From: Chrysomallon squamiferum
Taxonomy: Eukaryota > Animalia > Mollusca
NCBI GenBank assembly: GCA_012295275.1
Contig: CM022678.1
Span: 12,586,001 to 12,650,000 of the forward strand
Length of the DNA stretch: 64,000 bases
Direction of reading: 5' to 3'
Shown here: piece by piece, positions 1 to 64,000 of the stretch
How the letters are laid out: each line of letters starts with the position of its first letter
Position numbering within the stretch: position 1 is the stretch's first letter
The notes under the pieces: generated by a model
Databases searched by the model: none
What the model was told of the DNA's origin: nothing
The model's input: the letters and a program-made list of their open reading frames with translations, nothing else
Program-made: the position numbers and the translations under genes

Positions 1-898
1 TGAATTTCTGAGGTTGTTTTGTAAATAGAAATCTGCACCTCACACAATAAATGAACAAAAGAATATTTTAAGTAGTTTGTTCCACTGTGATAGTTACCGG
101 TCTGTCTGTGTATATATCTGACTGACTTGTCTATCTATATCTCTTCTATTCTTTTTTCTTTTTCTTTTTTGTTTTCTAAGAAACAGCAGAACATTAACAT
201 CAGAAGAACATACCTGCAAAGATTTAGTCACTAGAAAATAATTAGACTGGAAGTTTAAATTAAAAATCATCATCTTTAATATATCCTTGAAGATATTTAC
301 TCTGAGACTTACTTTATAAATAATAATTTTAATCTCTATGTATCATGCTAGATCTCAGTGTGTCAGAAAAGATTATAATTTTAATCAAGAATTATTTTAT
401 TTTGATCAAGTTCCTGGTAACTGTTGGTAAAAAGAAAAATCATTATATTTTTCATTATATCCCTTTTGTATCAGTATTCGATCACTACAAATTTTGTTAA
501 ATTATATTTGTATTTGAAAGAGAAAGAAAAGATAAAGACAAAATGAGAGATTAATATGAAACAGTTAATTTCAAATAATAATCAATCCACTGAATGGTTA
601 ATAATGAATTAACAACATGACATTTGCTGCAACATTAGCACAGTAATATGTTTACACCACAGACTATAAACACTGGTTTGATTAATTAGTTTTGCTTGCT
701 ACTTATGTGTTGTATTGATACTGTATCAACATATCAAGGACACAGATAATTAATTTAGCTTTTAATTTTAGTATTTTATGTGTAAATAGATTATTATTTC
801 TGTGAACTGATTTTTGGTAGAAGATCAGTGAGTGCATGTGTATATATATGTGTAAAAATGTGTGTGTGTGTGTGTTTGTTACCAGTGTTTGAACAGTG

Positions 899-1023
<125 letters not shown>

Positions 1024-2291
1024 ATGGATATTTTTTTTCCGCTCTTGTTTTTAGTGTAAAAATAGAAATCTCTGTGTAGTGACTTTAACCCAGACAAGTG
1101 TACCTGTTCTCCAAGTAGAATTAACAACACATGATTTACATCACTGCAGTGTTTTGTATGTGTTCATTTCTATTTTCTTTTTTATATTTTAATATCTATG
1201 ATATATGAAGGTACCTTAATATTTATTTATTTATTTATATATTCGTTTATTTATTATTAAGAAAAAGAAAAACAATGAAGAAAGAAAGAAATAATAAAGT
1301 ATCTAATACTCTTATTTGTATTTTTAAATTCAATTTACAAAGTGTTCAGTAATAAAAAAGGACACTTCATTTTTTTCTCTCCATTCTTAAACAGAAACTA
1401 ACATTTCTGCACATTATATTGTAATGACAGTTATATTATACTTGAATATTACTTTCTTAAAGGAAAATTAAAAAACAAACCAAAAACAATATTCATAGAC
1501 ATCAGAAACTGACAGATGGCAAATGTTAGTTGAAAAAACTAAAACAAAACAATTATTGATGTCATTGACTTTTAGGTTCTTGAACTTCCTGCCTGCAGTT
1601 TCAGATTTCTAATTTAGATTATCATCAAGGAAATTATGGTTTTCAATGAATAAATTTTAAATGGAATATGTTGATTTTATTCACTGATATTTCTAGTTTT
1701 CCAGGTAGTAGAGATTTTAGAGAAACTGTATTTTGTTCAATTTACAAAAATATATAAGCTTTTTTGTGTAAAATCTAGTGTGTTTTATTAAATTAATTTC
1801 CAAATTATTATTATTATTATTATTATTACTATATTTTTTTTAGGGGGGGATTGTAAACAGTTTGTTCATGTAAGGCCATAAGAAGGAACTCAGTGTTTTA
1901 CATTTTATTAGTTTTAAATACTTTGTATATATTTATTTCAAACCATATATAAATAAAAATTACTACAACTGTATACATATTTTGGGACATTGAAAGAATA
2001 GAAAATGTTGATACTGTAGTTACTGATGTAAAACTAATATGATTAAAAACCATTTAAATATGATTGCCATTTTTATTCATGACTATTATAATGATACTTA
2101 GTTATTTTAAAATTAATATGTAATTATTTCATTTAGATAAAGAATGACTTCAAATAATGATAATGATGATAATATATTGTTATTATATAATAGTACCATA
2201 ATAAAATGAAAACAAAAGCAATGATTTTTATGGATATGGTCAAAGTATGTTTGTCCTGGACAGATACTAATTAACATTATTTTTGTTTCAG

Positions 2292-5200
2292 AGACATTCA
2301 CTCTACAAGTGGAAAACTTGGACGGGCAGTTCTGCAGTTTACACCTGTCAGGTAATACTATATTTTTATTAATTAATTTCTAATTTTAAAAAAATATATA
2401 TAGGTTGAAAAATCATAGAGGAGAAATTCTGATTGAGCTAAATATTGAAAAACAAACTGAAAAATAGTTTGTTTGGTTATGGTCCACAAATTGAACTCAG
2501 TGACATTATAATCATAAACAGACAAGACTTACAACAAATTCAGAAGGGTTCTTCGAAAGTTTTGTTATTAAATAATAGCAACAGAAGTCTTTTTGCCAAA
2601 TAAATAAATAAATAATGGTTTTACACAGCTGAAATATTAACATATAAAAATCGTTATTTTTATTTATTTATTTATTTTTATGCTGTACACTGTATAGCTC
2701 TAATTATCATATTTATTACAACTTGTTAAATCATTTTTTTAAATTTTTATTTTGAAGCTGCAACTTTGATTATATAATTTGTTTATTGAACAAAATAAAA
2801 CAGAATGTAGTTTATTTTGTTTATTTGTCTTGATATTTTTTCTAGTATTTATTTCTTTTCAATATTTTCTACATAACCTGTTTTATGTAATATTTATTTA
2901 TTCATATTCATTTTTAGTATTTTATGTATAATTTTTTCATTGTTGCCTCTGATCTTATTTATTTTTAGTATTATTACCAGAATTTTTTTTATTCATTATT
3001 TTAGCTATAATAAGGTGTTACTTATTGTTTATAGTATTTATTTATTCTAATATATATATATATATATCTTTTTTATTATTGAAATAAATATAGCATGATC
3101 TACTTTATATTTGTTCTTAATCATAATGTTAATACCTATACTATTTATTAGAAGATTAGACTACATTTATTTCAATAATTAAAAAATATTTATATTTATT
3201 TTTAATTATTGAAATAAATGTAGTCTAAATATTCTTTATTTTTTCTTTTTGTTGATAGCATGTATTCTTATTTCATTTCACTATTTTATTTACAATTTTT
3301 TAGTGAACAAAATAAAATTGAATTTTGTGTGTGAGATCTTATTTATTTTTCTTCTTATTATTACTAGTATTTATTTATTTATTCACATTTATTTTAAATA
3401 ATGTTTTATTTGATAAAACAGCCTGGTCTTAATTATTTTTCTTCTTACTGTTATAAATATTTATTTTCAATTTTTTATATTTAACTTTTTTTATTTAATA
3501 CAATAAAGCAGAACGTAATGTTTGATTTGTATTTATTTATTCATATTTGTTATACACTTTTTTATTCCATAAAATGTCACTAGATTTTTCTTTATTTTTC
3601 TTCTTATTGTTGCTAGTATTTATTTATATTTATTTCCAGTATTTTATATATAACTTTTTTATTCTGTTTATTTTTGTTCATAGTGTTGCTAGTGTTTATT
3701 TATATTAATGTTTGTGGTTCTAGCTGGACTCATGTGCGTTGGCTGGATCCTAACTCTACTTACATGAGAATAATTGCTGTTTGGATACTGATTATTTTCT
3801 GGCAGGTCAGTGTTTCCTTTTGTCTCTTTCTTCATCTGTTTTTTTTGTTGTTTTTATTTGTTTTTCAATAAATATGTCTTTATATATTCCTTAAGAAAAG
3901 TTCAAATATTCCAAAATGTATGAATGCATTGTAACATCAGTTTTTCCTCTTTTGTCTGTGCTTTTTCCTATTAAATATTTCTTTATATATTTCTGTTAAT
4001 TAATGCTTAGGAAAAGTTCAAATACTCTGAAATGTATACAGTTTGTACTTCTAAATGGATGCATTGTAACCAAGTTTTGGATCAAACATTTCTGATATTT
4101 TCAGGAAAGGGACATTTAAAATGTATATTTCAGGGATGTCTGTGTAATTTAATAGTCAAAATATATATCGTTATTTTAGTTTCAGTACCCTATAGTATGA
4201 TGTGCTTATACTACACTGTATCTCACAGTATTGTACATTTCAGTACCCTATAGTATGATGTGCTTATACTACACTGTATCTCACAGTATTGTACATTTCA
4301 GTACCATATAGTATGATGTGCTTATACTACACTTACAGTATATTTCTCACCATATATAACAATAACCCACACACTACCCCCTATGGCACCATATCACCCC
4401 AGACATCATATTCCACCCCATTCTTAATGCATACAAATATACAGTATGATATGACGTGATATCAACAAATAAGTAAATACAGAATATTCTTAGATTTCCT
4501 TTTTGAGATTGGGTCCAAGAATAATATATAGTTTTATCACTGTTCCATTATAAATACATATTACACATCTGTTATTTACTAAATTACCATCTCTGTTCAT
4601 AAATAAATCAGTCCTGCCTGTGTTAAAGATAAAGCCCTTGACTAATTATTAATTCAAAACTTGATGTAATGTCGCAGGATGATTGATACTGCTTCCTAGA
4701 ATCTCTTAATAAATATCTTCACTGAAATTCATCACTTATACATGACATAAATGTCTGCACTGTGATTGTTATTATTAATTATTGATAAGAAAAACTAATT
4801 AAAAACAAGAAGGCAGAAACATTATTAAAAAAATATATATATATCTTTGAATTTTTAAAGAACCAACTATATAAAATATTTTTGTAATGTTTTAAGAATA
4901 ACTCAAATTTTATAAGTAAAAATCTACCACATAAAGTAAAATATGTTATTGTTCTTAATTCTGCTTTGTGCCTTGTTTCCTATTCCAGTCATGCTCCTTC
5001 ATCTGTGTAAAAACATTTGATATACATTTTCTACCATTAGACATCATATTAGTATAACTGATAATAGATATAACCAAATTCTTCTTTGATAAATTATATA
5101 AGTTAAATCATCTGTTTTCTACCTTTTTGCATTATTGTTATAACTGTTGTTGTTTTTATTATTATTATTATTGTTATTATGATAATATTATTGTTACAAT

Positions 5201-5701
5201 TATGGTTTTGTTATTATTTCAGTAAATGTTTAGACAGGTTTATTTCTGGAAGTATCTGTTTTAATGGGTTACTTTATTTAATAAACTCATTTCTTTCTGT
5301 TCTTTTTTTCAGATTTCTGAGCTGAACACATTTTTTCTCAAACACATCTTCTATGTTCCTCCCCCCCACATCATCAACGTCTGGCGTCTTGCTCTTGTCT
5401 GTGCCATCTCTGCACCTTCTATAAGGTTTGTTAGTTTTACTAGTAAAATGTTAACATAATATATAAGATTTAGTTGTCTTTCTGTTTTTGAAAATTGGAG
5501 AAAAACATTAATGATTTAAATAACCATTTTAATGGATAATGTTTTATTTTTATTTTTCTCTCAGTGCTCTATTCTGGCTTGGTAGAAAAAATTATTTACT
5601 TTCCTCTGTCTCTCTCTGTCATCTCTGTTTCATAATTCTTTCTCTTTCCATTTATCTTTCCCCTGCAGAATGAAAATTTGTAGTTTGTTATTTAAATTTA
5701 G

Positions 5702-5757
<56 letters not shown>

Positions 5758-5778
5758 CTTAATTAATCTATCTGTCTG

Positions 5779-5812
<34 letters not shown>

Positions 5813-7309
5813 CCTGCAGACTGATAACATGCAGTTTGTTACTTTCAGACAGTACTATGTGTATGTGACAGACACCAGATGTAAACGGGTGGGTACTCAG
5901 TGCTGGATCTACTGGTAAGTTACTCAACCTTTATTTCCCAATCCAGCCAGTTCAGTTTTTATATTACATTCTGACCATTTATGTTCCCATTTGTTTACTG
6001 AAAAAATATTTTGGAATTATATAAAATATGTAGATTAAGAAGTGGGATTTAAAAAAAAAAGAGTTAGAACTGCATAGCAGCTGGTTACCTTGAAATAATT
6101 TCTCTGATCACACTTCTACCTACCTTTCTCCCTAAAATGATATTTTTAAACAAAAATTTTTAATTCATCACCATACGTGTGAGAACTTTCTGGCTTGTTT
6201 ATCAACATGCATGTGACTGAGGCCAATACATTTAATTATTTATTTGTTTTTATTTGATTTTATTTTGAATTGTTTTGATGAATTGTTATTAATTGTTTTG
6301 CAGTGCCGTGACGCTGACAGAGGGTATTGTGTGTGTCAAGTTTGGAACAGAACTCTTCAGACAGACAGAAATCATCTACGTGGTTCTCTGGCTTCTAATG
6401 ACGGTAACTTTAAATTAACTTCAAATACCTTTCATAATTATTTTATAACTTTAGATAAATAAACTAACAGAAATGTTAAACTGACCAAATTTAATTCTAA
6501 AAAAGAACAACAAGTAATCATGCACATAAATACACTTATAAATGAAGGCCTGAAAAATTTAATTACCATTTTTTTGGTAATTATTAAATAAATAATTTCA
6601 GACAAATAAACCTAAGTTAAAAACTTCAGTGCTTTGTTCTGTGTGTCTGTCTGTGTATCTCACAGTATTTTCCAGAGTATACCTATATTGAAAATGGAAA
6701 ATGTCATTTCAGTTATTTGTGAGTATGTTTGTGTGTGTTTACAGACATCCATTAGAGACCCACAAAATATGAGATTAACTTTTCTTCTTTTCAGATGTTC
6801 AGTAGCTTCATATGCATATTCTTATGTGCCAAGTATGGCAAAAACAAGTGGAAGGTTAGTATTAAAATAAGAATGGGTTAAAAATAAATATTTATCATTT
6901 GGATGTTGGAATTAGTATATGAGTGTTTATTCTCTGTTTGTATGATTGCATGTGGATATCTAGCTGGAAAGGGTTTGGATGGACGTGTAATATGCCATAT
7001 ATAAATAAAGAAATGTATAGACTCTGGTCAAAATGTTTTTTCTTCTTCACGTTATGAATTGTTTGTTTCTGGGAAAAGAAAACCAGGTAGTCAGATCACT
7101 GAAAACTGTTGTTTTTGTTACTGTATACAAACTGTTGTTGATTGTTGTAGACGGTGGATGAACCAGAAAAACTCACAGTGAAGGAGGCAGGAGAGAAAAA
7201 CTCAACTAAGTCCAACCACTCAGACAACATCGTCAGCAACGCGGGTAAAGCCAATGGACACACGCCAAGAACCCGAAACAGAAAACATATACCAAACGGA
7301 ACTGCATGA
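2292..7309 (+). CDS. PTDSS1: Phosphatidylserine synthase 1, 3' part (7 exons; 5' exons outside window)
   Basis: GT-AG exons 2292-2351, 3724-3805, 5313-5425, 5849-5914, 6304-6403, 6795-6854 and 7151-7309 (TGA) splice in frame. They give [29 protein letters not shown]...[13 protein letters not shown]...[23 protein letters not shown]...[20 protein letters not shown], matching the PTDSS1 motifs [17 protein letters not shown] and CKRVGTQCW. Confidence 0.96.
4180..4335. repeat. 58-bp tandem repeat, ~2.7 copies, in a PTDSS1 intron
   Basis: ttcagtacc...gtatgatgtgcttatactacact recurs at 4181, 4239 and 4297. Confidence 0.9.
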
Positions 7310-10300
7310 GTTATGTAAGCTTCATTTGTAGTTTAATGTGGTAGCTGACACTGTCGTCATTGTGGTTTTTTGCATCTGATGTTGTAGATTAGCAACACAA
7401 ACTGGACCTAGGCCAGTCTGAAGAAGCCGAATGGTGATCTTGTGAAGTAAATCTCTACAATTATGTTAACATTTTTGAAGATTTTTGTTTTAAGTTTAAA
7501 AATCAGTAATTAAAAACATAAAATCTGCATGTGGCTGGATTTTAACATGGCTCTTTACAAAGTGAATGACTTGTAAAAATATCTTATGCCTGGTATATAA
7601 ATAAGTCTGAAATGTACCTCCACAGTCAGAGAAAAGAAAAATAGAACAATTCAGCATATATCTCGATCTGAACCATCAAATCTGATTTTCCTCATTGTCA
7701 AGAAGCCCCTGCCAGAATGAAGCATAACTTGCCTTTCTATTTACAAATACATTAGAGAAATAAAATAAAATAATAATAATAATAATAAAAAAAAATAAAA
7801 AAAAATAAAAAAAATAATAATTTAAAAAAAATAAATAAATAATAAATAATAATAAAAAAATAAAAAAAAATAAAAAAAAATAATAAAAAAATAATTTGTA
7901 AGCAGTGACTGAGTTTCTAACCATCAGCATTCTATAATGTTTCCTGGGTCTTACCCTGAATTCATCTGTTACCAGTGTAGAGAGCTGGATTTGAACCTGC
8001 AGCTTTGTGTTCAGTGTTTAGTCTTCCAAGCATTCTTCTGATCAATTAGTAAACAGAAAAAAAAAAAAAACATTTTCTCTTTTGTTTGTTTTTATAAGTG
8101 TCACAGAAAATACAGTGGCAAAGAAATTTTAAAATTCAGAAAAGAGAAAAAAAATATTTTAACAGTAGGGACAAGTATACATTTAAAAAATAATTATTTA
8201 TGTATTATTTATTTAGAAAAACCTTGTTAAATTGTTAAAACATAATTTGAATATAGATAGATTGTGATATTATATCATTTCAGTGGTTGTAACTTAACAG
8301 ATATAACAAAGTTTCCGTATTACGAGAAAACTTTGATTGTCAGGTTGAATAGGGAGGGGAGGTATGTGCCATAATATTAAAAAATAAGTTTTATATAGTC
8401 TTGAAAGAAAATTGGCAACTGGTTGGTGTTAAAAATGATGACCCAACAAACAGAGGGTAAATTTGTATATATATTAAAAACCTGTAAATAATATATATAA
8501 AATATCCCAGAAAAAAAGAATTGTCTCCTATATAAACTGTTCATAAATAGATTCAACAGAATAGGGGAAAAAAATATCTTGTCAGAATTTATTGATAGTC
8601 TTAAATACCTTGCTTGATGTAATACAAGTTAATTATAATAGAAAACATATTTGTATGAATGAATGCTGATTAAATAATTTTATAAAGTTTTATCTGTAAT
8701 CATTTTTAGCAACAGTATTTTCTTCTTCGTTCTTTTTTGTAAATACTGCAACATTTAGAATAATAATATTAATAATAGATTAATTTTATGATGCAGAGCA
8801 ATATTGAAAATACTTTATTAAATCAGATAACATAAAATACATTTATGAAAAATTTATTAGATAATAAATATTTGTTTACAGTTTGAATAGACAACATCAT
8901 TATTGATTATCAGTTATTTTTGTTTTCCATATAAAAAAAAAAGGAACAAAATATAATAAATAAAAAAGTAAAAAAAAAAAAATAATAATAATAATAAAAA
9001 ACACAAAAACAGTGTTTGTTTTTAAATTTTACTTTAATCACATTACATTTATACCAGTATGTGAGTGATGACTAATTTTTAAATTTTATTTCTTATTTAT
9101 TCTTAGTCTCAAGGTTTTAATACTGACAAAAGAAGGTTTTAAAATCAATTTTAAATATATTTTTTACTTGTTGTTAATAAATATAATCTCCAGAATATGA
9201 TGAGCTGCAAGAAAAAAAAAATAGTTTCTCCAGTTTAACACTGGCAGATCTGAATGTTTCTGGTATAAATGTTTATTGATTTATTTTGATAAGAATTAGA
9301 TGTGACACTTGGTATTTACTGTGACAGAATGAACATGAATATTGATTTTAACTCTTAATATCAACATTCTTTAGGAGGATTAAAAACTCTTAATGCAAAC
9401 ATCTTTGTTTTCACCCATATATTAATTTATTTATTACAGCATTTTAGAACTGTTAGTAAAGCATTAATTACAACAACAAAATTTTACATCCATCTTTTGT
9501 CCTCTTTTAATTAATAATTCCATCTATATATTAAGTTTTTAATTCAAATATCAAGAAGTTAATTCTATTTTGCTCTTCAAAAATTAAAATAAATATATAT
9601 ATTCATGTCACTGGATATCATTTCTATTAGATCTAACCTTATTTTATACATTTATCGCTTCAAAAAGTTTTAATTTAAATGTATGTATTGTAGATCTTGG
9701 TTTTTAAAACATTTGCATTTGATGTACATAACAACCAAAATGTAGATCCACAATATCATATGAAATTTCTACTATTAGATCTTAATTTCTTAAAACACGT
9801 GAATTTCTACATCTTGGTTTGAGAGTTGTCAGATATAATGATCATAATATTCCAGTTTTCACTGACATTTTTTTATTTTTGATGGCTGGATCACAGTGTT
9901 CTGAGTTCATCGTGATCTTCTGATTCTGACTTCGGATTAGGATTAGGATTAAGTAGAGACAGATTATTTTGAATTACTGGTAAAAATGGAGCATTAAAAA
10001 TAGTTAAAATAAGAAAACAGAATTTGAAATTAAATATTATAAACATAATTATTAAAAAGTCATTTGAAAACTGAAATTAGAATTGGTCTGCTTTTATTTG
10101 TAATATGTAGAATAATATTTTGAATATTAAAATATTTGTCAAATCGAACGTTATAGCTGCTAGGCTTATGCAATAACAAATACTAGCAGTAACAAATAAA
10201 TTAATAAAAATATTAATAATGTTTAAAAAGATAAGTAGGAAAAAGAAAGTAAGAAAAAGGAAAAAAAAAGGTAATACTTGTTAGTCAAAAAAAAAAAAAA

Positions 10301-11590
10301 AAGTATTATAAGTATAAACCTAAACAAAAAACAAAAAACGTAAAAAAAATATAAAAGAAGTCTGATTCAGTATTGCAAAAAATTTGGCTGTATAAAAATA
10401 TAGGGCCTGAGCAGCTCCAATGCATGGTTATTTCAAATGGAAATGACAAGACGAATTCCAGTCTTAATACTTGGTTAGCATTACTCTAGTGAAAATATCT
10501 TTGTCAGTATTATTTTGTAAATGATGTATTACAGGGAATGTATGTAAATTTATCATGCAATTAGTTATGTAAATTATTTAGCTTTGTACCTAAATCTGTG
10601 TTCATATGGAAACTAAAATATGTTAAACTACTAGCAAATCATGTTTGTTTTACCTAATAAATTTGGCCGATATAAACTTGTAAAAAAGATATAGAAGTTA
10701 ATTAACTAACGTGATGAAAGAAACTTGTAAATTATGATGTCAGTTATTTAAACTACATATTATTCAGTTGTGTGAATAAATACATAGTACAATATATAAT
10801 ATTCAGTATCACTTAGCATATTTAATTATTCAGATCTGCTTATAAAAATATTAATTTTAGTATTTTAGTCTGGGGGTTTTTCTCGTTTTTTTTTCTGCCA
10901 TTTTATTTTTTTGCTTATAAGTTCATTAGTTATTGTTTAATTTTAGTTATTTTTATTATTTATATATTTGTAATTGATATTATTTTCAAAATAGATAAAT
11001 AGTAATTTATAATGTAAATTATATGGCTGTCAGAGGTTTTAGAATTGTTTGTAATCTCCATGTATGAATGAATGTTTGGTTTACTTTAAGAAGAAATAAA
11101 GCAAGAAAAAAAGATAAGTGTAAATAAAATTCTTTGTGATCTTCTCCATATGTGTTTGTGTGTGTGAAAAAATATTTAGAGTGTATAAAGTAATATGATT
11201 ATTTAAAAATAGAACAATCAGTAGTTTTCAGTGTAGTGTGTATATTGAGATTTTCACATTTTGAATATTTCTGTATGTATGTTATCTTTGTTTTGTGTTT
11301 TATCTTATAAATATTATCAGTATGTTTTCATGTTTTAAATATTTTAACTGGATGGTTCGTCACATTTTGATGTGTAATTTTCAGATTATTAATATTTCAG
11401 TTTAAATATACCTTTTTATTATTTTTAATGTGTTTTTTTTTTTTTCATATTAGAATATTGTCATTTTCATTTAATATTTAATATTAAAGTCTGAATATTT
11501 TCATATTGTGCTTTCACTGAACACTTTTAATATCATTAATTTGTGAGAGATTAAGCAAAAACATCTGTAACTATGTCTCTTAGTATAGTG

Positions 11591-11624
<34 letters not shown>

Positions 11625-14600
11625 ATCATGTCTCTGTGGTTTGAAATTACAAAGTGTACATTTGTTTTCATTTCTCTGTGCTTCCATGTGTTTGGATGTG
11701 TTATTTCAATACAGGTAGATTACATTAGGTTATATTTAAACTGGTGTTTTGTTTCAACACAGAGATAGATAATTATAGTTATATTTAAACTGGTGTGTTA
11801 TTCAGAGATATTAAATGTGAGCCAGTCAGATATTGATGTGTGTTATTTAACATGAAAATGTATTGTTTTGACTTTCTATAATGTATTATTTCAGAAACTG
11901 ATGGAAATGTATTGTTTTCTAAAATTTGTTCCCCACATATTTGAACATTATTTCAAATATTTATGTAATCAACTTGTGAATACTTAGTAGTTTTTAATTC
12001 ATATATACCTTTTTTCATTTTTTTATTAAATTTATGAATTTATTTTATTATTTTATATTTGTGTTTGAAACTGTTTTTTGAAGTTGATGTTTTGTAGCTG
12101 AAACTACTGCCCTGGCTGGCACTATGATCATCTTATTCATTTACTTTAAAAAAGTCTGCATTATTTTCTTTCTTTCTTTTCATTAATATATACATGAAGA
12201 TGAACAAAAACAAAATAAAAATTCCAGTATGGTTCAGGGTTTTATAAAGTGGGTGAAATGTTATTTGAACTTGGAAATAAACATATTGTCGACATATTTT
12301 AAACAAATGTACTGATCTACATTATTTTCTTTCTTTTTATTAATATATAAGAAAACAAAATTAAAAATTTATTTTGTTCAAGATGGTTCAAGGTTTTCAA
12401 AAAAATAAAGAAAATAATGTTACTCTGCATGCTAAAAACAATGAAAAGACATCTAATTTTAATTTATACACAAATAACTTTTAATTTATTTTTCTTGTGT
12501 GTTTTTTTCAATTTTTACTTTATTATTATTTTTTGTTTTTTTACATTTATTATTTTCTAATAATTATATATTTTACTCTACTGTATCACAGTGTGGTATT
12601 TTTTGTTTTCTTGTTTAATATGAAAAGTTCACCTCCTTGTACAGATCACCACAGATGATATCAGTGTCGTCGTGACGCCTCTGTCTTTGTCTACACTAAC
12701 CAACTAACAAGTTGTATATCTAGTCAGTCGTTATATATCAGGTGTATGCAATATGTCTGTCTTTGATAACACTCTCCTTCTTAGTACAAGAAGCTTTGTA
12801 AAATATGCACACACGATTTTCACATACTTTTCTGTAGATTGTTTTCTTTATTAAGTGGTAAAGGCTTGCCAGAACTGCATTGACAAATTTAAATGTTTCT
12901 CTAGAGAACAAATCTATTTTGTGTACATTTTTTTTTTTTCTTGATGAAATCCAATAGTAAAAGCAAATGGACTAAAATATTTTATATAATTTTTTTTTTT
13001 TTATTTTTTTTTTTTTGGTCGTTAAGAAATGGAATCATTTTCATCCTTTTAGTACATTTTGTTAGCCATATATGAATAGGAAATGTGACTATGGCTTGTT
13101 TAAAATGTATTTTATATGTATTCAAGCTTCAGTTTTTTTTATCCACTCAGCCATTCATGATAAAAGTGTTTAGGGATGTGAGAAAGTGTTTTAAATCTTC
13201 TATTTATTATCAATCATACTAGAGCTCTTAGTACTTAAAACATCTTAGACAATCTTGCACATTGCAGATAGTTTTCTTCTTTAAATGTTTTGAAAAAGTT
13301 GAGCTTTTTCTGCATGTTTGAATAAACTTTTAAAAATATTTATTGGACATTTTGTAGCAACTTTCATTTTGCACCTTTTGGTTGTTTTATATAAATTTAA
13401 CCAGAAATCTCAATCAAAAAGATCTATTTTGGCCTTGAATTTCATTTTTTTTCAAACTGCATGAGAGCAAAAAGAACATGAAAAAAAATGAAGTAAAAGA
13501 AGAAAAACTGATTTTTTTAAAAAATATATAAACTTAGATAGTGCAAATGCTTATGGATTTGTAATTGAAAATAATTTTTGTGATATTATCAAGTAGGACA
13601 AAGTTCTCATTTCATTAGTTAACAAATAACCTGGTGAATCTAAATTCCAAAATATTCCTTTTAGCATTATTATTATTATTTTTATTTTTTTTTTTTTTAT
13701 TTTTTTTTTGTTCTAAAACATATGTTTTAGAAACCAAAGAATTTGTTTTTGTTTTTAAAATGTTTTGTCAGCTTCAGACAACACTTGCTACACAGAATGT
13801 GTTCTTCAGTTAGGATTCTTGTCAAAGCAAATTGTCATTTTAAAGAAATTGCTATTTCTCACTTACTCTCTCTTAAGAGAAATTATTATGGATGTATATA
13901 TGCTGTAACTTATTTGTTACAAATAAAAATCACATATAGACAAAATTCTGTGTTATTATTTTTTTTTTAATTACCTCATTTAATCATAATCTTGCACTTT
14001 AAATCAAATATTAATTTAGGGTTATGGTACTGAGTGATTGAAGTACTTATACTTCATAAACTTTTTTTTGGTTCCACTCCCATTTTAATAGATTATATAA
14101 AAACAGACAAGTCTAGATAGGTATTCATGATAAAAGATTTTAATGGCAGCCATTTTAAAAACTTAAACATTATGATACTTTTGGTTATTTTAGAGAGAAA
14201 AAAAAAAAGAATGATAGATCTGTGCAGTTTCTGAGCCTTTCTCTGTTTATTTCTAATCAATACAAATTTTTAATTTTATGACCATCCTACCATACAAAAC
14301 TGTAATAAATTAAATTCACCATCAAACAACAGGACTAAAATTATTTCTGTGTGTAAATTGGAAATTATTTATTGTTCTAATCCTTTCCTTTAAGAGCAGT
14401 CTAGTCATTTAGTGACTGCACAGTGAGAGCATCAAGAACAATGAAGAATTTGACTGTCTAAAACAGGCCAGGGAAAGGAAATTATCCCCTGACTTCACTG
14501 TGTAATTTCACTATATTACTTCAACGTAAACAAAATAATGCCAAACTGCTTTGAAAATTGTTGGATTTGGTGTGTATATATTTATGTACATGTGTGTTTG

Positions 14601-14998
14601 TGTGTGTGTGTGTGTGTACACTAACACATATATATTATATTATATACATATACATATACATACATATATATGATAATGGATCCAATAATTTTTTTTTATT
14701 AATTTAATATTTGTGTTGGTATATTATATTTTTTTTTAATTTAAAATTTGTGTTGGTATATTATATACATACATACATTCATATAACAACACAAAATTTA
14801 AAAACTCAAAAAAGAACCACATATATTCTATTTTTAATGGATCCATTATCAGTTTTATGTTATTCAAATTAACAGCCTGTCATGGTGATTTTATACATGT
14901 ACTGCATGTTCCTGTCAGCAAAGAAAGAAGAAATATTTATACATGTACTAGTAAATAAATAATTAAAATAAACAAACAACAAACACAAAATTCAGGTA

Positions 14999-15377
14999 TC
15001 ACACAACCTTTTTATTCCTGACTACTGTTTTGCTGATACATGATCCAAGATGTTTTATTTCTTCATTGTCACTGAATTCATCACAATCTTTAATTATTTC
15101 TGAGGTTTTCATTTGCCATTCAGCATCAGATTCCTCATCTGACTGAGAACTTTCTCTGTTGTGTTGATGGAAAACATGAACAGCTGGTTCATCTTTCTGT
15201 GTAGAAACATTCTTTTCAGTTCCATCAGCTGAGAGAGGAATTATCTTTACATTTGGTTTAGCTGCACCATCTGACTGGCTGAGGTCAGGTCCAACATGGG
15301 TGTAAGTGTTCAGCCCAGCTTCATCATCAGGTCTAAGCAAGAAACAGTCTTCAAGCTTTTCTTTTATACCTGTGATG

Positions 15378-15444
<67 letters not shown>

Positions 15445-17330
15445 TCAACAATAATAATAATAATAATAACGTCAACAATAATAATATTGATTTACATAAT
15501 TGAACTTTCATTATTTCAAATAAAAATAATGATGAATTGAAATTGCTAAATAATACAAGTGTGTTTCTGCATCAAAATATGTATAAATTGAATGAAATGA
15601 TTACACACCTTTTAATTTGTTCAGCATCTCCTTTGCCGTAATTTTTTCACCAGACACTTTCTTTATTGATAAGACAACTTCGTGTATTTCACGAATGTTT
15701 TGACGATACTCTCATCTAGTTATAATCTTTGTTACCATCTCCTCCAGTCCCTCCTCCATTTCAAAAGCTCCTCCTCCTCACTATCATCCTGTTCATTTTC
15801 TGTTTCATCCAGTTCCTTCTTATTATCATCCTGTTCATTCTCTGTTTCATCCAGTTCCTTCTTATTATCATCCTGTTCATTCTCTGTTTCATCCAGTTCC
15901 TTCTTGTTATCATCCTGTTCATTCTCTGTTTCATCCAGTTCCTTCTTATTATCATCCTGTTCATTCTCTGTTTCATCCAGTTCCTTCTTATTATCATCCT
16001 GTTCATTCTCTGTTTCATCCAGTTCCTTCTTGTTATCATCCTGTTCATTCTCTGTGTCATCCATTTCCTTCTTATTTTCATCCTGTTATTTCTTACTATT
16101 AATCTGTTCCTTCTGACTATCATCCTGTTCATTCTGTCTATCTTCCATGTCCTTCTGTCTACCGACCAAGGCCTTTTTACTATCATACAGTTCTTTATGA
16201 CTATTATCCAGATCATTTTGAAACTGTTGATTTGAACTGATCATCACAAGTGGGTGTGTCTGGGTATTCTCCACTTTCTCATGGTGAAAGGTTTTGTCCT
16301 GTAGGTGCTACTGACCCACCAGCTAGAAAGATCTGGATAACAGTTGAGTTAGATGCATCAGTTGTGTTAAATCTGTCAGTTGATACAGGACTATGAATAT
16401 CAGTGGAATTGCCAGTGTCAGGGCTAATGGCAGCACTGAAATATCTGAGAGGGTTCCAAATGTCCATTAAGCTGACTGTGTTTTGACTGCAGCTGTGACC
16501 AGAATTCCCATCAGCCCTGGGAATAGCTCTGTTAAACTTAAAATCCAAGTCCACATCCTTTGTCTTTGATACCATCTTCTGGCTGTTCAGTACCAGGTTT
16601 AGCTCTCTTGGGTTCTGTAATAAACAAATTGAAGTAAAGACAATGTAGTGAAAGGAATTGTTTGTTTATCCAATCCAGAACACTTAGTGTAAATATGTTA
16701 TTGTCCTTCCCTTGTAAAATATAAACTCATTTCTGTAGATAAAATTACAGTTTTATTTTTTCCTGTGCAGATAACAATCTTTATTATATAATAAGTTTTA
16801 TTAACTGGACAATTATCATCACAGATGAGCACCATATTTAATGTGTTTCACTCTCACAACTTTTCAGAAATTTTGTTCTTCATTTATAAAAATATATGTT
16901 TCACTGATATCTCCACTGAACTAATTAGTGAAAACGTAAGTTTAATTTGTCCGAATTTTTCGTGTAATGCAACCATCTATTTGCTTCTTGTTCACTCAAA
17001 AAACTATGTGTGTCTGTGTGTATGTTTGTGTGTGTATATATGTGTGAATGAATGAGAGAAAAAGAGAGAGAGAGAAGAAAAACACAAATACAAAAATTAG
17101 GCAATAAAATATATAATAATAAATTAAAATAATAAAAGAATAAAAAGATCATGTGGATTAATCAAGATGTGAACAAGAATATGATACTGTTAATTACAAA
17201 TTTTACCTCTTTTGAAAAGCACACTGGAATCTGTGTCCAGGACTGGTCTGAAGAGTTTACTTAGAGAGTTATCTTTCTTGATATAATCAACATTTCTTCT
17301 CTCTTCAGAGTGCTTTTCTTCCATATTTAT
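14999..17330 (-). pseudogene. Disabled multi-exon gene encoding an acidic coiled-coil protein of unknown family
   Basis: Exon-like blocks 17207-17330, 15609-16614 and 14999-15369 have GT/AG ends. The 15609/15369 junction splices in frame (...AKEMLNKLK-G-IKEKLEDCFLLRPDD). Lesions: frame break near 16280, in-frame TAA at 16086-16088, frameshift near 15765, TGA at 15712-15714. Confidence 0.7.
15780..16150 (-). repeat. 42-bp (two-heptad) coding minisatellite, ETENEQDDNKKELD, ~7 near-perfect copies plus degenerate units
   Basis: Visible in the DNA and in ORF 15732-16064. Confidence 0.93.
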
Positions 17331-17493
17331 CTATAAATAAACTTTGACACTTATCACTATCATCATCTTCATTTAATATGAGTGTGTAGGCATTGTTTTT
17401 GTTTATAATGTGTATTATGGCAGATTGTAAGTGTAAATGTATATATGTATGCGTGTGTATTTTATATATGGGTATTGTGCTTGTGTATGTCTG

Positions 17494-17533
<40 letters not shown>

Positions 17534-17705
17534 GTAATGTTTGTACCTTTCTGATTGATCTGAAACAGCACATCTTCATCTGAAGAATGAAGTAAACCAA
17601 TATGAAGAAAATATTTCATCTATTACAGGAAAAAAAAACTTGAATAGTAACAGTAAGCTTAACTACAGCAGCAACAACAACAACTGTAACAAAAAAAAAA
17701 AAAAA

Positions 17706-17745
<40 letters not shown>

Positions 17746-19666
17746 TAACAACAATTCTAAAAAAATTAGTTTTCTGTCTGTATTATTTATTTAATAGCTG
17801 CACAATCTGACAGGCTGAAATCATCTAATTTTTTTTTTCATCTAATTTAACATCATTTTATTCACAGAGATAGACTGTTCGTGAGTTTTAACAGACCGTG
17901 TTTCTCTTTTAAGATGTGTGGTCTTTGTTTTAATGCAGTTAAAACTGCAAAGTTTAATTCAGAGTTTAATAAAAGAGATGTTTACATAATTTGTAACTCG
18001 TAAATTACATAGAGTATTAGCGATTTCTGAGTTTTGTGTTTAGTGTTTCTGTATTTCGTTTTCTGTCATTCACAAATCTTTAAAATGTTTCAGCAATAAA
18101 ATAAGAAAATACTTTATAACTCTGAAATTGCATAATTCAGAATTCTCGTGATATGTGATCGTGATATGTGATCAGGATAAATGAGTACTTGAGTAGTTTG
18201 TTAATGTTAATGCTGACGAAAATTCAGGAAAACAAAAATATGTAATTATTTAAGAAACCTAAGCTTTATACTTCATCAAACAGATTTAAACTAAAAGTAT
18301 TAAATTAATTATCACTTTCAAAGTAAACTTTTTTGTTACATTCACAGGAAAAAAAAAAAGAAAGAAAGTAAAATAAAGATAAAAATACCTTTTTTAAGAT
18401 AAAAAATTCGATCGCCAGTTCGCAGCAATATTATTGTTGCTATGTGATTAGCAACATTTGATAACGTCATCACATGCTTCGCAACGTATACTTCGGGACA
18501 ATTCGTTAATTTTAACGAATCTGTTGCTATTTTTAGGAAATCTATAAGCTTCTTCTGACGAGAAAAAAAAAAAAGAAAAGGATCATATTGCATCACGTTC
18601 GGGCAAATAAATATGTATTAAAGTGAAGAATTAAAGAGATCATCATTTATTAATCTCATTTTCATTGTTGTAAAATCACAAATTGAATGCATTCAGAAAT
18701 CGCTATCCCCAGATTTTTCCAACTTGAGAATATTTCATGTTTAAATGACCACCGTTAAAAGGCTATTTTAGTTTCGTTCGATTCATAATTGGTATTTTTA
18801 TTTATTTATTACTTCTTTTTTTTTTTTTTTTTTCTTGAATACATATTCCCAGAAACTGTTTCAACTATGATTTATTACTGCAATAGCGTTTTCCCAGCCT
18901 CTTGATGACATTACAATAAGTTTTTCTTTTAATTGGTGGTTCTTAAATGAATACCAGGCAACTATCATGAGAAATGTACGTTTATGTTTGAAGTGTTAAT
19001 ATTTTCATTGTTTTTCCAGCTTACATTAAGATAAACAGTTTTGTATTATTTTTTATTAGCATTTGGAATGCAGTTTAATGTCTTTAGTTTACACGACTAA
19101 ATTTATCGATAAAGTAGAAATAATTAGTAGTCTGTCTGAAATTTAGTAATACATGTCGGCAAATGGTCAGACAAAAGCGTCTATCAAAATTAATAAATAA
19201 TATCGATAACAATAAATAAATATTACGATTTCGAAAAAACGTTGAAAAAAAGAAAAACTAATAAATGAACTTATAATAAATAAGTAAATAAGAACAAAAA
19301 CAAAAGAATGAATAATAATAATAATAAAAAAAAGAGTAACAGGAACAAAAATAATTTTGTAATTTTAAATAAACAAATAATTACATAAAGATATCAGAAA
19401 AACGCATTAACAAATAATAAAGAAATAACTAACTAAATAAAATAAAGAAATAAAAAATATATATAAAAAAAACACAATAATAATAAATAAATAAGTAATG
19501 AAGTAAATGAAAGGGAAAAGTAGGAAAAAACAAAAAAAACAAAAGCACTTGTTATTTGAATTTTACGGTCAATGATTGGCTTATAATAAGATGAAAAGAA
19601 ATTTTTGACAATCAGCTACTTTTTGTAATTAGTGTGTATGTTTTAAAACAGGTAACTCTGGCTTAG

Positions 19667-19701
<35 letters not shown>

Positions 19702-19799
19702 TTTATATTTGCGTTGTTGTTTTCTGCGATAAATGCGGGATGACTACCGGTCTTTTCGTAACCACCTTTTTTTTTTTTCTGCATTTGGAAAAGCTTATT

Positions 19800-20005
19800 C
19801 AGAACTGTGGTAATAGCATTATCATCCAAATAAGAAGTTGCTAAAATTAAAGCAGTTATAGTTTATCCTGGAGAGAGGTATGACAATTTATTAGTATTGT
19901 TCTTAATATGTTTTTGTTTTTACTTAAATATAATTGAAAAATCGTTGCTAACAGCCATCTTGTTTGGAAGGAAAATTATATTTTATTAATTTAATTAAAT
20001 AAATA

Positions 20006-20066
<61 letters not shown>

Positions 20067-23000
20067 GAATAACGATTTTTTGAAAAGATGTTTATGCATA
20101 AAAAACTTAATGCCACATTTTATTTATTCATTTTCAGTAATGAGAGTGTTCAAAATGACAAAGCTTAAAGAGACATATCATCATGCATTTAATCCAGTGA
20201 AACAGTTCTGACAACCATTTAAATACCATTTCGAAGGATTAATGTGTGATGTGAACTCTGATTTTAGATGAAATCAATTTCGCAGACACATTCTGGAGAC
20301 AGAGTGGTGCCATGTTAAACACAGATAGTTATCTGTCTATGGAATGAATATGGACACAACATGTTTGATGCTTGTACAATTTTATTTTTCCCAGTCCTAA
20401 GGTATATATATAATCACTCTGAGAGTGAAAATAAACACACACACACACGCACACACACACACACACACACTATGGCATAGTTGGAAAAAGATTGTGAGTC
20501 AGGAAAACTTGAAGAAGTTACTAAGTTGCTGGAAACTGTCTTACAAACACCTAACATGCTGAGCCTGAAGGAGAGAAAACTACCTGAAATAGACAAAGTT
20601 TTCAAAGACATGTCTGGCAATACAGGTCTGATGCATACTTTTTTCTTTTTATGCCTCAATATTATTAAAAGCCCAAATCTTCTTATAATCAGACATTTGG
20701 TAAGTACTGATAATTTGAAATAGAATACTTTTGTTTAAATCATTTAAAATACTTAGATGGATTTGCTTTCATTAATAAATATGTCATTTATAAAAATGTT
20801 GATACTTGTGAAATGCTTATATGGATTTGTGTTAATTTATTAAATCTGTTAATTATTAAAATATCAAATTGTAAGATAAAGTGGTGGTTTATTTTCCAGC
20901 AGGCATTATGTGGAGCCAGAATTCTGTGAAGCAACATGAATAATACACAGGAATCACATGTCAGAAATCAGTCTCCTCCATTCAAGTGCCATTACAACAA
21001 CAGCAGAAAGAAAATGTCTGGTTTATGATCCAGAGCAATCCAGTCTTTTAATTTACTCCAAAAATGAAAAATGGCTGCAAATCAAAAGAGGAGAGTGTCT
21101 TCCTGTCTAATGGAGGAAGACCAAAGCAAGAGACTACCCAACATGGTGAAATTTGATGACAGAGCTGAGTAAACAGCAAAGTACAAGACAGGACCGATAA
21201 CAGCACTGATAACAGGACCGATCCAGAATTGAATGACTGGACTGATTGGCTGGCCCCTCCCACCAACTTTGTATCAGGTGCCTGGCAGGAAAGTCCAGTG
21301 GAAAACAGTTGGATAAGAGAAATGTTAGAGGTATCAATATTTTGTCTTGTCTACCATTTCAAATGGTCAGTACATTTGAGGGGTAGGATAAACGTCCCTC
21401 AGAAATTGAGGCAGAAAATTTGGGTGGGGAATATATGGAGCTATCCAGATTATGGAAATCTAGCCACCACATGGAAGCTAGTCAGGATGGCATAGGTGAA
21501 CTTGTTTTGGAAGGGAGGAACTGATGGTGAAAAACATGGAAAAGGGCAGTTCAATTCATGCATGGACTTCAGTGGTATGATATTTATAAAAGTATCAAAA
21601 TTTATTTTACTCTTTTATTAGTATCAATCACATTTCAGGATTAAATTTAATATGTATTTAACAGTAATTCCTGTTTTCTTATTACAAATATCCCCTATTT
21701 CACAGTTACATAACAAGCAGTGGGGTCTTTTCTACCTGTAGAAACAACTTCAGCACAACAACAAAAATGGCTCATGTATGGCAGTTTTAAGGGTAAGAAA
21801 AAAAGTGGGTATTTTTGGCATTAAAATGTAAAGTAAAAATCAACTGTATTCTGTGGAATAAAAGAGGGGAAATGAAAACATTAAGCATACAACATTTTGG
21901 TATGTTGTACTCTTGCCATCTCAAATGTTTGCCAGAGGACAACTTTTGCTAGCAGACTGTGGCAGTGGGACACAAAATGGAATCTCCATCATAAACATGG
22001 TACCTTTTTCCATCACATAATAAACTTGTGATTTTTTTCTGAAAGGTATTATCTATCAGCACTTTCCAATATCCATTAGAGATAAACATTGCTAGGAAAT
22101 GATCTTTATATCATTGTGATGGATGTGACACAAGATACTGAATTGCCTAATTCACAAGAGTCCATTTTAAAATCATTGTTTTCGTACACATTGACTCTCA
22201 TACTCTAAAAAAAAAGCTACAGACAAGCTTTTAAGAGGTAGAAAATCTTCCACTGCTGCTTTTACACAAGTGTTCCATTTTTCATGACTTCACCCATAAC
22301 ACTTATTTATTACCTTTAAAAATTGATTTATTTACTTGTTTAATTATTCAGTTTTGAGATCTAAAGCATATCCATTGTCCATTTCCATTTACTGATTATT
22401 TTTTTAATAATATTTTGTTTGTTTGTTTATTTATTTTGGAGATCTAAAACGTGGAATGGACAAAAGCCTGGAATCGGACAATTCAGAGCTTGCAGGCTTA
22501 CATTAAAGAACATCACACAACTGGAGTTACATGGAATCCAGTTTATCTCCCTTGTAACTGGAATCAGAACAGACTGATATATATATATATTACATAAGAA
22601 AAAATAAACAAATTAACTAGTTTACTTGCATCTCTCTGTAATCTTTCATGACTGTTGTTACTTTTTTTATTTATTTATTTTTTTATGTTTTTATAAACTT
22701 GTTCATTATTAGAATATAAGATTCATGGCCCTCTGTCCCTCTCTCTCACTCTCAAGGAATAGCTGAAGTTTACAGTGCTTCAAATATGTTTACTTCGTGT
22801 GTGTATGCACATAATCAACAGATAGATAAATGAACATAAGTCTCTCTCTCTCTCTCTGTCTCTCTGAAGGTACAGTTTCAGTAATGTCCCATGTCCTGAA
22901 GTAAATAATAGATTTTATTCTTATTATTATTTTCTGGGTTTGTAAAGAATAACTTGTTAAACTAGAATAACTGTGTTTATAATGTGAAATAAATATCTTC

Positions 23001-23078
23001 TCCATTTCTTTTATTCTGTCTGTTTCTGTAACCTTATTTTTCACTAATTGATATCAGATTGAATGACTATTATTACTC

Positions 23079-23115
<37 letters not shown>

Positions 23116-24000
23116 TTTCACTGTTTATAGAAGAAAAACAATGTTTATGAGCCACCTCTCTCACCCATTCCAACAACCATTGATGTTTTCTCAGTTATAA
23201 CATGGAGTAAGTAAAGACCTGATTACTGAAGAACAGTATTACAAGGTAATTTTCTAAGAAGCAGGAGCTGGATCTCAGGTTTTTAAATGTGTTTTTGATG
23301 ATAAGAACAAATTAAATAAATATACTTAATGTAATTTCAAGGTACTGTTTTAATTTGTTAACAGAAACCAAACTTTGCTAACAATAAATATTTTAAGCTG
23401 ATATAATTCTGTTACAAAAATAATGATCATTTAATTCAAAAAATGAACGCACTAATCTTTGTTAATAATAAATTATGATATCTGAATTATACTTCTGAAA
23501 AGAGCACATGTATATACCAATATTATTGCATTTATTGTGATGTCATTTCATGTGCTAAGTGTGAAAACACAAGCCTTTACAGATTATAGATATGATTAGT
23601 TTTTAATGATTCACTCAGTGTTATGTTTTATTTAGATATTTTAACAAAACAGTGTAAGAAGTATGTTAAACAGATAGGTTAGTAATTTTACATTTCTCTA
23701 TTTAATTCTGAATACAAATCTCAGGAAAAACAAGAATGTATATATTTATTTTTCTTTTCCTCATATATTTGTTTTGCTTGATTGTCTTTTTAATTCTGAT
23801 CATCGTCCTCTCTCTCTATCATAATACATGAATTTCTGTAACTACCTATTTTAGTAATTATATTTGGTAATTGAAATATTACATTTATTTCAGGCAGCTG
23901 AGTTTTAATACCAGACTTTGAAGAAAGAACTAAAATTGAAGTCTATAAACAGCATCATGGACTTCACTAATCTTCTCAAAAACATTCAACAACAAAGATG
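19800..24000 (+). pseudogene. Mosaic of decayed exon-like segments
   Basis: Several blocks with AG and/or GT ends (about 20138-20401, 20481-20625, 21706-21793, 23131-23245, 23894-23997). Their frames are protein-like but mostly interrupted by stops, and no consistent spliced ORF can be built. Confidence 0.45.
22441..22540 (+). pseudogene. CAP1: Isolated fragment of adenylyl cyclase-associated protein (CAP) N-terminal helical domain
   Basis: 22451-22540 translates VEWTKAWNRTIQSLQAYIKEHHTTGVTWNP, preceded by a frameshifted DLK(H). It matches the CAP-family motif HVDWVK....ELQAYIKE(F/H)HTTGL.W. No other CAP exons were recognised. Confidence 0.8.
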
Positions 24001-24182
24001 ATTTTTCTGTCTCTCTTTTTGTGTAATGTGTCCCTGTCTCTGACCTTATTTGTGTTTATTTTGTCTCCATACATGCTACTTCTCTCCATTTGGTTCTTTT
24101 TCATTGGTTTTATTGTTGTTGTTGTTGTTTCCTTGTTTTATTTAGTTTTTAGTTTTGCTTTTGTTTTTTTAATTAATTTTAC

Positions 24183-24227
<45 letters not shown>

Positions 24228-26349
24228 CTTTTCTTTCTCTTTCTTTTTCTTCAACAAGAAATGATATTAAACAGTCAGTGCATTTACTTTTACACCTGTT
24301 TTATATTGCAGAATATTTTCTGATATTTAATGATCGTTATTCAATTTTTACATGAAATTTGTCTTCATAATATAGAGGGAGTGGGATGCTGGCAATCCAA
24401 TCAGTGTTTTATCTTTCAGTGCACTTTTCATAGGTGAATTGTTATGTGAATGTGTGTTTGTGTATTGGGACATGTTTGCATTTGCATTTGTGGATATGGA
24501 TGTGTGTATTACTGAAAGTAAAAGAAAGGTGTTGTATGGTACAGGAACAAGAGAACATAAGGAAGTATAGTTTAACAGACCACACCCCTAGATCTCCATC
24601 CACAGAGAAATATTTATTTGATAAAATGCACTAGTTATGTCAATCTTATAATTTAATGATTAATGTTGATCTTTTTCAAAATAAATAAATAAATCTTAAT
24701 ATTCCTGTGAAGAAATTTCTGAACATTATTTATAATTTTCATTATGCTTTATTAAATGTCAACATAAGTTGTCTCAAAAACAGTGCTTTGTTTGTTAAAC
24801 ATCTGCACACTTTAACATCAAACATCTCTCTGAAGAAATATTATTTTGATTACACCATATCAGTTGTGAGGACTTTGTAATAAGTATTGTGAAAACAACT
24901 GAGGTCTTCAAATGAGGATGATATAAATTGTGTTACCCCTTCCCTCAACTGCTCACTGCAAATCATAAAAACAAAAGACATGAACTCCCTATAAGGATGT
25001 GTTTCTATTAGTTTGTGTACATTTCCATAAACATATCATGTTCTTTATCCCATTTACAGTTTACAAAAGGCACTTGAGATACACGTGAATATTCACTAAA
25101 AAAAAATACTTAAATAAGATAATTTTAGATTTTACACAGACATATGTATGTATGAGCATAAATTGAGGAAAATTATAATATATATTTCATGTTTTATAGA
25201 TTTTACAAATTAATTAAAAGGTCAGTTAAAAACAATCTAGTATGAAAGCAACATAAATACATGCTGATATGGACACAGAGGTACATAGTGTGTGTATATA
25301 TATTCACACGCACACTATACCTCGATACAATAGTAATTGGGAAAAAAAGGAACATAGCAATTAAAATCTAGTACAGGGTAATTAAACATTACAGATTGAA
25401 ACTAAATCTACTGTATGGCAGCAAATAAACCATTAAAGACAAATATATTTCGATATAATTATATTTTGAAGTGATTTGATAAGGATTAACAAGAAAATAA
25501 AATAATAAAATACTGACAACTCGTAACTAACTACTTACAAGCTTGGCAGTTTTGGTAACTTGTTATTCTGAATGTATATTTATTATTTTTTCATTATGAT
25601 AAAGTTTAAGCTTGAAGTACTTTAATAATTGCCATTTTCTCTGTATCATTAAAGATACAGTCACTATAGAATCTCTTACATACTGTGTCAGATCGTATTT
25701 TTATGAGTCTTCTGACATCTGCTTTTACCATAGTTCAAATTATTGTTTTAAATGGTGACAAAAACTGTTCTTCAAAACAGAAGACTATAGATAATAAATT
25801 ATGAACATCAGGAAAATATTTGCATTGATGTTACTGATGAATGGAATTAAATTTTTTTTTTTTTAAAAACCCAAAACACCAACATTTTTAATACTTTTAA
25901 GTGTTTTTCTGTTTCGTGAAAAATGATAATGCAGTAAAATTTGTTTAATATTTAATGTAAATTAATATTGACCATTGATAAAGATTCATTAATTTCATTT
26001 AAATTATTTAAACTAGAAACTGAACACAGAAATAAATTCAGGATTATTTTAAAACGTTATTGAAAACCAGGTGATAATAGTATAAATTAAGTTATTGCTT
26101 ATCTAACACACAAACATACACACACATAAATGTATATTTACATAATTTTATTATAAACGTATATATAAATATAGATGTGTAACCTTTAACAGTGTTTTGA
26201 TTTTTATAGTGATCACACACACACACACTACTACTACTATACATATACATTCGTATATTAACACAAACATGTATGTTTATATAATATTTATAAAATCTGA
26301 AGTATATGGTAATATTAAACAAAAATTAATGCAAAAAATCATAAAAAGT

Positions 26350-26532
26350 CATTTATAAATACATTTTTCTTATTTTAAAACATTACAAAAATCAGGATGG
26401 TTTTGGGGGGCTGGAACTGATTAATTGTATTTCAATTAATTTCAGTTGGGAAAATTGATTTGATAATATGAGCAAATTGAATTATGAGCTCGGGCAAGGA
26501 ACAAATTAAACTTGTAAGTCAAAGTACCACTG
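26350..26532 (+). mobile_element. pogo/Tigger terminal fragment, inverted relative to the 37360 copy
   Basis: Reverse complement of about 37360-37530; ends ...gtaccactg followed by TA. Confidence 0.7.
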
Positions 26533-28344
26533 TACTTTAGATTCACCCTTCCAGTGGAACAGTATTATACTTTTTTCTTCTCCTTTTCTTCTTTTTCTTC
26601 TTATTTTTAGAATTTGTAACAATTAATTACATCTTTTTGTCTATAAATTGTACAGATTTCTTTTATATTACATTTAAAAAGAACAATTTTATTCTTTAAT
26701 CACCTATTTGCATTTTTTGTCTATGAACTGCACATTTAAAGAAAAAGAAAGTAAAAAATAAAAAAATAAAAAACAAAAAGTTTCTATCCATTAATCATAC
26801 CCTTTTTTGAGCTTTTTGTCAACAAATTGTATGTTTTTTATTTCTTAATTTTTGTTGTTTTTAAACTAATGTTTGGAAAAATAATATATATGTTTTTTAT
26901 GATATAAACAATAGAAAAGTTAATAACACAATATTCAGAATAAATGAATAATTATATGCAATGAAAATCAATGTAGAAATTATTTTATAATCTGAAATAA
27001 TTGTTGTAATATTTCTCTGTGCTTATAATAAAATAATAATGAAAATTTACAAACACATTTCATGGTTTTTACATGAGGAAACACCAAATAATATTAATAA
27101 TGAAAATTTACAGATCCATTTTAATAAAACTCATTTTAGTTTTGACAAGACTATTGAATGCTAATACAATTATAAAAATATGTGTATATAGTAATACATA
27201 TATAAATAAGAATAAAAAAACAAAAGGACAAAAATTTAATTTTTAAATAATAATTATACTAATACTGCAGTTATTTTAAGAATACACTTTCTGTAGAGAC
27301 CTTTTCATTTTAACACAACATAATGTATATATTTTTTTTATTTACCATAATTATTACAATATTTACCTTTTAATCACAATAAGTGTATTCTAGAACTGAC
27401 GGAAAACATTCTCTTATTTGGATCTTGCTTTTGGTTGTTTTCACAAGGCATGTGAAAGAAGATAGAGAAACAGAAGAATGACTTGAATGCAGAGCTGTTG
27501 TACTGTGAGTGACATCAGACTCAAATACCTGACTACAAGTAACAGAAAACTCACAGAAATTCTCAACAACTTTACAAAGTCAACACTTGGGTGTTATTTT
27601 CTGTGCTACTGTTTGGAATCAACATTCCCACTTCATACCCTGAAACATACCAAACATTACATTTAATGTAACACAACACTAGACATTACACACTGAAATA
27701 TACCAAACATTACATTTTTGATACCTCAACACTAGATATTATACACTGAAATATACCAAAGAACAGAAAGATGTCTAAATGATATGGAGATGCAGCAAAA
27801 TGTAAGAATATGCATGAATAATTTACTTATTCTCCTGTATGAAGAAATTAACATAATAAACTATCTGTGTTTTGTTAAAACACGCTTGGAAGAGTCCATT
27901 AGTAGAGTTACCAGACTCACTGGTATGTAACACTGTCACGGGGTGTCAGACAGTTGCATGTGACCCATAATTAACACAGTCGTCACATGACCAAATTAGA
28001 ACCCCACAATGGGTGTAAAACTCTTCCCTCAAAATAGCACTAACTATACAGGCAGACCTCCCTGTATCAGGTAGACAGATGCCCGATTTGGCTCAGCTCT
28101 AACAGAATTCAGGGAGCAAGGTCACATATGTATTTATAGTTAGCCAGTGTTCAATCACTGGAAACACAGTACGAGTTTAGATTTAAAGAATATGTGTTAT
28201 ATGATCTAATAACAGTTATTTACTGAATAAGCTTACAATGATTACATGGCGGATTACAGTTTCATGCCTTAACATAGCTTATGTAATTCTTAAGAAAAAT
28301 GTAACATCTATTAAACAAGAGATACTATCTTTGTCACACAAAGA

Positions 28345-28555
28345 TTATATAATTTTAAATGAAATCTAACATCTATTATTATTAAACCTGTTAGTCTCCA
28401 CCACACTTAGCTTATATAATTTTAAATGAAATCTAACATCTATTATTATTAAACCTGTTAGTCTCTATCACACATAGCTTATATCATTTTAAATGAAATC
28501 TAACATCTATTATTATTAAACCTGTTAGTCTCTATCACACATAGCTTATATAATT
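28345..28555. repeat. ~68-bp tandem repeat, 3 copies
   Basis: ttttaaatgaaatctaacatctattattattaaacctgttagtctc is repeated; the paralogous flank (~56635-56710) has a single related unit. Confidence 0.85.
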
Positions 28556-30378
28556 GTTACATATTAAAGAGGAGACTGTTGTCTCTGTCACAAACACAAT
28601 GTCACTAGTGGATGTCAGAGGATGTCACAAGAACTCATACAATGCATTATTCCATTGCAATGTGTTTTTCTTGAATACAGGAAATATAGCATCTAATAAA
28701 GAAAACAAAAGTAATTTTACAATTTATAAAGCATGTTTATTATGTTAATTTTTGATGACATTACAATACACTCTGTATTGATAATAATAATAATAATAAT
28801 AGTAATTACCATTATAATAAAAGACTACAAAATTCTAAAAGAAATTACTGATAAGTAAACTCTAAATTAATTCAATTAAAAAAACATTCAGATTTAGACT
28901 CATTTAACAATGTTATATTGGTCACACACACACACACACACACACTTTAATAACAGTTATTATATTTTTCTTTTAGTATTCAAAATAATAAAACTAGTTT
29001 TATTACGTTTAATTACTATTTGAAAACATTAGCAATTTAATGGACCTTTACAGTCAAGGTTTACTTTACAATCAAGGTTTACTTTTATCTCACTTTTGTT
29101 ACACATCCAACTGTCACAGACCATATAACAAAAAAGTCATGTCGAATGAACTGGCAATCAGATGTCCTCTATCTCGTGTACAATAATGGATTCACCTTCC
29201 CAGCTGTTGCACAATCAGCTTAGGAATTAATTAAGCAATTGATCCCTATTACGATTTACCAGAAGTCAAAACAAAAAACAGCAAAGTTTAAATAAAGCAA
29301 TTTAAAGTGGTTTAATTACTGGTGATACTGGAAACTTAGTTAATTTCCCACGTCGCTAATCATAACAAAAACAGCAGCTTAATACAACCGCACTATCACG
29401 TGACTTGCACAGCCAATCAGAACAAGTATTTTGTTAATCTGATTTCATGTTTCTGAAAGTGAAAAGAAATGCCACTTGTGACAATCTTAGAGAAAACCTG
29501 TTGTGGCACTTTATCATAACACATCTTGTAGAAAGCCAGTCAGCAACTACGAAAAGTCAAAGTATAGATATACAAAGCATATAAAATATGTAACCCATAT
29601 ATATATATATTAGAACTATACATTTTATATATATATTAGAACATACAATACGAAATTTGTAAGTACATGAAGTACATATACAGTTATTAACTACACAAAA
29701 TTAGGAATTTTACTTTTGTATACTAGACGATAATTTCCTAAGGTCTTTTCCTTCTTTCTATTATTATTATTTCTGTTTCTTATTCTTTATTATCATTATA
29801 TTTAGTAACAAAATAAAATGAAAAACACTAGTGACTATTACACTAATATTATTGGAGTTGATTTAATTAGTCCTTCAGCTGTAACAGCTAGGTAATATAA
29901 CAAATGAGAGACAGACACGATTTGTCCATTTTCGTCCATTAATTAAAGAAATAGTTGATTATAAAACAGTAAGTTGAAGACTGATCTAAAGTTAGTTGAT
30001 GATAAAATGTTTTTACTATCTTTATTTTGTGCATGTAAATTAAATAAGAAAAACCAAAAATCAATGTAATTAAAAATCCATTCAGTATATTCTAATGATT
30101 AAATAAAGAGAAGTAAAAATAAAATAGAAAATCATCCAGGCAAAAAAAAAAATATATATTTATACAAAACAATCATTCAGTGTAAGACTAATACATTCTT
30201 CAAAATAATTTTTAATAAAAACAATAACTAATAACAAAAAAAACAGAAAATGAAAAAAAAACAATCTTGTTTGATACAAGTTATTTACAAATATATATAA
30301 AATTATAAACATGCTACATAGTAACCTTTAGTACCACAGAACAGTTAAAAAAAATAATTGAATATATATACATGTGAG

Positions 30379-30425
<47 letters not shown>

Positions 30426-33400
30426 GTTTCTTTTTTTAACTGTTCTGTGGTACTAAATGCTTTACTATGTTTTATATATATATATATATATATTTTAAAA
30501 ATTACATTTTACTTTAAAATACAGTTTATTCATTAAAAACATGAAAAAACACACATTTCAAAAAACAAAAATGTATATCAACTCCAAATGAAAATACCAA
30601 TTTACTTAGAACAAACATAGGAACATTTTCATTTGGTATTACATAAAGTAGAAAACAAAAAAACAACTTTTACATAACATTATTATACTACTTTACTTAA
30701 TATGAACATAGTAAATTTTTAATAATGCAGTCCTTATATGAATACCATATATTTGATAAAAATATTTGTACAGAAATAGCACAATACCCAGCACAATAAC
30801 AATATCTGAATAGAAACATTTTATAGTATCTAGATACACACCAGATACACAGCAATGTAGTTATACTGGATTTAATTCTTACATTGGATTTAATTCTTCA
30901 TCACAATGAATTAGTTCACAAATTTTACTTTGAAAATGTGGTCTGGCTCATGTATCAGTGAATTATGCTTTTGAATTGAAAAATTAAAACTGTTCACAGT
31001 ATTTAACACAATTAAATACATGTCACAACATTATATCAAAAATAAGCGCAACTGAAGCAGTTCAAATTATATCGGAAATCAATGCTATTTCAGCATGAAT
31101 TAGAAAATAATAAACAAAATTTAGATTTCTTCACAACAATTATTCTGTTTATTATGGACACAAGTTTATGCAAAAATGCTATTTCTGCACAACTTTGAAA
31201 TTATTCGCACTAGTTGATCTTCCATTTAAAGTGACAGTCTGTGTATATAATGTACTAAATTGGAAAGTCGAGAGTTTCATATAAAAAATTATTTATATAT
31301 ATACTATCTTTAGCACTGTGCTCCAATAAATACAAAACAATTTCCTTTGTGTTACATTAAAATCTGCAACTCTTAGCTTTGTCAAGAGGGGTTTCACCTA
31401 GACCATTTTTAATATTTACATCAAAACCTTTTTCAATCAGTGCTGCCACAATTTCTACATTTCCATGTTCAGCTGCTAGATGTAAAACAGAATTATTATC
31501 ATTGTCTGTTAAATTAGGATCAGCTCCTTGTTCCAGTAAATACCAAAATATTTTGTAATGGTGACACTTAACAGCTGTAAAAAGAGGAGTTTCACCTTGC
31601 CTGTTCTTAATGTTTACATCAACACCTTTTTCAATCAATGCTGTCACAATTTCTACATTTCCCTGTTTAGCTGCTAGATGTAAAACAGAATTGTCATCAT
31701 TGTCTGTTAAATAAGGATCAGCTCCATGTTCCAGTAAATAAAAAACTGTTTTGTTATTACCAGAGTACAAAGCTGGATGTTTGTGAAAATGGTATTTGTA
31801 GCAATTCTGAGCTATCAGGAGAGGAGTCTCACCTAGACCATTTTTAATGTTTACATCAACACCTTGTTCAATCAGTGCTGCCACAATTTCTACATTTCCT
31901 TCTTCAGCTGCTAGGTGTAAAACAGAATTATTATCATTGTCAGTTAAATTGGGATCAGCTCCTTGTTCCAGTAAATACCAAAATATTTTGTAATGGTGAC
32001 ACTTAACAGCTGTAAAAAGAGGAGTTTCACCTTGCCTGTTCTTAATGTTTACATCAAAACCTTTTTCAATCAATGCTGTCACAATTTCTACATTTCCCTG
32101 TTTAGCTGCTAGACGTAAAACAGAATTGTCATCATTGTCTGTTAAATTAGGATCAGCTCCATGTTCCAGTAAATAAAAAACTGTTTTGTTATTACCAGAG
32201 TACAAAGCTGGATGTTTGTGAAAATGGTATTTGTAGCAATTCTGAGCTATCAGGAGAGGAGTCTCACCTAGACCATTTTTAATGTTTACATCAACACCTT
32301 GTTCAATCAGTGCTGCCACAATTTCTACATTTCCTTCTTCAGCTGCTAGGTGTAAAACAGAATTATTATCATTGTCAGTTAAATTGGGATCAGCTCCTTG
32401 TTCCAGTAAATACCAAAATATTTTGTAATGGTGACACTTAACAGCTGTAAAAAGAGGAGTTTCACCTTGCCTGTTCTTAATGTTTACATCAAAACCTTTT
32501 TCAATCAATGCTGTCACAATTTCTACATTTCCCTGTTTAGCTGCTAGGCGTAAAACAGAATTGTCATCATTGTCTGTTAAATTAGGATCAGCTCCATGTT
32601 CCAGTAAATAAAAAACTGTTTTGTTATTACCAGAGTACAAAGCTGGATGTTTGTGAAAATGGTATTTGTAGCAATTCTGAGCTATCAGGAGAGGAGTCTC
32701 ACCTAGACCATTTTTAATGTTTACATCAACACCTTGTTCAATCAGTGATGTCACAATTTCTACATTTCCTTCTTCAGCTGCTAGGTGTAAAACAGAATTA
32801 TTATCATTGTCAGTTAAATTGGGATCAGCTCCTTGTTCCAGTAAATACCAAAATATTTTGTAATGGTGACACTTAACAGCTGTAAAAAGAGGAGTTTCAC
32901 CTTGCCTGTTCTTAACGTTTACATGGACACCTTTAGAAATCAGTGCTCTCACAATTTCTACATTTCCCTGTTTAGCTGCTAGATGTAAAACAGAATTGTT
33001 ATAATGGTCTGTTAAATTAGGATAGGCTCCTTGTTTTAGTAAATATAAAGCTATTTCTGATCTGTTATACTGCAAAGATACACGAAGAGGAGTTTTCCCT
33101 TCAATGTTAATTGCATTTACTTCACACCCCTTTTTTGTTACTTCTTCCACCACACTTATGTCAATTTTAGATGCTATGTGCAATGCTGAATTTTGTTGTT
33201 TATCCATTATAGTGGTATCAGCACCATTTTCCAGTAACAACAAAGCTACTTCTTTTCTGTGTGTCACTGCTTTTAAAGCTTGATGAAGTGGAGTTTCTCT
33301 CTCACTGTTCACTGCATTAACATCAGCATTTCTCTCTATCAGTGATTTTAATATATCCAAGTCACCACGCAGAACTGATATGTGGAGAGATGTGTCTGAA

Positions 33401-36400
33401 GGCAACAATTTCAAACTAATTTTGTCATCAGACAACTGTTTGAATCGAATTTCATCTTTGAACCACTGAATCAATTTCTGATTAACAGCTACATTCACAT
33501 TAGGATCAGCTCCTTTATCAAGAAGACACTGAACAACATCAGCACTGTTAAACATCACTGCCACTTTCAGTACCTGGCTTTTTTTCCAGTTGTTCTCATC
33601 TTTATCATTACACCTCTGATCAATGAGAAAATTCACTGTATCAGCAACTCCCCATATTGCTGCTGCTAAAAGTACTTTATCTCTGTTCTCATCATTTAAA
33701 CAATCAGGTTTCAGTTTTACTATTTCTGTTATAAAACTTGAAGTACTCTGACAAGCAGCAATGATAGCAATGTCTTTAATTTTGTTTATTACATCAATGG
33801 TAACCAGTTTCTTAAAAAGATGGCTTACATCAACAACTTCAGAAGTCTCCAGATACATGTCACCTGTCCTGTAATATGATTTAAGTATTGCTTGTCTGTT
33901 TAACATAACCGTAATGGGCATTTCCTTGGAATTTATTTTAAGTCTTACATGTCCATGGAACCTGACCAATAATAGCGTAACAGCTTTTTCCTTGATTTTA
34001 CTGTTGTGTTTCTCATTTTGTATCTTGTCAGCTAACAGACATGCAATCTTCATGTTACCTGAACAAATAGAAGCAAGTAAGAGATGTGAATATTCATTCA
34101 AGTTCATCACTTTTTCAATTTCATCTCTGTGTAACAGTTCTTCGAGTATGGTATCACTGTCTGTTTTTGAACAAGCAGCTGCACTCAATGTATCAAATGT
34201 TGGAATAACACCTGATTTCAGCAACATTCTCACAACATCTTCATCACCAAACAAACAAGACATATCCAAAAGTTCTTTTAGATTTGTTAATTTCATTTTA
34301 AGCATATTTTCTGTGAAAAATCTTGACAATGTTCTTATTCCATTCACAATACATTCACTTTGAAAAGATGATGAAATTGTAAATCTTTCTTCAATTTCCA
34401 AATACCAAATGAAACTAGGATTCTCTGAATCACTGTCAAGAAGATGTGAAATATTGCTAAATATTTTATTAACAGTGTCTACATTTACAGATGATATATA
34501 AAAATATTCAGTTTGATGTTTATGTAGGTTTTGATGCAGTATTTCAGACAATTTATCATAAAAATATTTTTGCTCTACGAGATACTTCACAAACTGTTCA
34601 TCTTTCAGTGATGGATGTGAAACAATTTCTTTGGCCTCACTTGATGTCATCAAGTCAGTAAATCTGCGAGCAAGAACATCAAAGCAGTCAGGTCTAACAG
34701 TCATTGTAATGTGACTTGTGTTAGACACTCCAGGCGTCACAACATATTCTAACAACATGGAGACAGGACACACTTCCAGGAACTCTGCTGCTTTCTTTGG
34801 AACCTCTGATGAAAACATCAGAAACAAAGAGTCAAACACTGACTGGTGAATAAATGTGTATTTGTTGTCACAACACTTCAAATAGGTACCACACATTACA
34901 TCAGCTGTTTTCTTTATATCTCTGAGATCAATGTCTTTTACACTCTGACAGACTCGCTCTAGCAGTCTTATTAATTTCATTATGTCACTGTCAGTGTCAT
35001 TTTCAAATGGATCCAATGAATCGATGCTGAGACTGCCTTGCTGAAACATGATCAGCAGCAGAACCAGGTAATTGATCTGTAAAGTTTCATTTTTCAAATT
35101 TTCCAGCTCTTGTCGGAGATATTCTACAGGTTTCTCAAAAAACTTAACTCCTCTTTTTTGTGCATCACTTGAATGAACATAATACACACACATCTGAGGA
35201 AATCCTAATGCTGTACATGAACAGCAAATGACAGTCTCTTTATCAATTTCATTCAGTGAAACATTCTTTTGTAGGAGATAGTTGTTTAGAATTGTTTTCT
35301 TTTCATCGTAATTCAGACAACATTCATCACTCTGCAGGTCAAGGAGATGATTCTCATTAAACAGATCAAATTCCTTCAGATTGCCTATAACTTCTGTAAA
35401 TATTTGTTTTCTTAAAGAAATAATACACATCATATGCCGATTCTGAACAAGACTCCACATCTTTGGAAACAGCCATTTCCAAGATGACACAAAATCTAAT
35501 ACAAGATTTGTCTTACCAAATATATCATCAATGAGAACAATACATGTTTTATATGGAGATAGAGGGATGTCATTGAAATCAGAGTGATGATGAACGGTGT
35601 AGAATTCTTTTTTTTCTTCTTTCTCCATCTGTTTAATCATGTTCAAAGCTAGAGTTGTCTTTCCTGAACCTGGACTTCCTACTACAATAACGACACCATT
35701 CTTTTTCAAAAGTGCTACACCTCTTTCTTCTGCTCTTGTTTTAACATAGACTCTCCAGTCAACTGAGTTTAACAATGCCCTGGCAGACTCTGTATCACAA
35801 CCAAAAAAATTAACACCTATTATTAACATATTTTAAATATATTTTACCATTTAAATATATATAATATAGTTTTTAACTAGTCATCAGATGTGAATTGTTT
35901 AAAATAAAAGAGCATAATTTTTGTCATAATTTTCTTTCATCAGAATTTAATGACGATGCTAAGATGTCACAATTTTAGATGGTGTAAAAGTAGCATGATG
36001 ATTATCTTCTTATAAATTAACATCTTTCAGAAGTGAAAAAAAAATTAAAAAAATAAAATAATACCTTTGATACTGGATTCTTGTCCATCAATCTTTGCTG
36101 AAATAATATAAAATTAAAGTTTATAATTTAGATTTCAGTAAAAAAGAGAATGATTAAAGTGATCTTATAGTTACTCTGTACTTTATTCATGGAACAGTCA
36201 ATATATAACATTATTATTATTATATCTTTATCTATTTTACTGCAATTATTAAAACTACTATTGTTACTTAGTTTTTGTTCATGTTGTTATTATTATTATG
36301 TTCTTTGTATTATAGTCTTTGTACTGTATTTCAGTAGTTGCAAGTGATAATAACAACAGATACATTGGCTTGTTTAATTTATTCGGAATTATCTTAATAA

Positions 36401-36900
36401 AATCTAGATAAGAATCATGATTCTTATAATTTGTGTGTGTGTGTGTTTGGGTGGGACGTCATAAGCGCATAAGACAAATGTGTGCCAACAAAACCATGCT
36501 AGATTATTGTTATTATTGTTATTATTATTTTAATTATTATTTAAGAAACAGTATGCAAATCATAAACTTCAAACAGTTACAAATTATAAGCACTGCTAGG
36601 TAGTCCATGACTTCAATTTCTTCAAACTGTCCAGCATGTGTTAGAAGGGCTGCTTTGGCTCTCACAAACTTGGAAATTTTTTAAATTACTGATTGGCCAG
36701 CATTAACATGTGTTATGACATTTTCCATATGGGACTGGTCTAACGTGACTGCTTTGGGTTAAATTGTTTAACAACTTACAAACATTATTTCTCAGATCCA
36801 TATATAAAGCATCCACTGCACAGTATGAATCAAATCTGTCATTTGTTAAATTCTTTATATTAAATCTCTGCATTGTCTATATTTGTTTGTATGAATGTCT
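28540..36900. repeat. Tandem segmental duplication, copy A (partner ~56700-63500)
   Basis: Colinear blocks: 28540-29640/56700-57630, 31100-31290/58705-58890, the CDSs, and intron 35790-36900/62380-63500. Confidence 0.93.
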
Positions 36901-38353
36901 AAAAACAAAGGTGAGAATAAATGTAATTGCAGAGAATAGCAGATCACATCTGGCTAGTGGGCTTTGTATTCTGGGCAACATTAATGGGTATCAAGAATTT
37001 TAGTTAGTGTGTAATTTAATGAAAAATAAGTAGTTTTGTCATGGTAGAAGTTAGCTATGTAGTTACTAAGAAGTGTGAAATGTTATATGTTATATTACTA
37101 TTAGTAACATTGATAATTCTACTAAGTATTTCTTCTACAGGCTGTTTTTAATCTGTCATTCCCGTTTAGCATTTGGACACATATTTTCACATTTATGACC
37201 CTCCTGCAATCAGCACAAGAACACGTTGTTTAATTCTCTAATATAAAATTCCTGAATGTTTCAATAAGTTATTGGTTGGGTATTCTATTGCAGGCTACTT
37301 ATTAATATTTAGAGGATTTTTAACAAACTTTTTCTTGTGATGACATTGTGAGATCAATACAGTGGTACCTTGATGTACGAGTTTAATTTGTTCCATGACC
37401 GAGCTCGTAATTCAATTTTGCTCAAATGTCAAATCTATTTTCCCAACTGAAATTAACTGAAATACCATTAGTCCATTCCAGCCCTTAAAAAAACCACCCC
37501 TATTTTTTTTTGGTAATGTGTTTTTAAATAAGAAAAAAAAAAATTGTATTTATAAATAACAAATAATATGAAATAAAATGTAAAGAAATAAATTGGTTTT
37601 GTAAAGTATATTTATCTTGGCGATCAGACAAATTATTTTAACGCCTTTGTCTGGAGTTACAGCCTTTATTGACTCCTTCTCATACTTCCTAGACAGGACA
37701 ATTACATGCACACCTTGCTCATGTCTTTCTATGAATTCAAGCATTAATTCAATGGACGTCAACTGCTGCTTCTTCTCAGCACCGTCTGAAGCTCGCTCTT
37801 AACTTGGATTTTGGCTCTTAACTCAAAGCAAAAAATCAACCAGGCAACTGTTCTTAACTCGAAAATCTCATAAGCTGGAATACTCATAAGTTGATGTATT
37901 GCTGTATTAAAAACTGCTACAACTTAGTCAATATAACATGGATATATCTTGGAAAGGATATTGCACGTGAATATGGACTTGTCTCCTTAGCCAGATTGGG
38001 TCACATGTGTGCAGCCTGTCAGTGTATGACAGGAAAATACTAATGAATGCTTTTATGTGTATTCTGTTATCTTATAAACAAGTAGAGAAAAAGAAAATGT
38101 TTTTAACTTACTGATTTCACAGTTATCTCCTATCTGAAAATTATTACAATCAGTAATATTTGTATTACTGATTGAACCTAGTTGTAGTATAACAGGACCT
38201 GTGAAACACAATTTTTTAAATTTACCTCTCATAAGCAGAAGAATATTAAAAAGTTTGTGTCTGCAGTATTAATACAATCTGTTATTTGTTAAAAGTATTA
38301 TATATGACAATATATATTTAAAATGTGTTTAACTGATTATGTGTGTATATATG

Positions 38354-38442
<89 letters not shown>

Positions 38443-39671
38443 CTTTACAGTATTAAAATGTATAACAGTAAATACAAGAATAATTATATGATGAAGTATC
38501 CAAACAGTAACTAGTGTGTATTTTGCTTTACTGTTTTCATCTGTGAAACAAAAAGGCTATAAAGACTTTAAACTGTTAATTCATTATCAATATAAATTTA
38601 AACAGTGTCAATTCACTAATGCCTAAGTTGGAACTAAACAATATATTGAAACAGTGTATTGTTCCAAATGTAAATGGTATAATTGTCAGTTTAGAATTTA
38701 CCATTAATAAAGTAAACAGCATATTGATATAGTCTACTAGTACAAATATAAAAATAATGTTGACTCTTTATAATTTCCTATCAAAAAAGTAAACAGTATA
38801 TTGAAATACTGTGTGTATTACCACGACTGCTCAACTCAGGTAGTTGTAAATGATGTTGTACTGTATGTGCGATGTCAAAGGAAGACTGAGATGTGATGCC
38901 AGATGGACAAACACTTGTCTTATTGTCTAAGAGAGAAACAGCTGTGATGGTGTCTGTGGATGAAACAGCTGTGGTGTTAGAAGAAATTTCTGAACTCTCG
39001 TTTTTGTTATGCATCCTGGCTGAGCTGTAAAAAATAATAGAGTAATTTTTTATATAGAAGGAAGAAACAAAATGTTTTATTTACTTATTTTATTTACTGT
39101 TATATGGGATCATACATAAGATTTAGAAATAGTTAGATAACAAAAGAAACCCACTGCTGTCACTTCACAGTCTACTCTTTCTTATTCAGTGATGTTTCAT
39201 TTACACCTACCCACAGACAGTACATACTATTTCATAAACACTGCTAAAACTAAAACAGCTCAAGATTCCATCAGGAGGCATTGATCCAAATATCTACTAC
39301 ACCTTGCACACATTACTAGAGACCTATATCTAGTAACTTGTATTAATACTAGCACTGCCTTATAGACTGTATTATCAACTTTTGTTCAATAAATATATGC
39401 CTTGAACATTTTTTCAAAAAAGTAATCAAATAAAAAAGATTTAACAGATGTCCTAATTTTTAAATTGAGGTGTTAGATAATGTTATTTAGAAATACTCAT
39501 GAAAGTATGTGTCACACTACTGTTAATGGAAAATCTTAGTTGTAATAATTACCTCGTTTTGGATCTGTTCTTTTTCATCTTTTTAGGGGGTGGTGATGGG
39601 TTGACTGGGGCAGATTCTGATTCTGGGTTGCTGAGTTTCTCAGCTATTCTGCTGCTTTGCTGAATAGACAT
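31357..39671 (-). CDS. NLR-like STAND NTPase (nSTAND3-type) with ankyrin repeats, N-terminal NLS and RHIM-like motif; ~1624 aa; copy A
   Basis: Exons 39553-39671 (ATG), 38822-39024, optional 38532-38540, 38112-38198, 36065-36097 and 31357-35789 are all GT-AG and in frame (4875 nt without the 9-nt exon). Motifs: Walker A GSPGSGKT, Walker B IVLIDDIFGK, sensor IISLRKQIF, GFP motif, then ~20 ankyrin repeats. The ORF-track start at 35829 lies in an intron. Confidence 0.88.
31388..32998 (-). repeat. 435-bp (145-aa, four-ankyrin) coding tandem repeat, ~3.6 near-identical copies
   Basis: Anchor ctgttcttaa(t/c)gtttacat has its cttaa at 31606, 32041, 32476 and 32911, an exact period of 435. Confidence 0.95.
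37360..37904 (-). mobile_element. Non-autonomous pogo/Tigger element in a copy A intron
   Basis: TA-flanked, with imperfect TIRs CAGTGGTACCTTGATGTACGAG and CTCATAAGTTGATGTATTGCTG. Minus-strand remnant ASDGAEKKQQLTSIELMLEFIERHEQGVHV resembles the Tigger N-terminal HTH. Confidence 0.8.
38112..38198 (-). CDS. 87-nt phase 1-1 exon encoding a RHIM-like motif
   Basis: tgtgtttcacag|GT CCT GTT ATA CTA CAA CTA GGT...TTT CAG ATA GGA GAT AAC TGT GAA ATC A|gtaagt translates PVILQLGSISNTNITDCNNFQIGDNCEI with no stops, in frame with the neighbouring exons. Confidence 0.75.
39057..39330 (-). mobile_element. Degenerate SINE
   Basis: gaaggaag..aaatgttttattt..tttatttactgttatatgg..gaaacccactgctgtcac..ctactcttt..cccacagacag..ttgatcc resembles the reverse strand of an abundant gastropod tRNA-derived SINE (from recollection; needs a repeat-library check). 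Confidence 0.6.
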
Positions 39672-40802
39672 CGTCAACCTGAAACACACACAAACGTACT
39701 AGTGATATTCCAACTGAATCTAAACATTAATATACATGGCAAAAATCAACAGGACAGTTGTCAGAAATCACTGTAAATGACTAAAAAAATAATAATGAAA
39801 ACATTAGGTAACTAAAGTAAAATGAAATTTTATTTAATATTAACTGTTTTTAGTATCAGAGACAAAAATGAATTTTGCTTATTCAAGTCAGTATACGATA
39901 TTTTATGTAAAGGTTGAATACTGCTAAAGAAATGATTATAAGTAACAAATATAACAAGAATGGAAAGTTATTTTTAATAAAACCTGCACCCAGCTTTTGA
40001 CTAGCTTTGACAATTCATTCATATAATTTTTGATCATCAAAGTGTACAAGTCATCATCTTAGCAAAAGTCCTGTTTTTTGTATGTTATTTCCAATAAAAT
40101 ATCAATGTCTAAGCCATCAAAACATGCAAGTTATCATCTGACACTTGGTCCCAAGTAATACAAACCAGTTAACTTCTGGCTTTAAGTCATCAGTAGGTAA
40201 ATCCTCTGCAGCTACTGTTATGTACATACACATGACTATCTCCTGCGGTTACAAAGATATATACAAATCGGTACAACAGGTATTTGGTTGTTTTTTAGCC
40301 CATTTTGGCTAATTAGCAGAAAGGGCTACTTTGGCCAACTGTAGATTGAAAAATAATTGACACAAAAGGCTGAAAATCAACAAGATTGCTAAATAAGCTT
40401 AATTTTTTCAGACCTGTATGTTTGTATGTTTGTTCACAATAACATGCTGAACATGCCAAAATCTTCAAAATGACACAGCAGAATTATTAAAAGTGCAAAC
40501 ACACTGTGGTTTCAGTTTGTGTCTTATTTAACAAATTCAACCTGTCTTGTGAAGAATTTATCAAGATTTTTCAAATGAATACCTGAATCTAACATTTTTA
40601 CTACAAAGCAGTTTAGTTTTTTTCTGCCAAGCCCCTAAAAAAAATTACCTTTTCAATTTATATACAACAGCACAACTTTATTTACATAAGAAGCTTGAAT
40701 TTTCAATCTATTAAATAATTAAATAACAAGTTAAGATGGCTGTGATGTGTATACATTATATATATATATATAGATTTATGGATATATAGATATAAATGTT
40801 AC

Positions 40803-40940
40803 TTACGTATTGCAAAGGATTATGGTTAAAAATAAAATGCTTGTAGACCTTTTAAGTAACATTTATATATATATCTATATATATTACTTAAAAGGTTTAC
40901 AAGCATTTTATGTTGAACCATAATCCTTTGCAATACATAA
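40803..40940. repeat. 57-bp inverted repeat around an (AT)n loop
   Basis: Arms 40803-40859 and 40884-40940 are reverse complements with 4 mismatches. Confidence 0.92.
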
Positions 40941-42177
40941 ACTCAGCTAACCCTTGGAATCAACTCCAGAAAGGTGATTCAGATATTAATTATGGACAAT
41001 AAAATGTATGTAATCATGAGACTAGAGATGTTGTAAGTCTGTCATTTGAAGCAAACAAAAAATAATTTTCTTAGCTTTGTACTTGCTGTGATTTGACAGC
41101 AAATAAGTTACCTATCATCTGACCATTGTTGAAATTTTCTCTGACAGAGCTTATCAACAAGCAAAAATAATGTTTTAAAACTGATCGATTTATGATTTTA
41201 TATTTTTTAAAAAGGGATTAGATTTGCATTCTGCATTCTATCAATACCTCTGAATACATTGTTCTGTTATGTTGTACAGTTTGTTATGTTTATGATTCTT
41301 AATTCCCCGTTTATCACAAGAATTTTGAAGGCAAAATAATTGACAGTTTTAAACAGAAGATAGTAATCAGCAAATCAGAATGTGATTTCGCTATGCACAT
41401 ACTATAATGTATATGCTAAAAGTAGGAACACTGAAGAAAAATATACAGCCAACAAGTTATAAAAAATATAAACATAAATCTAATCATTTTAAACAGTGCC
41501 AGACCTTTCTAGCAATTCATAAAATCTATGGCAATTTCATTCTGTAGACAACGTAACGTAATGGTGATTTCTATAAGCACGTGCTACTTTCAAATGCAGA
41601 GCTTCTTTTCGCCAAAGAAGACACACCATAGTGTTGCACATTGTTTGAAAGATAATTGAATGCTCTTTCATTTGGTCCCGTGAACATAGGTTTTATTTTC
41701 AACCAGTTTTTTTCAAAATTGGTTTGAAGGCACGAAAAAGTACATTTTTGGACACAACTTTTGATACAAGCCATTGCCAGCGATGACATGCACACGGTTA
41801 GAAAGATTGAACTTTGACCTCCTATCTGTGCTAAAAATAATATTGAAGCCATTTTGACAAAAACAAGCTAGGTGTTTGTAGAGCGACCCTATTTTAGTAC
41901 TTTTTACTCCACGCTGTTAATTGCTGACCATGGGCACTGAAGTACGTTTACCCCCACCATGTTTAACACTCGTACAAAGAACTGATTAAACATACAACAA
42001 GACCACCACCACCATTTAAAAGAGCACATAATGATCTTTAGTTACATAGATTTGTATTTTTAGGGTAGGATTTATAGAAGGGATTTGGGAGAGGAGGAAA
42101 ACGAACAAAATCTGAACTTTTAACAGCTTCGACCAATTATATCAGCTAGGCTGCCAGTACCTACATAGAGAAGGGTG

Positions 42178-42540
42178 AGTATCCTGATTCAAGAAAAGGC
42201 AGTATGAAATGCATCAAGCATGTGATGTTTTAAGATGTCAACTCTGTGCCAATTAAATGGTTTCAACAAATGGCCGCTAGACCTGAAATTCGTACCAATG
42301 GTGAAATGCTACTTCAAAAAGCATGAGGCTTTGTCACAAGGATGGCGAGAAAGTGAATGAGAGTTGGATTGATCATTTTAAGGAAAGGCGGGGTATTGGA
42401 AAAGTGCTTAAAGTGGTTGAATCTGGCCATGTTAATGCAGGAGTAGTTGAAGAATGGAAAACTGAAGGACATTCTCCAGAGATATGAAGTGCAGGACATA
42501 TATAACACTGATGAAAGCTGATTATTTTGGCTGCTTCAGA
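42178..42540 (+). mobile_element. Decayed pogo/Tigger transposase (CENP-B HTH and start of DDE domain)
   Basis: KWFQQMAARPEIRTNGEMLLQKA*...SWIDHFKERRGI...LQRYEVQDIYNTDES*LFW, compared with the consensus GWL..FK.R.GI and YN.DETGLF; contains stops and frameshifts. Confidence 0.85.
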
Positions 42541-44639
42541 GAACATGCTAGGATAATTCGTCATTTTGCCAACTTACATTTACAAGTAGTCACTATGACT
42601 GTTTATGTGTAAGTTATCACTATGAAGACTTAGCATTACTCATCATGTCAATAAGTCATCAGAAATATCTTGGTACTGAAAGTGACAACTTACTGAGGTT
42701 TACTATATTTTTACTGAGTTACATTTATCACACTTGAATTTCAAATGTGTATGTGTGTTTCTGCTTCTGTTTGTGTGTAAATGTAACTAATTTAAACAAA
42801 CGGAACATTTCTTACAATTCAGTGAACCCATCTTTAGACATTAGCTGCTATATGTTAAACCAGATGTCTGTCACTGACCATACAACTCTTCTTTCCTGTC
42901 AACAGAACAATACAAAATTTATATTACTGATTTACCTTGCATCTTAAAATAATATTGTCAAGTAATACCTTCTTTTATTATTTAACCACAATCTTAATAA
43001 AAAAATAAAATAAAAGAAGAATAATTAAGCACAAAGAGGAAAAAATAATAAAATTAAAAATTAATGTTATAACTGCCGTTTTTCAAAGTATCAGAAATTA
43101 TTAACGCACTTATTGATGCTTAAAAGAGAATTTTATTGATTATCAATATACATGAATCTGGTTAGTTTACAAAATAAAATTTTATGAATCAAATACAATA
43201 CAGTAAAAAGTCATGAATTTTTAACAAAAACCAATCAGCAATATTTATTAGTGTAATTGTTTCAGTCACATGACAGTTTTATATGAACACACGGTATTGA
43301 GATAGCATGGCTACCTCGGTTTTGACATGAAAAAAAATAGATGATTTTACAAGAATGACATCCGAAAGTGGATGAATAACCATTTCAAATCTGAACATGG
43401 TGAAAACAAAAATATTTAATAAAATATTGAGTGAATATCTGCTGTCATCCGAGGACAAATTTAAAATTAACAACAGAAATAGAGATGAATTCACATTTAT
43501 AAATAATTTAATGAATTACTCATTATCTCCATTTGCTGTTGTTTATACTAACACTGACTGCAGAATCATCTATGTACACTGATGCATTACTCTCAAAACA
43601 TTTACTTACTCACTTTAACCCTCCATTAGATTCTTGCTGTTGTATGTTAAACCAGTTGTCCAAAACTGATCATATAACACTTCAGGCCTGCCAACAGAAT
43701 AACACAAAACAGATGTTTTCAAATTTGTTTGATTTACGTGTCAATATTCATTTAGAAAATAGAATAAAAGAAAAACAAAATATAATACAATTAAGAACAT
43801 TTTGTTTTGTTCAACCACAACAAAATCCAAACTCTCAAAAACTGAGTTATAATTAGAAGAGACAGGATGAAATCTTGGAAGTTTTTTCTTATCAAAATTG
43901 TTGTGACATCTTATTTCCCTGATGAAATAATTTCATCTTTTCTTACACAGAATTTCAGTTAATAAACAGAAAATTTGTCACAAACAGTTATTACAGATTT
44001 TATTTTGCCAAAAAATCCAGATACCTAAATAGCAAGAAAATTAAACGAACTAGAGGCCAAATAAATCAAATTAACTGTAGAAATACAATTCACTTGTGAG
44101 TACTGTTTTGGTACAGAGTCATCTAGTTTATGTACCTGTATACTGTTTTGTTATTCTGTAAGATTTGAGCGGGCAATTGAGGTTTGTAGTGTGTGGTAAT
44201 TGATTATCTCATTAAACTTGTTTTATCACCCAACCCATTATAACACCAATATTAGCTGAAAACCAATGTCAGCATTACAAAGAATTTTGAAAGTACATAT
44301 AGGCAAGATGTGATGACTTAGATAAATATTTTTGGGCACTTCATGAAAAATGTGTTTACTCTGACAAATTATGTATTTGCATACAGTGTTCAGTTATGTC
44401 TTTGAACGGTTAACTGCTGGTTTAGGTACTGAAAGACCATTTTGAAAACAGTTCATTTTAAAAAAAAACCCAATAAATTGCAGTTATTTAAAATAATATA
44501 TATATAAACTTGCTTTGATTTAGAGTGCGAACAAAAATGTATCTTTGCAGATATCTAAATCAACACAGAATACAATGTGTTTGTGTTTGATTTGTAAACA
44601 AACAGCCTAGATATTAGAATCGCTAGACAATGGATCATT

Positions 44640-45904
44640 ATCTAGGTATGTGCATTACTGCCGGAACTGCGTCCGCCATTTTCTGCTATATCCGTGTGAC
44701 CTGGATCTCCCCAATGGCGAGTGGTGTCTCTGCATAAATTGCTTCTCATTAGTCAGGGGCTGGGAGTTTCAGTGATCCCTGATGGTATAATTAGTGGGAA
44801 ATTCCCGTATCCTCACTTGTTTTTTGAATTTTTCAGTTCGGTCAATTGGTTCGTTTCGGAGGAGAGTTCAAAAAAAAAGATTGTATTCAACACATTAAAA
44901 TCGGTCGTTTTCGATATCGGAGGATAATCTAAGGTAGATTGAGGCGAAGAACAATATTTAATTTTATTATATGTGAATTTATATTGAAATATGATATAGC
45001 TGAGAAAAGTTATTAACCCCAGAAAGACAAGCTGTAAAATCGAAATGGCTTCAAAATCAAACATGGCGGATGAAAATTCGAGTGAAACTGAAGCGATTTC
45101 TACCCTTGATTTCAGCTATGTTTGATAAATGAGTGATAGAACAGATTGTGATGCTGTATAAATATATGACTGTACTCTATGTCACACTTTTATTACCCGA
45201 TGGATTGTAAATAGTGGACGATTGTGGATTTTGCGAGTGCCTTCAAGCCAATCGGTATGAACTAATTTTGAAATTTAGTATTCATTATTATTATGTTGGC
45301 CTTCTTTTCGGGATGCCTAACTTGAAGTGGAAAAGAAAATCCCCCAATCCAAGGACTGGTATAGCCAAGCAACACTTGGAAGAGAACTTTTCCAATGGAA
45401 TTCCAGTTTCTTTGGCGAATTTCTTAAATGGTCACGTATTCAATATTGTTTATTTTTGTCTTTCGCTGCGAAAAAAGCCGTTCGAAGACCTTTAGAGAAC
45501 TTCAATCATATATCCCTAATAATATTACTGGTCATCAGAGAAATACAGTTTTGAATTATATTACATCACAAATTCAGAAACTTGTTGACAACACTCTGAA
45601 CAAGTTCAAGAAACTCAGTGACGCTGTGGAATTCAGTATGTTTGATTCCATTTGTCACGAAAGTTTTGATCAGCTGAACCTGACCAGTACTATTTCCACA
45701 GTTATGTCATGTGTTATCCAGCCAGTGGAAGTCCCTCAGGCTGATGAAGAAAATGCCACTGTTCTTCCCAGTACCAAGCCTGTTGCTGTGTGCCCTCTGA
45801 AAACCAGGCAGATAAGAAAATGCCATAACTGTGAGAGATATCATAAAAGTTTGCAATTTGCCAAACAAAGTGAGAAACAGGATCTCTTAAAATGTCAGAA
45901 TTAA
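44640..45904 (+). other. Comparatively CpG-rich insertion with a frameshifted ORF, probably transposon-derived
   Basis: Overlapping ORFs 45214-45495 and 45428-45904 end in CxxC (KCHNCERYH) and lack introns; family not recognised. Confidence 0.3.
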
Positions 45905-46354
45905 AATCTGCTGTATTATTAATTATTTATATTTCACTTTTAACAGCTTGAATTGAGAGAACTAGTTACCATCTATCTTCAGTCCAAATTTCACTAATAA
46001 AATTTGGTTATTAAGAAAGTTACATGCATTTTAGTGAAAAACAATAGGATTTTGGTTACGCCATTGTAATGCAAATGCAGTAAATAATAGAACAATTAAT
46101 TAGTGTTAATTGAAAACATTAAAATGCTGTAGCTTCCTTAATACTCAACAGAATCACATGTTTGTTGTTTTTTACAGGGTTTTTAGAGTTCTTTTCAGCA
46201 ATGTTATTTATGTTGAATTTGGTGGTGACTGAATTTTTTGTCCACATACCTTCATTATCATCACAGATTGCCATTTATATGGTTTTAAACTCCCAAATCA
46301 TTCGAGGCAGTTATGGAATGGAAATACTATTAAATTATTTTTTCTATCATTTGT

Positions 46355-46942
46355 ATGTAAGAGGTAAGTAATTTAAGAAGAATAAGCCGATATAAACCAT
46401 CCTCAAACGTAAGTCATTTAACTGGAATTTGGTCTGCCATGACACTTTAGCGATCCAACACCGAGATTACCATGTTTCACGAGGTAAAGAATACAATCAG
46501 CATGTTTGCAGCAGCTTGATAAAAGAAAATTTATTAAATTTTTTATTTTGACTCTTATTCGTTGAAACAAAAAGCATTCAACTTTTAAAACATGTACTAT
46601 TATGTATGCAAACAATGAGTTATCTTTTTTTTTTTTTTTTCAATCATTGGTCCATGCTAATACAAGTAGTAATAGATGGCCATTTTTATCATTTTAAAAT
46701 CCCGAGATTCGAGACACAATTATGGATGAAAACTACCATTAAATCATTAGGGACATCTTTTTCTAGCATTTTCATGTAAGATGTAAGTATTTTAAGAAGA
46801 ACAAGCCAATATAATCCATCCTCAAACAAAGTCATTTAACAGGAATTCTGGTCCGCCATGACACTTTGACGAGCCAACGTCGAGATGACCTGGTTTCACG
46901 AAGTAAAGAAAACAGTTAGCATGTTCGCAGCATCTTGATAAA
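46355..46942. repeat. Diverged ~170-bp direct repeat pair (46355-46523 and 46774-46942)
   Basis: Shared taag..ttaagaagaa.aagcc.atataa.ccatcctcaaac...gccatgacacttt...gtttcacga.gtaaagaa...cttgataaa. Confidence 0.8.
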
Positions 46943-49798
46943 CTTTCAAACACTTTCAACTTTCAATAAGATAAAAAAAAATAATACTAATAATTGATTT
47001 TATACTGTTAAACAAATAAAGAACCAACGGACACTACAAACAACCACATAGAGTATAAGCGTTCATTACCTGCAGTAGAAAATAACGCAGTGACCTAAAT
47101 TCTTCGCTATCTGCTCGCTCTGTTAATCATCTGAAACGGAAGACTACTCTGTTTAGCTTTCATAGCATTCGGGGCAGACATTGTTTATTTATTTATTTAT
47201 TTGTTATTATTATTATTATTATTATGTTCTGGTACAATTTTTACCTATAATCTGAATAAAAGTCACGCGACTAACACGCCCATCTCTCAAATTTAATCTT
47301 ATATATATACTTTCTAAGAGCAGTTCCTTCTAGGTTATCCGTTTAGCTGCATACAGCATCACTGTAACTTGGTGAGAATGCAGTCAGTATTCTAAGTGTG
47401 TCATGTTTCTGAAAGCTGATTTCAGGGTAAAGTCAGAAAGATACTGGGTGCATTATCGATACGGTTGAATAAAATTATAATAGTACTGTGCTTCGAAAGT
47501 AAAATAGATATGAAATAAATATTTTAAATTTACTTTTTCTTCGCTCATGTGTAAAAGATTTCCGAATTAAATTAAATGGGCATAAGAAAAAAGAAAAACA
47601 AACAAACAAACAAACAATTGACGTCTAATCTACTGACGCACTTTAATGTGAAATGAGCACAGCGGTAGGAAGAAAAGTAACTGTGTTGTTATATTTAACT
47701 GCCAAAATTAAATAAAAAACATTTTAAGCAAAACTGCCACAACAATTAACTGAAGAATAAAAGTTAAATAAATAAATAAATAAATAATATATAAACAAAC
47801 ATAGAAGTGAATAAAGAAAGATCGAAATAGAAAGTTCATACGGACATATGCCCACTCAACCTAAAAATGCAGAGGCGGACAAAATCCACCAGCAGAAATG
47901 CAAGACAGGATAAAAGCCTCCCATACATAAACAAAACACAGTAGTGTAAATATTCCTGAATTAAAATAAAATGTATATGTAATACTTATAATAAAAATAA
48001 AAGGGGGAAAAAAACCATTCTGTCATTGTTTAAAATTTTCTTCACACCTTATTATCAAAATCGTGGGATTTATGCAGTTAGTTATTAGGTCGAGTAAATT
48101 GGGTGTGACCAGCTTTAATAAATGAGTAACTTTAAAACTAACCAACATAAAACTAGCTGACATAACATAGCTTAGAAAATATGAAATGATTTTTCACTTG
48201 AACTGACAACACTGATTTTGATATAACTTTTTAATTAATTTATAGTAGTGATAGCAGTGAGAAAAAACCCGCATGAATGTAAGACTGTACACTCTTCTTT
48301 ATGGCTTGCTGGTGGACTCAGTCTTTCGGGTGTTTTAAACTTTCCAAAAACTAATCGTTTCATTAACAGTGTTTAATATATTTCAACAACCTTTTTAGCA
48401 ATACATTTAAATTCAGTTATTTCCAAGTTATTTTTGGAATAAGTCGTCGAGCTGGCAGTAATGCGTAGAATGTAGGAATTTTTTCTGCACTATGCACAGA
48501 CTCCTTTGAATTACAATACAGATTATAGCAGCTAACTGTCTATCTAACGGGCCTGCCTGACATTTGTTTAGCCACTTTCTTTCTCTGTATTTAGTTTCTG
48601 TTTGTGCTGTTAAACTGTATGTCCTTTTCACTCTGTTGTACATGTATTTTTGTTGTTAAATCTAAACCAATGTCCAAGAATTTACAATGTAGAATGTACA
48701 GGCCTGGTCTTCCTAATGTTAAGGATCTAGTCTCTCACACCGGATAATGTTATTAAATTTTTGCTAAGCATAACAGTTTATTGTGTTATATTTTGTTATT
48801 CAAAGAGACCAGGTTAAATGAAAAAGAAAAATGTAGTTGCTTTTTTTCTATGGCGAGAACTTTCATCCTACTATAGATTAGTTTGAGGGGGGGGCCTTTT
48901 GTCCTACTTTGCGCAACCACTGGAGGGCTTTTGTCTACCTATGCATTTTAATTTTTGGACTTGGAGGTGGGTTATCTTCAATAGAATCAACTTCAGTTTA
49001 TCGGGGACTAATAGACAGGAATATTAATTTTATTTGTTTGTTTACTTTTTAATTACTATCGAAAGATTGTTATATGTGACTGAAATAAGTGACTTTGGAA
49101 TTTTTATTTTATTTCTGTTTTCTTTCGAAGCAAAATATTATATGCGGTATAAAAAAGCAATAAAAAGGAATTTTACAAAAAGCGAGTAACATAGAACGAA
49201 ATGTATTTAGAAGTAGAGTCAAGATTAAACATGAGTAATCGTTAATTCAGGTATATACTGTATATATAAATTGGAGAGGATTGAAAAACCTTTTAAAAAA
49301 ATAAAATAATTATAAATTAGAAATGCATGCCAGTGTTAAGAAATGTATTATTGAACTTAGTGTGAGCTGTGAAAAGAAATTAAAAAACTAAATAAACAAT
49401 TTCTGCCCTTTCTTGCTGAATGTACAACATCTTTAATGCTACTGCTGCTACTACTATATAAAAATACATGTTTTTATAATAATTACACATTTTCTGAATG
49501 TAACTTTTTGAAATATACCTTTTTCTAAATATATATATGCTCACACACATACACATGTGTGTTTGTGTATATGTGTGTGTGGGTGTGTATATATATATAT
49601 TTTTTATTTGTAACACACACACACATACAAACATACACATCCACACAAACCCATATATATATATATACATACACAAACATACATATATATGTATTTAATA
49701 TTAATATTTAGAGAAAACATATATATATATATATATACATACATGCATACATACATACATAAATACATATATACAAAGATACATAGACACATACATAC

Positions 49799-49858
<60 letters not shown>

Positions 49859-51351
49859 CAGAAAATGTATATTTGTTAAATTAACATGTATTCTTCACAA
49901 ATTAGGTAGAAGAGATTTAGGAAAATAATTATTTTATTAACTGCTTTTAACTGAAAATGTAACACAATAAAAATTTCATGTAATTAATATAATTAAATGT
50001 ACATCAGTTGTTTAATGGAAGTGTGTGGTCAAAAACATAATAATAATAAAATAAAATATAATTTATTTTTTCTCTTTGTTGTTATTCAACATACAAATTT
50101 AATTATAAGATTGTAATTAAAAAGTTTTGTCTTTGTTATTTTATATTTAAACTTGGTTATATTTACAAATTATGCTATCTCTATGAGAGTCTTACCTGTT
50201 AAGCTGATTTTTAGCAGGGGGCTTGCCTCCTTATCTTTTATTACTTTTTTGTTTGTTGTTGTTACTCCATATCACTATGAATATCAGTTTTTCCATTCTA
50301 ACCAGTGCTCCATGGTTAATGTATTAGAGTTCAGTGTTTTGTCTGGTATCTGTCCATCCATCACACACAGGTCACGGCTGAGTGAACTGGTAATTATGTC
50401 TTTTACCCAGAATGCATTGATCTTCCCAGCTGTGTATAAAAATCCATTGAGAAGAATTTATGAATTATCTCTTGAAGAAATGAACATATTCTGTTTCTCA
50501 TAACCCTTTTTATGGTTGAGAAGTGAAGGTATATCTTTTATGTACTTATGTGTTGACTTCACTAAGCTAAACTGTTAATAATCAGACAGACATTGTTTTC
50601 TCTAAAATACTTACTTAATTTTAAACAAAGCAAATAACAGAGGTTTAACTGTTGGTGATACTAGAATCTTAATTAATTTCCAGTCATTAATCCAAAAAGA
50701 AATACTAGTCAAACAAATATTTTGTGAATCTCATATACTGAAGCATCTGCTGTGCATAACAATTGTAGATAAAACTTGTTGTGACAATTTATCACAAAAA
50801 AAAATCTTTTATAAAGTAAATTAGTAACACTAAAATGTCTAAGTATATAAAACATGTAAATACATGTACATTAATTAATATTAGCACATATGTACCAAGA
50901 TTAAAACTATACATCTCAAATATATAACTGCAGACCATAAACTGGTACCAAATATACAAAAATTAGCATTCTTATTTGCATATACTAGAAGATATTTTCC
51001 TGAATTATTTTTTATAATTGTTGGTAATCATCATTGGTAATCAGTGATTATTTCACTAATATTACATGGACTTACTTAATCAGTCTCGTCACAGACTGTG
51101 TAACAACAGGGGTATAACAGATGTGAGACAAGTGTTTGAATTTCAGATATACACATCAGTATTTCCAGTGGTCAATGACCGAGGTTTGAAAGGTCAATGT
51201 ACAGTTCACAGTGTGAGTTATTACCAGTGTCAATGTTGTGGGGAAAGTTACCTATTTTACCTTTACTGCATACAAAATCAGTGGGTTAGGTTTATATATC
51301 TCACAAACACCAACAACTCTGATATGATTAAATATTAATTTCTCTAGGCAT

Positions 51352-51396
<45 letters not shown>

Positions 51397-52288
51397 CAAT
51401 TAAATGAGAAAAAAAACAAATTCACAGATCCAGCAAAATGTATTAGTCACTAAAACATATTTACTGCACTTTGCCCCATACAATTTGATGATGTTAACAA
51501 AAATTTACAACAGTATTTTCCAGTTCTAAAATGTGACAGTAAAAATGTGACGTCAGTTGGTGGCAATGTGAATATTAAATGAGAAGCAAATGTCATATAA
51601 CTGACTTATTAAACATGATTGGCTGGTAATAATTTGTTCAAGGAAATAATAAAAACTAAAACAAAATTTGACTGAATGGGTATAATTAGTGTGTTTGTGT
51701 ATGTGTGTATCTGTGAACCTCTCTGGTTAGATATAATAATGTCACAAAAAAACAAAAACAAAACAATTGACTGTTTTAATTAATCAATAAAGAGAAACCC
51801 TGATTGGTTGCCTATAATTAGTTCATTGATATACCAAAATCTGATTGGCTGGCTATAATTAGTCCAACAAATCAAAAGCCTGAACGGCTGTCTATTAGTA
51901 GTTTTACAAAATAAATGTAAATGTATCTTTAGTGTAAACATTGCTTGTCTTTACTGAAAATGGTTCACCTTGCCAACATTCAGTAATTATTTTGGAAAAT
52001 GTTGTATCTGAAACAATCTAATGAAATGATAACAACATCTTTTCAAATTCTGAAAAAACCCAGTTAGCTTCAGAATATTGATGCTGAGTTTTACAGATTT
52101 ATTTAAAGCATATACAACATATTAATTATAGATTAACAGTTGATAAATCATCCAGTAAAACCAATGAGTAAAAATCAATGAAATGTTAAAAAGTATAATG
52201 GTATTTTCTTACAGATAATTAAACATTATTTATAATGATAATTTCAGAGGAATGAATAAGATATTTATAGATTTTTTTACAATTTCAG

Positions 52289-52414
52289 GAGTAGGAAGTC
52301 AGTTTCTGGCATTAGCTACTGGCATTTTGTTGATGGCTCTAAGTGGCATGTTTAATGTTCACCAGCATGGAGCCATCAATTCAGCTGCTATCATTTTGTA
52401 TGCCTTCACAGCAT
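52289..52414 (+). pseudogene. TM9SF1: Orphan intact exon of transmembrane 9 superfamily member 1
   Basis: tttcag|GA GTA GGA AGT CAG...ACA GCA T|gtgagt translates [42 protein letters not shown], against TM9SF1 [41 protein letters not shown]. No other TM9SF1 exons were recognised. Confidence 0.85.
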
Positions 52415-53795
52415 GTGAGTAATCAAACCTTAACTTCAGAGTAAATACAGCCCAGCTTTTGTATTTAAGCATGTTAAAAAGAATTTAAAATATTAATATT
52501 AAATCACTTGTTACCCAAATAGACTCTTTTGTTTTGAACATTCGTCAGCTCTGTTACTGTACAGCAAAAATAGTGTCATCTTGTAACATAAAAAGAAATA
52601 TTCTTTTTTTAAATACGTGTATATATGTATTCACTGAAAAGTACTATAACTCCAAGAATTTGCAGAAGATTTACCAACGCAGCCTTATGGAAGCATTTTG
52701 TAAACTGCAAAAATCTAAAATAACATTAATATCATTTCTCAGGGATATGGACAAAGCATCCCATACATAAAAAAAAAAATCAGGATAGTACAAATGCACC
52801 CCAATGTAAAAAAAAATGTATCCTACCATTGTTTAATATTTTCCCTGACACCAATTTACCACAAAAAAGATCAAGTAAACTGGGTGTGAACAGCTTTAAT
52901 AACTGACTAACTTTAAAAGTAATTCCTATAATTAGTATACGAGTGATAGAGCAGACCTTAGAAAATGCGAAATAATTTTGTCATATAGAAATAGTATTAA
53001 GACGTCTGATAGTTCATCGGCTTTTGATATTACTTTTCAGAAATTATATTCACTTTTAAATGGAAAAATTCCCCCAAAATACTAAGGTATCTTATCTCAT
53101 TAATGTGTCATGTGACTATATAATCCTTTGATATAAATTTTCTCTTTAAATTGTATCCTTCATCTTACTTGTGATTATTATGACAATTATTTAATGACGT
53201 ACGTGATTGATAATCATGCCAATATTATGTTGATTTTGATAAATATATGTAGTATATATGCTTTAATAAAGTGGTTGCTTGCAAAGTTACTCTGTTCTGC
53301 TATATATTTCATGTGGAGGACTTTTGCCCAACCTTGTTTTTTTTCAATTGGGAACTTCTGTCCTAGTTGCGCTGCGAATACACTGGGGTGATTTTGTTCA
53401 CCTGGGCATGTTTTCACTGCGGAACTTTTTCCTACATTCCTTTATTTTTTTATTCTTTTTGTTGATGTAATTAAAAGTTTGTGAAAATGGATAACTTTAA
53501 ATTTAATTCACGATAGAGAAAAAATTCAAGAAATTAGAACATCGCCAAGCAGACAACATAAGCTAAGAAGGCATTCGGGAAGGTTGGATTTGTACATATA
53601 TTCAGCTATATATTTAATTGACTTGCAAGTTAAATGTTATTGTTTACATTTATTTTGTGAAACTACTAATAGACAGCCATTCAGGTTTTTAATTTGTTGG
53701 ACTAATTATTTAGAACTGAACTGTGAACACGATCAAGGTGCGATCAAAGTATCTATATAGGAATTACACACACTGAAAACAATAACAACAACAAC

Positions 53796-53848
<53 letters not shown>

Positions 53849-54984
53849 TAGCTCTAGTAGTAATAATAGTAATAATAATAACAATAATGACCAAAAAAAA
53901 AAGCAGAAGAATTATAATAAAATTAATAAAATAAGGAAATGAAATAATCAAATCAAATTAAAAATAAATTATTTCGAGTGAAGTCAAATAATATGAACTT
54001 AAAAAAATGTAAAAATAGTTTCTTGAAACAAAATAAATGTATAGAATTACTGATATATAGATTACTATATAGATAGACAGATCGATGTAGACAAAAAGTA
54101 AAAGCTTCTTCCATATCGTTAAGAGAAGATTTAATTAAATTATTCTATGTGATTTTCTCGCTATCTACTCATTTTGTTTTTTGGCTGCCCAGTTAGTTTG
54201 GACAAAAATTCGTAATGACAACAAAATCAACAGGTGTAAAGGTGATACTCTCGAAAGGGTGAGTTCAGAAAGAAAACAGATAATCACACTTGCTTTTTTA
54301 TTATTATTTAGGATTATAGAAAAAAGAAAAGAGAAATAACTGGTTGTTGTCTTAAGTAATGAGTTCTTAACTTCGCAGAATAAAGTAGATGTGTCTGTCT
54401 TTAGTGTATGTATCTGTGTAATTATACTGCCAAGACAATTTCACTCTCATGATACAAATAAAATAAATGGTCTAGTAAAATTGTTTAAACCAGTTTTACA
54501 CAGACACTGATCACTGGAAAAACAGAATTTATATTATATTTATTGGATACATTATGTCTATGTACAAATTAGAACAAACACACACACACATACTCCAAAG
54601 TGTGAGGGGTAAACAGATATACAGAATGAGAAAATATAAGGGAAATAACTCGAGAATAATAAGAATAAGAATAAGAATGATAATTAGAAGAGACAGGAAT
54701 CTTTCCACAAAGGAATTATTTATATTTCTTTTTCAAATCAATAATTTCAATTAATAAACAGGAATTTTGTTAATTTCTTCATCAAGGCTAATAACGATAT
54801 TCTCCGCGGTTGTTTGGCTACGCCTATAATAATGTTAGCGTATGTTGTTGAGTAAATGTTGGTGAGCCTTTTAATTTATGTATGAAGTAGCGAGTATTTA
54901 ACGGTTTTTCTTTTGTGTTTGTGTTGGTAATTAAAGTGTGTTACTGTAGTACCAGATGTGGAGTAAATATATTATTATTATTAT

Positions 54985-55031
<47 letters not shown>

Positions 55032-56038
55032 TGTGTGCAAGTCTTTTTGTGTTTTTAGCATATATGTGAGACCCTTTTAATTGGTTACTGTAGATATGCG
55101 AGTTTTTTAATGCAGTTGTGTAGGTGTGTTAAAGAGCATTTTAATTCATATCATTGTGTATAGATACGTAGTATGAATATGCAGATTTCTACAAGTTCAT
55201 ATAATTATTTAATCTTAATGCACACTGCAGCCCAAATGACAGACTAAACATATTGTAGTCGTTTTGTACAGCTGAAAGAGATCAGTTTTTACACACACAT
55301 AAGAGATTATATTCAGTTGTTGAAAATTCATACACATATATAGTTTATATCTGTAGTATATGCAAATATATATAACTATTATAATCATTCGTCACAGTTT
55401 CTTAATTACACAGTCAGCGGGTACACCATACGCGCAAACCCTGGACAAGTAACGAGCAAATATTTTAATAGGGTCATTAGCCCTTGAAAGGTAACACCTC
55501 TTATGCGCTGGGCTCTGTGACAGCATGTCAAAATAACGGACTACTTATCAGGACGTTGTTAATAATAATAATAATGATGGTCAGTGTTGACATCAGATTC
55601 CCCGCTATTCGCACCCACTGTTTTAGAGATAATAATCTACAGTTTACTCCCATTGGTCGAATTCCCAATGTGTTGAAAGGCTAAATATGGTTCAGTGGTT
55701 TTATTGACATGCATGTTTTTACTTCAGTCACTATAATGAACTGTTCCAGATTATATGGAAACCGATTATTATTGTATAAATACAATATACCGCTTTAACG
55801 ACCTTTTTTCTTTCCAAATTATATAAAAGAAATTTAATTGCTTGAAATAAATGATACAAATGGATACAATGCATGTGTTTAATTCCATTTTCGTTCGTTT
55901 TTCATTAATTCACGAGCTTCCCACAACTATGTTGATCAGTTGACACGCAGACGTCATACATATATGTAATGTTCAGATTCTTTTATTTTCAGACTTAACT
56001 CTTTTGTAATTTACATTTTCAAAACGAATAACAGTACG

Positions 56039-56113
56039 CCAGCAATTGCTGATGATAAAAAGAAACGGAAGACAATAACTTCAGAAACAAAATACGATAT
56101 TTTAAATGAACAC
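56039..56113 (+). mobile_element. pogo/Tigger N-terminal HTH remnant
   Basis: PAIADDKKKRKTITSETKYDILNEH matches the KKRK.IT.E.K..I pattern. Confidence 0.55.
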
Positions 56114-57058
56114 AAAACCCAAAATGAACCCCACAAAGAGCGGCATATAATTATTTTTTAATCTATTTGTATAAATTGATTTGTAAATGATTTATTGTTT
56201 GTTTAATATCTGTGATCTATTAAATCATTTATGTCTACATTGCCGTTTTATTTCTCCTTATTTAACATTTCCTTTTATATCAAATTTCAATTGCGAAGAA
56301 CGTAACTACTGTTTTAACCTTAATTCTATACCTCACGAATTCAACCCAAGGGTAAGACACCGTTTATTTTGATCAGTCTCATCTCAGATTACCAGCTATT
56401 CTTAAACTAATGGTTATAATACTTAAAACTCTATCTATCTATCTACACACACACACACAGTTAAACGATATTTTTTAGAAAGCCACATCAAACTACCATT
56501 CAGTTACTTAAATTACCTAGGAAAGACCACAGTGTTTTAACACTGCTGTCTCAGAGTGGTGCTGAGACTGGAACTTCAGCAGACACACAAACACCAGCGC
56601 ATCTCCCCAAACAACACCTCAACGTACATACAATTATATAATTCTTAAGGAAATCTATCATCTATTATATATTGGTGAGACTGTTGGTCTCCGTCTCACA
56701 TAGCTTATATAATTGTTACATATTTAAGAGGAGACTGTTGTCTCTGTCACAAACACAATGTCACTAGTGGATGTCAGAGGAGGTCACAAGAACTCGTACA
56801 ATGCATTATTCCATTGCACTGTGTTTTTCTTGAATACAGGAAATATAGCATCTAATAAAGAAAACAAAAGTAATTACAATTTATAAAGCATGTTTATTAT
56901 GTTAATTTTTGATGGCATTACAATACACTCCATATTAATAATAACAACCATTATAATAAAATAAAATACTACAAAAATCTAAAAGAAATTAGTGAAACAG
57001 TAAATTCATTTCAACAATATTCATATTTAGTACTTACTCATTTACTATATTGGTCACA

Positions 57059-57099
<41 letters not shown>

Positions 57100-58091
57100 T
57101 AATAACAGTTATTATATTTCTCATTTAGATTCAAAATAATACACACACAAATGTGCTGAACTGGTAATCAGATGCCATCTATCTCGTGTACAATAATGGA
57201 TTCACCTTCCCAGTTGTTGCACAATCAGCTTAGGAATTAATTAAGCAATTGATCCCTATTACGATTTACCAGAAGTCAAAACAAAAAACAGCAAAGTTTA
57301 ATTAAAGTGGTTTAATTACTGGAAACTTAGTTAATTTCCTGCGTTGCTAATCCCACAAAAACAGCAGCTTAAGACAACCGCACTATCACGTGACTTGCAC
57401 AGCCAATCAGACCAAGTATTTTGTTAATCTGATTTCATGTTTCTGAAAGTGGAAACAAAAGCATCTTGTGACAATCTTAGAGAAAACTTGTTATGGCACT
57501 TTATCATAACACATCTTGTAGAAAGCCAGTCAGCAACTACGAAAAGTCAAATTAAACATATACAAAGAATATAAAATATGTGTGTATATATATACATCTA
57601 TATATATATATATATATATATTAGAACATACATATCAAAAATTTAATGTAATTAAAAATGCATGTAAGTGTTTGCTATTTAAATTCATTCAGTATATTCT
57701 ACTGATTAAATAGAAGTAAAAATAAATAAATATATCCCCAATTAATAATAATAATATTGATAAATATATAAATAAACATTTTTTTTAAAAATGAATTTTT
57801 TCTTTCTTATTCAGTATATGAAGACAAAATAAATGTATGAAAAATATTAATTGCTTATAATAGCCAAGTATTACAAAGTATTACAAACAATATATTTAAA
57901 AATATATATATATCAGTGTATTCAAAAAATACACATAAACTAACACATTTCATACCTGGTTTATGTAATAGTGGCATAACCAGCAAAGGTTAGCACATTA
58001 CACAATATTTTCTGTTTTCCATAATTGAAAAACAAATGACTAAATTAAAAGTAAATCATTATAAAGCTCTTTTCATTCATCGAAAGTCAAC

Positions 58092-58151
<60 letters not shown>

Positions 58152-58896
58152 TAAAAAATATTCCAACTTACATTTACTTTACTAATGATTCACTATTTTG
58201 TAATTATTAATGTTATATGTAAAAAATATCATGTCAATGAAGATTTACATTTGCTTTATAAATTGTTACTGTCTATTTTCTAATGCTAATTTAATCAAAT
58301 GTAAACATTATATGAATGTATCTTCTAATTAATAGAGAGAAAAATGCAGATGCTTTCTTTTGTAAGCAATAACAGTAAAAAATATATATATATCAAAAAT
58401 TATATTTTAATTTAAAATACAAATTTATTTATTAAAACCACAAAAAAAAAAAAATGAAAATACCAGTTTACTTAAAATAAACATAGTAACATTTTCATTT
58501 AGTTTTACAGAACTATACTACTTTACTTAATATAAACATAGTAAAATATTCAGAAATGCAGATTAATTTTGTCAAACAAAAAATATACATTAAAAATTTT
58601 GCACCCAACTTTAAAACACAACTTTAATTACTATATCCTACTTAACAGATACTTTCACACATGTATTTCAGGATGAAGTAGAAAATTAAGATCCACTTTG
58701 TACCATAGAAATAAAAAACAAAATTTAGGTTTCTTCACAACAATTATTCTGTTTATTATGAACAGCAGTTTTATACAAAAATGTTATTTCTGCACAACTT
58801 TAAAATGTTCTCACTAGCTGATCTTCCATTTAAAGTGATAGTCTATGTGTATAATGTAATAAATTGAAAAGTTGAGAGTTTCATATCAAAATGTAT

Positions 58897-61800
58897 TTAT
58901 GTTTTACTATCCTTATAAGAAATAAGAAAATTTTCTTTTTGTGACAAAGAAGTATTTCTATTAGCTGTGTCAACAGGAGTTTGACCCCTGGAATTAATAA
59001 CAAATATATCAGCACCTTTATCAATCAATGCGCTCACAATTTTCTCACAATCATATTCAACTGCTATGTGTAGAATAGAATTGTTATCATCGTCTGTTAC
59101 ATTAGGATTAGCTCCATGATCCAGTAAAAACAAAACTAATGTCATAATATAAGGGTACACACTTTCATAAGTGGAACCAGAATGTTTTACGTTATTCATG
59201 GCTAAAAGAAGAGCAGTTTCACCTTGAGAGTTCTTGGCATTTACATCAACATGCTTTTCAATCAGTTCTTTTACAATATCTAGATATAAACATTTAGCTG
59301 CTAAGTGTAAAACAGAATTGTTAACTTTGTCTGTTGACTTGGGATCAGCTCCTTCTTTTAGTAAATATAAAGCTACTTTGTTCTTATTAGAGTTCACAGC
59401 TGTAATAAGAGGAGATTCACCGTTACCGTTTTTAATGTTTACTTCAAAACCACCTTCAATTAGTGCTGTCACAATTTCCATATTTCCATGTTTGGCTGCT
59501 ATGTGTAAAGCAGTATTGTTATATTTGTCTGTTAAATTATGATCAACTCCACATTCCAGTAAATACAAAACTACTTTGTTATGTCTACAGTTAACAGCTG
59601 TCAAAAAAGGTGTTTCACCTTTGCAGTTTTTGATATTTACATGAACACATTTTTCAATCAATGTTGTCATTATTTCCATATTTCCATGTTCAGCTGCTAG
59701 ATGTAAAGCAGAATTTTTATCATTGTCTGTTAAATTAGGATCAGCTCCATGTTCTAGTAAATGAAAAGCTGTTTTGTTATTATAAGAGTACACAGCTGGA
59801 AGTTTGTAAAAATCATATTTGTTGTTATTAAGAACTGTAAGAAGAGGTGTTTCACCTTTACTGTTTTTAGTATTTATATCAAAACCTTTTTCAATCAGTG
59901 TTGTTACAATTTCTGTTTTTCCACATTTAGCTGCTAAGTGTAAAACAGAAATGTCTGTTAAATCAGGATCATCTCCTTGTTTTAGTAAACTAGCATCTCT
60001 CTTTATCAGTAATTTTAACTTATCTACATTATTATGCAGATCTGATACCTGGAGAGATGTGTCTGAAGGCAGCAATTCAAACAGATGGAATCTAGTTTTG
60101 TCTTCATACAACTGAATCAACTTCTTGCTAACTGCTACATTCACATTAGGATCAGCTCCTTTATCAAGAAGACACTGAACAACATCAGCACTGTTAAACA
60201 TCACTGCCACTTTCAGTACCTGGCTTTTTTTCCAGTTGTTCTCATCTTTATCATTACACCTCTGATCAATGAGAAAATTCACTGTATCAGCAACTCCCCA
60301 TATTGCTGCTGCTAAAAGTACTTTATCTCTGTTCTCATCATTTAAACAATCAGGTTTCAGTTTTACTATTTCTGTTATAAAACTTGAAGTACTCTGACAA
60401 GCAGCAATGATAGCAATGTCTTTAATTTTGTTTATTATATCAATGGTAACCAGTTTCTTAAAAAGATGGCTTCCATCAACAACTTCAGAAGTTTCAAAAT
60501 ATGTGTGACTTGCCTTATAACTTGGGTTAAGTTTTACTTGTCTATGATACCTAACCAATAACAGCTTAATGGCTTTTTCCTTGATTTTACTGTTGTGTTT
60601 CTTATTTTGTATCATGTCAGCTAACAGACATGCAATCGTCATGTTACCTGAACAAATAGAAGCAAGTAAGAGATGTGAATATTCATTCAAGTTCATCACT
60701 TTTTCAATTTCAATTCTGTGTAATAGTTCTTCGAGTATGGTATCACTGTCTGTTTTTGAACAAGCAGCTGCACTCAATGAATCAAATGTTGGAATAATAC
60801 CTGATTTTAGCAACATTCTCACAACATCTTCATCACCAAACAAACAAGACATATCCAAAAGTTCTTTTAGATTTGTTAATTTCATTTTAAGCATATTTTC
60901 TGTGAAAAATCTTGACAATGTTCTTATTCCATTCACAATACATTCACTTTGAAAAGATGATGAAATTGTAAATCTTTCTTCAATTTCCAAATACCAAATG
61001 AAACTAGGATTCGCTGAATAACTGTCAAGAAGATGTGAAATATTTCTAAATATTTTATTAACAGTGTCTACATTTACAGATGATATATAAAAATATTCCA
61101 TTTGATGTTTATGTAGTTTTTGATGCAGTATTTCAGACAATTTATCATTAAAGTATTTTTGCTCTATGAGATACTTCACAAACTCTTCATCTTTCAGTGA
61201 TGGATGTGAAATAATTTCTTTGGCCTCACTTGATGTCATCAAGTCAGTAAATCTGCGAGCAAGAACATCAAAGCTGTTAGGTCTAACAGTCATTGTAATG
61301 TGACTTTTGTTAGACACTCCAGGCGTCACAACATATTCTAACAACATGGAGACAGGACACACTTCCAGGAACTCTGCTGCTTTCTTTGGAAACTCTGATG
61401 AAAACATCATAAACAAAGAGTCAAACACTGACTGGTAAATAAATGTGTATTTGTTGTCAGAAAACTTCAAATAGGTGCCACACATTGCATCAGCTGTTTT
61501 CTTGATATGTGTGAGATCAGTGTTTTTTACACTCTGACAGACTTGCTCTAGCAGTCTTATTAATTTCATTATGTCACTGTCAGTGTCATTTTCAGATGAA
61601 TTCAGTGAATCAATGCTGAGACTGCCTTGTCGGAAAAAGATCAGCAGAAGAACCAGGTAATTGATTTGAGAAGATTTATCATTTTTCAAATATTCCAGTT
61701 GTTGTTTGAGACATTCTACAGGTTTCTCAAAAAACGTAACTCCTTTTTTTTGCATCACTTGAATTAACATAATACACACACACCTGAGGAAATCCTAACT

Positions 61801-64000
61801 CTGTACATGAACAGCAAATGACAGTCTCTGTATTGATTTCATTCAGTGAAACATTCTTTTGTATGAGATATTTGTTTAGAATTCTTTTCTTTTCATCGTA
61901 ATCCAGACAACATTCATCACTCTGCAGGTCTAGGAGATGATTCTCATTAAACAGATCAAATTCCTTCAGACTGTCTCTAACTTCTGTAAATATTTGTTTT
62001 CTTAAAGAAATAATACACATCATATGCCGATTCTGAACAAGACTCCACATCTTTGGAAACAGCCATTTCCAAGATGACACAAAATCTAATATAAGATTAG
62101 TCTTACCAAATATATCATCAATGAGAATAATACATGTTTTATATGGAGATAGAGGGATGTCATTGAAATCAGAGTGATGATTCACGATGTAAGATTCTGT
62201 TGTTTCTTCTTTCTCAATCTGTTTAATCATGTTCAAAGCTAGAGTTGTCTTTCCTGAACCTGGACTTCCTACTACAATAACAACACCATTCTTTTTCAAA
62301 AGTGCTACACCTCTTTCTTCTGCTCTTGTTTTAACATAGACTCTCCAGTCAAGTGAGTTTAACAATGCCCTGGCAGACTCTGTATCACAACCAAAAAAAT
62401 TAACACCTATTATTAAAGAATTTTAAATATATTTTACCATTTAAATATATATAATATAGTTTTTAACTAGTCATCAGATGTGAATTGTTTAAAATAAAAG
62501 AGCATAATTTTTGTTCATCAGAATTTAATGACAATGCTAAGATGTCACAATTTTAGATGGTGTAAAAGTGACATGATGATTATCTTCTTATAAATTAACA
62601 TCTTTCAGAAGTAAAAAAATAAAATAAAATAAAATAATACCTTTGATACTGGATGCTCGTCCATCAATCTCTGCTGAAATCATATAAAAATAAAACAAGT
62701 TTATAATTTAGATTTCAGTAAGAGAGAATGATTAAAGTGATCTTATAGTTACTCTGTACTTTATTCATGGAACAGTCAATATATAACATTATTATTATTA
62801 TTATAGCTATCTATTTTACTACAATTATTAAAACTACTATTGTTATAGTTTTTGTTCATGTTGTTATTATTATTATGTTCTTTGTACTGTATTTCAGTAG
62901 TTGCAAGTGATAATAACAACACATACATTGGCTTGTTTAATTTATTCAGATTATCTTAATAAAATCTAGTTAAGAGTTGTGATTCTTATAATTTGTGTGT
63001 GTGTGTTTGGGTGGGACGTCATAAGCGCACAAGACAAATGCGTGCCAACAAAACCATGCTAGCAATAACAATTGTTATTATTGTTATTATTATTTTAATT
63101 ATTATTTAAGAAACAGTATGCAAATCATAAACTTCAAACAGTTACAAATTATAAGCATTGCTAGGTAGTCCATGACTTCAATTTCTTCAAACTGTCCAGC
63201 AAGTGTTAGGAGGGCTGCTTTGGCTCTCACAAACATGGACATTTTTTAAATTACTGCTTGGCCAGCATTAACATGTTATGACATTTTTCATATGGGACTG
63301 GTCTGATGTGACTGCTTTGGGTTAAATTGTTTAATTTAACAACTTACAAACATTATTTCCCATATATAAAGCATCCACTGCACACAGTATGAATCAAATC
63401 TGTCATTTGTTAGCATTACTGAATAAACCAATATATATTTTAAAGTGTAAAATTCTTTACATTAAATCTCTGCATTTATGTATTGTCTATATTTGTTTGC
63501 GTGAATGTTGTTCAGGACAGTGTGTTTGACAGAAAAGTAGGCCTACTAATGAGTACTGTGATGTGTATTCTGTTATCTATTAAATGGGCAGGCAAAAGAA
63601 AATTCTCAGATTTCAACTTACTAATTAAATTTTTATTTTTTTCCTGTATCTGCTGTCACTCAGGCCAATGTTGTTGAGGTCATAAATGTCATTAATTTTA
63701 ACCATGTGCAAACAATCGTTCAGCATACCACAAAATTAGCAAGAATGAAAAATGAGTTACACAAGGATGGTTTTGCACAACCCTTTTGTGAACTAAACAA
63801 TTTCTGCAGACTTGATAGTGTGTAGACATGTACAGATGTAGATGTATGCATTACATTTGTGTTTGCTTGTGTTGGTCATACTGTTTGATGGTAAAATACT
63901 ACCAATTAATGTGACATATAGTTCTGTTATCTATCAAGTATGTTTCAGTTTTTAACTTACTGATTTCCTCAGCTTCACATCCTGATACAGTATTTCTGTT
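58897..64000 (-). CDS. NLR-like nSTAND3-type NTPase-ankyrin paralogue, copy B; 5'-partial, one frameshift
   Basis: Last exon 58897-62379 joins ORFs 61727-62365 and 58897-61779 across a frameshift in the T8 run at 61744-61751. It also has a 33-nt exon at 62641-62673 (EIDGRASSIK) and an exon from 63961 running past the window end (NRNTVSGCEAEEI). Same Walker A/B as copy A; ~11 ankyrin repeats. Confidence 0.85.

Follow-up and report, generated by a model that had tools for sequence, protein, structure and literature searches.

Two paralogous genes, both on the minus strand and about 27 kb apart, were found in a stretch of the Chrysomallon squamiferum genome (the window; 64,000 nt, GCA_012295275.1, CM022678.1:12,586,001-12,650,000, forward strand). 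Each codes for an nSTAND3 NTPase together with a helical region and ankyrin repeats (about 20 in copy 1 vs. about 11 in copy 2). On balance, and with modest confidence, we favor the view that copy 1 is an intact nSTAND3-ankyrin immune receptor with a RHIM-like amyloid relay, and that copy 2 is a recent, frameshifted and probably decaying duplicate. The features are as follows (positions in the window):

39553..39678, minus strand: copy 1 exon A (predicted from splice sites and frame), start ATG at 39671
38822..39024, minus strand: copy 1 exon B (predicted), Ser/Thr-rich, likely disordered
38532..38540, minus strand: copy 1 exon C (micro-exon of 9 nt, phase 1-1; prediction only)
38112..38198, minus strand: copy 1 exon D (predicted, 87 nt, phase 1-1), encoding the RHIM-like motif; its tetrads, LQLG and FQIG, are of the relaxed form
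36900..38010, no strand: insertion in the copy 1 intron D-E, containing a high-copy element; lacking in copy 2
36065..36097, minus strand: copy 1 exon E (33 nt, phase 1-1)
31357..35789, minus strand: copy 1 exon F, nSTAND3 NTPase, helical region, ankyrin array and stop
31366..33056, minus strand: copy 1 array of high internal conservation, 3.8 copies of a 435-bp unit (145 aa, four ankyrins) at 97%
28344..31356, no strand: non-coding block downstream of the gene and duplicated along with it, matching 56633-58896 patchily at 70-89%
63540..64000, minus strand: copy 2, two segments of donor plus intron start (63960, 63621), homologous to the exon D donor
62641..62673, minus strand: copy 2 exon E homolog (33 nt, by homology)
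58897..62382, minus strand: copy 2 exon F homolog, nSTAND3, helical region and about 11 ankyrins, split over two frames
61738..61755, minus strand: copy 2, net loss of 2 nt at an 8-A run, with the frame disrupted around exon residue 211
61435..61437, minus strand: copy 2 His-to-Tyr change at the near-invariant winged-helix His

The single-exon layout, the copy 2 frameshift, the 435-bp expansion and the 5′ exons were absent from the earlier note on this DNA.

Copy 1 exon F is one open exon of 4.4 kb, in which Walker A (GSPGSGKTT), Walker B, the sensor-1 Arg, a GxP-like GFP and the winged-helix His (34848) were recognized. Five small exons were predicted upstream, and the joined predicted frame is open for 1627 aa. 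Paralogous RNA contigs from X5 and X2 contain the splice between exons E and F; run X9 (share 0.06) was left out. Exon B gave no match in Pfam. Summed depth was very high at 37300-37824, within the intron D-E insertion. The predicted model of copy 1 has a tripartite effector-STAND-repeat architecture, with effectors swapped in relatives. Copy 1 is an intact gene, likely for an intracellular immune receptor.

The earlier note had described a tandem NLR-like pair with similar cores and introns, and both likenesses were borne out. Pfam nSTAND3 and ankyrin families, the HMM search that it had proposed, match both copies; the cores are 89% identical at the protein level (769/751 residues), and the introns differ at 9/258 and 26/722 aligned bases (35/980; 3.6%). 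The similar introns all lie upstream, because the NTPase, helical region and ankyrins share a single exon. Selective conservation of the core between the copies, as the phrase "conserved core" implied, was rejected, since core dN/dS between them is 0.8-0.9; because of this ratio and the 3.6% intron divergence, the likeness of the cores reads as recent duplication, not purifying selection. Mis-assembly of two haplotypes in tandem was likewise rejected: homology between the duplicated regions ends at 28344/56633, and 40.5-56.6 kb and 1-28.4 kb share a single microsatellite match only, unlike colinear haplotypes. A third gene copy within the window was ruled out by an empty tblastn search. An Rfam search returned 0 matches.

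The winged-helix site that is Tyr in copy 2 is His in 97/102 aligned sequences and Tyr in 0. The 2-nt frameshift and the His-to-Tyr change together make copy 2 probably a pseudogene. It is a recent tandem duplicate, frameshifted in the present assembly and probably decaying; that the frameshift is a sequencing error is a lesser but considerable possibility. Copy 2 runs past the window end (64000) on its 5′ side. Upstream of its two donor-like segments no exon D homology was detected (p=0.37 and 0.89 vs. shuffles), and the reading that copy 2 keeps a decayed exon D was rejected because the sequence before both segments is not exon D-like. The proposed receptor pair is probably one gene beside one pseudogene; the broken copy is itself a sign of the birth-and-death evolution that had been suggested.

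The ankyrin arrays differ in number, sequence and inserts, as had been noted. Past the shared core, copy 1 has 20 repeat starts (19 full and a terminal half) and copy 2 has 10 plus a terminal half; long repeats of 46 aa with 13-residue inserts number three and two, respectively. No repeat of copy 2 is closer to one of copy 1 than 16% nucleotide distance. Synonymous divergence of the arrays is 24%, against 35/980 intron bases (p=6e-16). The arrays are far older than the sequence on either side of them, which suggests that arrays were exchanged or reshuffled. The 435-bp expansion of copy 1 is fresh: units 2 and 3 differ at 2/435 bases, units 1 and 4 have private differences, and internal identity over 66 aa is 100% at period 145 in copy 1 and only 64% in copy 2. 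In 14/119 homologs the array is at least 85% self-identical over 66 aa; together with the 3.8-fold unit, such arrays agree with the suggested resemblance to repeat turnover in fungal receptors. Amino-acid changes in the ankyrins cluster on the face presumed to bind ligand (pN 0.38 vs. 0.17, permutation p=0.008). The expected positive selection was not demonstrated (array-wide pN 0.21 vs. pS 0.24, p=0.38).

Both copies match Pfam nSTAND3 (PF20720) far above its cut-off of 27.2 bits (copy 1, 88.8 bits, E=3.9e-25; copy 2, 92.7 bits, E=2.4e-26). Residues K43, D87, R126, P197, and H314 (Walker A/B, sensor-1, GxP-like, and winged-helix) are each present in 92-98 of 102 sequences; from its position, H314 may be equivalent to the MHD histidine. 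An alignment-based AlphaFold model of 762 residues reached pLDDT 87 and pTM 0.84; folding from one sequence alone gave no usable model (pLDDT 38). Structural matches to MalT (Z 15.7, rmsd 5.2, 318 aligned), NLRC4 (Z 15.2, rmsd 4.6, 292 aligned), the NRC1 NB-ARC (Z 15.0, rmsd 4.1, 272 aligned) and Apaf-1 (Z 14.3, rmsd 5.0, 338 aligned) show an NBD-HD1-WHD arrangement, with NRC2 also among the matches (Z 14-16, rmsd 4-5, 270-340 residues). The predicted fold is thus of the STAND/NLR type, in line with the NLR-like architecture first proposed. NACHT (20.8 bits vs. 26.7) and NB-ARC (17.2 vs. 23.5) profiles fell below their cut-offs and the sensor is ankyrin, not LRR; by these profiles the proteins are NLR-like only, not strict NLRs.

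The RHIM-like motif of copy 1 is predicted 27 residues N-terminal of the NTPase, at the place where relatives have caspase, CARD, DED, Death or HEPN domains. RIPK3 residues and the RHIM consensus tetrad, (V/I)-Q-(V/I/L/C)-G, are given in the accessible parts of two sources (bioRxiv 10.64898/2026.02.19.706818; PMC12575786). Compared with these, the 29-residue exon D peptide matches RIPK3 I452, Q459, V460 (as I), G461, D462, N463, and L466 (as I); in the V450/I452/V458/V460 plus Gly spacing, I, F, I and G are in register, with Thr at the 450 position. The context is disordered and of low charge (10% charged residues). The strict tetrad is absent from exon D, which has F or L in first place (FQIG, LQLG), and is unenriched in homologs (2/73 vs. 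1.2 expected), as is the relaxed tetrad. No match was found to Pfam RHIM, PDB RHIM chains or the ESM Atlas with queries of 28-32 aa, which have little power; the 32-aa exon D query, used in two of these searches, included four intron-derived codons. A compositional beta-arch score was marginal (30/73 homologs vs. 21.8 expected, maximum 30).

The spacing phi-x5-phi-x-phi-G, at most 100 aa from the NTPase, was found in 8/74 homologs vs. 0.76 expected (500 shuffles gave 4 at most), the eight including one match in the P0012 DED region, two near-duplicates from one scallop species, and the doubtful P0143. Control windows had it in 0-1 of 68-74, and enrichment was strongest at spacer 5 (8 matches; 1, 3, 0, and 0 at spacers 3, 4, 6, and 7). 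The pattern was derived from the literature, yet it was one of three and was run after the N-termini had been read by eye. A separate "ext" pattern, fitted to the exon D sequence itself, was left out of the evidence. Exact spacing occurs in five of the seven closest relatives with an N-terminus longer than 50 aa, copy 1 counted, and both tandem units of Gigantopelta aegis P0014 begin DC-x-x-VQFG. An indirect hint of exon D splicing comes from an RNA contig that stops 30 nt inside the donor, where a DNA contig continues; no contig was seen to join exon D to exon E, and RNA contigs also cover introns. No partner motif was found within the 64-kb window.

With 991 clusters at E<=0.001, the molluscan nSTAND3-ankyrin family is large, as the suggestion of a multi-copy family anticipated. 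Proteins with the same NTPase (PF20720), helical region and ankyrins occur in G. aegis (XP_041374008.1, XP_041355986.1, XP_041355392.1), Haliotis, scallop, mussel and oyster; they are annotated only as uncharacterized, ankyrin-like or "Novel STAND NTPase 3 domain-containing." Identity to six G. aegis proteins is 38-41% over 520 aa, the relatives fall in one clade with support 1.0, and the data are consistent with five of the six lying on one chromosome. Among 43 homologs picked for long N-termini, Pfam detected HEPN (11), Death (2), DED (2), SAM (2), caspase (1), and CARD (1). PADLOC gave NTPase-stretch or weak matches only (best PDC-S73, E=3.5e-9, 84 aa), with no Avs model matched. The family is catalogued in databases, and our literature search found no paper on it, on the relatives' N-terminal motif or on their array turnover. 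Classical NLRs are thus very scarce in at least one surveyed gastropod, Aplysia, for which four NACHT proteins and no RIPK orthologs were reported (PMC9334734); a review places the origin of RIPK1/3 in Mollusca (PMC13506858).

Fungal NWD2/HET-S and PNT1/HELLP (PP/RHIM-like) also combine a short amyloid-type motif with a STAND domain and a repeat sensor, and the PP motif cross-seeds with human RHIMs according to the available portion of PMC12881547. The fungal amyloid NLRs, however, have NACHT or NB-ARC and an adjacent effector gene, whereas the snail protein has nSTAND3 and no partner in the window. Branchiostoma BF82280 (RHIM-NACHT-repeat) is likewise an animal STAND protein in which a RHIM replaces the death-fold domain (PMC4262963), but its NTPase is NACHT and its RHIM is profile-verified, while the snail motif is deviant at the first tetrad position. 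The near-identical units resemble high-internal-conservation NLRs such as Podospora het-e/het-d (NWD), for which unit gain and loss and proposed intergenic exchange are described, in animals too (PMC13449251); the snail unit differs in being a four-ankyrin block of 145 aa, read from one assembly. Bacterial Avs5 (Sir2-nSTAND3-TPR/PPR) shares the Pfam NTPase clade and is a tripartite defense receptor, as stated in the accessible part of bioRxiv 10.1101/2025.07.08.663546, but it has an enzymatic effector and other repeats instead of ankyrins. Its structure (9jap) matches the predicted fold with Z 12.4, although the rmsd is 22.6 for the 383 residues aligned.

By analogy with STAND biology, a ligand sensed by the ankyrin array would lift autoinhibition, and exchange of ADP for ATP would lead to oligomerization. 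As in NWD2/HET-S and PNT1/HELLP, this would cluster the N-terminal RHIM-like motifs, which could then template amyloid in a putative RHIM-bearing effector and cause cell death or inflammatory signaling. Diversity may arise from unequal crossing-over in arrays, array exchange between paralogs and swaps of phase-1 N-terminal exons.

An unlikely though serious alternative is that these are NLR-like sensors with variable ankyrins whose N-terminal motif either is a beta-prone linker that arose by chance or is not spliced in, signaling running through a separate adaptor or through relatives with folded effectors. It would account for the absent and unenriched strict tetrad, the empty RHIM profile search, the exon D-E joint seen in no contig, and the lack of exon D at the homologous place in copy 2. 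It fits poorly with the register-specific enrichment (spacer 5), the exact spacing in five of seven close relatives, and the position-by-position fit to RIPK3 residues in the accessible sources.

We consider it improbable that neutral unequal crossing-over drives family expansion and array churn in proteins whose function is non-immune or which have none at present. A dN/dS close to 1 in the cores of the two copies, a pN that roughly equals pS across the arrays, and a broken copy 2 agree with neutrality, but the STAND motifs are nearly invariant in 102 sequences, copy 1 is open over 4.4 kb, relatives carry death-fold, caspase and HEPN fusions, and changes are biased to the binding face. Slighter still is the chance that the locus is in part an assembly artifact (tandem-joined haplotypes, an over-expanded 435-bp array, or a false copy 2 frameshift). 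The 2-base difference between units 2 and 3, the 8-A run at the frameshift, and short-read contigs in which spanning reads were seen at neither array nor frameshift speak for it; the bounded homology and non-colinear flanks, the private differences of units 1 and 4, and the similar arrays in 14/119 homologs speak against it.

A broader and more tentative proposal is held at somewhat less than even confidence. Molluscs may have a large undescribed class of nSTAND3-ankyrin receptors that re-creates the design of fungal NLRs, with sensors varied through array exchange, RHIM-like motifs on swappable phase-1 exons among several exchangeable N-terminal modules, and prion-like templating to a molluscan RHIM effector. 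Screens based on NACHT or LRR would miss such proteins, and the 991 clusters could be a hidden repertoire of intracellular receptors. If the motif is functional, STAND amyloid signaling, experimental in fungi and predicted in amphioxus, would extend to molluscs.

The window has the base composition of AT-rich animal DNA (GC 21-35% per 2 kb). Its nSTAND3-ankyrin gene pair is a real feature, consisting of two paralogs on the minus strand at a spacing of 26.6-28.2 kb.

35789 to 31357, minus strand: copy 1 exon F, a single open exon encoding nSTAND3 (E=3.9e-25) and ankyrin repeats
62382 to 58897, minus strand: copy 2 homolog of exon F, domain set as in copy 1, spread across two frames

The nearest proteins were found in Gigantopelta aegis (38-41% over 520 aa), followed by Haliotis, which points to a related snail as the source. 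The nSTAND3 match, the ankyrins and a STAND-type predicted fold bear out the NLR-like architecture proposed in an earlier note. The conserved core described there is a real likeness (89% protein identity), but between the copies it reflects recent duplication, because the introns are little diverged (35 of 980 aligned bases) and core dN/dS is 0.80 (dS 0.063; over 748 codons, 85 of the differences are non-synonymous and 29 synonymous). Conservation of the STAND core across the deeper family is real: the Walker A Lys, Walker B Asp, sensor-1 Arg, GFP Pro and winged-helix His are kept in 92-98 of 102 aligned sequences. Two short hypervariable indel loops (33850-33980 and 33340-33470) were observed within a helical region that is otherwise 95-98% identical, and are candidates for additional specificity sites.

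Inter-copy homology covers the gene plus ~3 kb downstream and ends there, which rules against two haplotypes joined in tandem. Between the 16 kb that separates the copies and the 28-kb stretch on the downstream side of copy 1, the only match is one microsatellite. As read from the assembled sequence, the copies are a tandem duplication, not haplotypes. A non-coding block downstream of both genes (29147-29760) has a ~70% identical third copy at 50600-51010, with no gene remnant adjoining.

Contigs from four of nine listed sequencing runs were compared with the window. Summed over contigs, the depth of DNA run X3 across the exon was mostly 2,000-9,000, whereas the listed long single contigs had 33-75; many contigs were at 90-95% identity. 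This summed depth, which is no copy number, suggests many paralogs. In RNA runs X2 and X5 and in run X1, depth over the exon was above that of the flanking introns; intron contigs were also present. RNA-run contigs over much of copy 1 intron D-E (36540-38160, depth 4-12) may be pre-mRNA, retained intron or library DNA.

Near 61745, at an 8-A run, copy 2 is short by a net 2 nt. A sequencing error at the A run would also account for the frameshift and is the less likely reading; a pseudogene is likelier. In copy 2, Tyr replaces a His present in 97 of 102 sequences, by position probably the MHD histidine of NLRs, the loss of which leads to auto-activation. Upstream of exon E, copy 2 keeps the intron start that follows exon D while exon D itself is absent, which hints at exon swapping at the N-terminus; the 5' end of copy 2 lies beyond the window edge.

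The copies have ~20 (copy 1) and ~11 (copy 2) ankyrin repeats, some with 13-residue inserts, and no copy 1 repeat is within 16% of any copy 2 repeat. Synonymous divergence was 24% in the arrays (seven non-overlapping cross-copy pairs picked among 26 repeats in register) versus 3.6% in introns (p=6e-16). Since amino-acid selection cannot raise synonymous divergence, the arrays predate the sequence around them; most likely they were exchanged or rebuilt out of other repeats. Amino-acid changes were concentrated on the presumed binding face (pN 0.38 vs 0.17, permutation p=0.008), six columns that we took from designed ankyrin libraries. The differing arrays of the earlier note hold in number, sequence and inserts. 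Array-wide pN was not above pS (p=0.38). The copy 1 array contains a 435-bp unit (3.8 copies, 97%), two of the units differing at 2 bases. Arrays at least 85% self-identical were found in 14 of 119 homologs, and the available text of PMC13449251 describes NLR arrays of high internal conservation across life.

Upstream of exon F, five small exons are predicted, with canonical splice sites; joined to exon F they give a single open frame of 1627 aa, and the final four of the predicted junctions are all phase 1. At the E-F junction, a joint in X5 keeps the 33-nt exon length and X2 has a loose end; splicing here is supported by these RNA contigs of paralogs. An X2 contig stops exactly 30 bases inside the exon D donor, and an X3 DNA contig passes through. 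Provided that 31-letter words were used, the X2 end fits a branch of spliced and unspliced forms, indirect evidence that exon D is spliced in.

38198 to 38112, minus strand: exon D of copy 1, predicted, with a RHIM-like motif

Across all six reading frames, the window has a single hydrophobic-Q-hydrophobic-G-x-N motif, the one in exon D (expectation 0.13, the pattern having been picked after the motif was seen). It agrees with RIPK3 at I452, Q459, V460, G461, D462, N463 and L466 and departs with Thr at V450 and Phe at V458 (reference positions from the available text of two papers); the strict RHIM tetrad fails because of this Phe. The short exon D peptide had no match in Pfam, PDB or Atlas.

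A family search of 1.84 billion representatives gave 991 clusters at E<=0.001 and listed the best 150. Among these, 20 members were looked up; 19 were named, all molluscan. Strict RHIM tetrads were not enriched in homologs (2/73). RIPK-type spacing plus Gly at most 100 aa from the NTPase occurred in 8/74 homologs from the best 150 of 991 clusters, against 0.76 in shuffles; the count covers proteins whose N-terminus has 40 residues or more, about half (N-terminus too short) and one isoform being left out. Independent cases number ~5 once a match inside a DED, a near-duplicate pair and a doubtful match are taken into account. Control windows gave 0-1 matches and shifted spacers 1, 3, 0 and 0. 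When a profile made from the spacing matches was applied to 66 further proteins, 7 scored at p<=0.05. In a FastTree tree of 58 sequences, copy 1 shares a clade of support 1.0 with eight proteins of G. aegis. Among seven close proteins with >50 N-terminal residues, copy 1 and homolog P0045 included, the spacing is exact in five and one residue short in two. HEPN, Death, DED, CARD, SAM or caspase domains occur in other family members, with caspase, CARD, DED and HEPN N-terminal to the NTPase in members with positions shown.

The 3380-aa model of G. aegis XP_041355392.1 seems to fuse a tandem pair of paralogs, and each of the two units opens with the RHIM-like motif. Ahead of a RHIM-type spacing, G. 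aegis XP_041374024.1 has numerous 10-residue Asn/Gln/Gly-rich repeats in tandem (residues ~90-265), reminiscent of amyloid pseudo-repeats.

Other elements were observed in the window.

14999-16665, minus strand: exon-like stretches of another gene, no Pfam match
15782-16135, within that gene: acidic 42-bp-period repeat, 8.4 copies, frame interrupted by stops
20481-20723 and 21169-21495, plus strand: short exon-like open frames, no Pfam match
42150-42560, plus strand: broken frames resembling a pogo/Tigger (CENP-B-like) transposase, a putative remnant
45428-45904, plus strand: open frame of 158 aa, C-terminal Cys/His cluster, without a match in Pfam; may be a transposon relic

In the available portions of the sources, RHIM-NACHT-repeat proteins occur in Branchiostoma (PMC4262963), amyloid NLRs of fungi are reviewed (PMC12881547), TRADD-N expansions in Crassostrea include fusions with STAND, HEPN and ankyrin (PMC8195603), nSTAND3 is used by Avs5 (bioRxiv 2025.07.08.663546), the origin of RIPK1/3 is cited as molluscan (PMC13506858), and no RIPK is reported from Aplysia (PMC9334734). 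Judged by title and abstract, none of the papers found that use the term nSTAND3 concerned molluscs. Neither family nor motif was described in any paper found, most subscription journals being outside coverage.

An alignment-based model (69 sequences) reached pLDDT 87. Its residues 1-400 match the STAND cores of MalT, NLRC4, NRC1/2, Apaf-1, NOD2 and SAMD9, a likeness of fold and not proof of function; ankyrin stacks lie beyond residue 400. The protein would sense a ligand, undergo nucleotide exchange and then oligomerise, and might template amyloid in a putative partner. The chances that the RHIM-like motif is a working amyloid relay are about even. Beyond the demonstrated architecture, duplication history, array turnover and predicted fold, an NLR-like immune role is quite probable.

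Follow-up and report, generated by a model that had tools for sequence, protein, structure and literature searches.

The window, by which we mean the whole 64-kb stretch of DNA that was analysed, carries on its minus strand a spliced gene for a predicted protein of 1635 residues: an N-terminus of 159 residues without a folded domain, an nSTAND3 NTPase domain and, C-terminal of the latter, numerous ankyrin repeats recognised by Pfam. A tandem paralogue, 93% identical over 2.9 kb, lies 26.6 kb away (Table 1). The motif that gives the gene its interest lies at residue 133, its FQIG tetrad at residue 139 and the Walker A motif at residue 196.

Table 1. Features of the gene, of its motif-bearing exon and of the tandem paralogue in the window.
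Feature	Coordinates	Strand	Remarks
5' UTR exon	43610..43690	-	joint 43610>42895; upper coordinate approximate
Start-codon exon (ATG 42841)	42816..42895	-	in-frame TAG three codons upstream of ATG
Coding exon, P/K-rich, low complexity	39553..39678	-	RNA joints and reading frame
Coding exon, S/T-rich linker	38822..39024	-	203 nt; no Pfam family
RHIM-like coding exon	38112..38198	-	87 nt, symmetric phase 1-1; RNA joints on both sides
Second core-like tetrad LQLG	38176..38187	-	candidate by sequence; same tetrad in fish RIPK3
Perfect 12-bp inverted repeat, 4-nt loop	38147..38174		inside the exon; pairs SISNT codons with NITDC codons
RHIM-register motif ITDCNNFQIG	38128..38157	-	FQIG tetrad at 38139-38128; aligned to RIPK RHIMs
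33-nt linker exon, phase 1-1	36065..36097	-	copy in tandem paralogue at 62673-62641
Terminal exon: nSTAND3 NTPase, helical region, ankyrin array	31357..35789	-	4433 nt
nSTAND3 domain (PF20720)	35275..35748	-	E 3.9e-25; Walker A GSPGSGKT at 35679-35656
Amplified ankyrin block	31385..33056	-	435-nt unit x3.8, 96% matches
Tandem paralogue	58897..64000	-	nSTAND3/ankyrin exon, 33-nt exon, last 13 codons of upstream exon at window edge

Gene structure and transcript evidence

The RNA evidence consists of contigs from four runs of one study, which may be the source of the window itself. The joint 38822>38198, which leads into the 87-nt exon, is present in all four runs and the joint 38112>36097, which leads out of it, in two of the four; further upstream, 39553>39024 and 42816>39678 are each found in three of the four and 43610>42895 in two, the transcript thereby reaching 43610. 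The exon 38198-38112 is bounded by the acceptor ...tgtgtttcacAG and the donor GTaagt, and it is in frame with 39024-38822, 36097-36065 and 35789-31357. Its coordinates, its AG/GT ends and the RNA joints thus bear out the short phase 1-1 exon with strong splice sites that had been predicted here, and the joints rule out that the exon is an untranscribed artefact. No exon-skipping joint 38822>36097 occurs among the RNA joints listed. The third junction proposed, 36065>35789, is absent from the same list; a repeat mask at 36034-36063 adjoins it. Since loose ends at 35791 read into paralogue-type copies of the 33-nt exon in all four runs, this joint is seen for paralogues, and we infer it for the present copy.

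The encoded peptide, PVILQLGSISNTNITDCNNFQIGDNCEI, is 29 residues long with seven N/Q and three charged residues. The 118 residues ahead of it are rich in S, T, P and K, 22% hydrophobic and low in complexity, and therefore leave no room for a death fold; because the joints and the reading frame place the ATG at 42841, a death-fold exon further upstream is ruled out as well. The claim that the receptor has no death-fold domain is thus correct. Within the N-terminus, the stretch PPPKKMKKNR (39553-39620) resembles a nuclear localisation signal, and similar basic patches occur in several relatives.

The predicted layout of a RHIM-like motif, an nSTAND3 domain and ankyrin repeats also stands: the PF20720 match scores 88.8 bits against a cut-off of 27.2, the translation holds an intact Walker A (GSPGSGKT) and an acidic Walker B (LIDD), the Pfam ankyrins follow, and the motif exon is spliced on upstream. 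A search for solved structural relatives of the NTPase returned nothing beyond P-loop-level matches. The amplification of a 435-nt ankyrin unit suggests recent repeat turnover in the sensor domain; many RNA joints and variants are also seen within this block (31385-33056). Elsewhere in the window, the region 44800-45940 upstream of the gene is covered by RNA and has plus-strand ORFs with a weak Pfam match (E 0.016), and a separate gene is marked at 15000-16700 by ORFs on the minus strand that contain an acidic 42-nt tandem repeat.

The exon peptide compared with the RHIM

Aligned without gaps to residues 451-467 of the human RIPK3 RHIM (reference sequence from the supplement of PMC4262963), the exon peptide is identical at 8 of 17 positions as counted by eye, one of these identities being the codon at the exon junction. 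Both of its tetrads occur naturally: FQIG in two amphibian RIPK3 and two amphibian RIPK1 proteins, and LQLG in nine fish RIPK3 proteins, in supplementary file 8 of PMC12119088, so that both are among the tetrads that vertebrate RIPKs naturally have, in agreement with the RHIM register originally proposed. FQIG departs from the mammalian core (V/I)-Q-(V/I/L/C)-G at its first position, which is F, and is not among the assayed RIPK variants named in the available sections of PMC12119088. In a deep mutagenesis of RIPK3, of which part was available, the hydrophobic positions 450, 452, 458 and 460 were essential for nucleation, and G457 acted as a gatekeeper at which 15 of 19 changes raised nucleation (10.64898/2026.02.19.706818). 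The exon peptide has T, I, F and I at the four positions, three of them hydrophobic, and Asn in place of G457; the conserved RIPK Asn three residues after the Gly (N464) is Cys. The unstructured region that is characteristic of a RHIM is found here by composition only (S/T/P/K-rich, 22% hydrophobic, and a preceding exon without a Pfam family).

When all six reading frames of the window are scanned with a strict pattern for the RHIM register, the only match is at this exon, against 0.07 expected from 60 shuffled windows. Of 20,000 shuffled N-termini 3 have a match, and of 20,000 shuffled exon peptides 10; these rates flatter the motif, because D and F were allowed in the pattern after the peptide had been seen. 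The Pfam RHIM family (PF12721), named beforehand as a check, gave a negative outcome: the exon peptide has no match at E up to 1 or 10, nor do segments from six relatives, in searches run without a positive control and with HMMER filters that drop weak matches, and 46 whole relatives have none at E 0.1 or 1e-5. Against the PDB, the exon peptide has no match at E up to 10, a short query having little power, and a profile of 11 rows, likewise short, returned at E up to 10 four chance-level matches and no RIPK fibril chains. The ESM Atlas gave nothing usable for residues 40-85 of the relative P0002, a protein that also carries the precomputed domain PF28177, absent from our Pfam scan; for the window peptide it gave one unnamed cluster of 54 residues at 0.78. 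A four-copy complex prediction came out with a very low score that is not evidence either way. Because the register and the tetrads fit but Pfam RHIM and the RIPK structures in the PDB are unmatched, the motif, judged by its sequence, is to be classed as RHIM-like and is not placed in the RHIM family.

The exon further contains a perfect inverted repeat, the sole non-simple one of its size in the window and reached in 2 of 20,000 shuffles of the exon, which may have been left by a template switch or may form an RNA hairpin.

The segment upstream of nSTAND3 in paralogues and relatives

A 2-nt frameshift near 61745, within a run of A, splits the NTPase exon of the tandem paralogue (58897-62379) and reflects either a pseudogene or an assembly error. 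The upstream exon of this paralogue, truncated where the window ends, has the donor region in common with the 87-nt exon and ends in NRNTVSGCEAEEI, which lacks QIG; no FQIG stands in register in the visible end. In the intron of the paralogue the donor of the RHIM-like exon recurs twice together with the first part of the intron behind it, at 63544-63626 and 63948-63967, which suggests a duplication of an exon-intron module. Expressed paralogues are many, with up to 20 contigs differing at one site in the NTPase. The consensus of three contigs with loose ends in run X3 (agreement 0.76) suggests, with some uncertainty, that the exon of another expressed paralogue has a VLGNQ-type core at its end. 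A loose end at 36097 in run X1 was also considered as a paralogue motif and was dropped as a mixture of two contigs.

The mollusc nSTAND3-ankyrin family counts 991 representatives at E up to 0.001, of which 150 were listed. Out of 154 relatives, the motif counts cover the 79 that have at least 35 residues ahead of the NTPase, the other 75 being excluded. The nearest relatives are proteins of Gigantopelta aegis (41-46%), followed by Haliotis and Ylistrum, which makes a gastropod the likely origin of the gene. A FastTree phylogeny (80 rows, 386 columns) groups the window protein with seven Gigantopelta proteins (support 0.998); three of these fit a loose form of the RHIM register, and two more show other hydrophobic-Gly segments by eye.

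The strict pattern occurs in one of the 79 relatives, Gigantopelta P0012, ahead of each of two NTPase units and with the tetrad VQFG (p 0.018). Both P0012 and P0122 are models with two such units and are maybe fused tandem genes. The canonical core [IV]Q[IVL]G is not enriched (2 of 79 against 1.3 expected). Ahead of nSTAND3, 13 of 79 relatives have the loose register, where shuffles give about one (p 0.002), with a pattern that was composed after reading the sequences; two of the 13, in P0009 and P0010, fall inside a DED and were removed by hand, leaving 11 of 79. The remaining 11 occupy about seven separate places in the tree, among gastropods and bivalves, ten of them named: Gigantopelta (3), Haliotis, Potamilus, Sinanodonta, Mizuhopecten, Solemya, Argopecten and Ylistrum. 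The loose pattern is also met in the larger NTPase region of 8 of 79, seven times at one conserved site. A pattern-free alignment of the peptide reached p<=0.05 in 7 of 79 relatives, with P0012 best, against 4 expected, and a de novo EM motif search of the 79 N-termini was overfitted and gave no usable motif (best site of the window protein, p 0.88). The character of the RHIM-like segment recurs in this slot among molluscs and its sequence does not. As to conservation, named beforehand as a check, a RHIM-like beta segment is found across molluscs; the exact motif is not, and the visible exon end of the paralogue is without it.

These data bear on the possibility that the exon encodes a linker, rich in Asn and prone to beta structure, that drifts fast, or else an ancestral motif in decay, its likeness to a RHIM being partly due to chance and without a role in signalling. 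The poor conservation of the exact motif would fit such a linker, as would the silence of the Pfam RHIM and PDB searches, the divergent exon of the tandem paralogue, and the closest relatives P0003 and P0045, in which the register is present and the core Gly is missing. In addition, the NITDC codons form one arm of the perfect palindrome, which a template switch could produce. However, NITxC recurs in P0003, and that arm therefore predates the palindrome; the strict match recurs in P0012; the sole strict match in 64 kb is a spliced exon in the effector slot, with natural tetrads in an ungapped register; and a receptor deprived of the motif has no visible output domain. We consider the linker reading rather unlikely.

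In 36 hand-picked relatives this slot holds HEPN_DZIP3 (9) or SAM (2), with one case apiece of caspase, Death, CARD, DED and Ig domains, and two of ten further relatives have DED-like matches there. One of the relatives, P0019, is a caspase-nSTAND3-ankyrin fusion. The loose motif is present in 0 of 18 relatives with a folded domain in the slot and in 9 of 27 without (Fisher p 0.007), a soft test in that the proteins are hand-picked and related, the two matches within DEDs were removed, and P0123 was counted as without despite its DED-like stretch. This distribution fits the rule, stated in the accessible part of PMC4262963, that invertebrate RHIMs occupy the usual position of the death fold.

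The same observations could be taken to mean that the motif is a real amyloid former acting on the receptor itself or on its paralogues, either stabilising receptor clusters or passing the signal from a sensor to a helper nSTAND3 protein with a caspase, DED or HEPN domain, and that no RIPK is involved. The many expressed paralogues, the relatives with enzymatic N-termini, the possible expressed paralogue with a VLGNQ-type core and P0123, which combines a DED-like stretch with the loose motif, are in keeping with this; a helper would nevertheless need both elements in one protein, and motif and folded effector seldom go together. Such a circuit among receptors seems to us distinctly improbable. 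Still less credible, and very unlikely in our estimation, is that the segment forms no amyloid and, as a beta hairpin or a beta-helix coil, docks on a folded partner or else holds the NTPase in check as a latch. The spacing between motif and NTPase, usually 20-75 residues, would suit this, and the best PDB matches of the family profile include, weakly (E ~4), the beta-helix protein XRP2; yet matches of this type are at chance level, the spacer varies widely in length and sequence, and a Q-hydrophobic-G core better suits a RHIM.

Probable signalling and known systems

Of the original prediction, it has held up that the exon exists and is spliced, that the protein has the architecture described and no death fold, and that the peptide is in RHIM register; the Pfam RHIM search spoke against it and conservation gave a mixed answer. 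Because a RHIM-like motif sits on an exon of its own in a receptor with no death domain, seeding of amyloid in a partner is likely, and we regard it as probable, if only just, that the nSTAND3-ankyrin protein is an intracellular immune sensor signalling by amyloid templating. STAND receptors oligomerise; no animal nSTAND3 is known to do so. The ankyrin array would bind a non-self ligand, upon which the STAND module, by analogy with STAND receptors, would oligomerise; the clustered motifs, which follow a disordered N-terminus and precede Walker A by about 50 residues, could then stack into a cross-beta nucleus. This nucleus would convert a partner with a RHIM, for which a RIPK1-like kinase of molluscs is the likeliest candidate, with NF-kB activation or cell death as the outcome. 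A partner class does exist in molluscs: the RHIM of zebra mussel RIPK1 is required for NF-kB activation in human cells, according to the accessible part of PMC12119088.

Within the 64-kb window there is no second strict match that would mark a partner gene, a search that motifs split by introns would escape, and no effector family appears in the 13 window ORFs scanned. Weak, word-based searches for proteins with the motif returned one candidate, without a match for the window peptide, and none for the P0012 motif; no effector that shares it emerged. More speculatively, and as something we lean against while keeping it in view, the whole family may use fungal-style amyloid signalling in molluscs on an Avs5-type chassis: in ankyrin sensors, RHIM-like motifs that have diversified and sit on symmetric exons would take the place of death-fold or enzyme domains, each type of motif leading to its own effector. 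Were this family-wide reading true, it would offer a tractable animal STAND receptor signalling by amyloid templating. The gene is a transcribed and fully delimited candidate with a testable module of 29 residues, from a phylum in which RIPK1 carries a functional RHIM. It also suggests how part of the large mollusc nSTAND3-ankyrin family, which is related to the bacterial Avs5 anti-phage sensors, may pass on its signal.

In the literature searched, to which most subscription journals do not belong, RHIM-like motifs in mollusc nSTAND3 proteins were not found described, nor are they in the available parts of PMC13506858, PMC12261475 and PMC8195603; none of the nSTAND3 matches listed concerns molluscs, judged by title and start of abstract, and FQIG together with RHIM gave no match. 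That STAND/NLR proteins template amyloid from receptor to effector is established for fungi and has support for bacteria, as far as the available parts of PMC7889193 and 10.1101/2020.01.06.895854 go; for animals, a prediction of 2014 in amphioxus was the only case found in the literature searched. The present gene resembles the fungal NWD2/HET-S and PP-motif NLRs and the bacterial BASS3/Bell systems described there in joining a short amyloid motif (here a candidate), a STAND NTPase and a repeat sensor, and it has the layout of an NLR amyloid signalosome, with the motif N-terminal to the NTPase and the repeats C-terminal. The PP and BASS3 motifs share with the RHIM the signature G-phi-Q-phi-G (PMC7889193, 10.1101/2020.01.06.895854, available parts), the first G of which is N here; moreover, our motif lies at residue 133, not at the extreme N-terminus as in the fungal and bacterial systems. 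In NWD2/HET-S and BASS/Bell, as far as these sources go, an effector gene with the same motif adjoins, whereas none is seen in this window.

With the RHIMs of RIPK1, RIPK3, ZBP1 and TRIF, the peptide shares the ungapped register phi-x-[ND]-C-x-x-phi-Q-phi-G-D-N; it differs from them in lacking a Pfam match, in having Thr for V450 and Cys for N464, and in being carried by a STAND receptor and not by a kinase or adaptor. The NTPase family is that of the bacterial Avs5 sensors (10.1101/2025.07.08.663546, accessible part), whose Sir2-nSTAND3-TPR/Sel1/PPR proteins have the same tripartite layout with a repeat sensor; the effector of Avs5 is an enzymatic Sir2, whereas here there is no enzyme and only a short motif. 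The gene belongs to the same family as the mollusc nSTAND3-ankyrin proteins with HEPN_DZIP3, DED, Death, CARD, caspase or SAM N-termini, from which it is set apart by having no folded N-terminal domain. The closest precedent is in the accessible part of PMC4262963 (Kajava et al. 2014), where animal RHIM proteins, notably Branchiostoma BF82280, were predicted to have an NWD2-like layout. As in our gene, an animal STAND protein there bears an N-terminal RHIM in the usual place of a death fold, by prediction only; BF82280 has a NACHT domain and is from a chordate, while the present protein has nSTAND3 and is from a mollusc. The novelty of an animal RHIM-STAND-repeat layout was therefore overstated, since a RHIM-NACHT-repeat protein had already been reported; what is new here is the nSTAND3/ankyrin chassis in molluscs for a known signalling logic.
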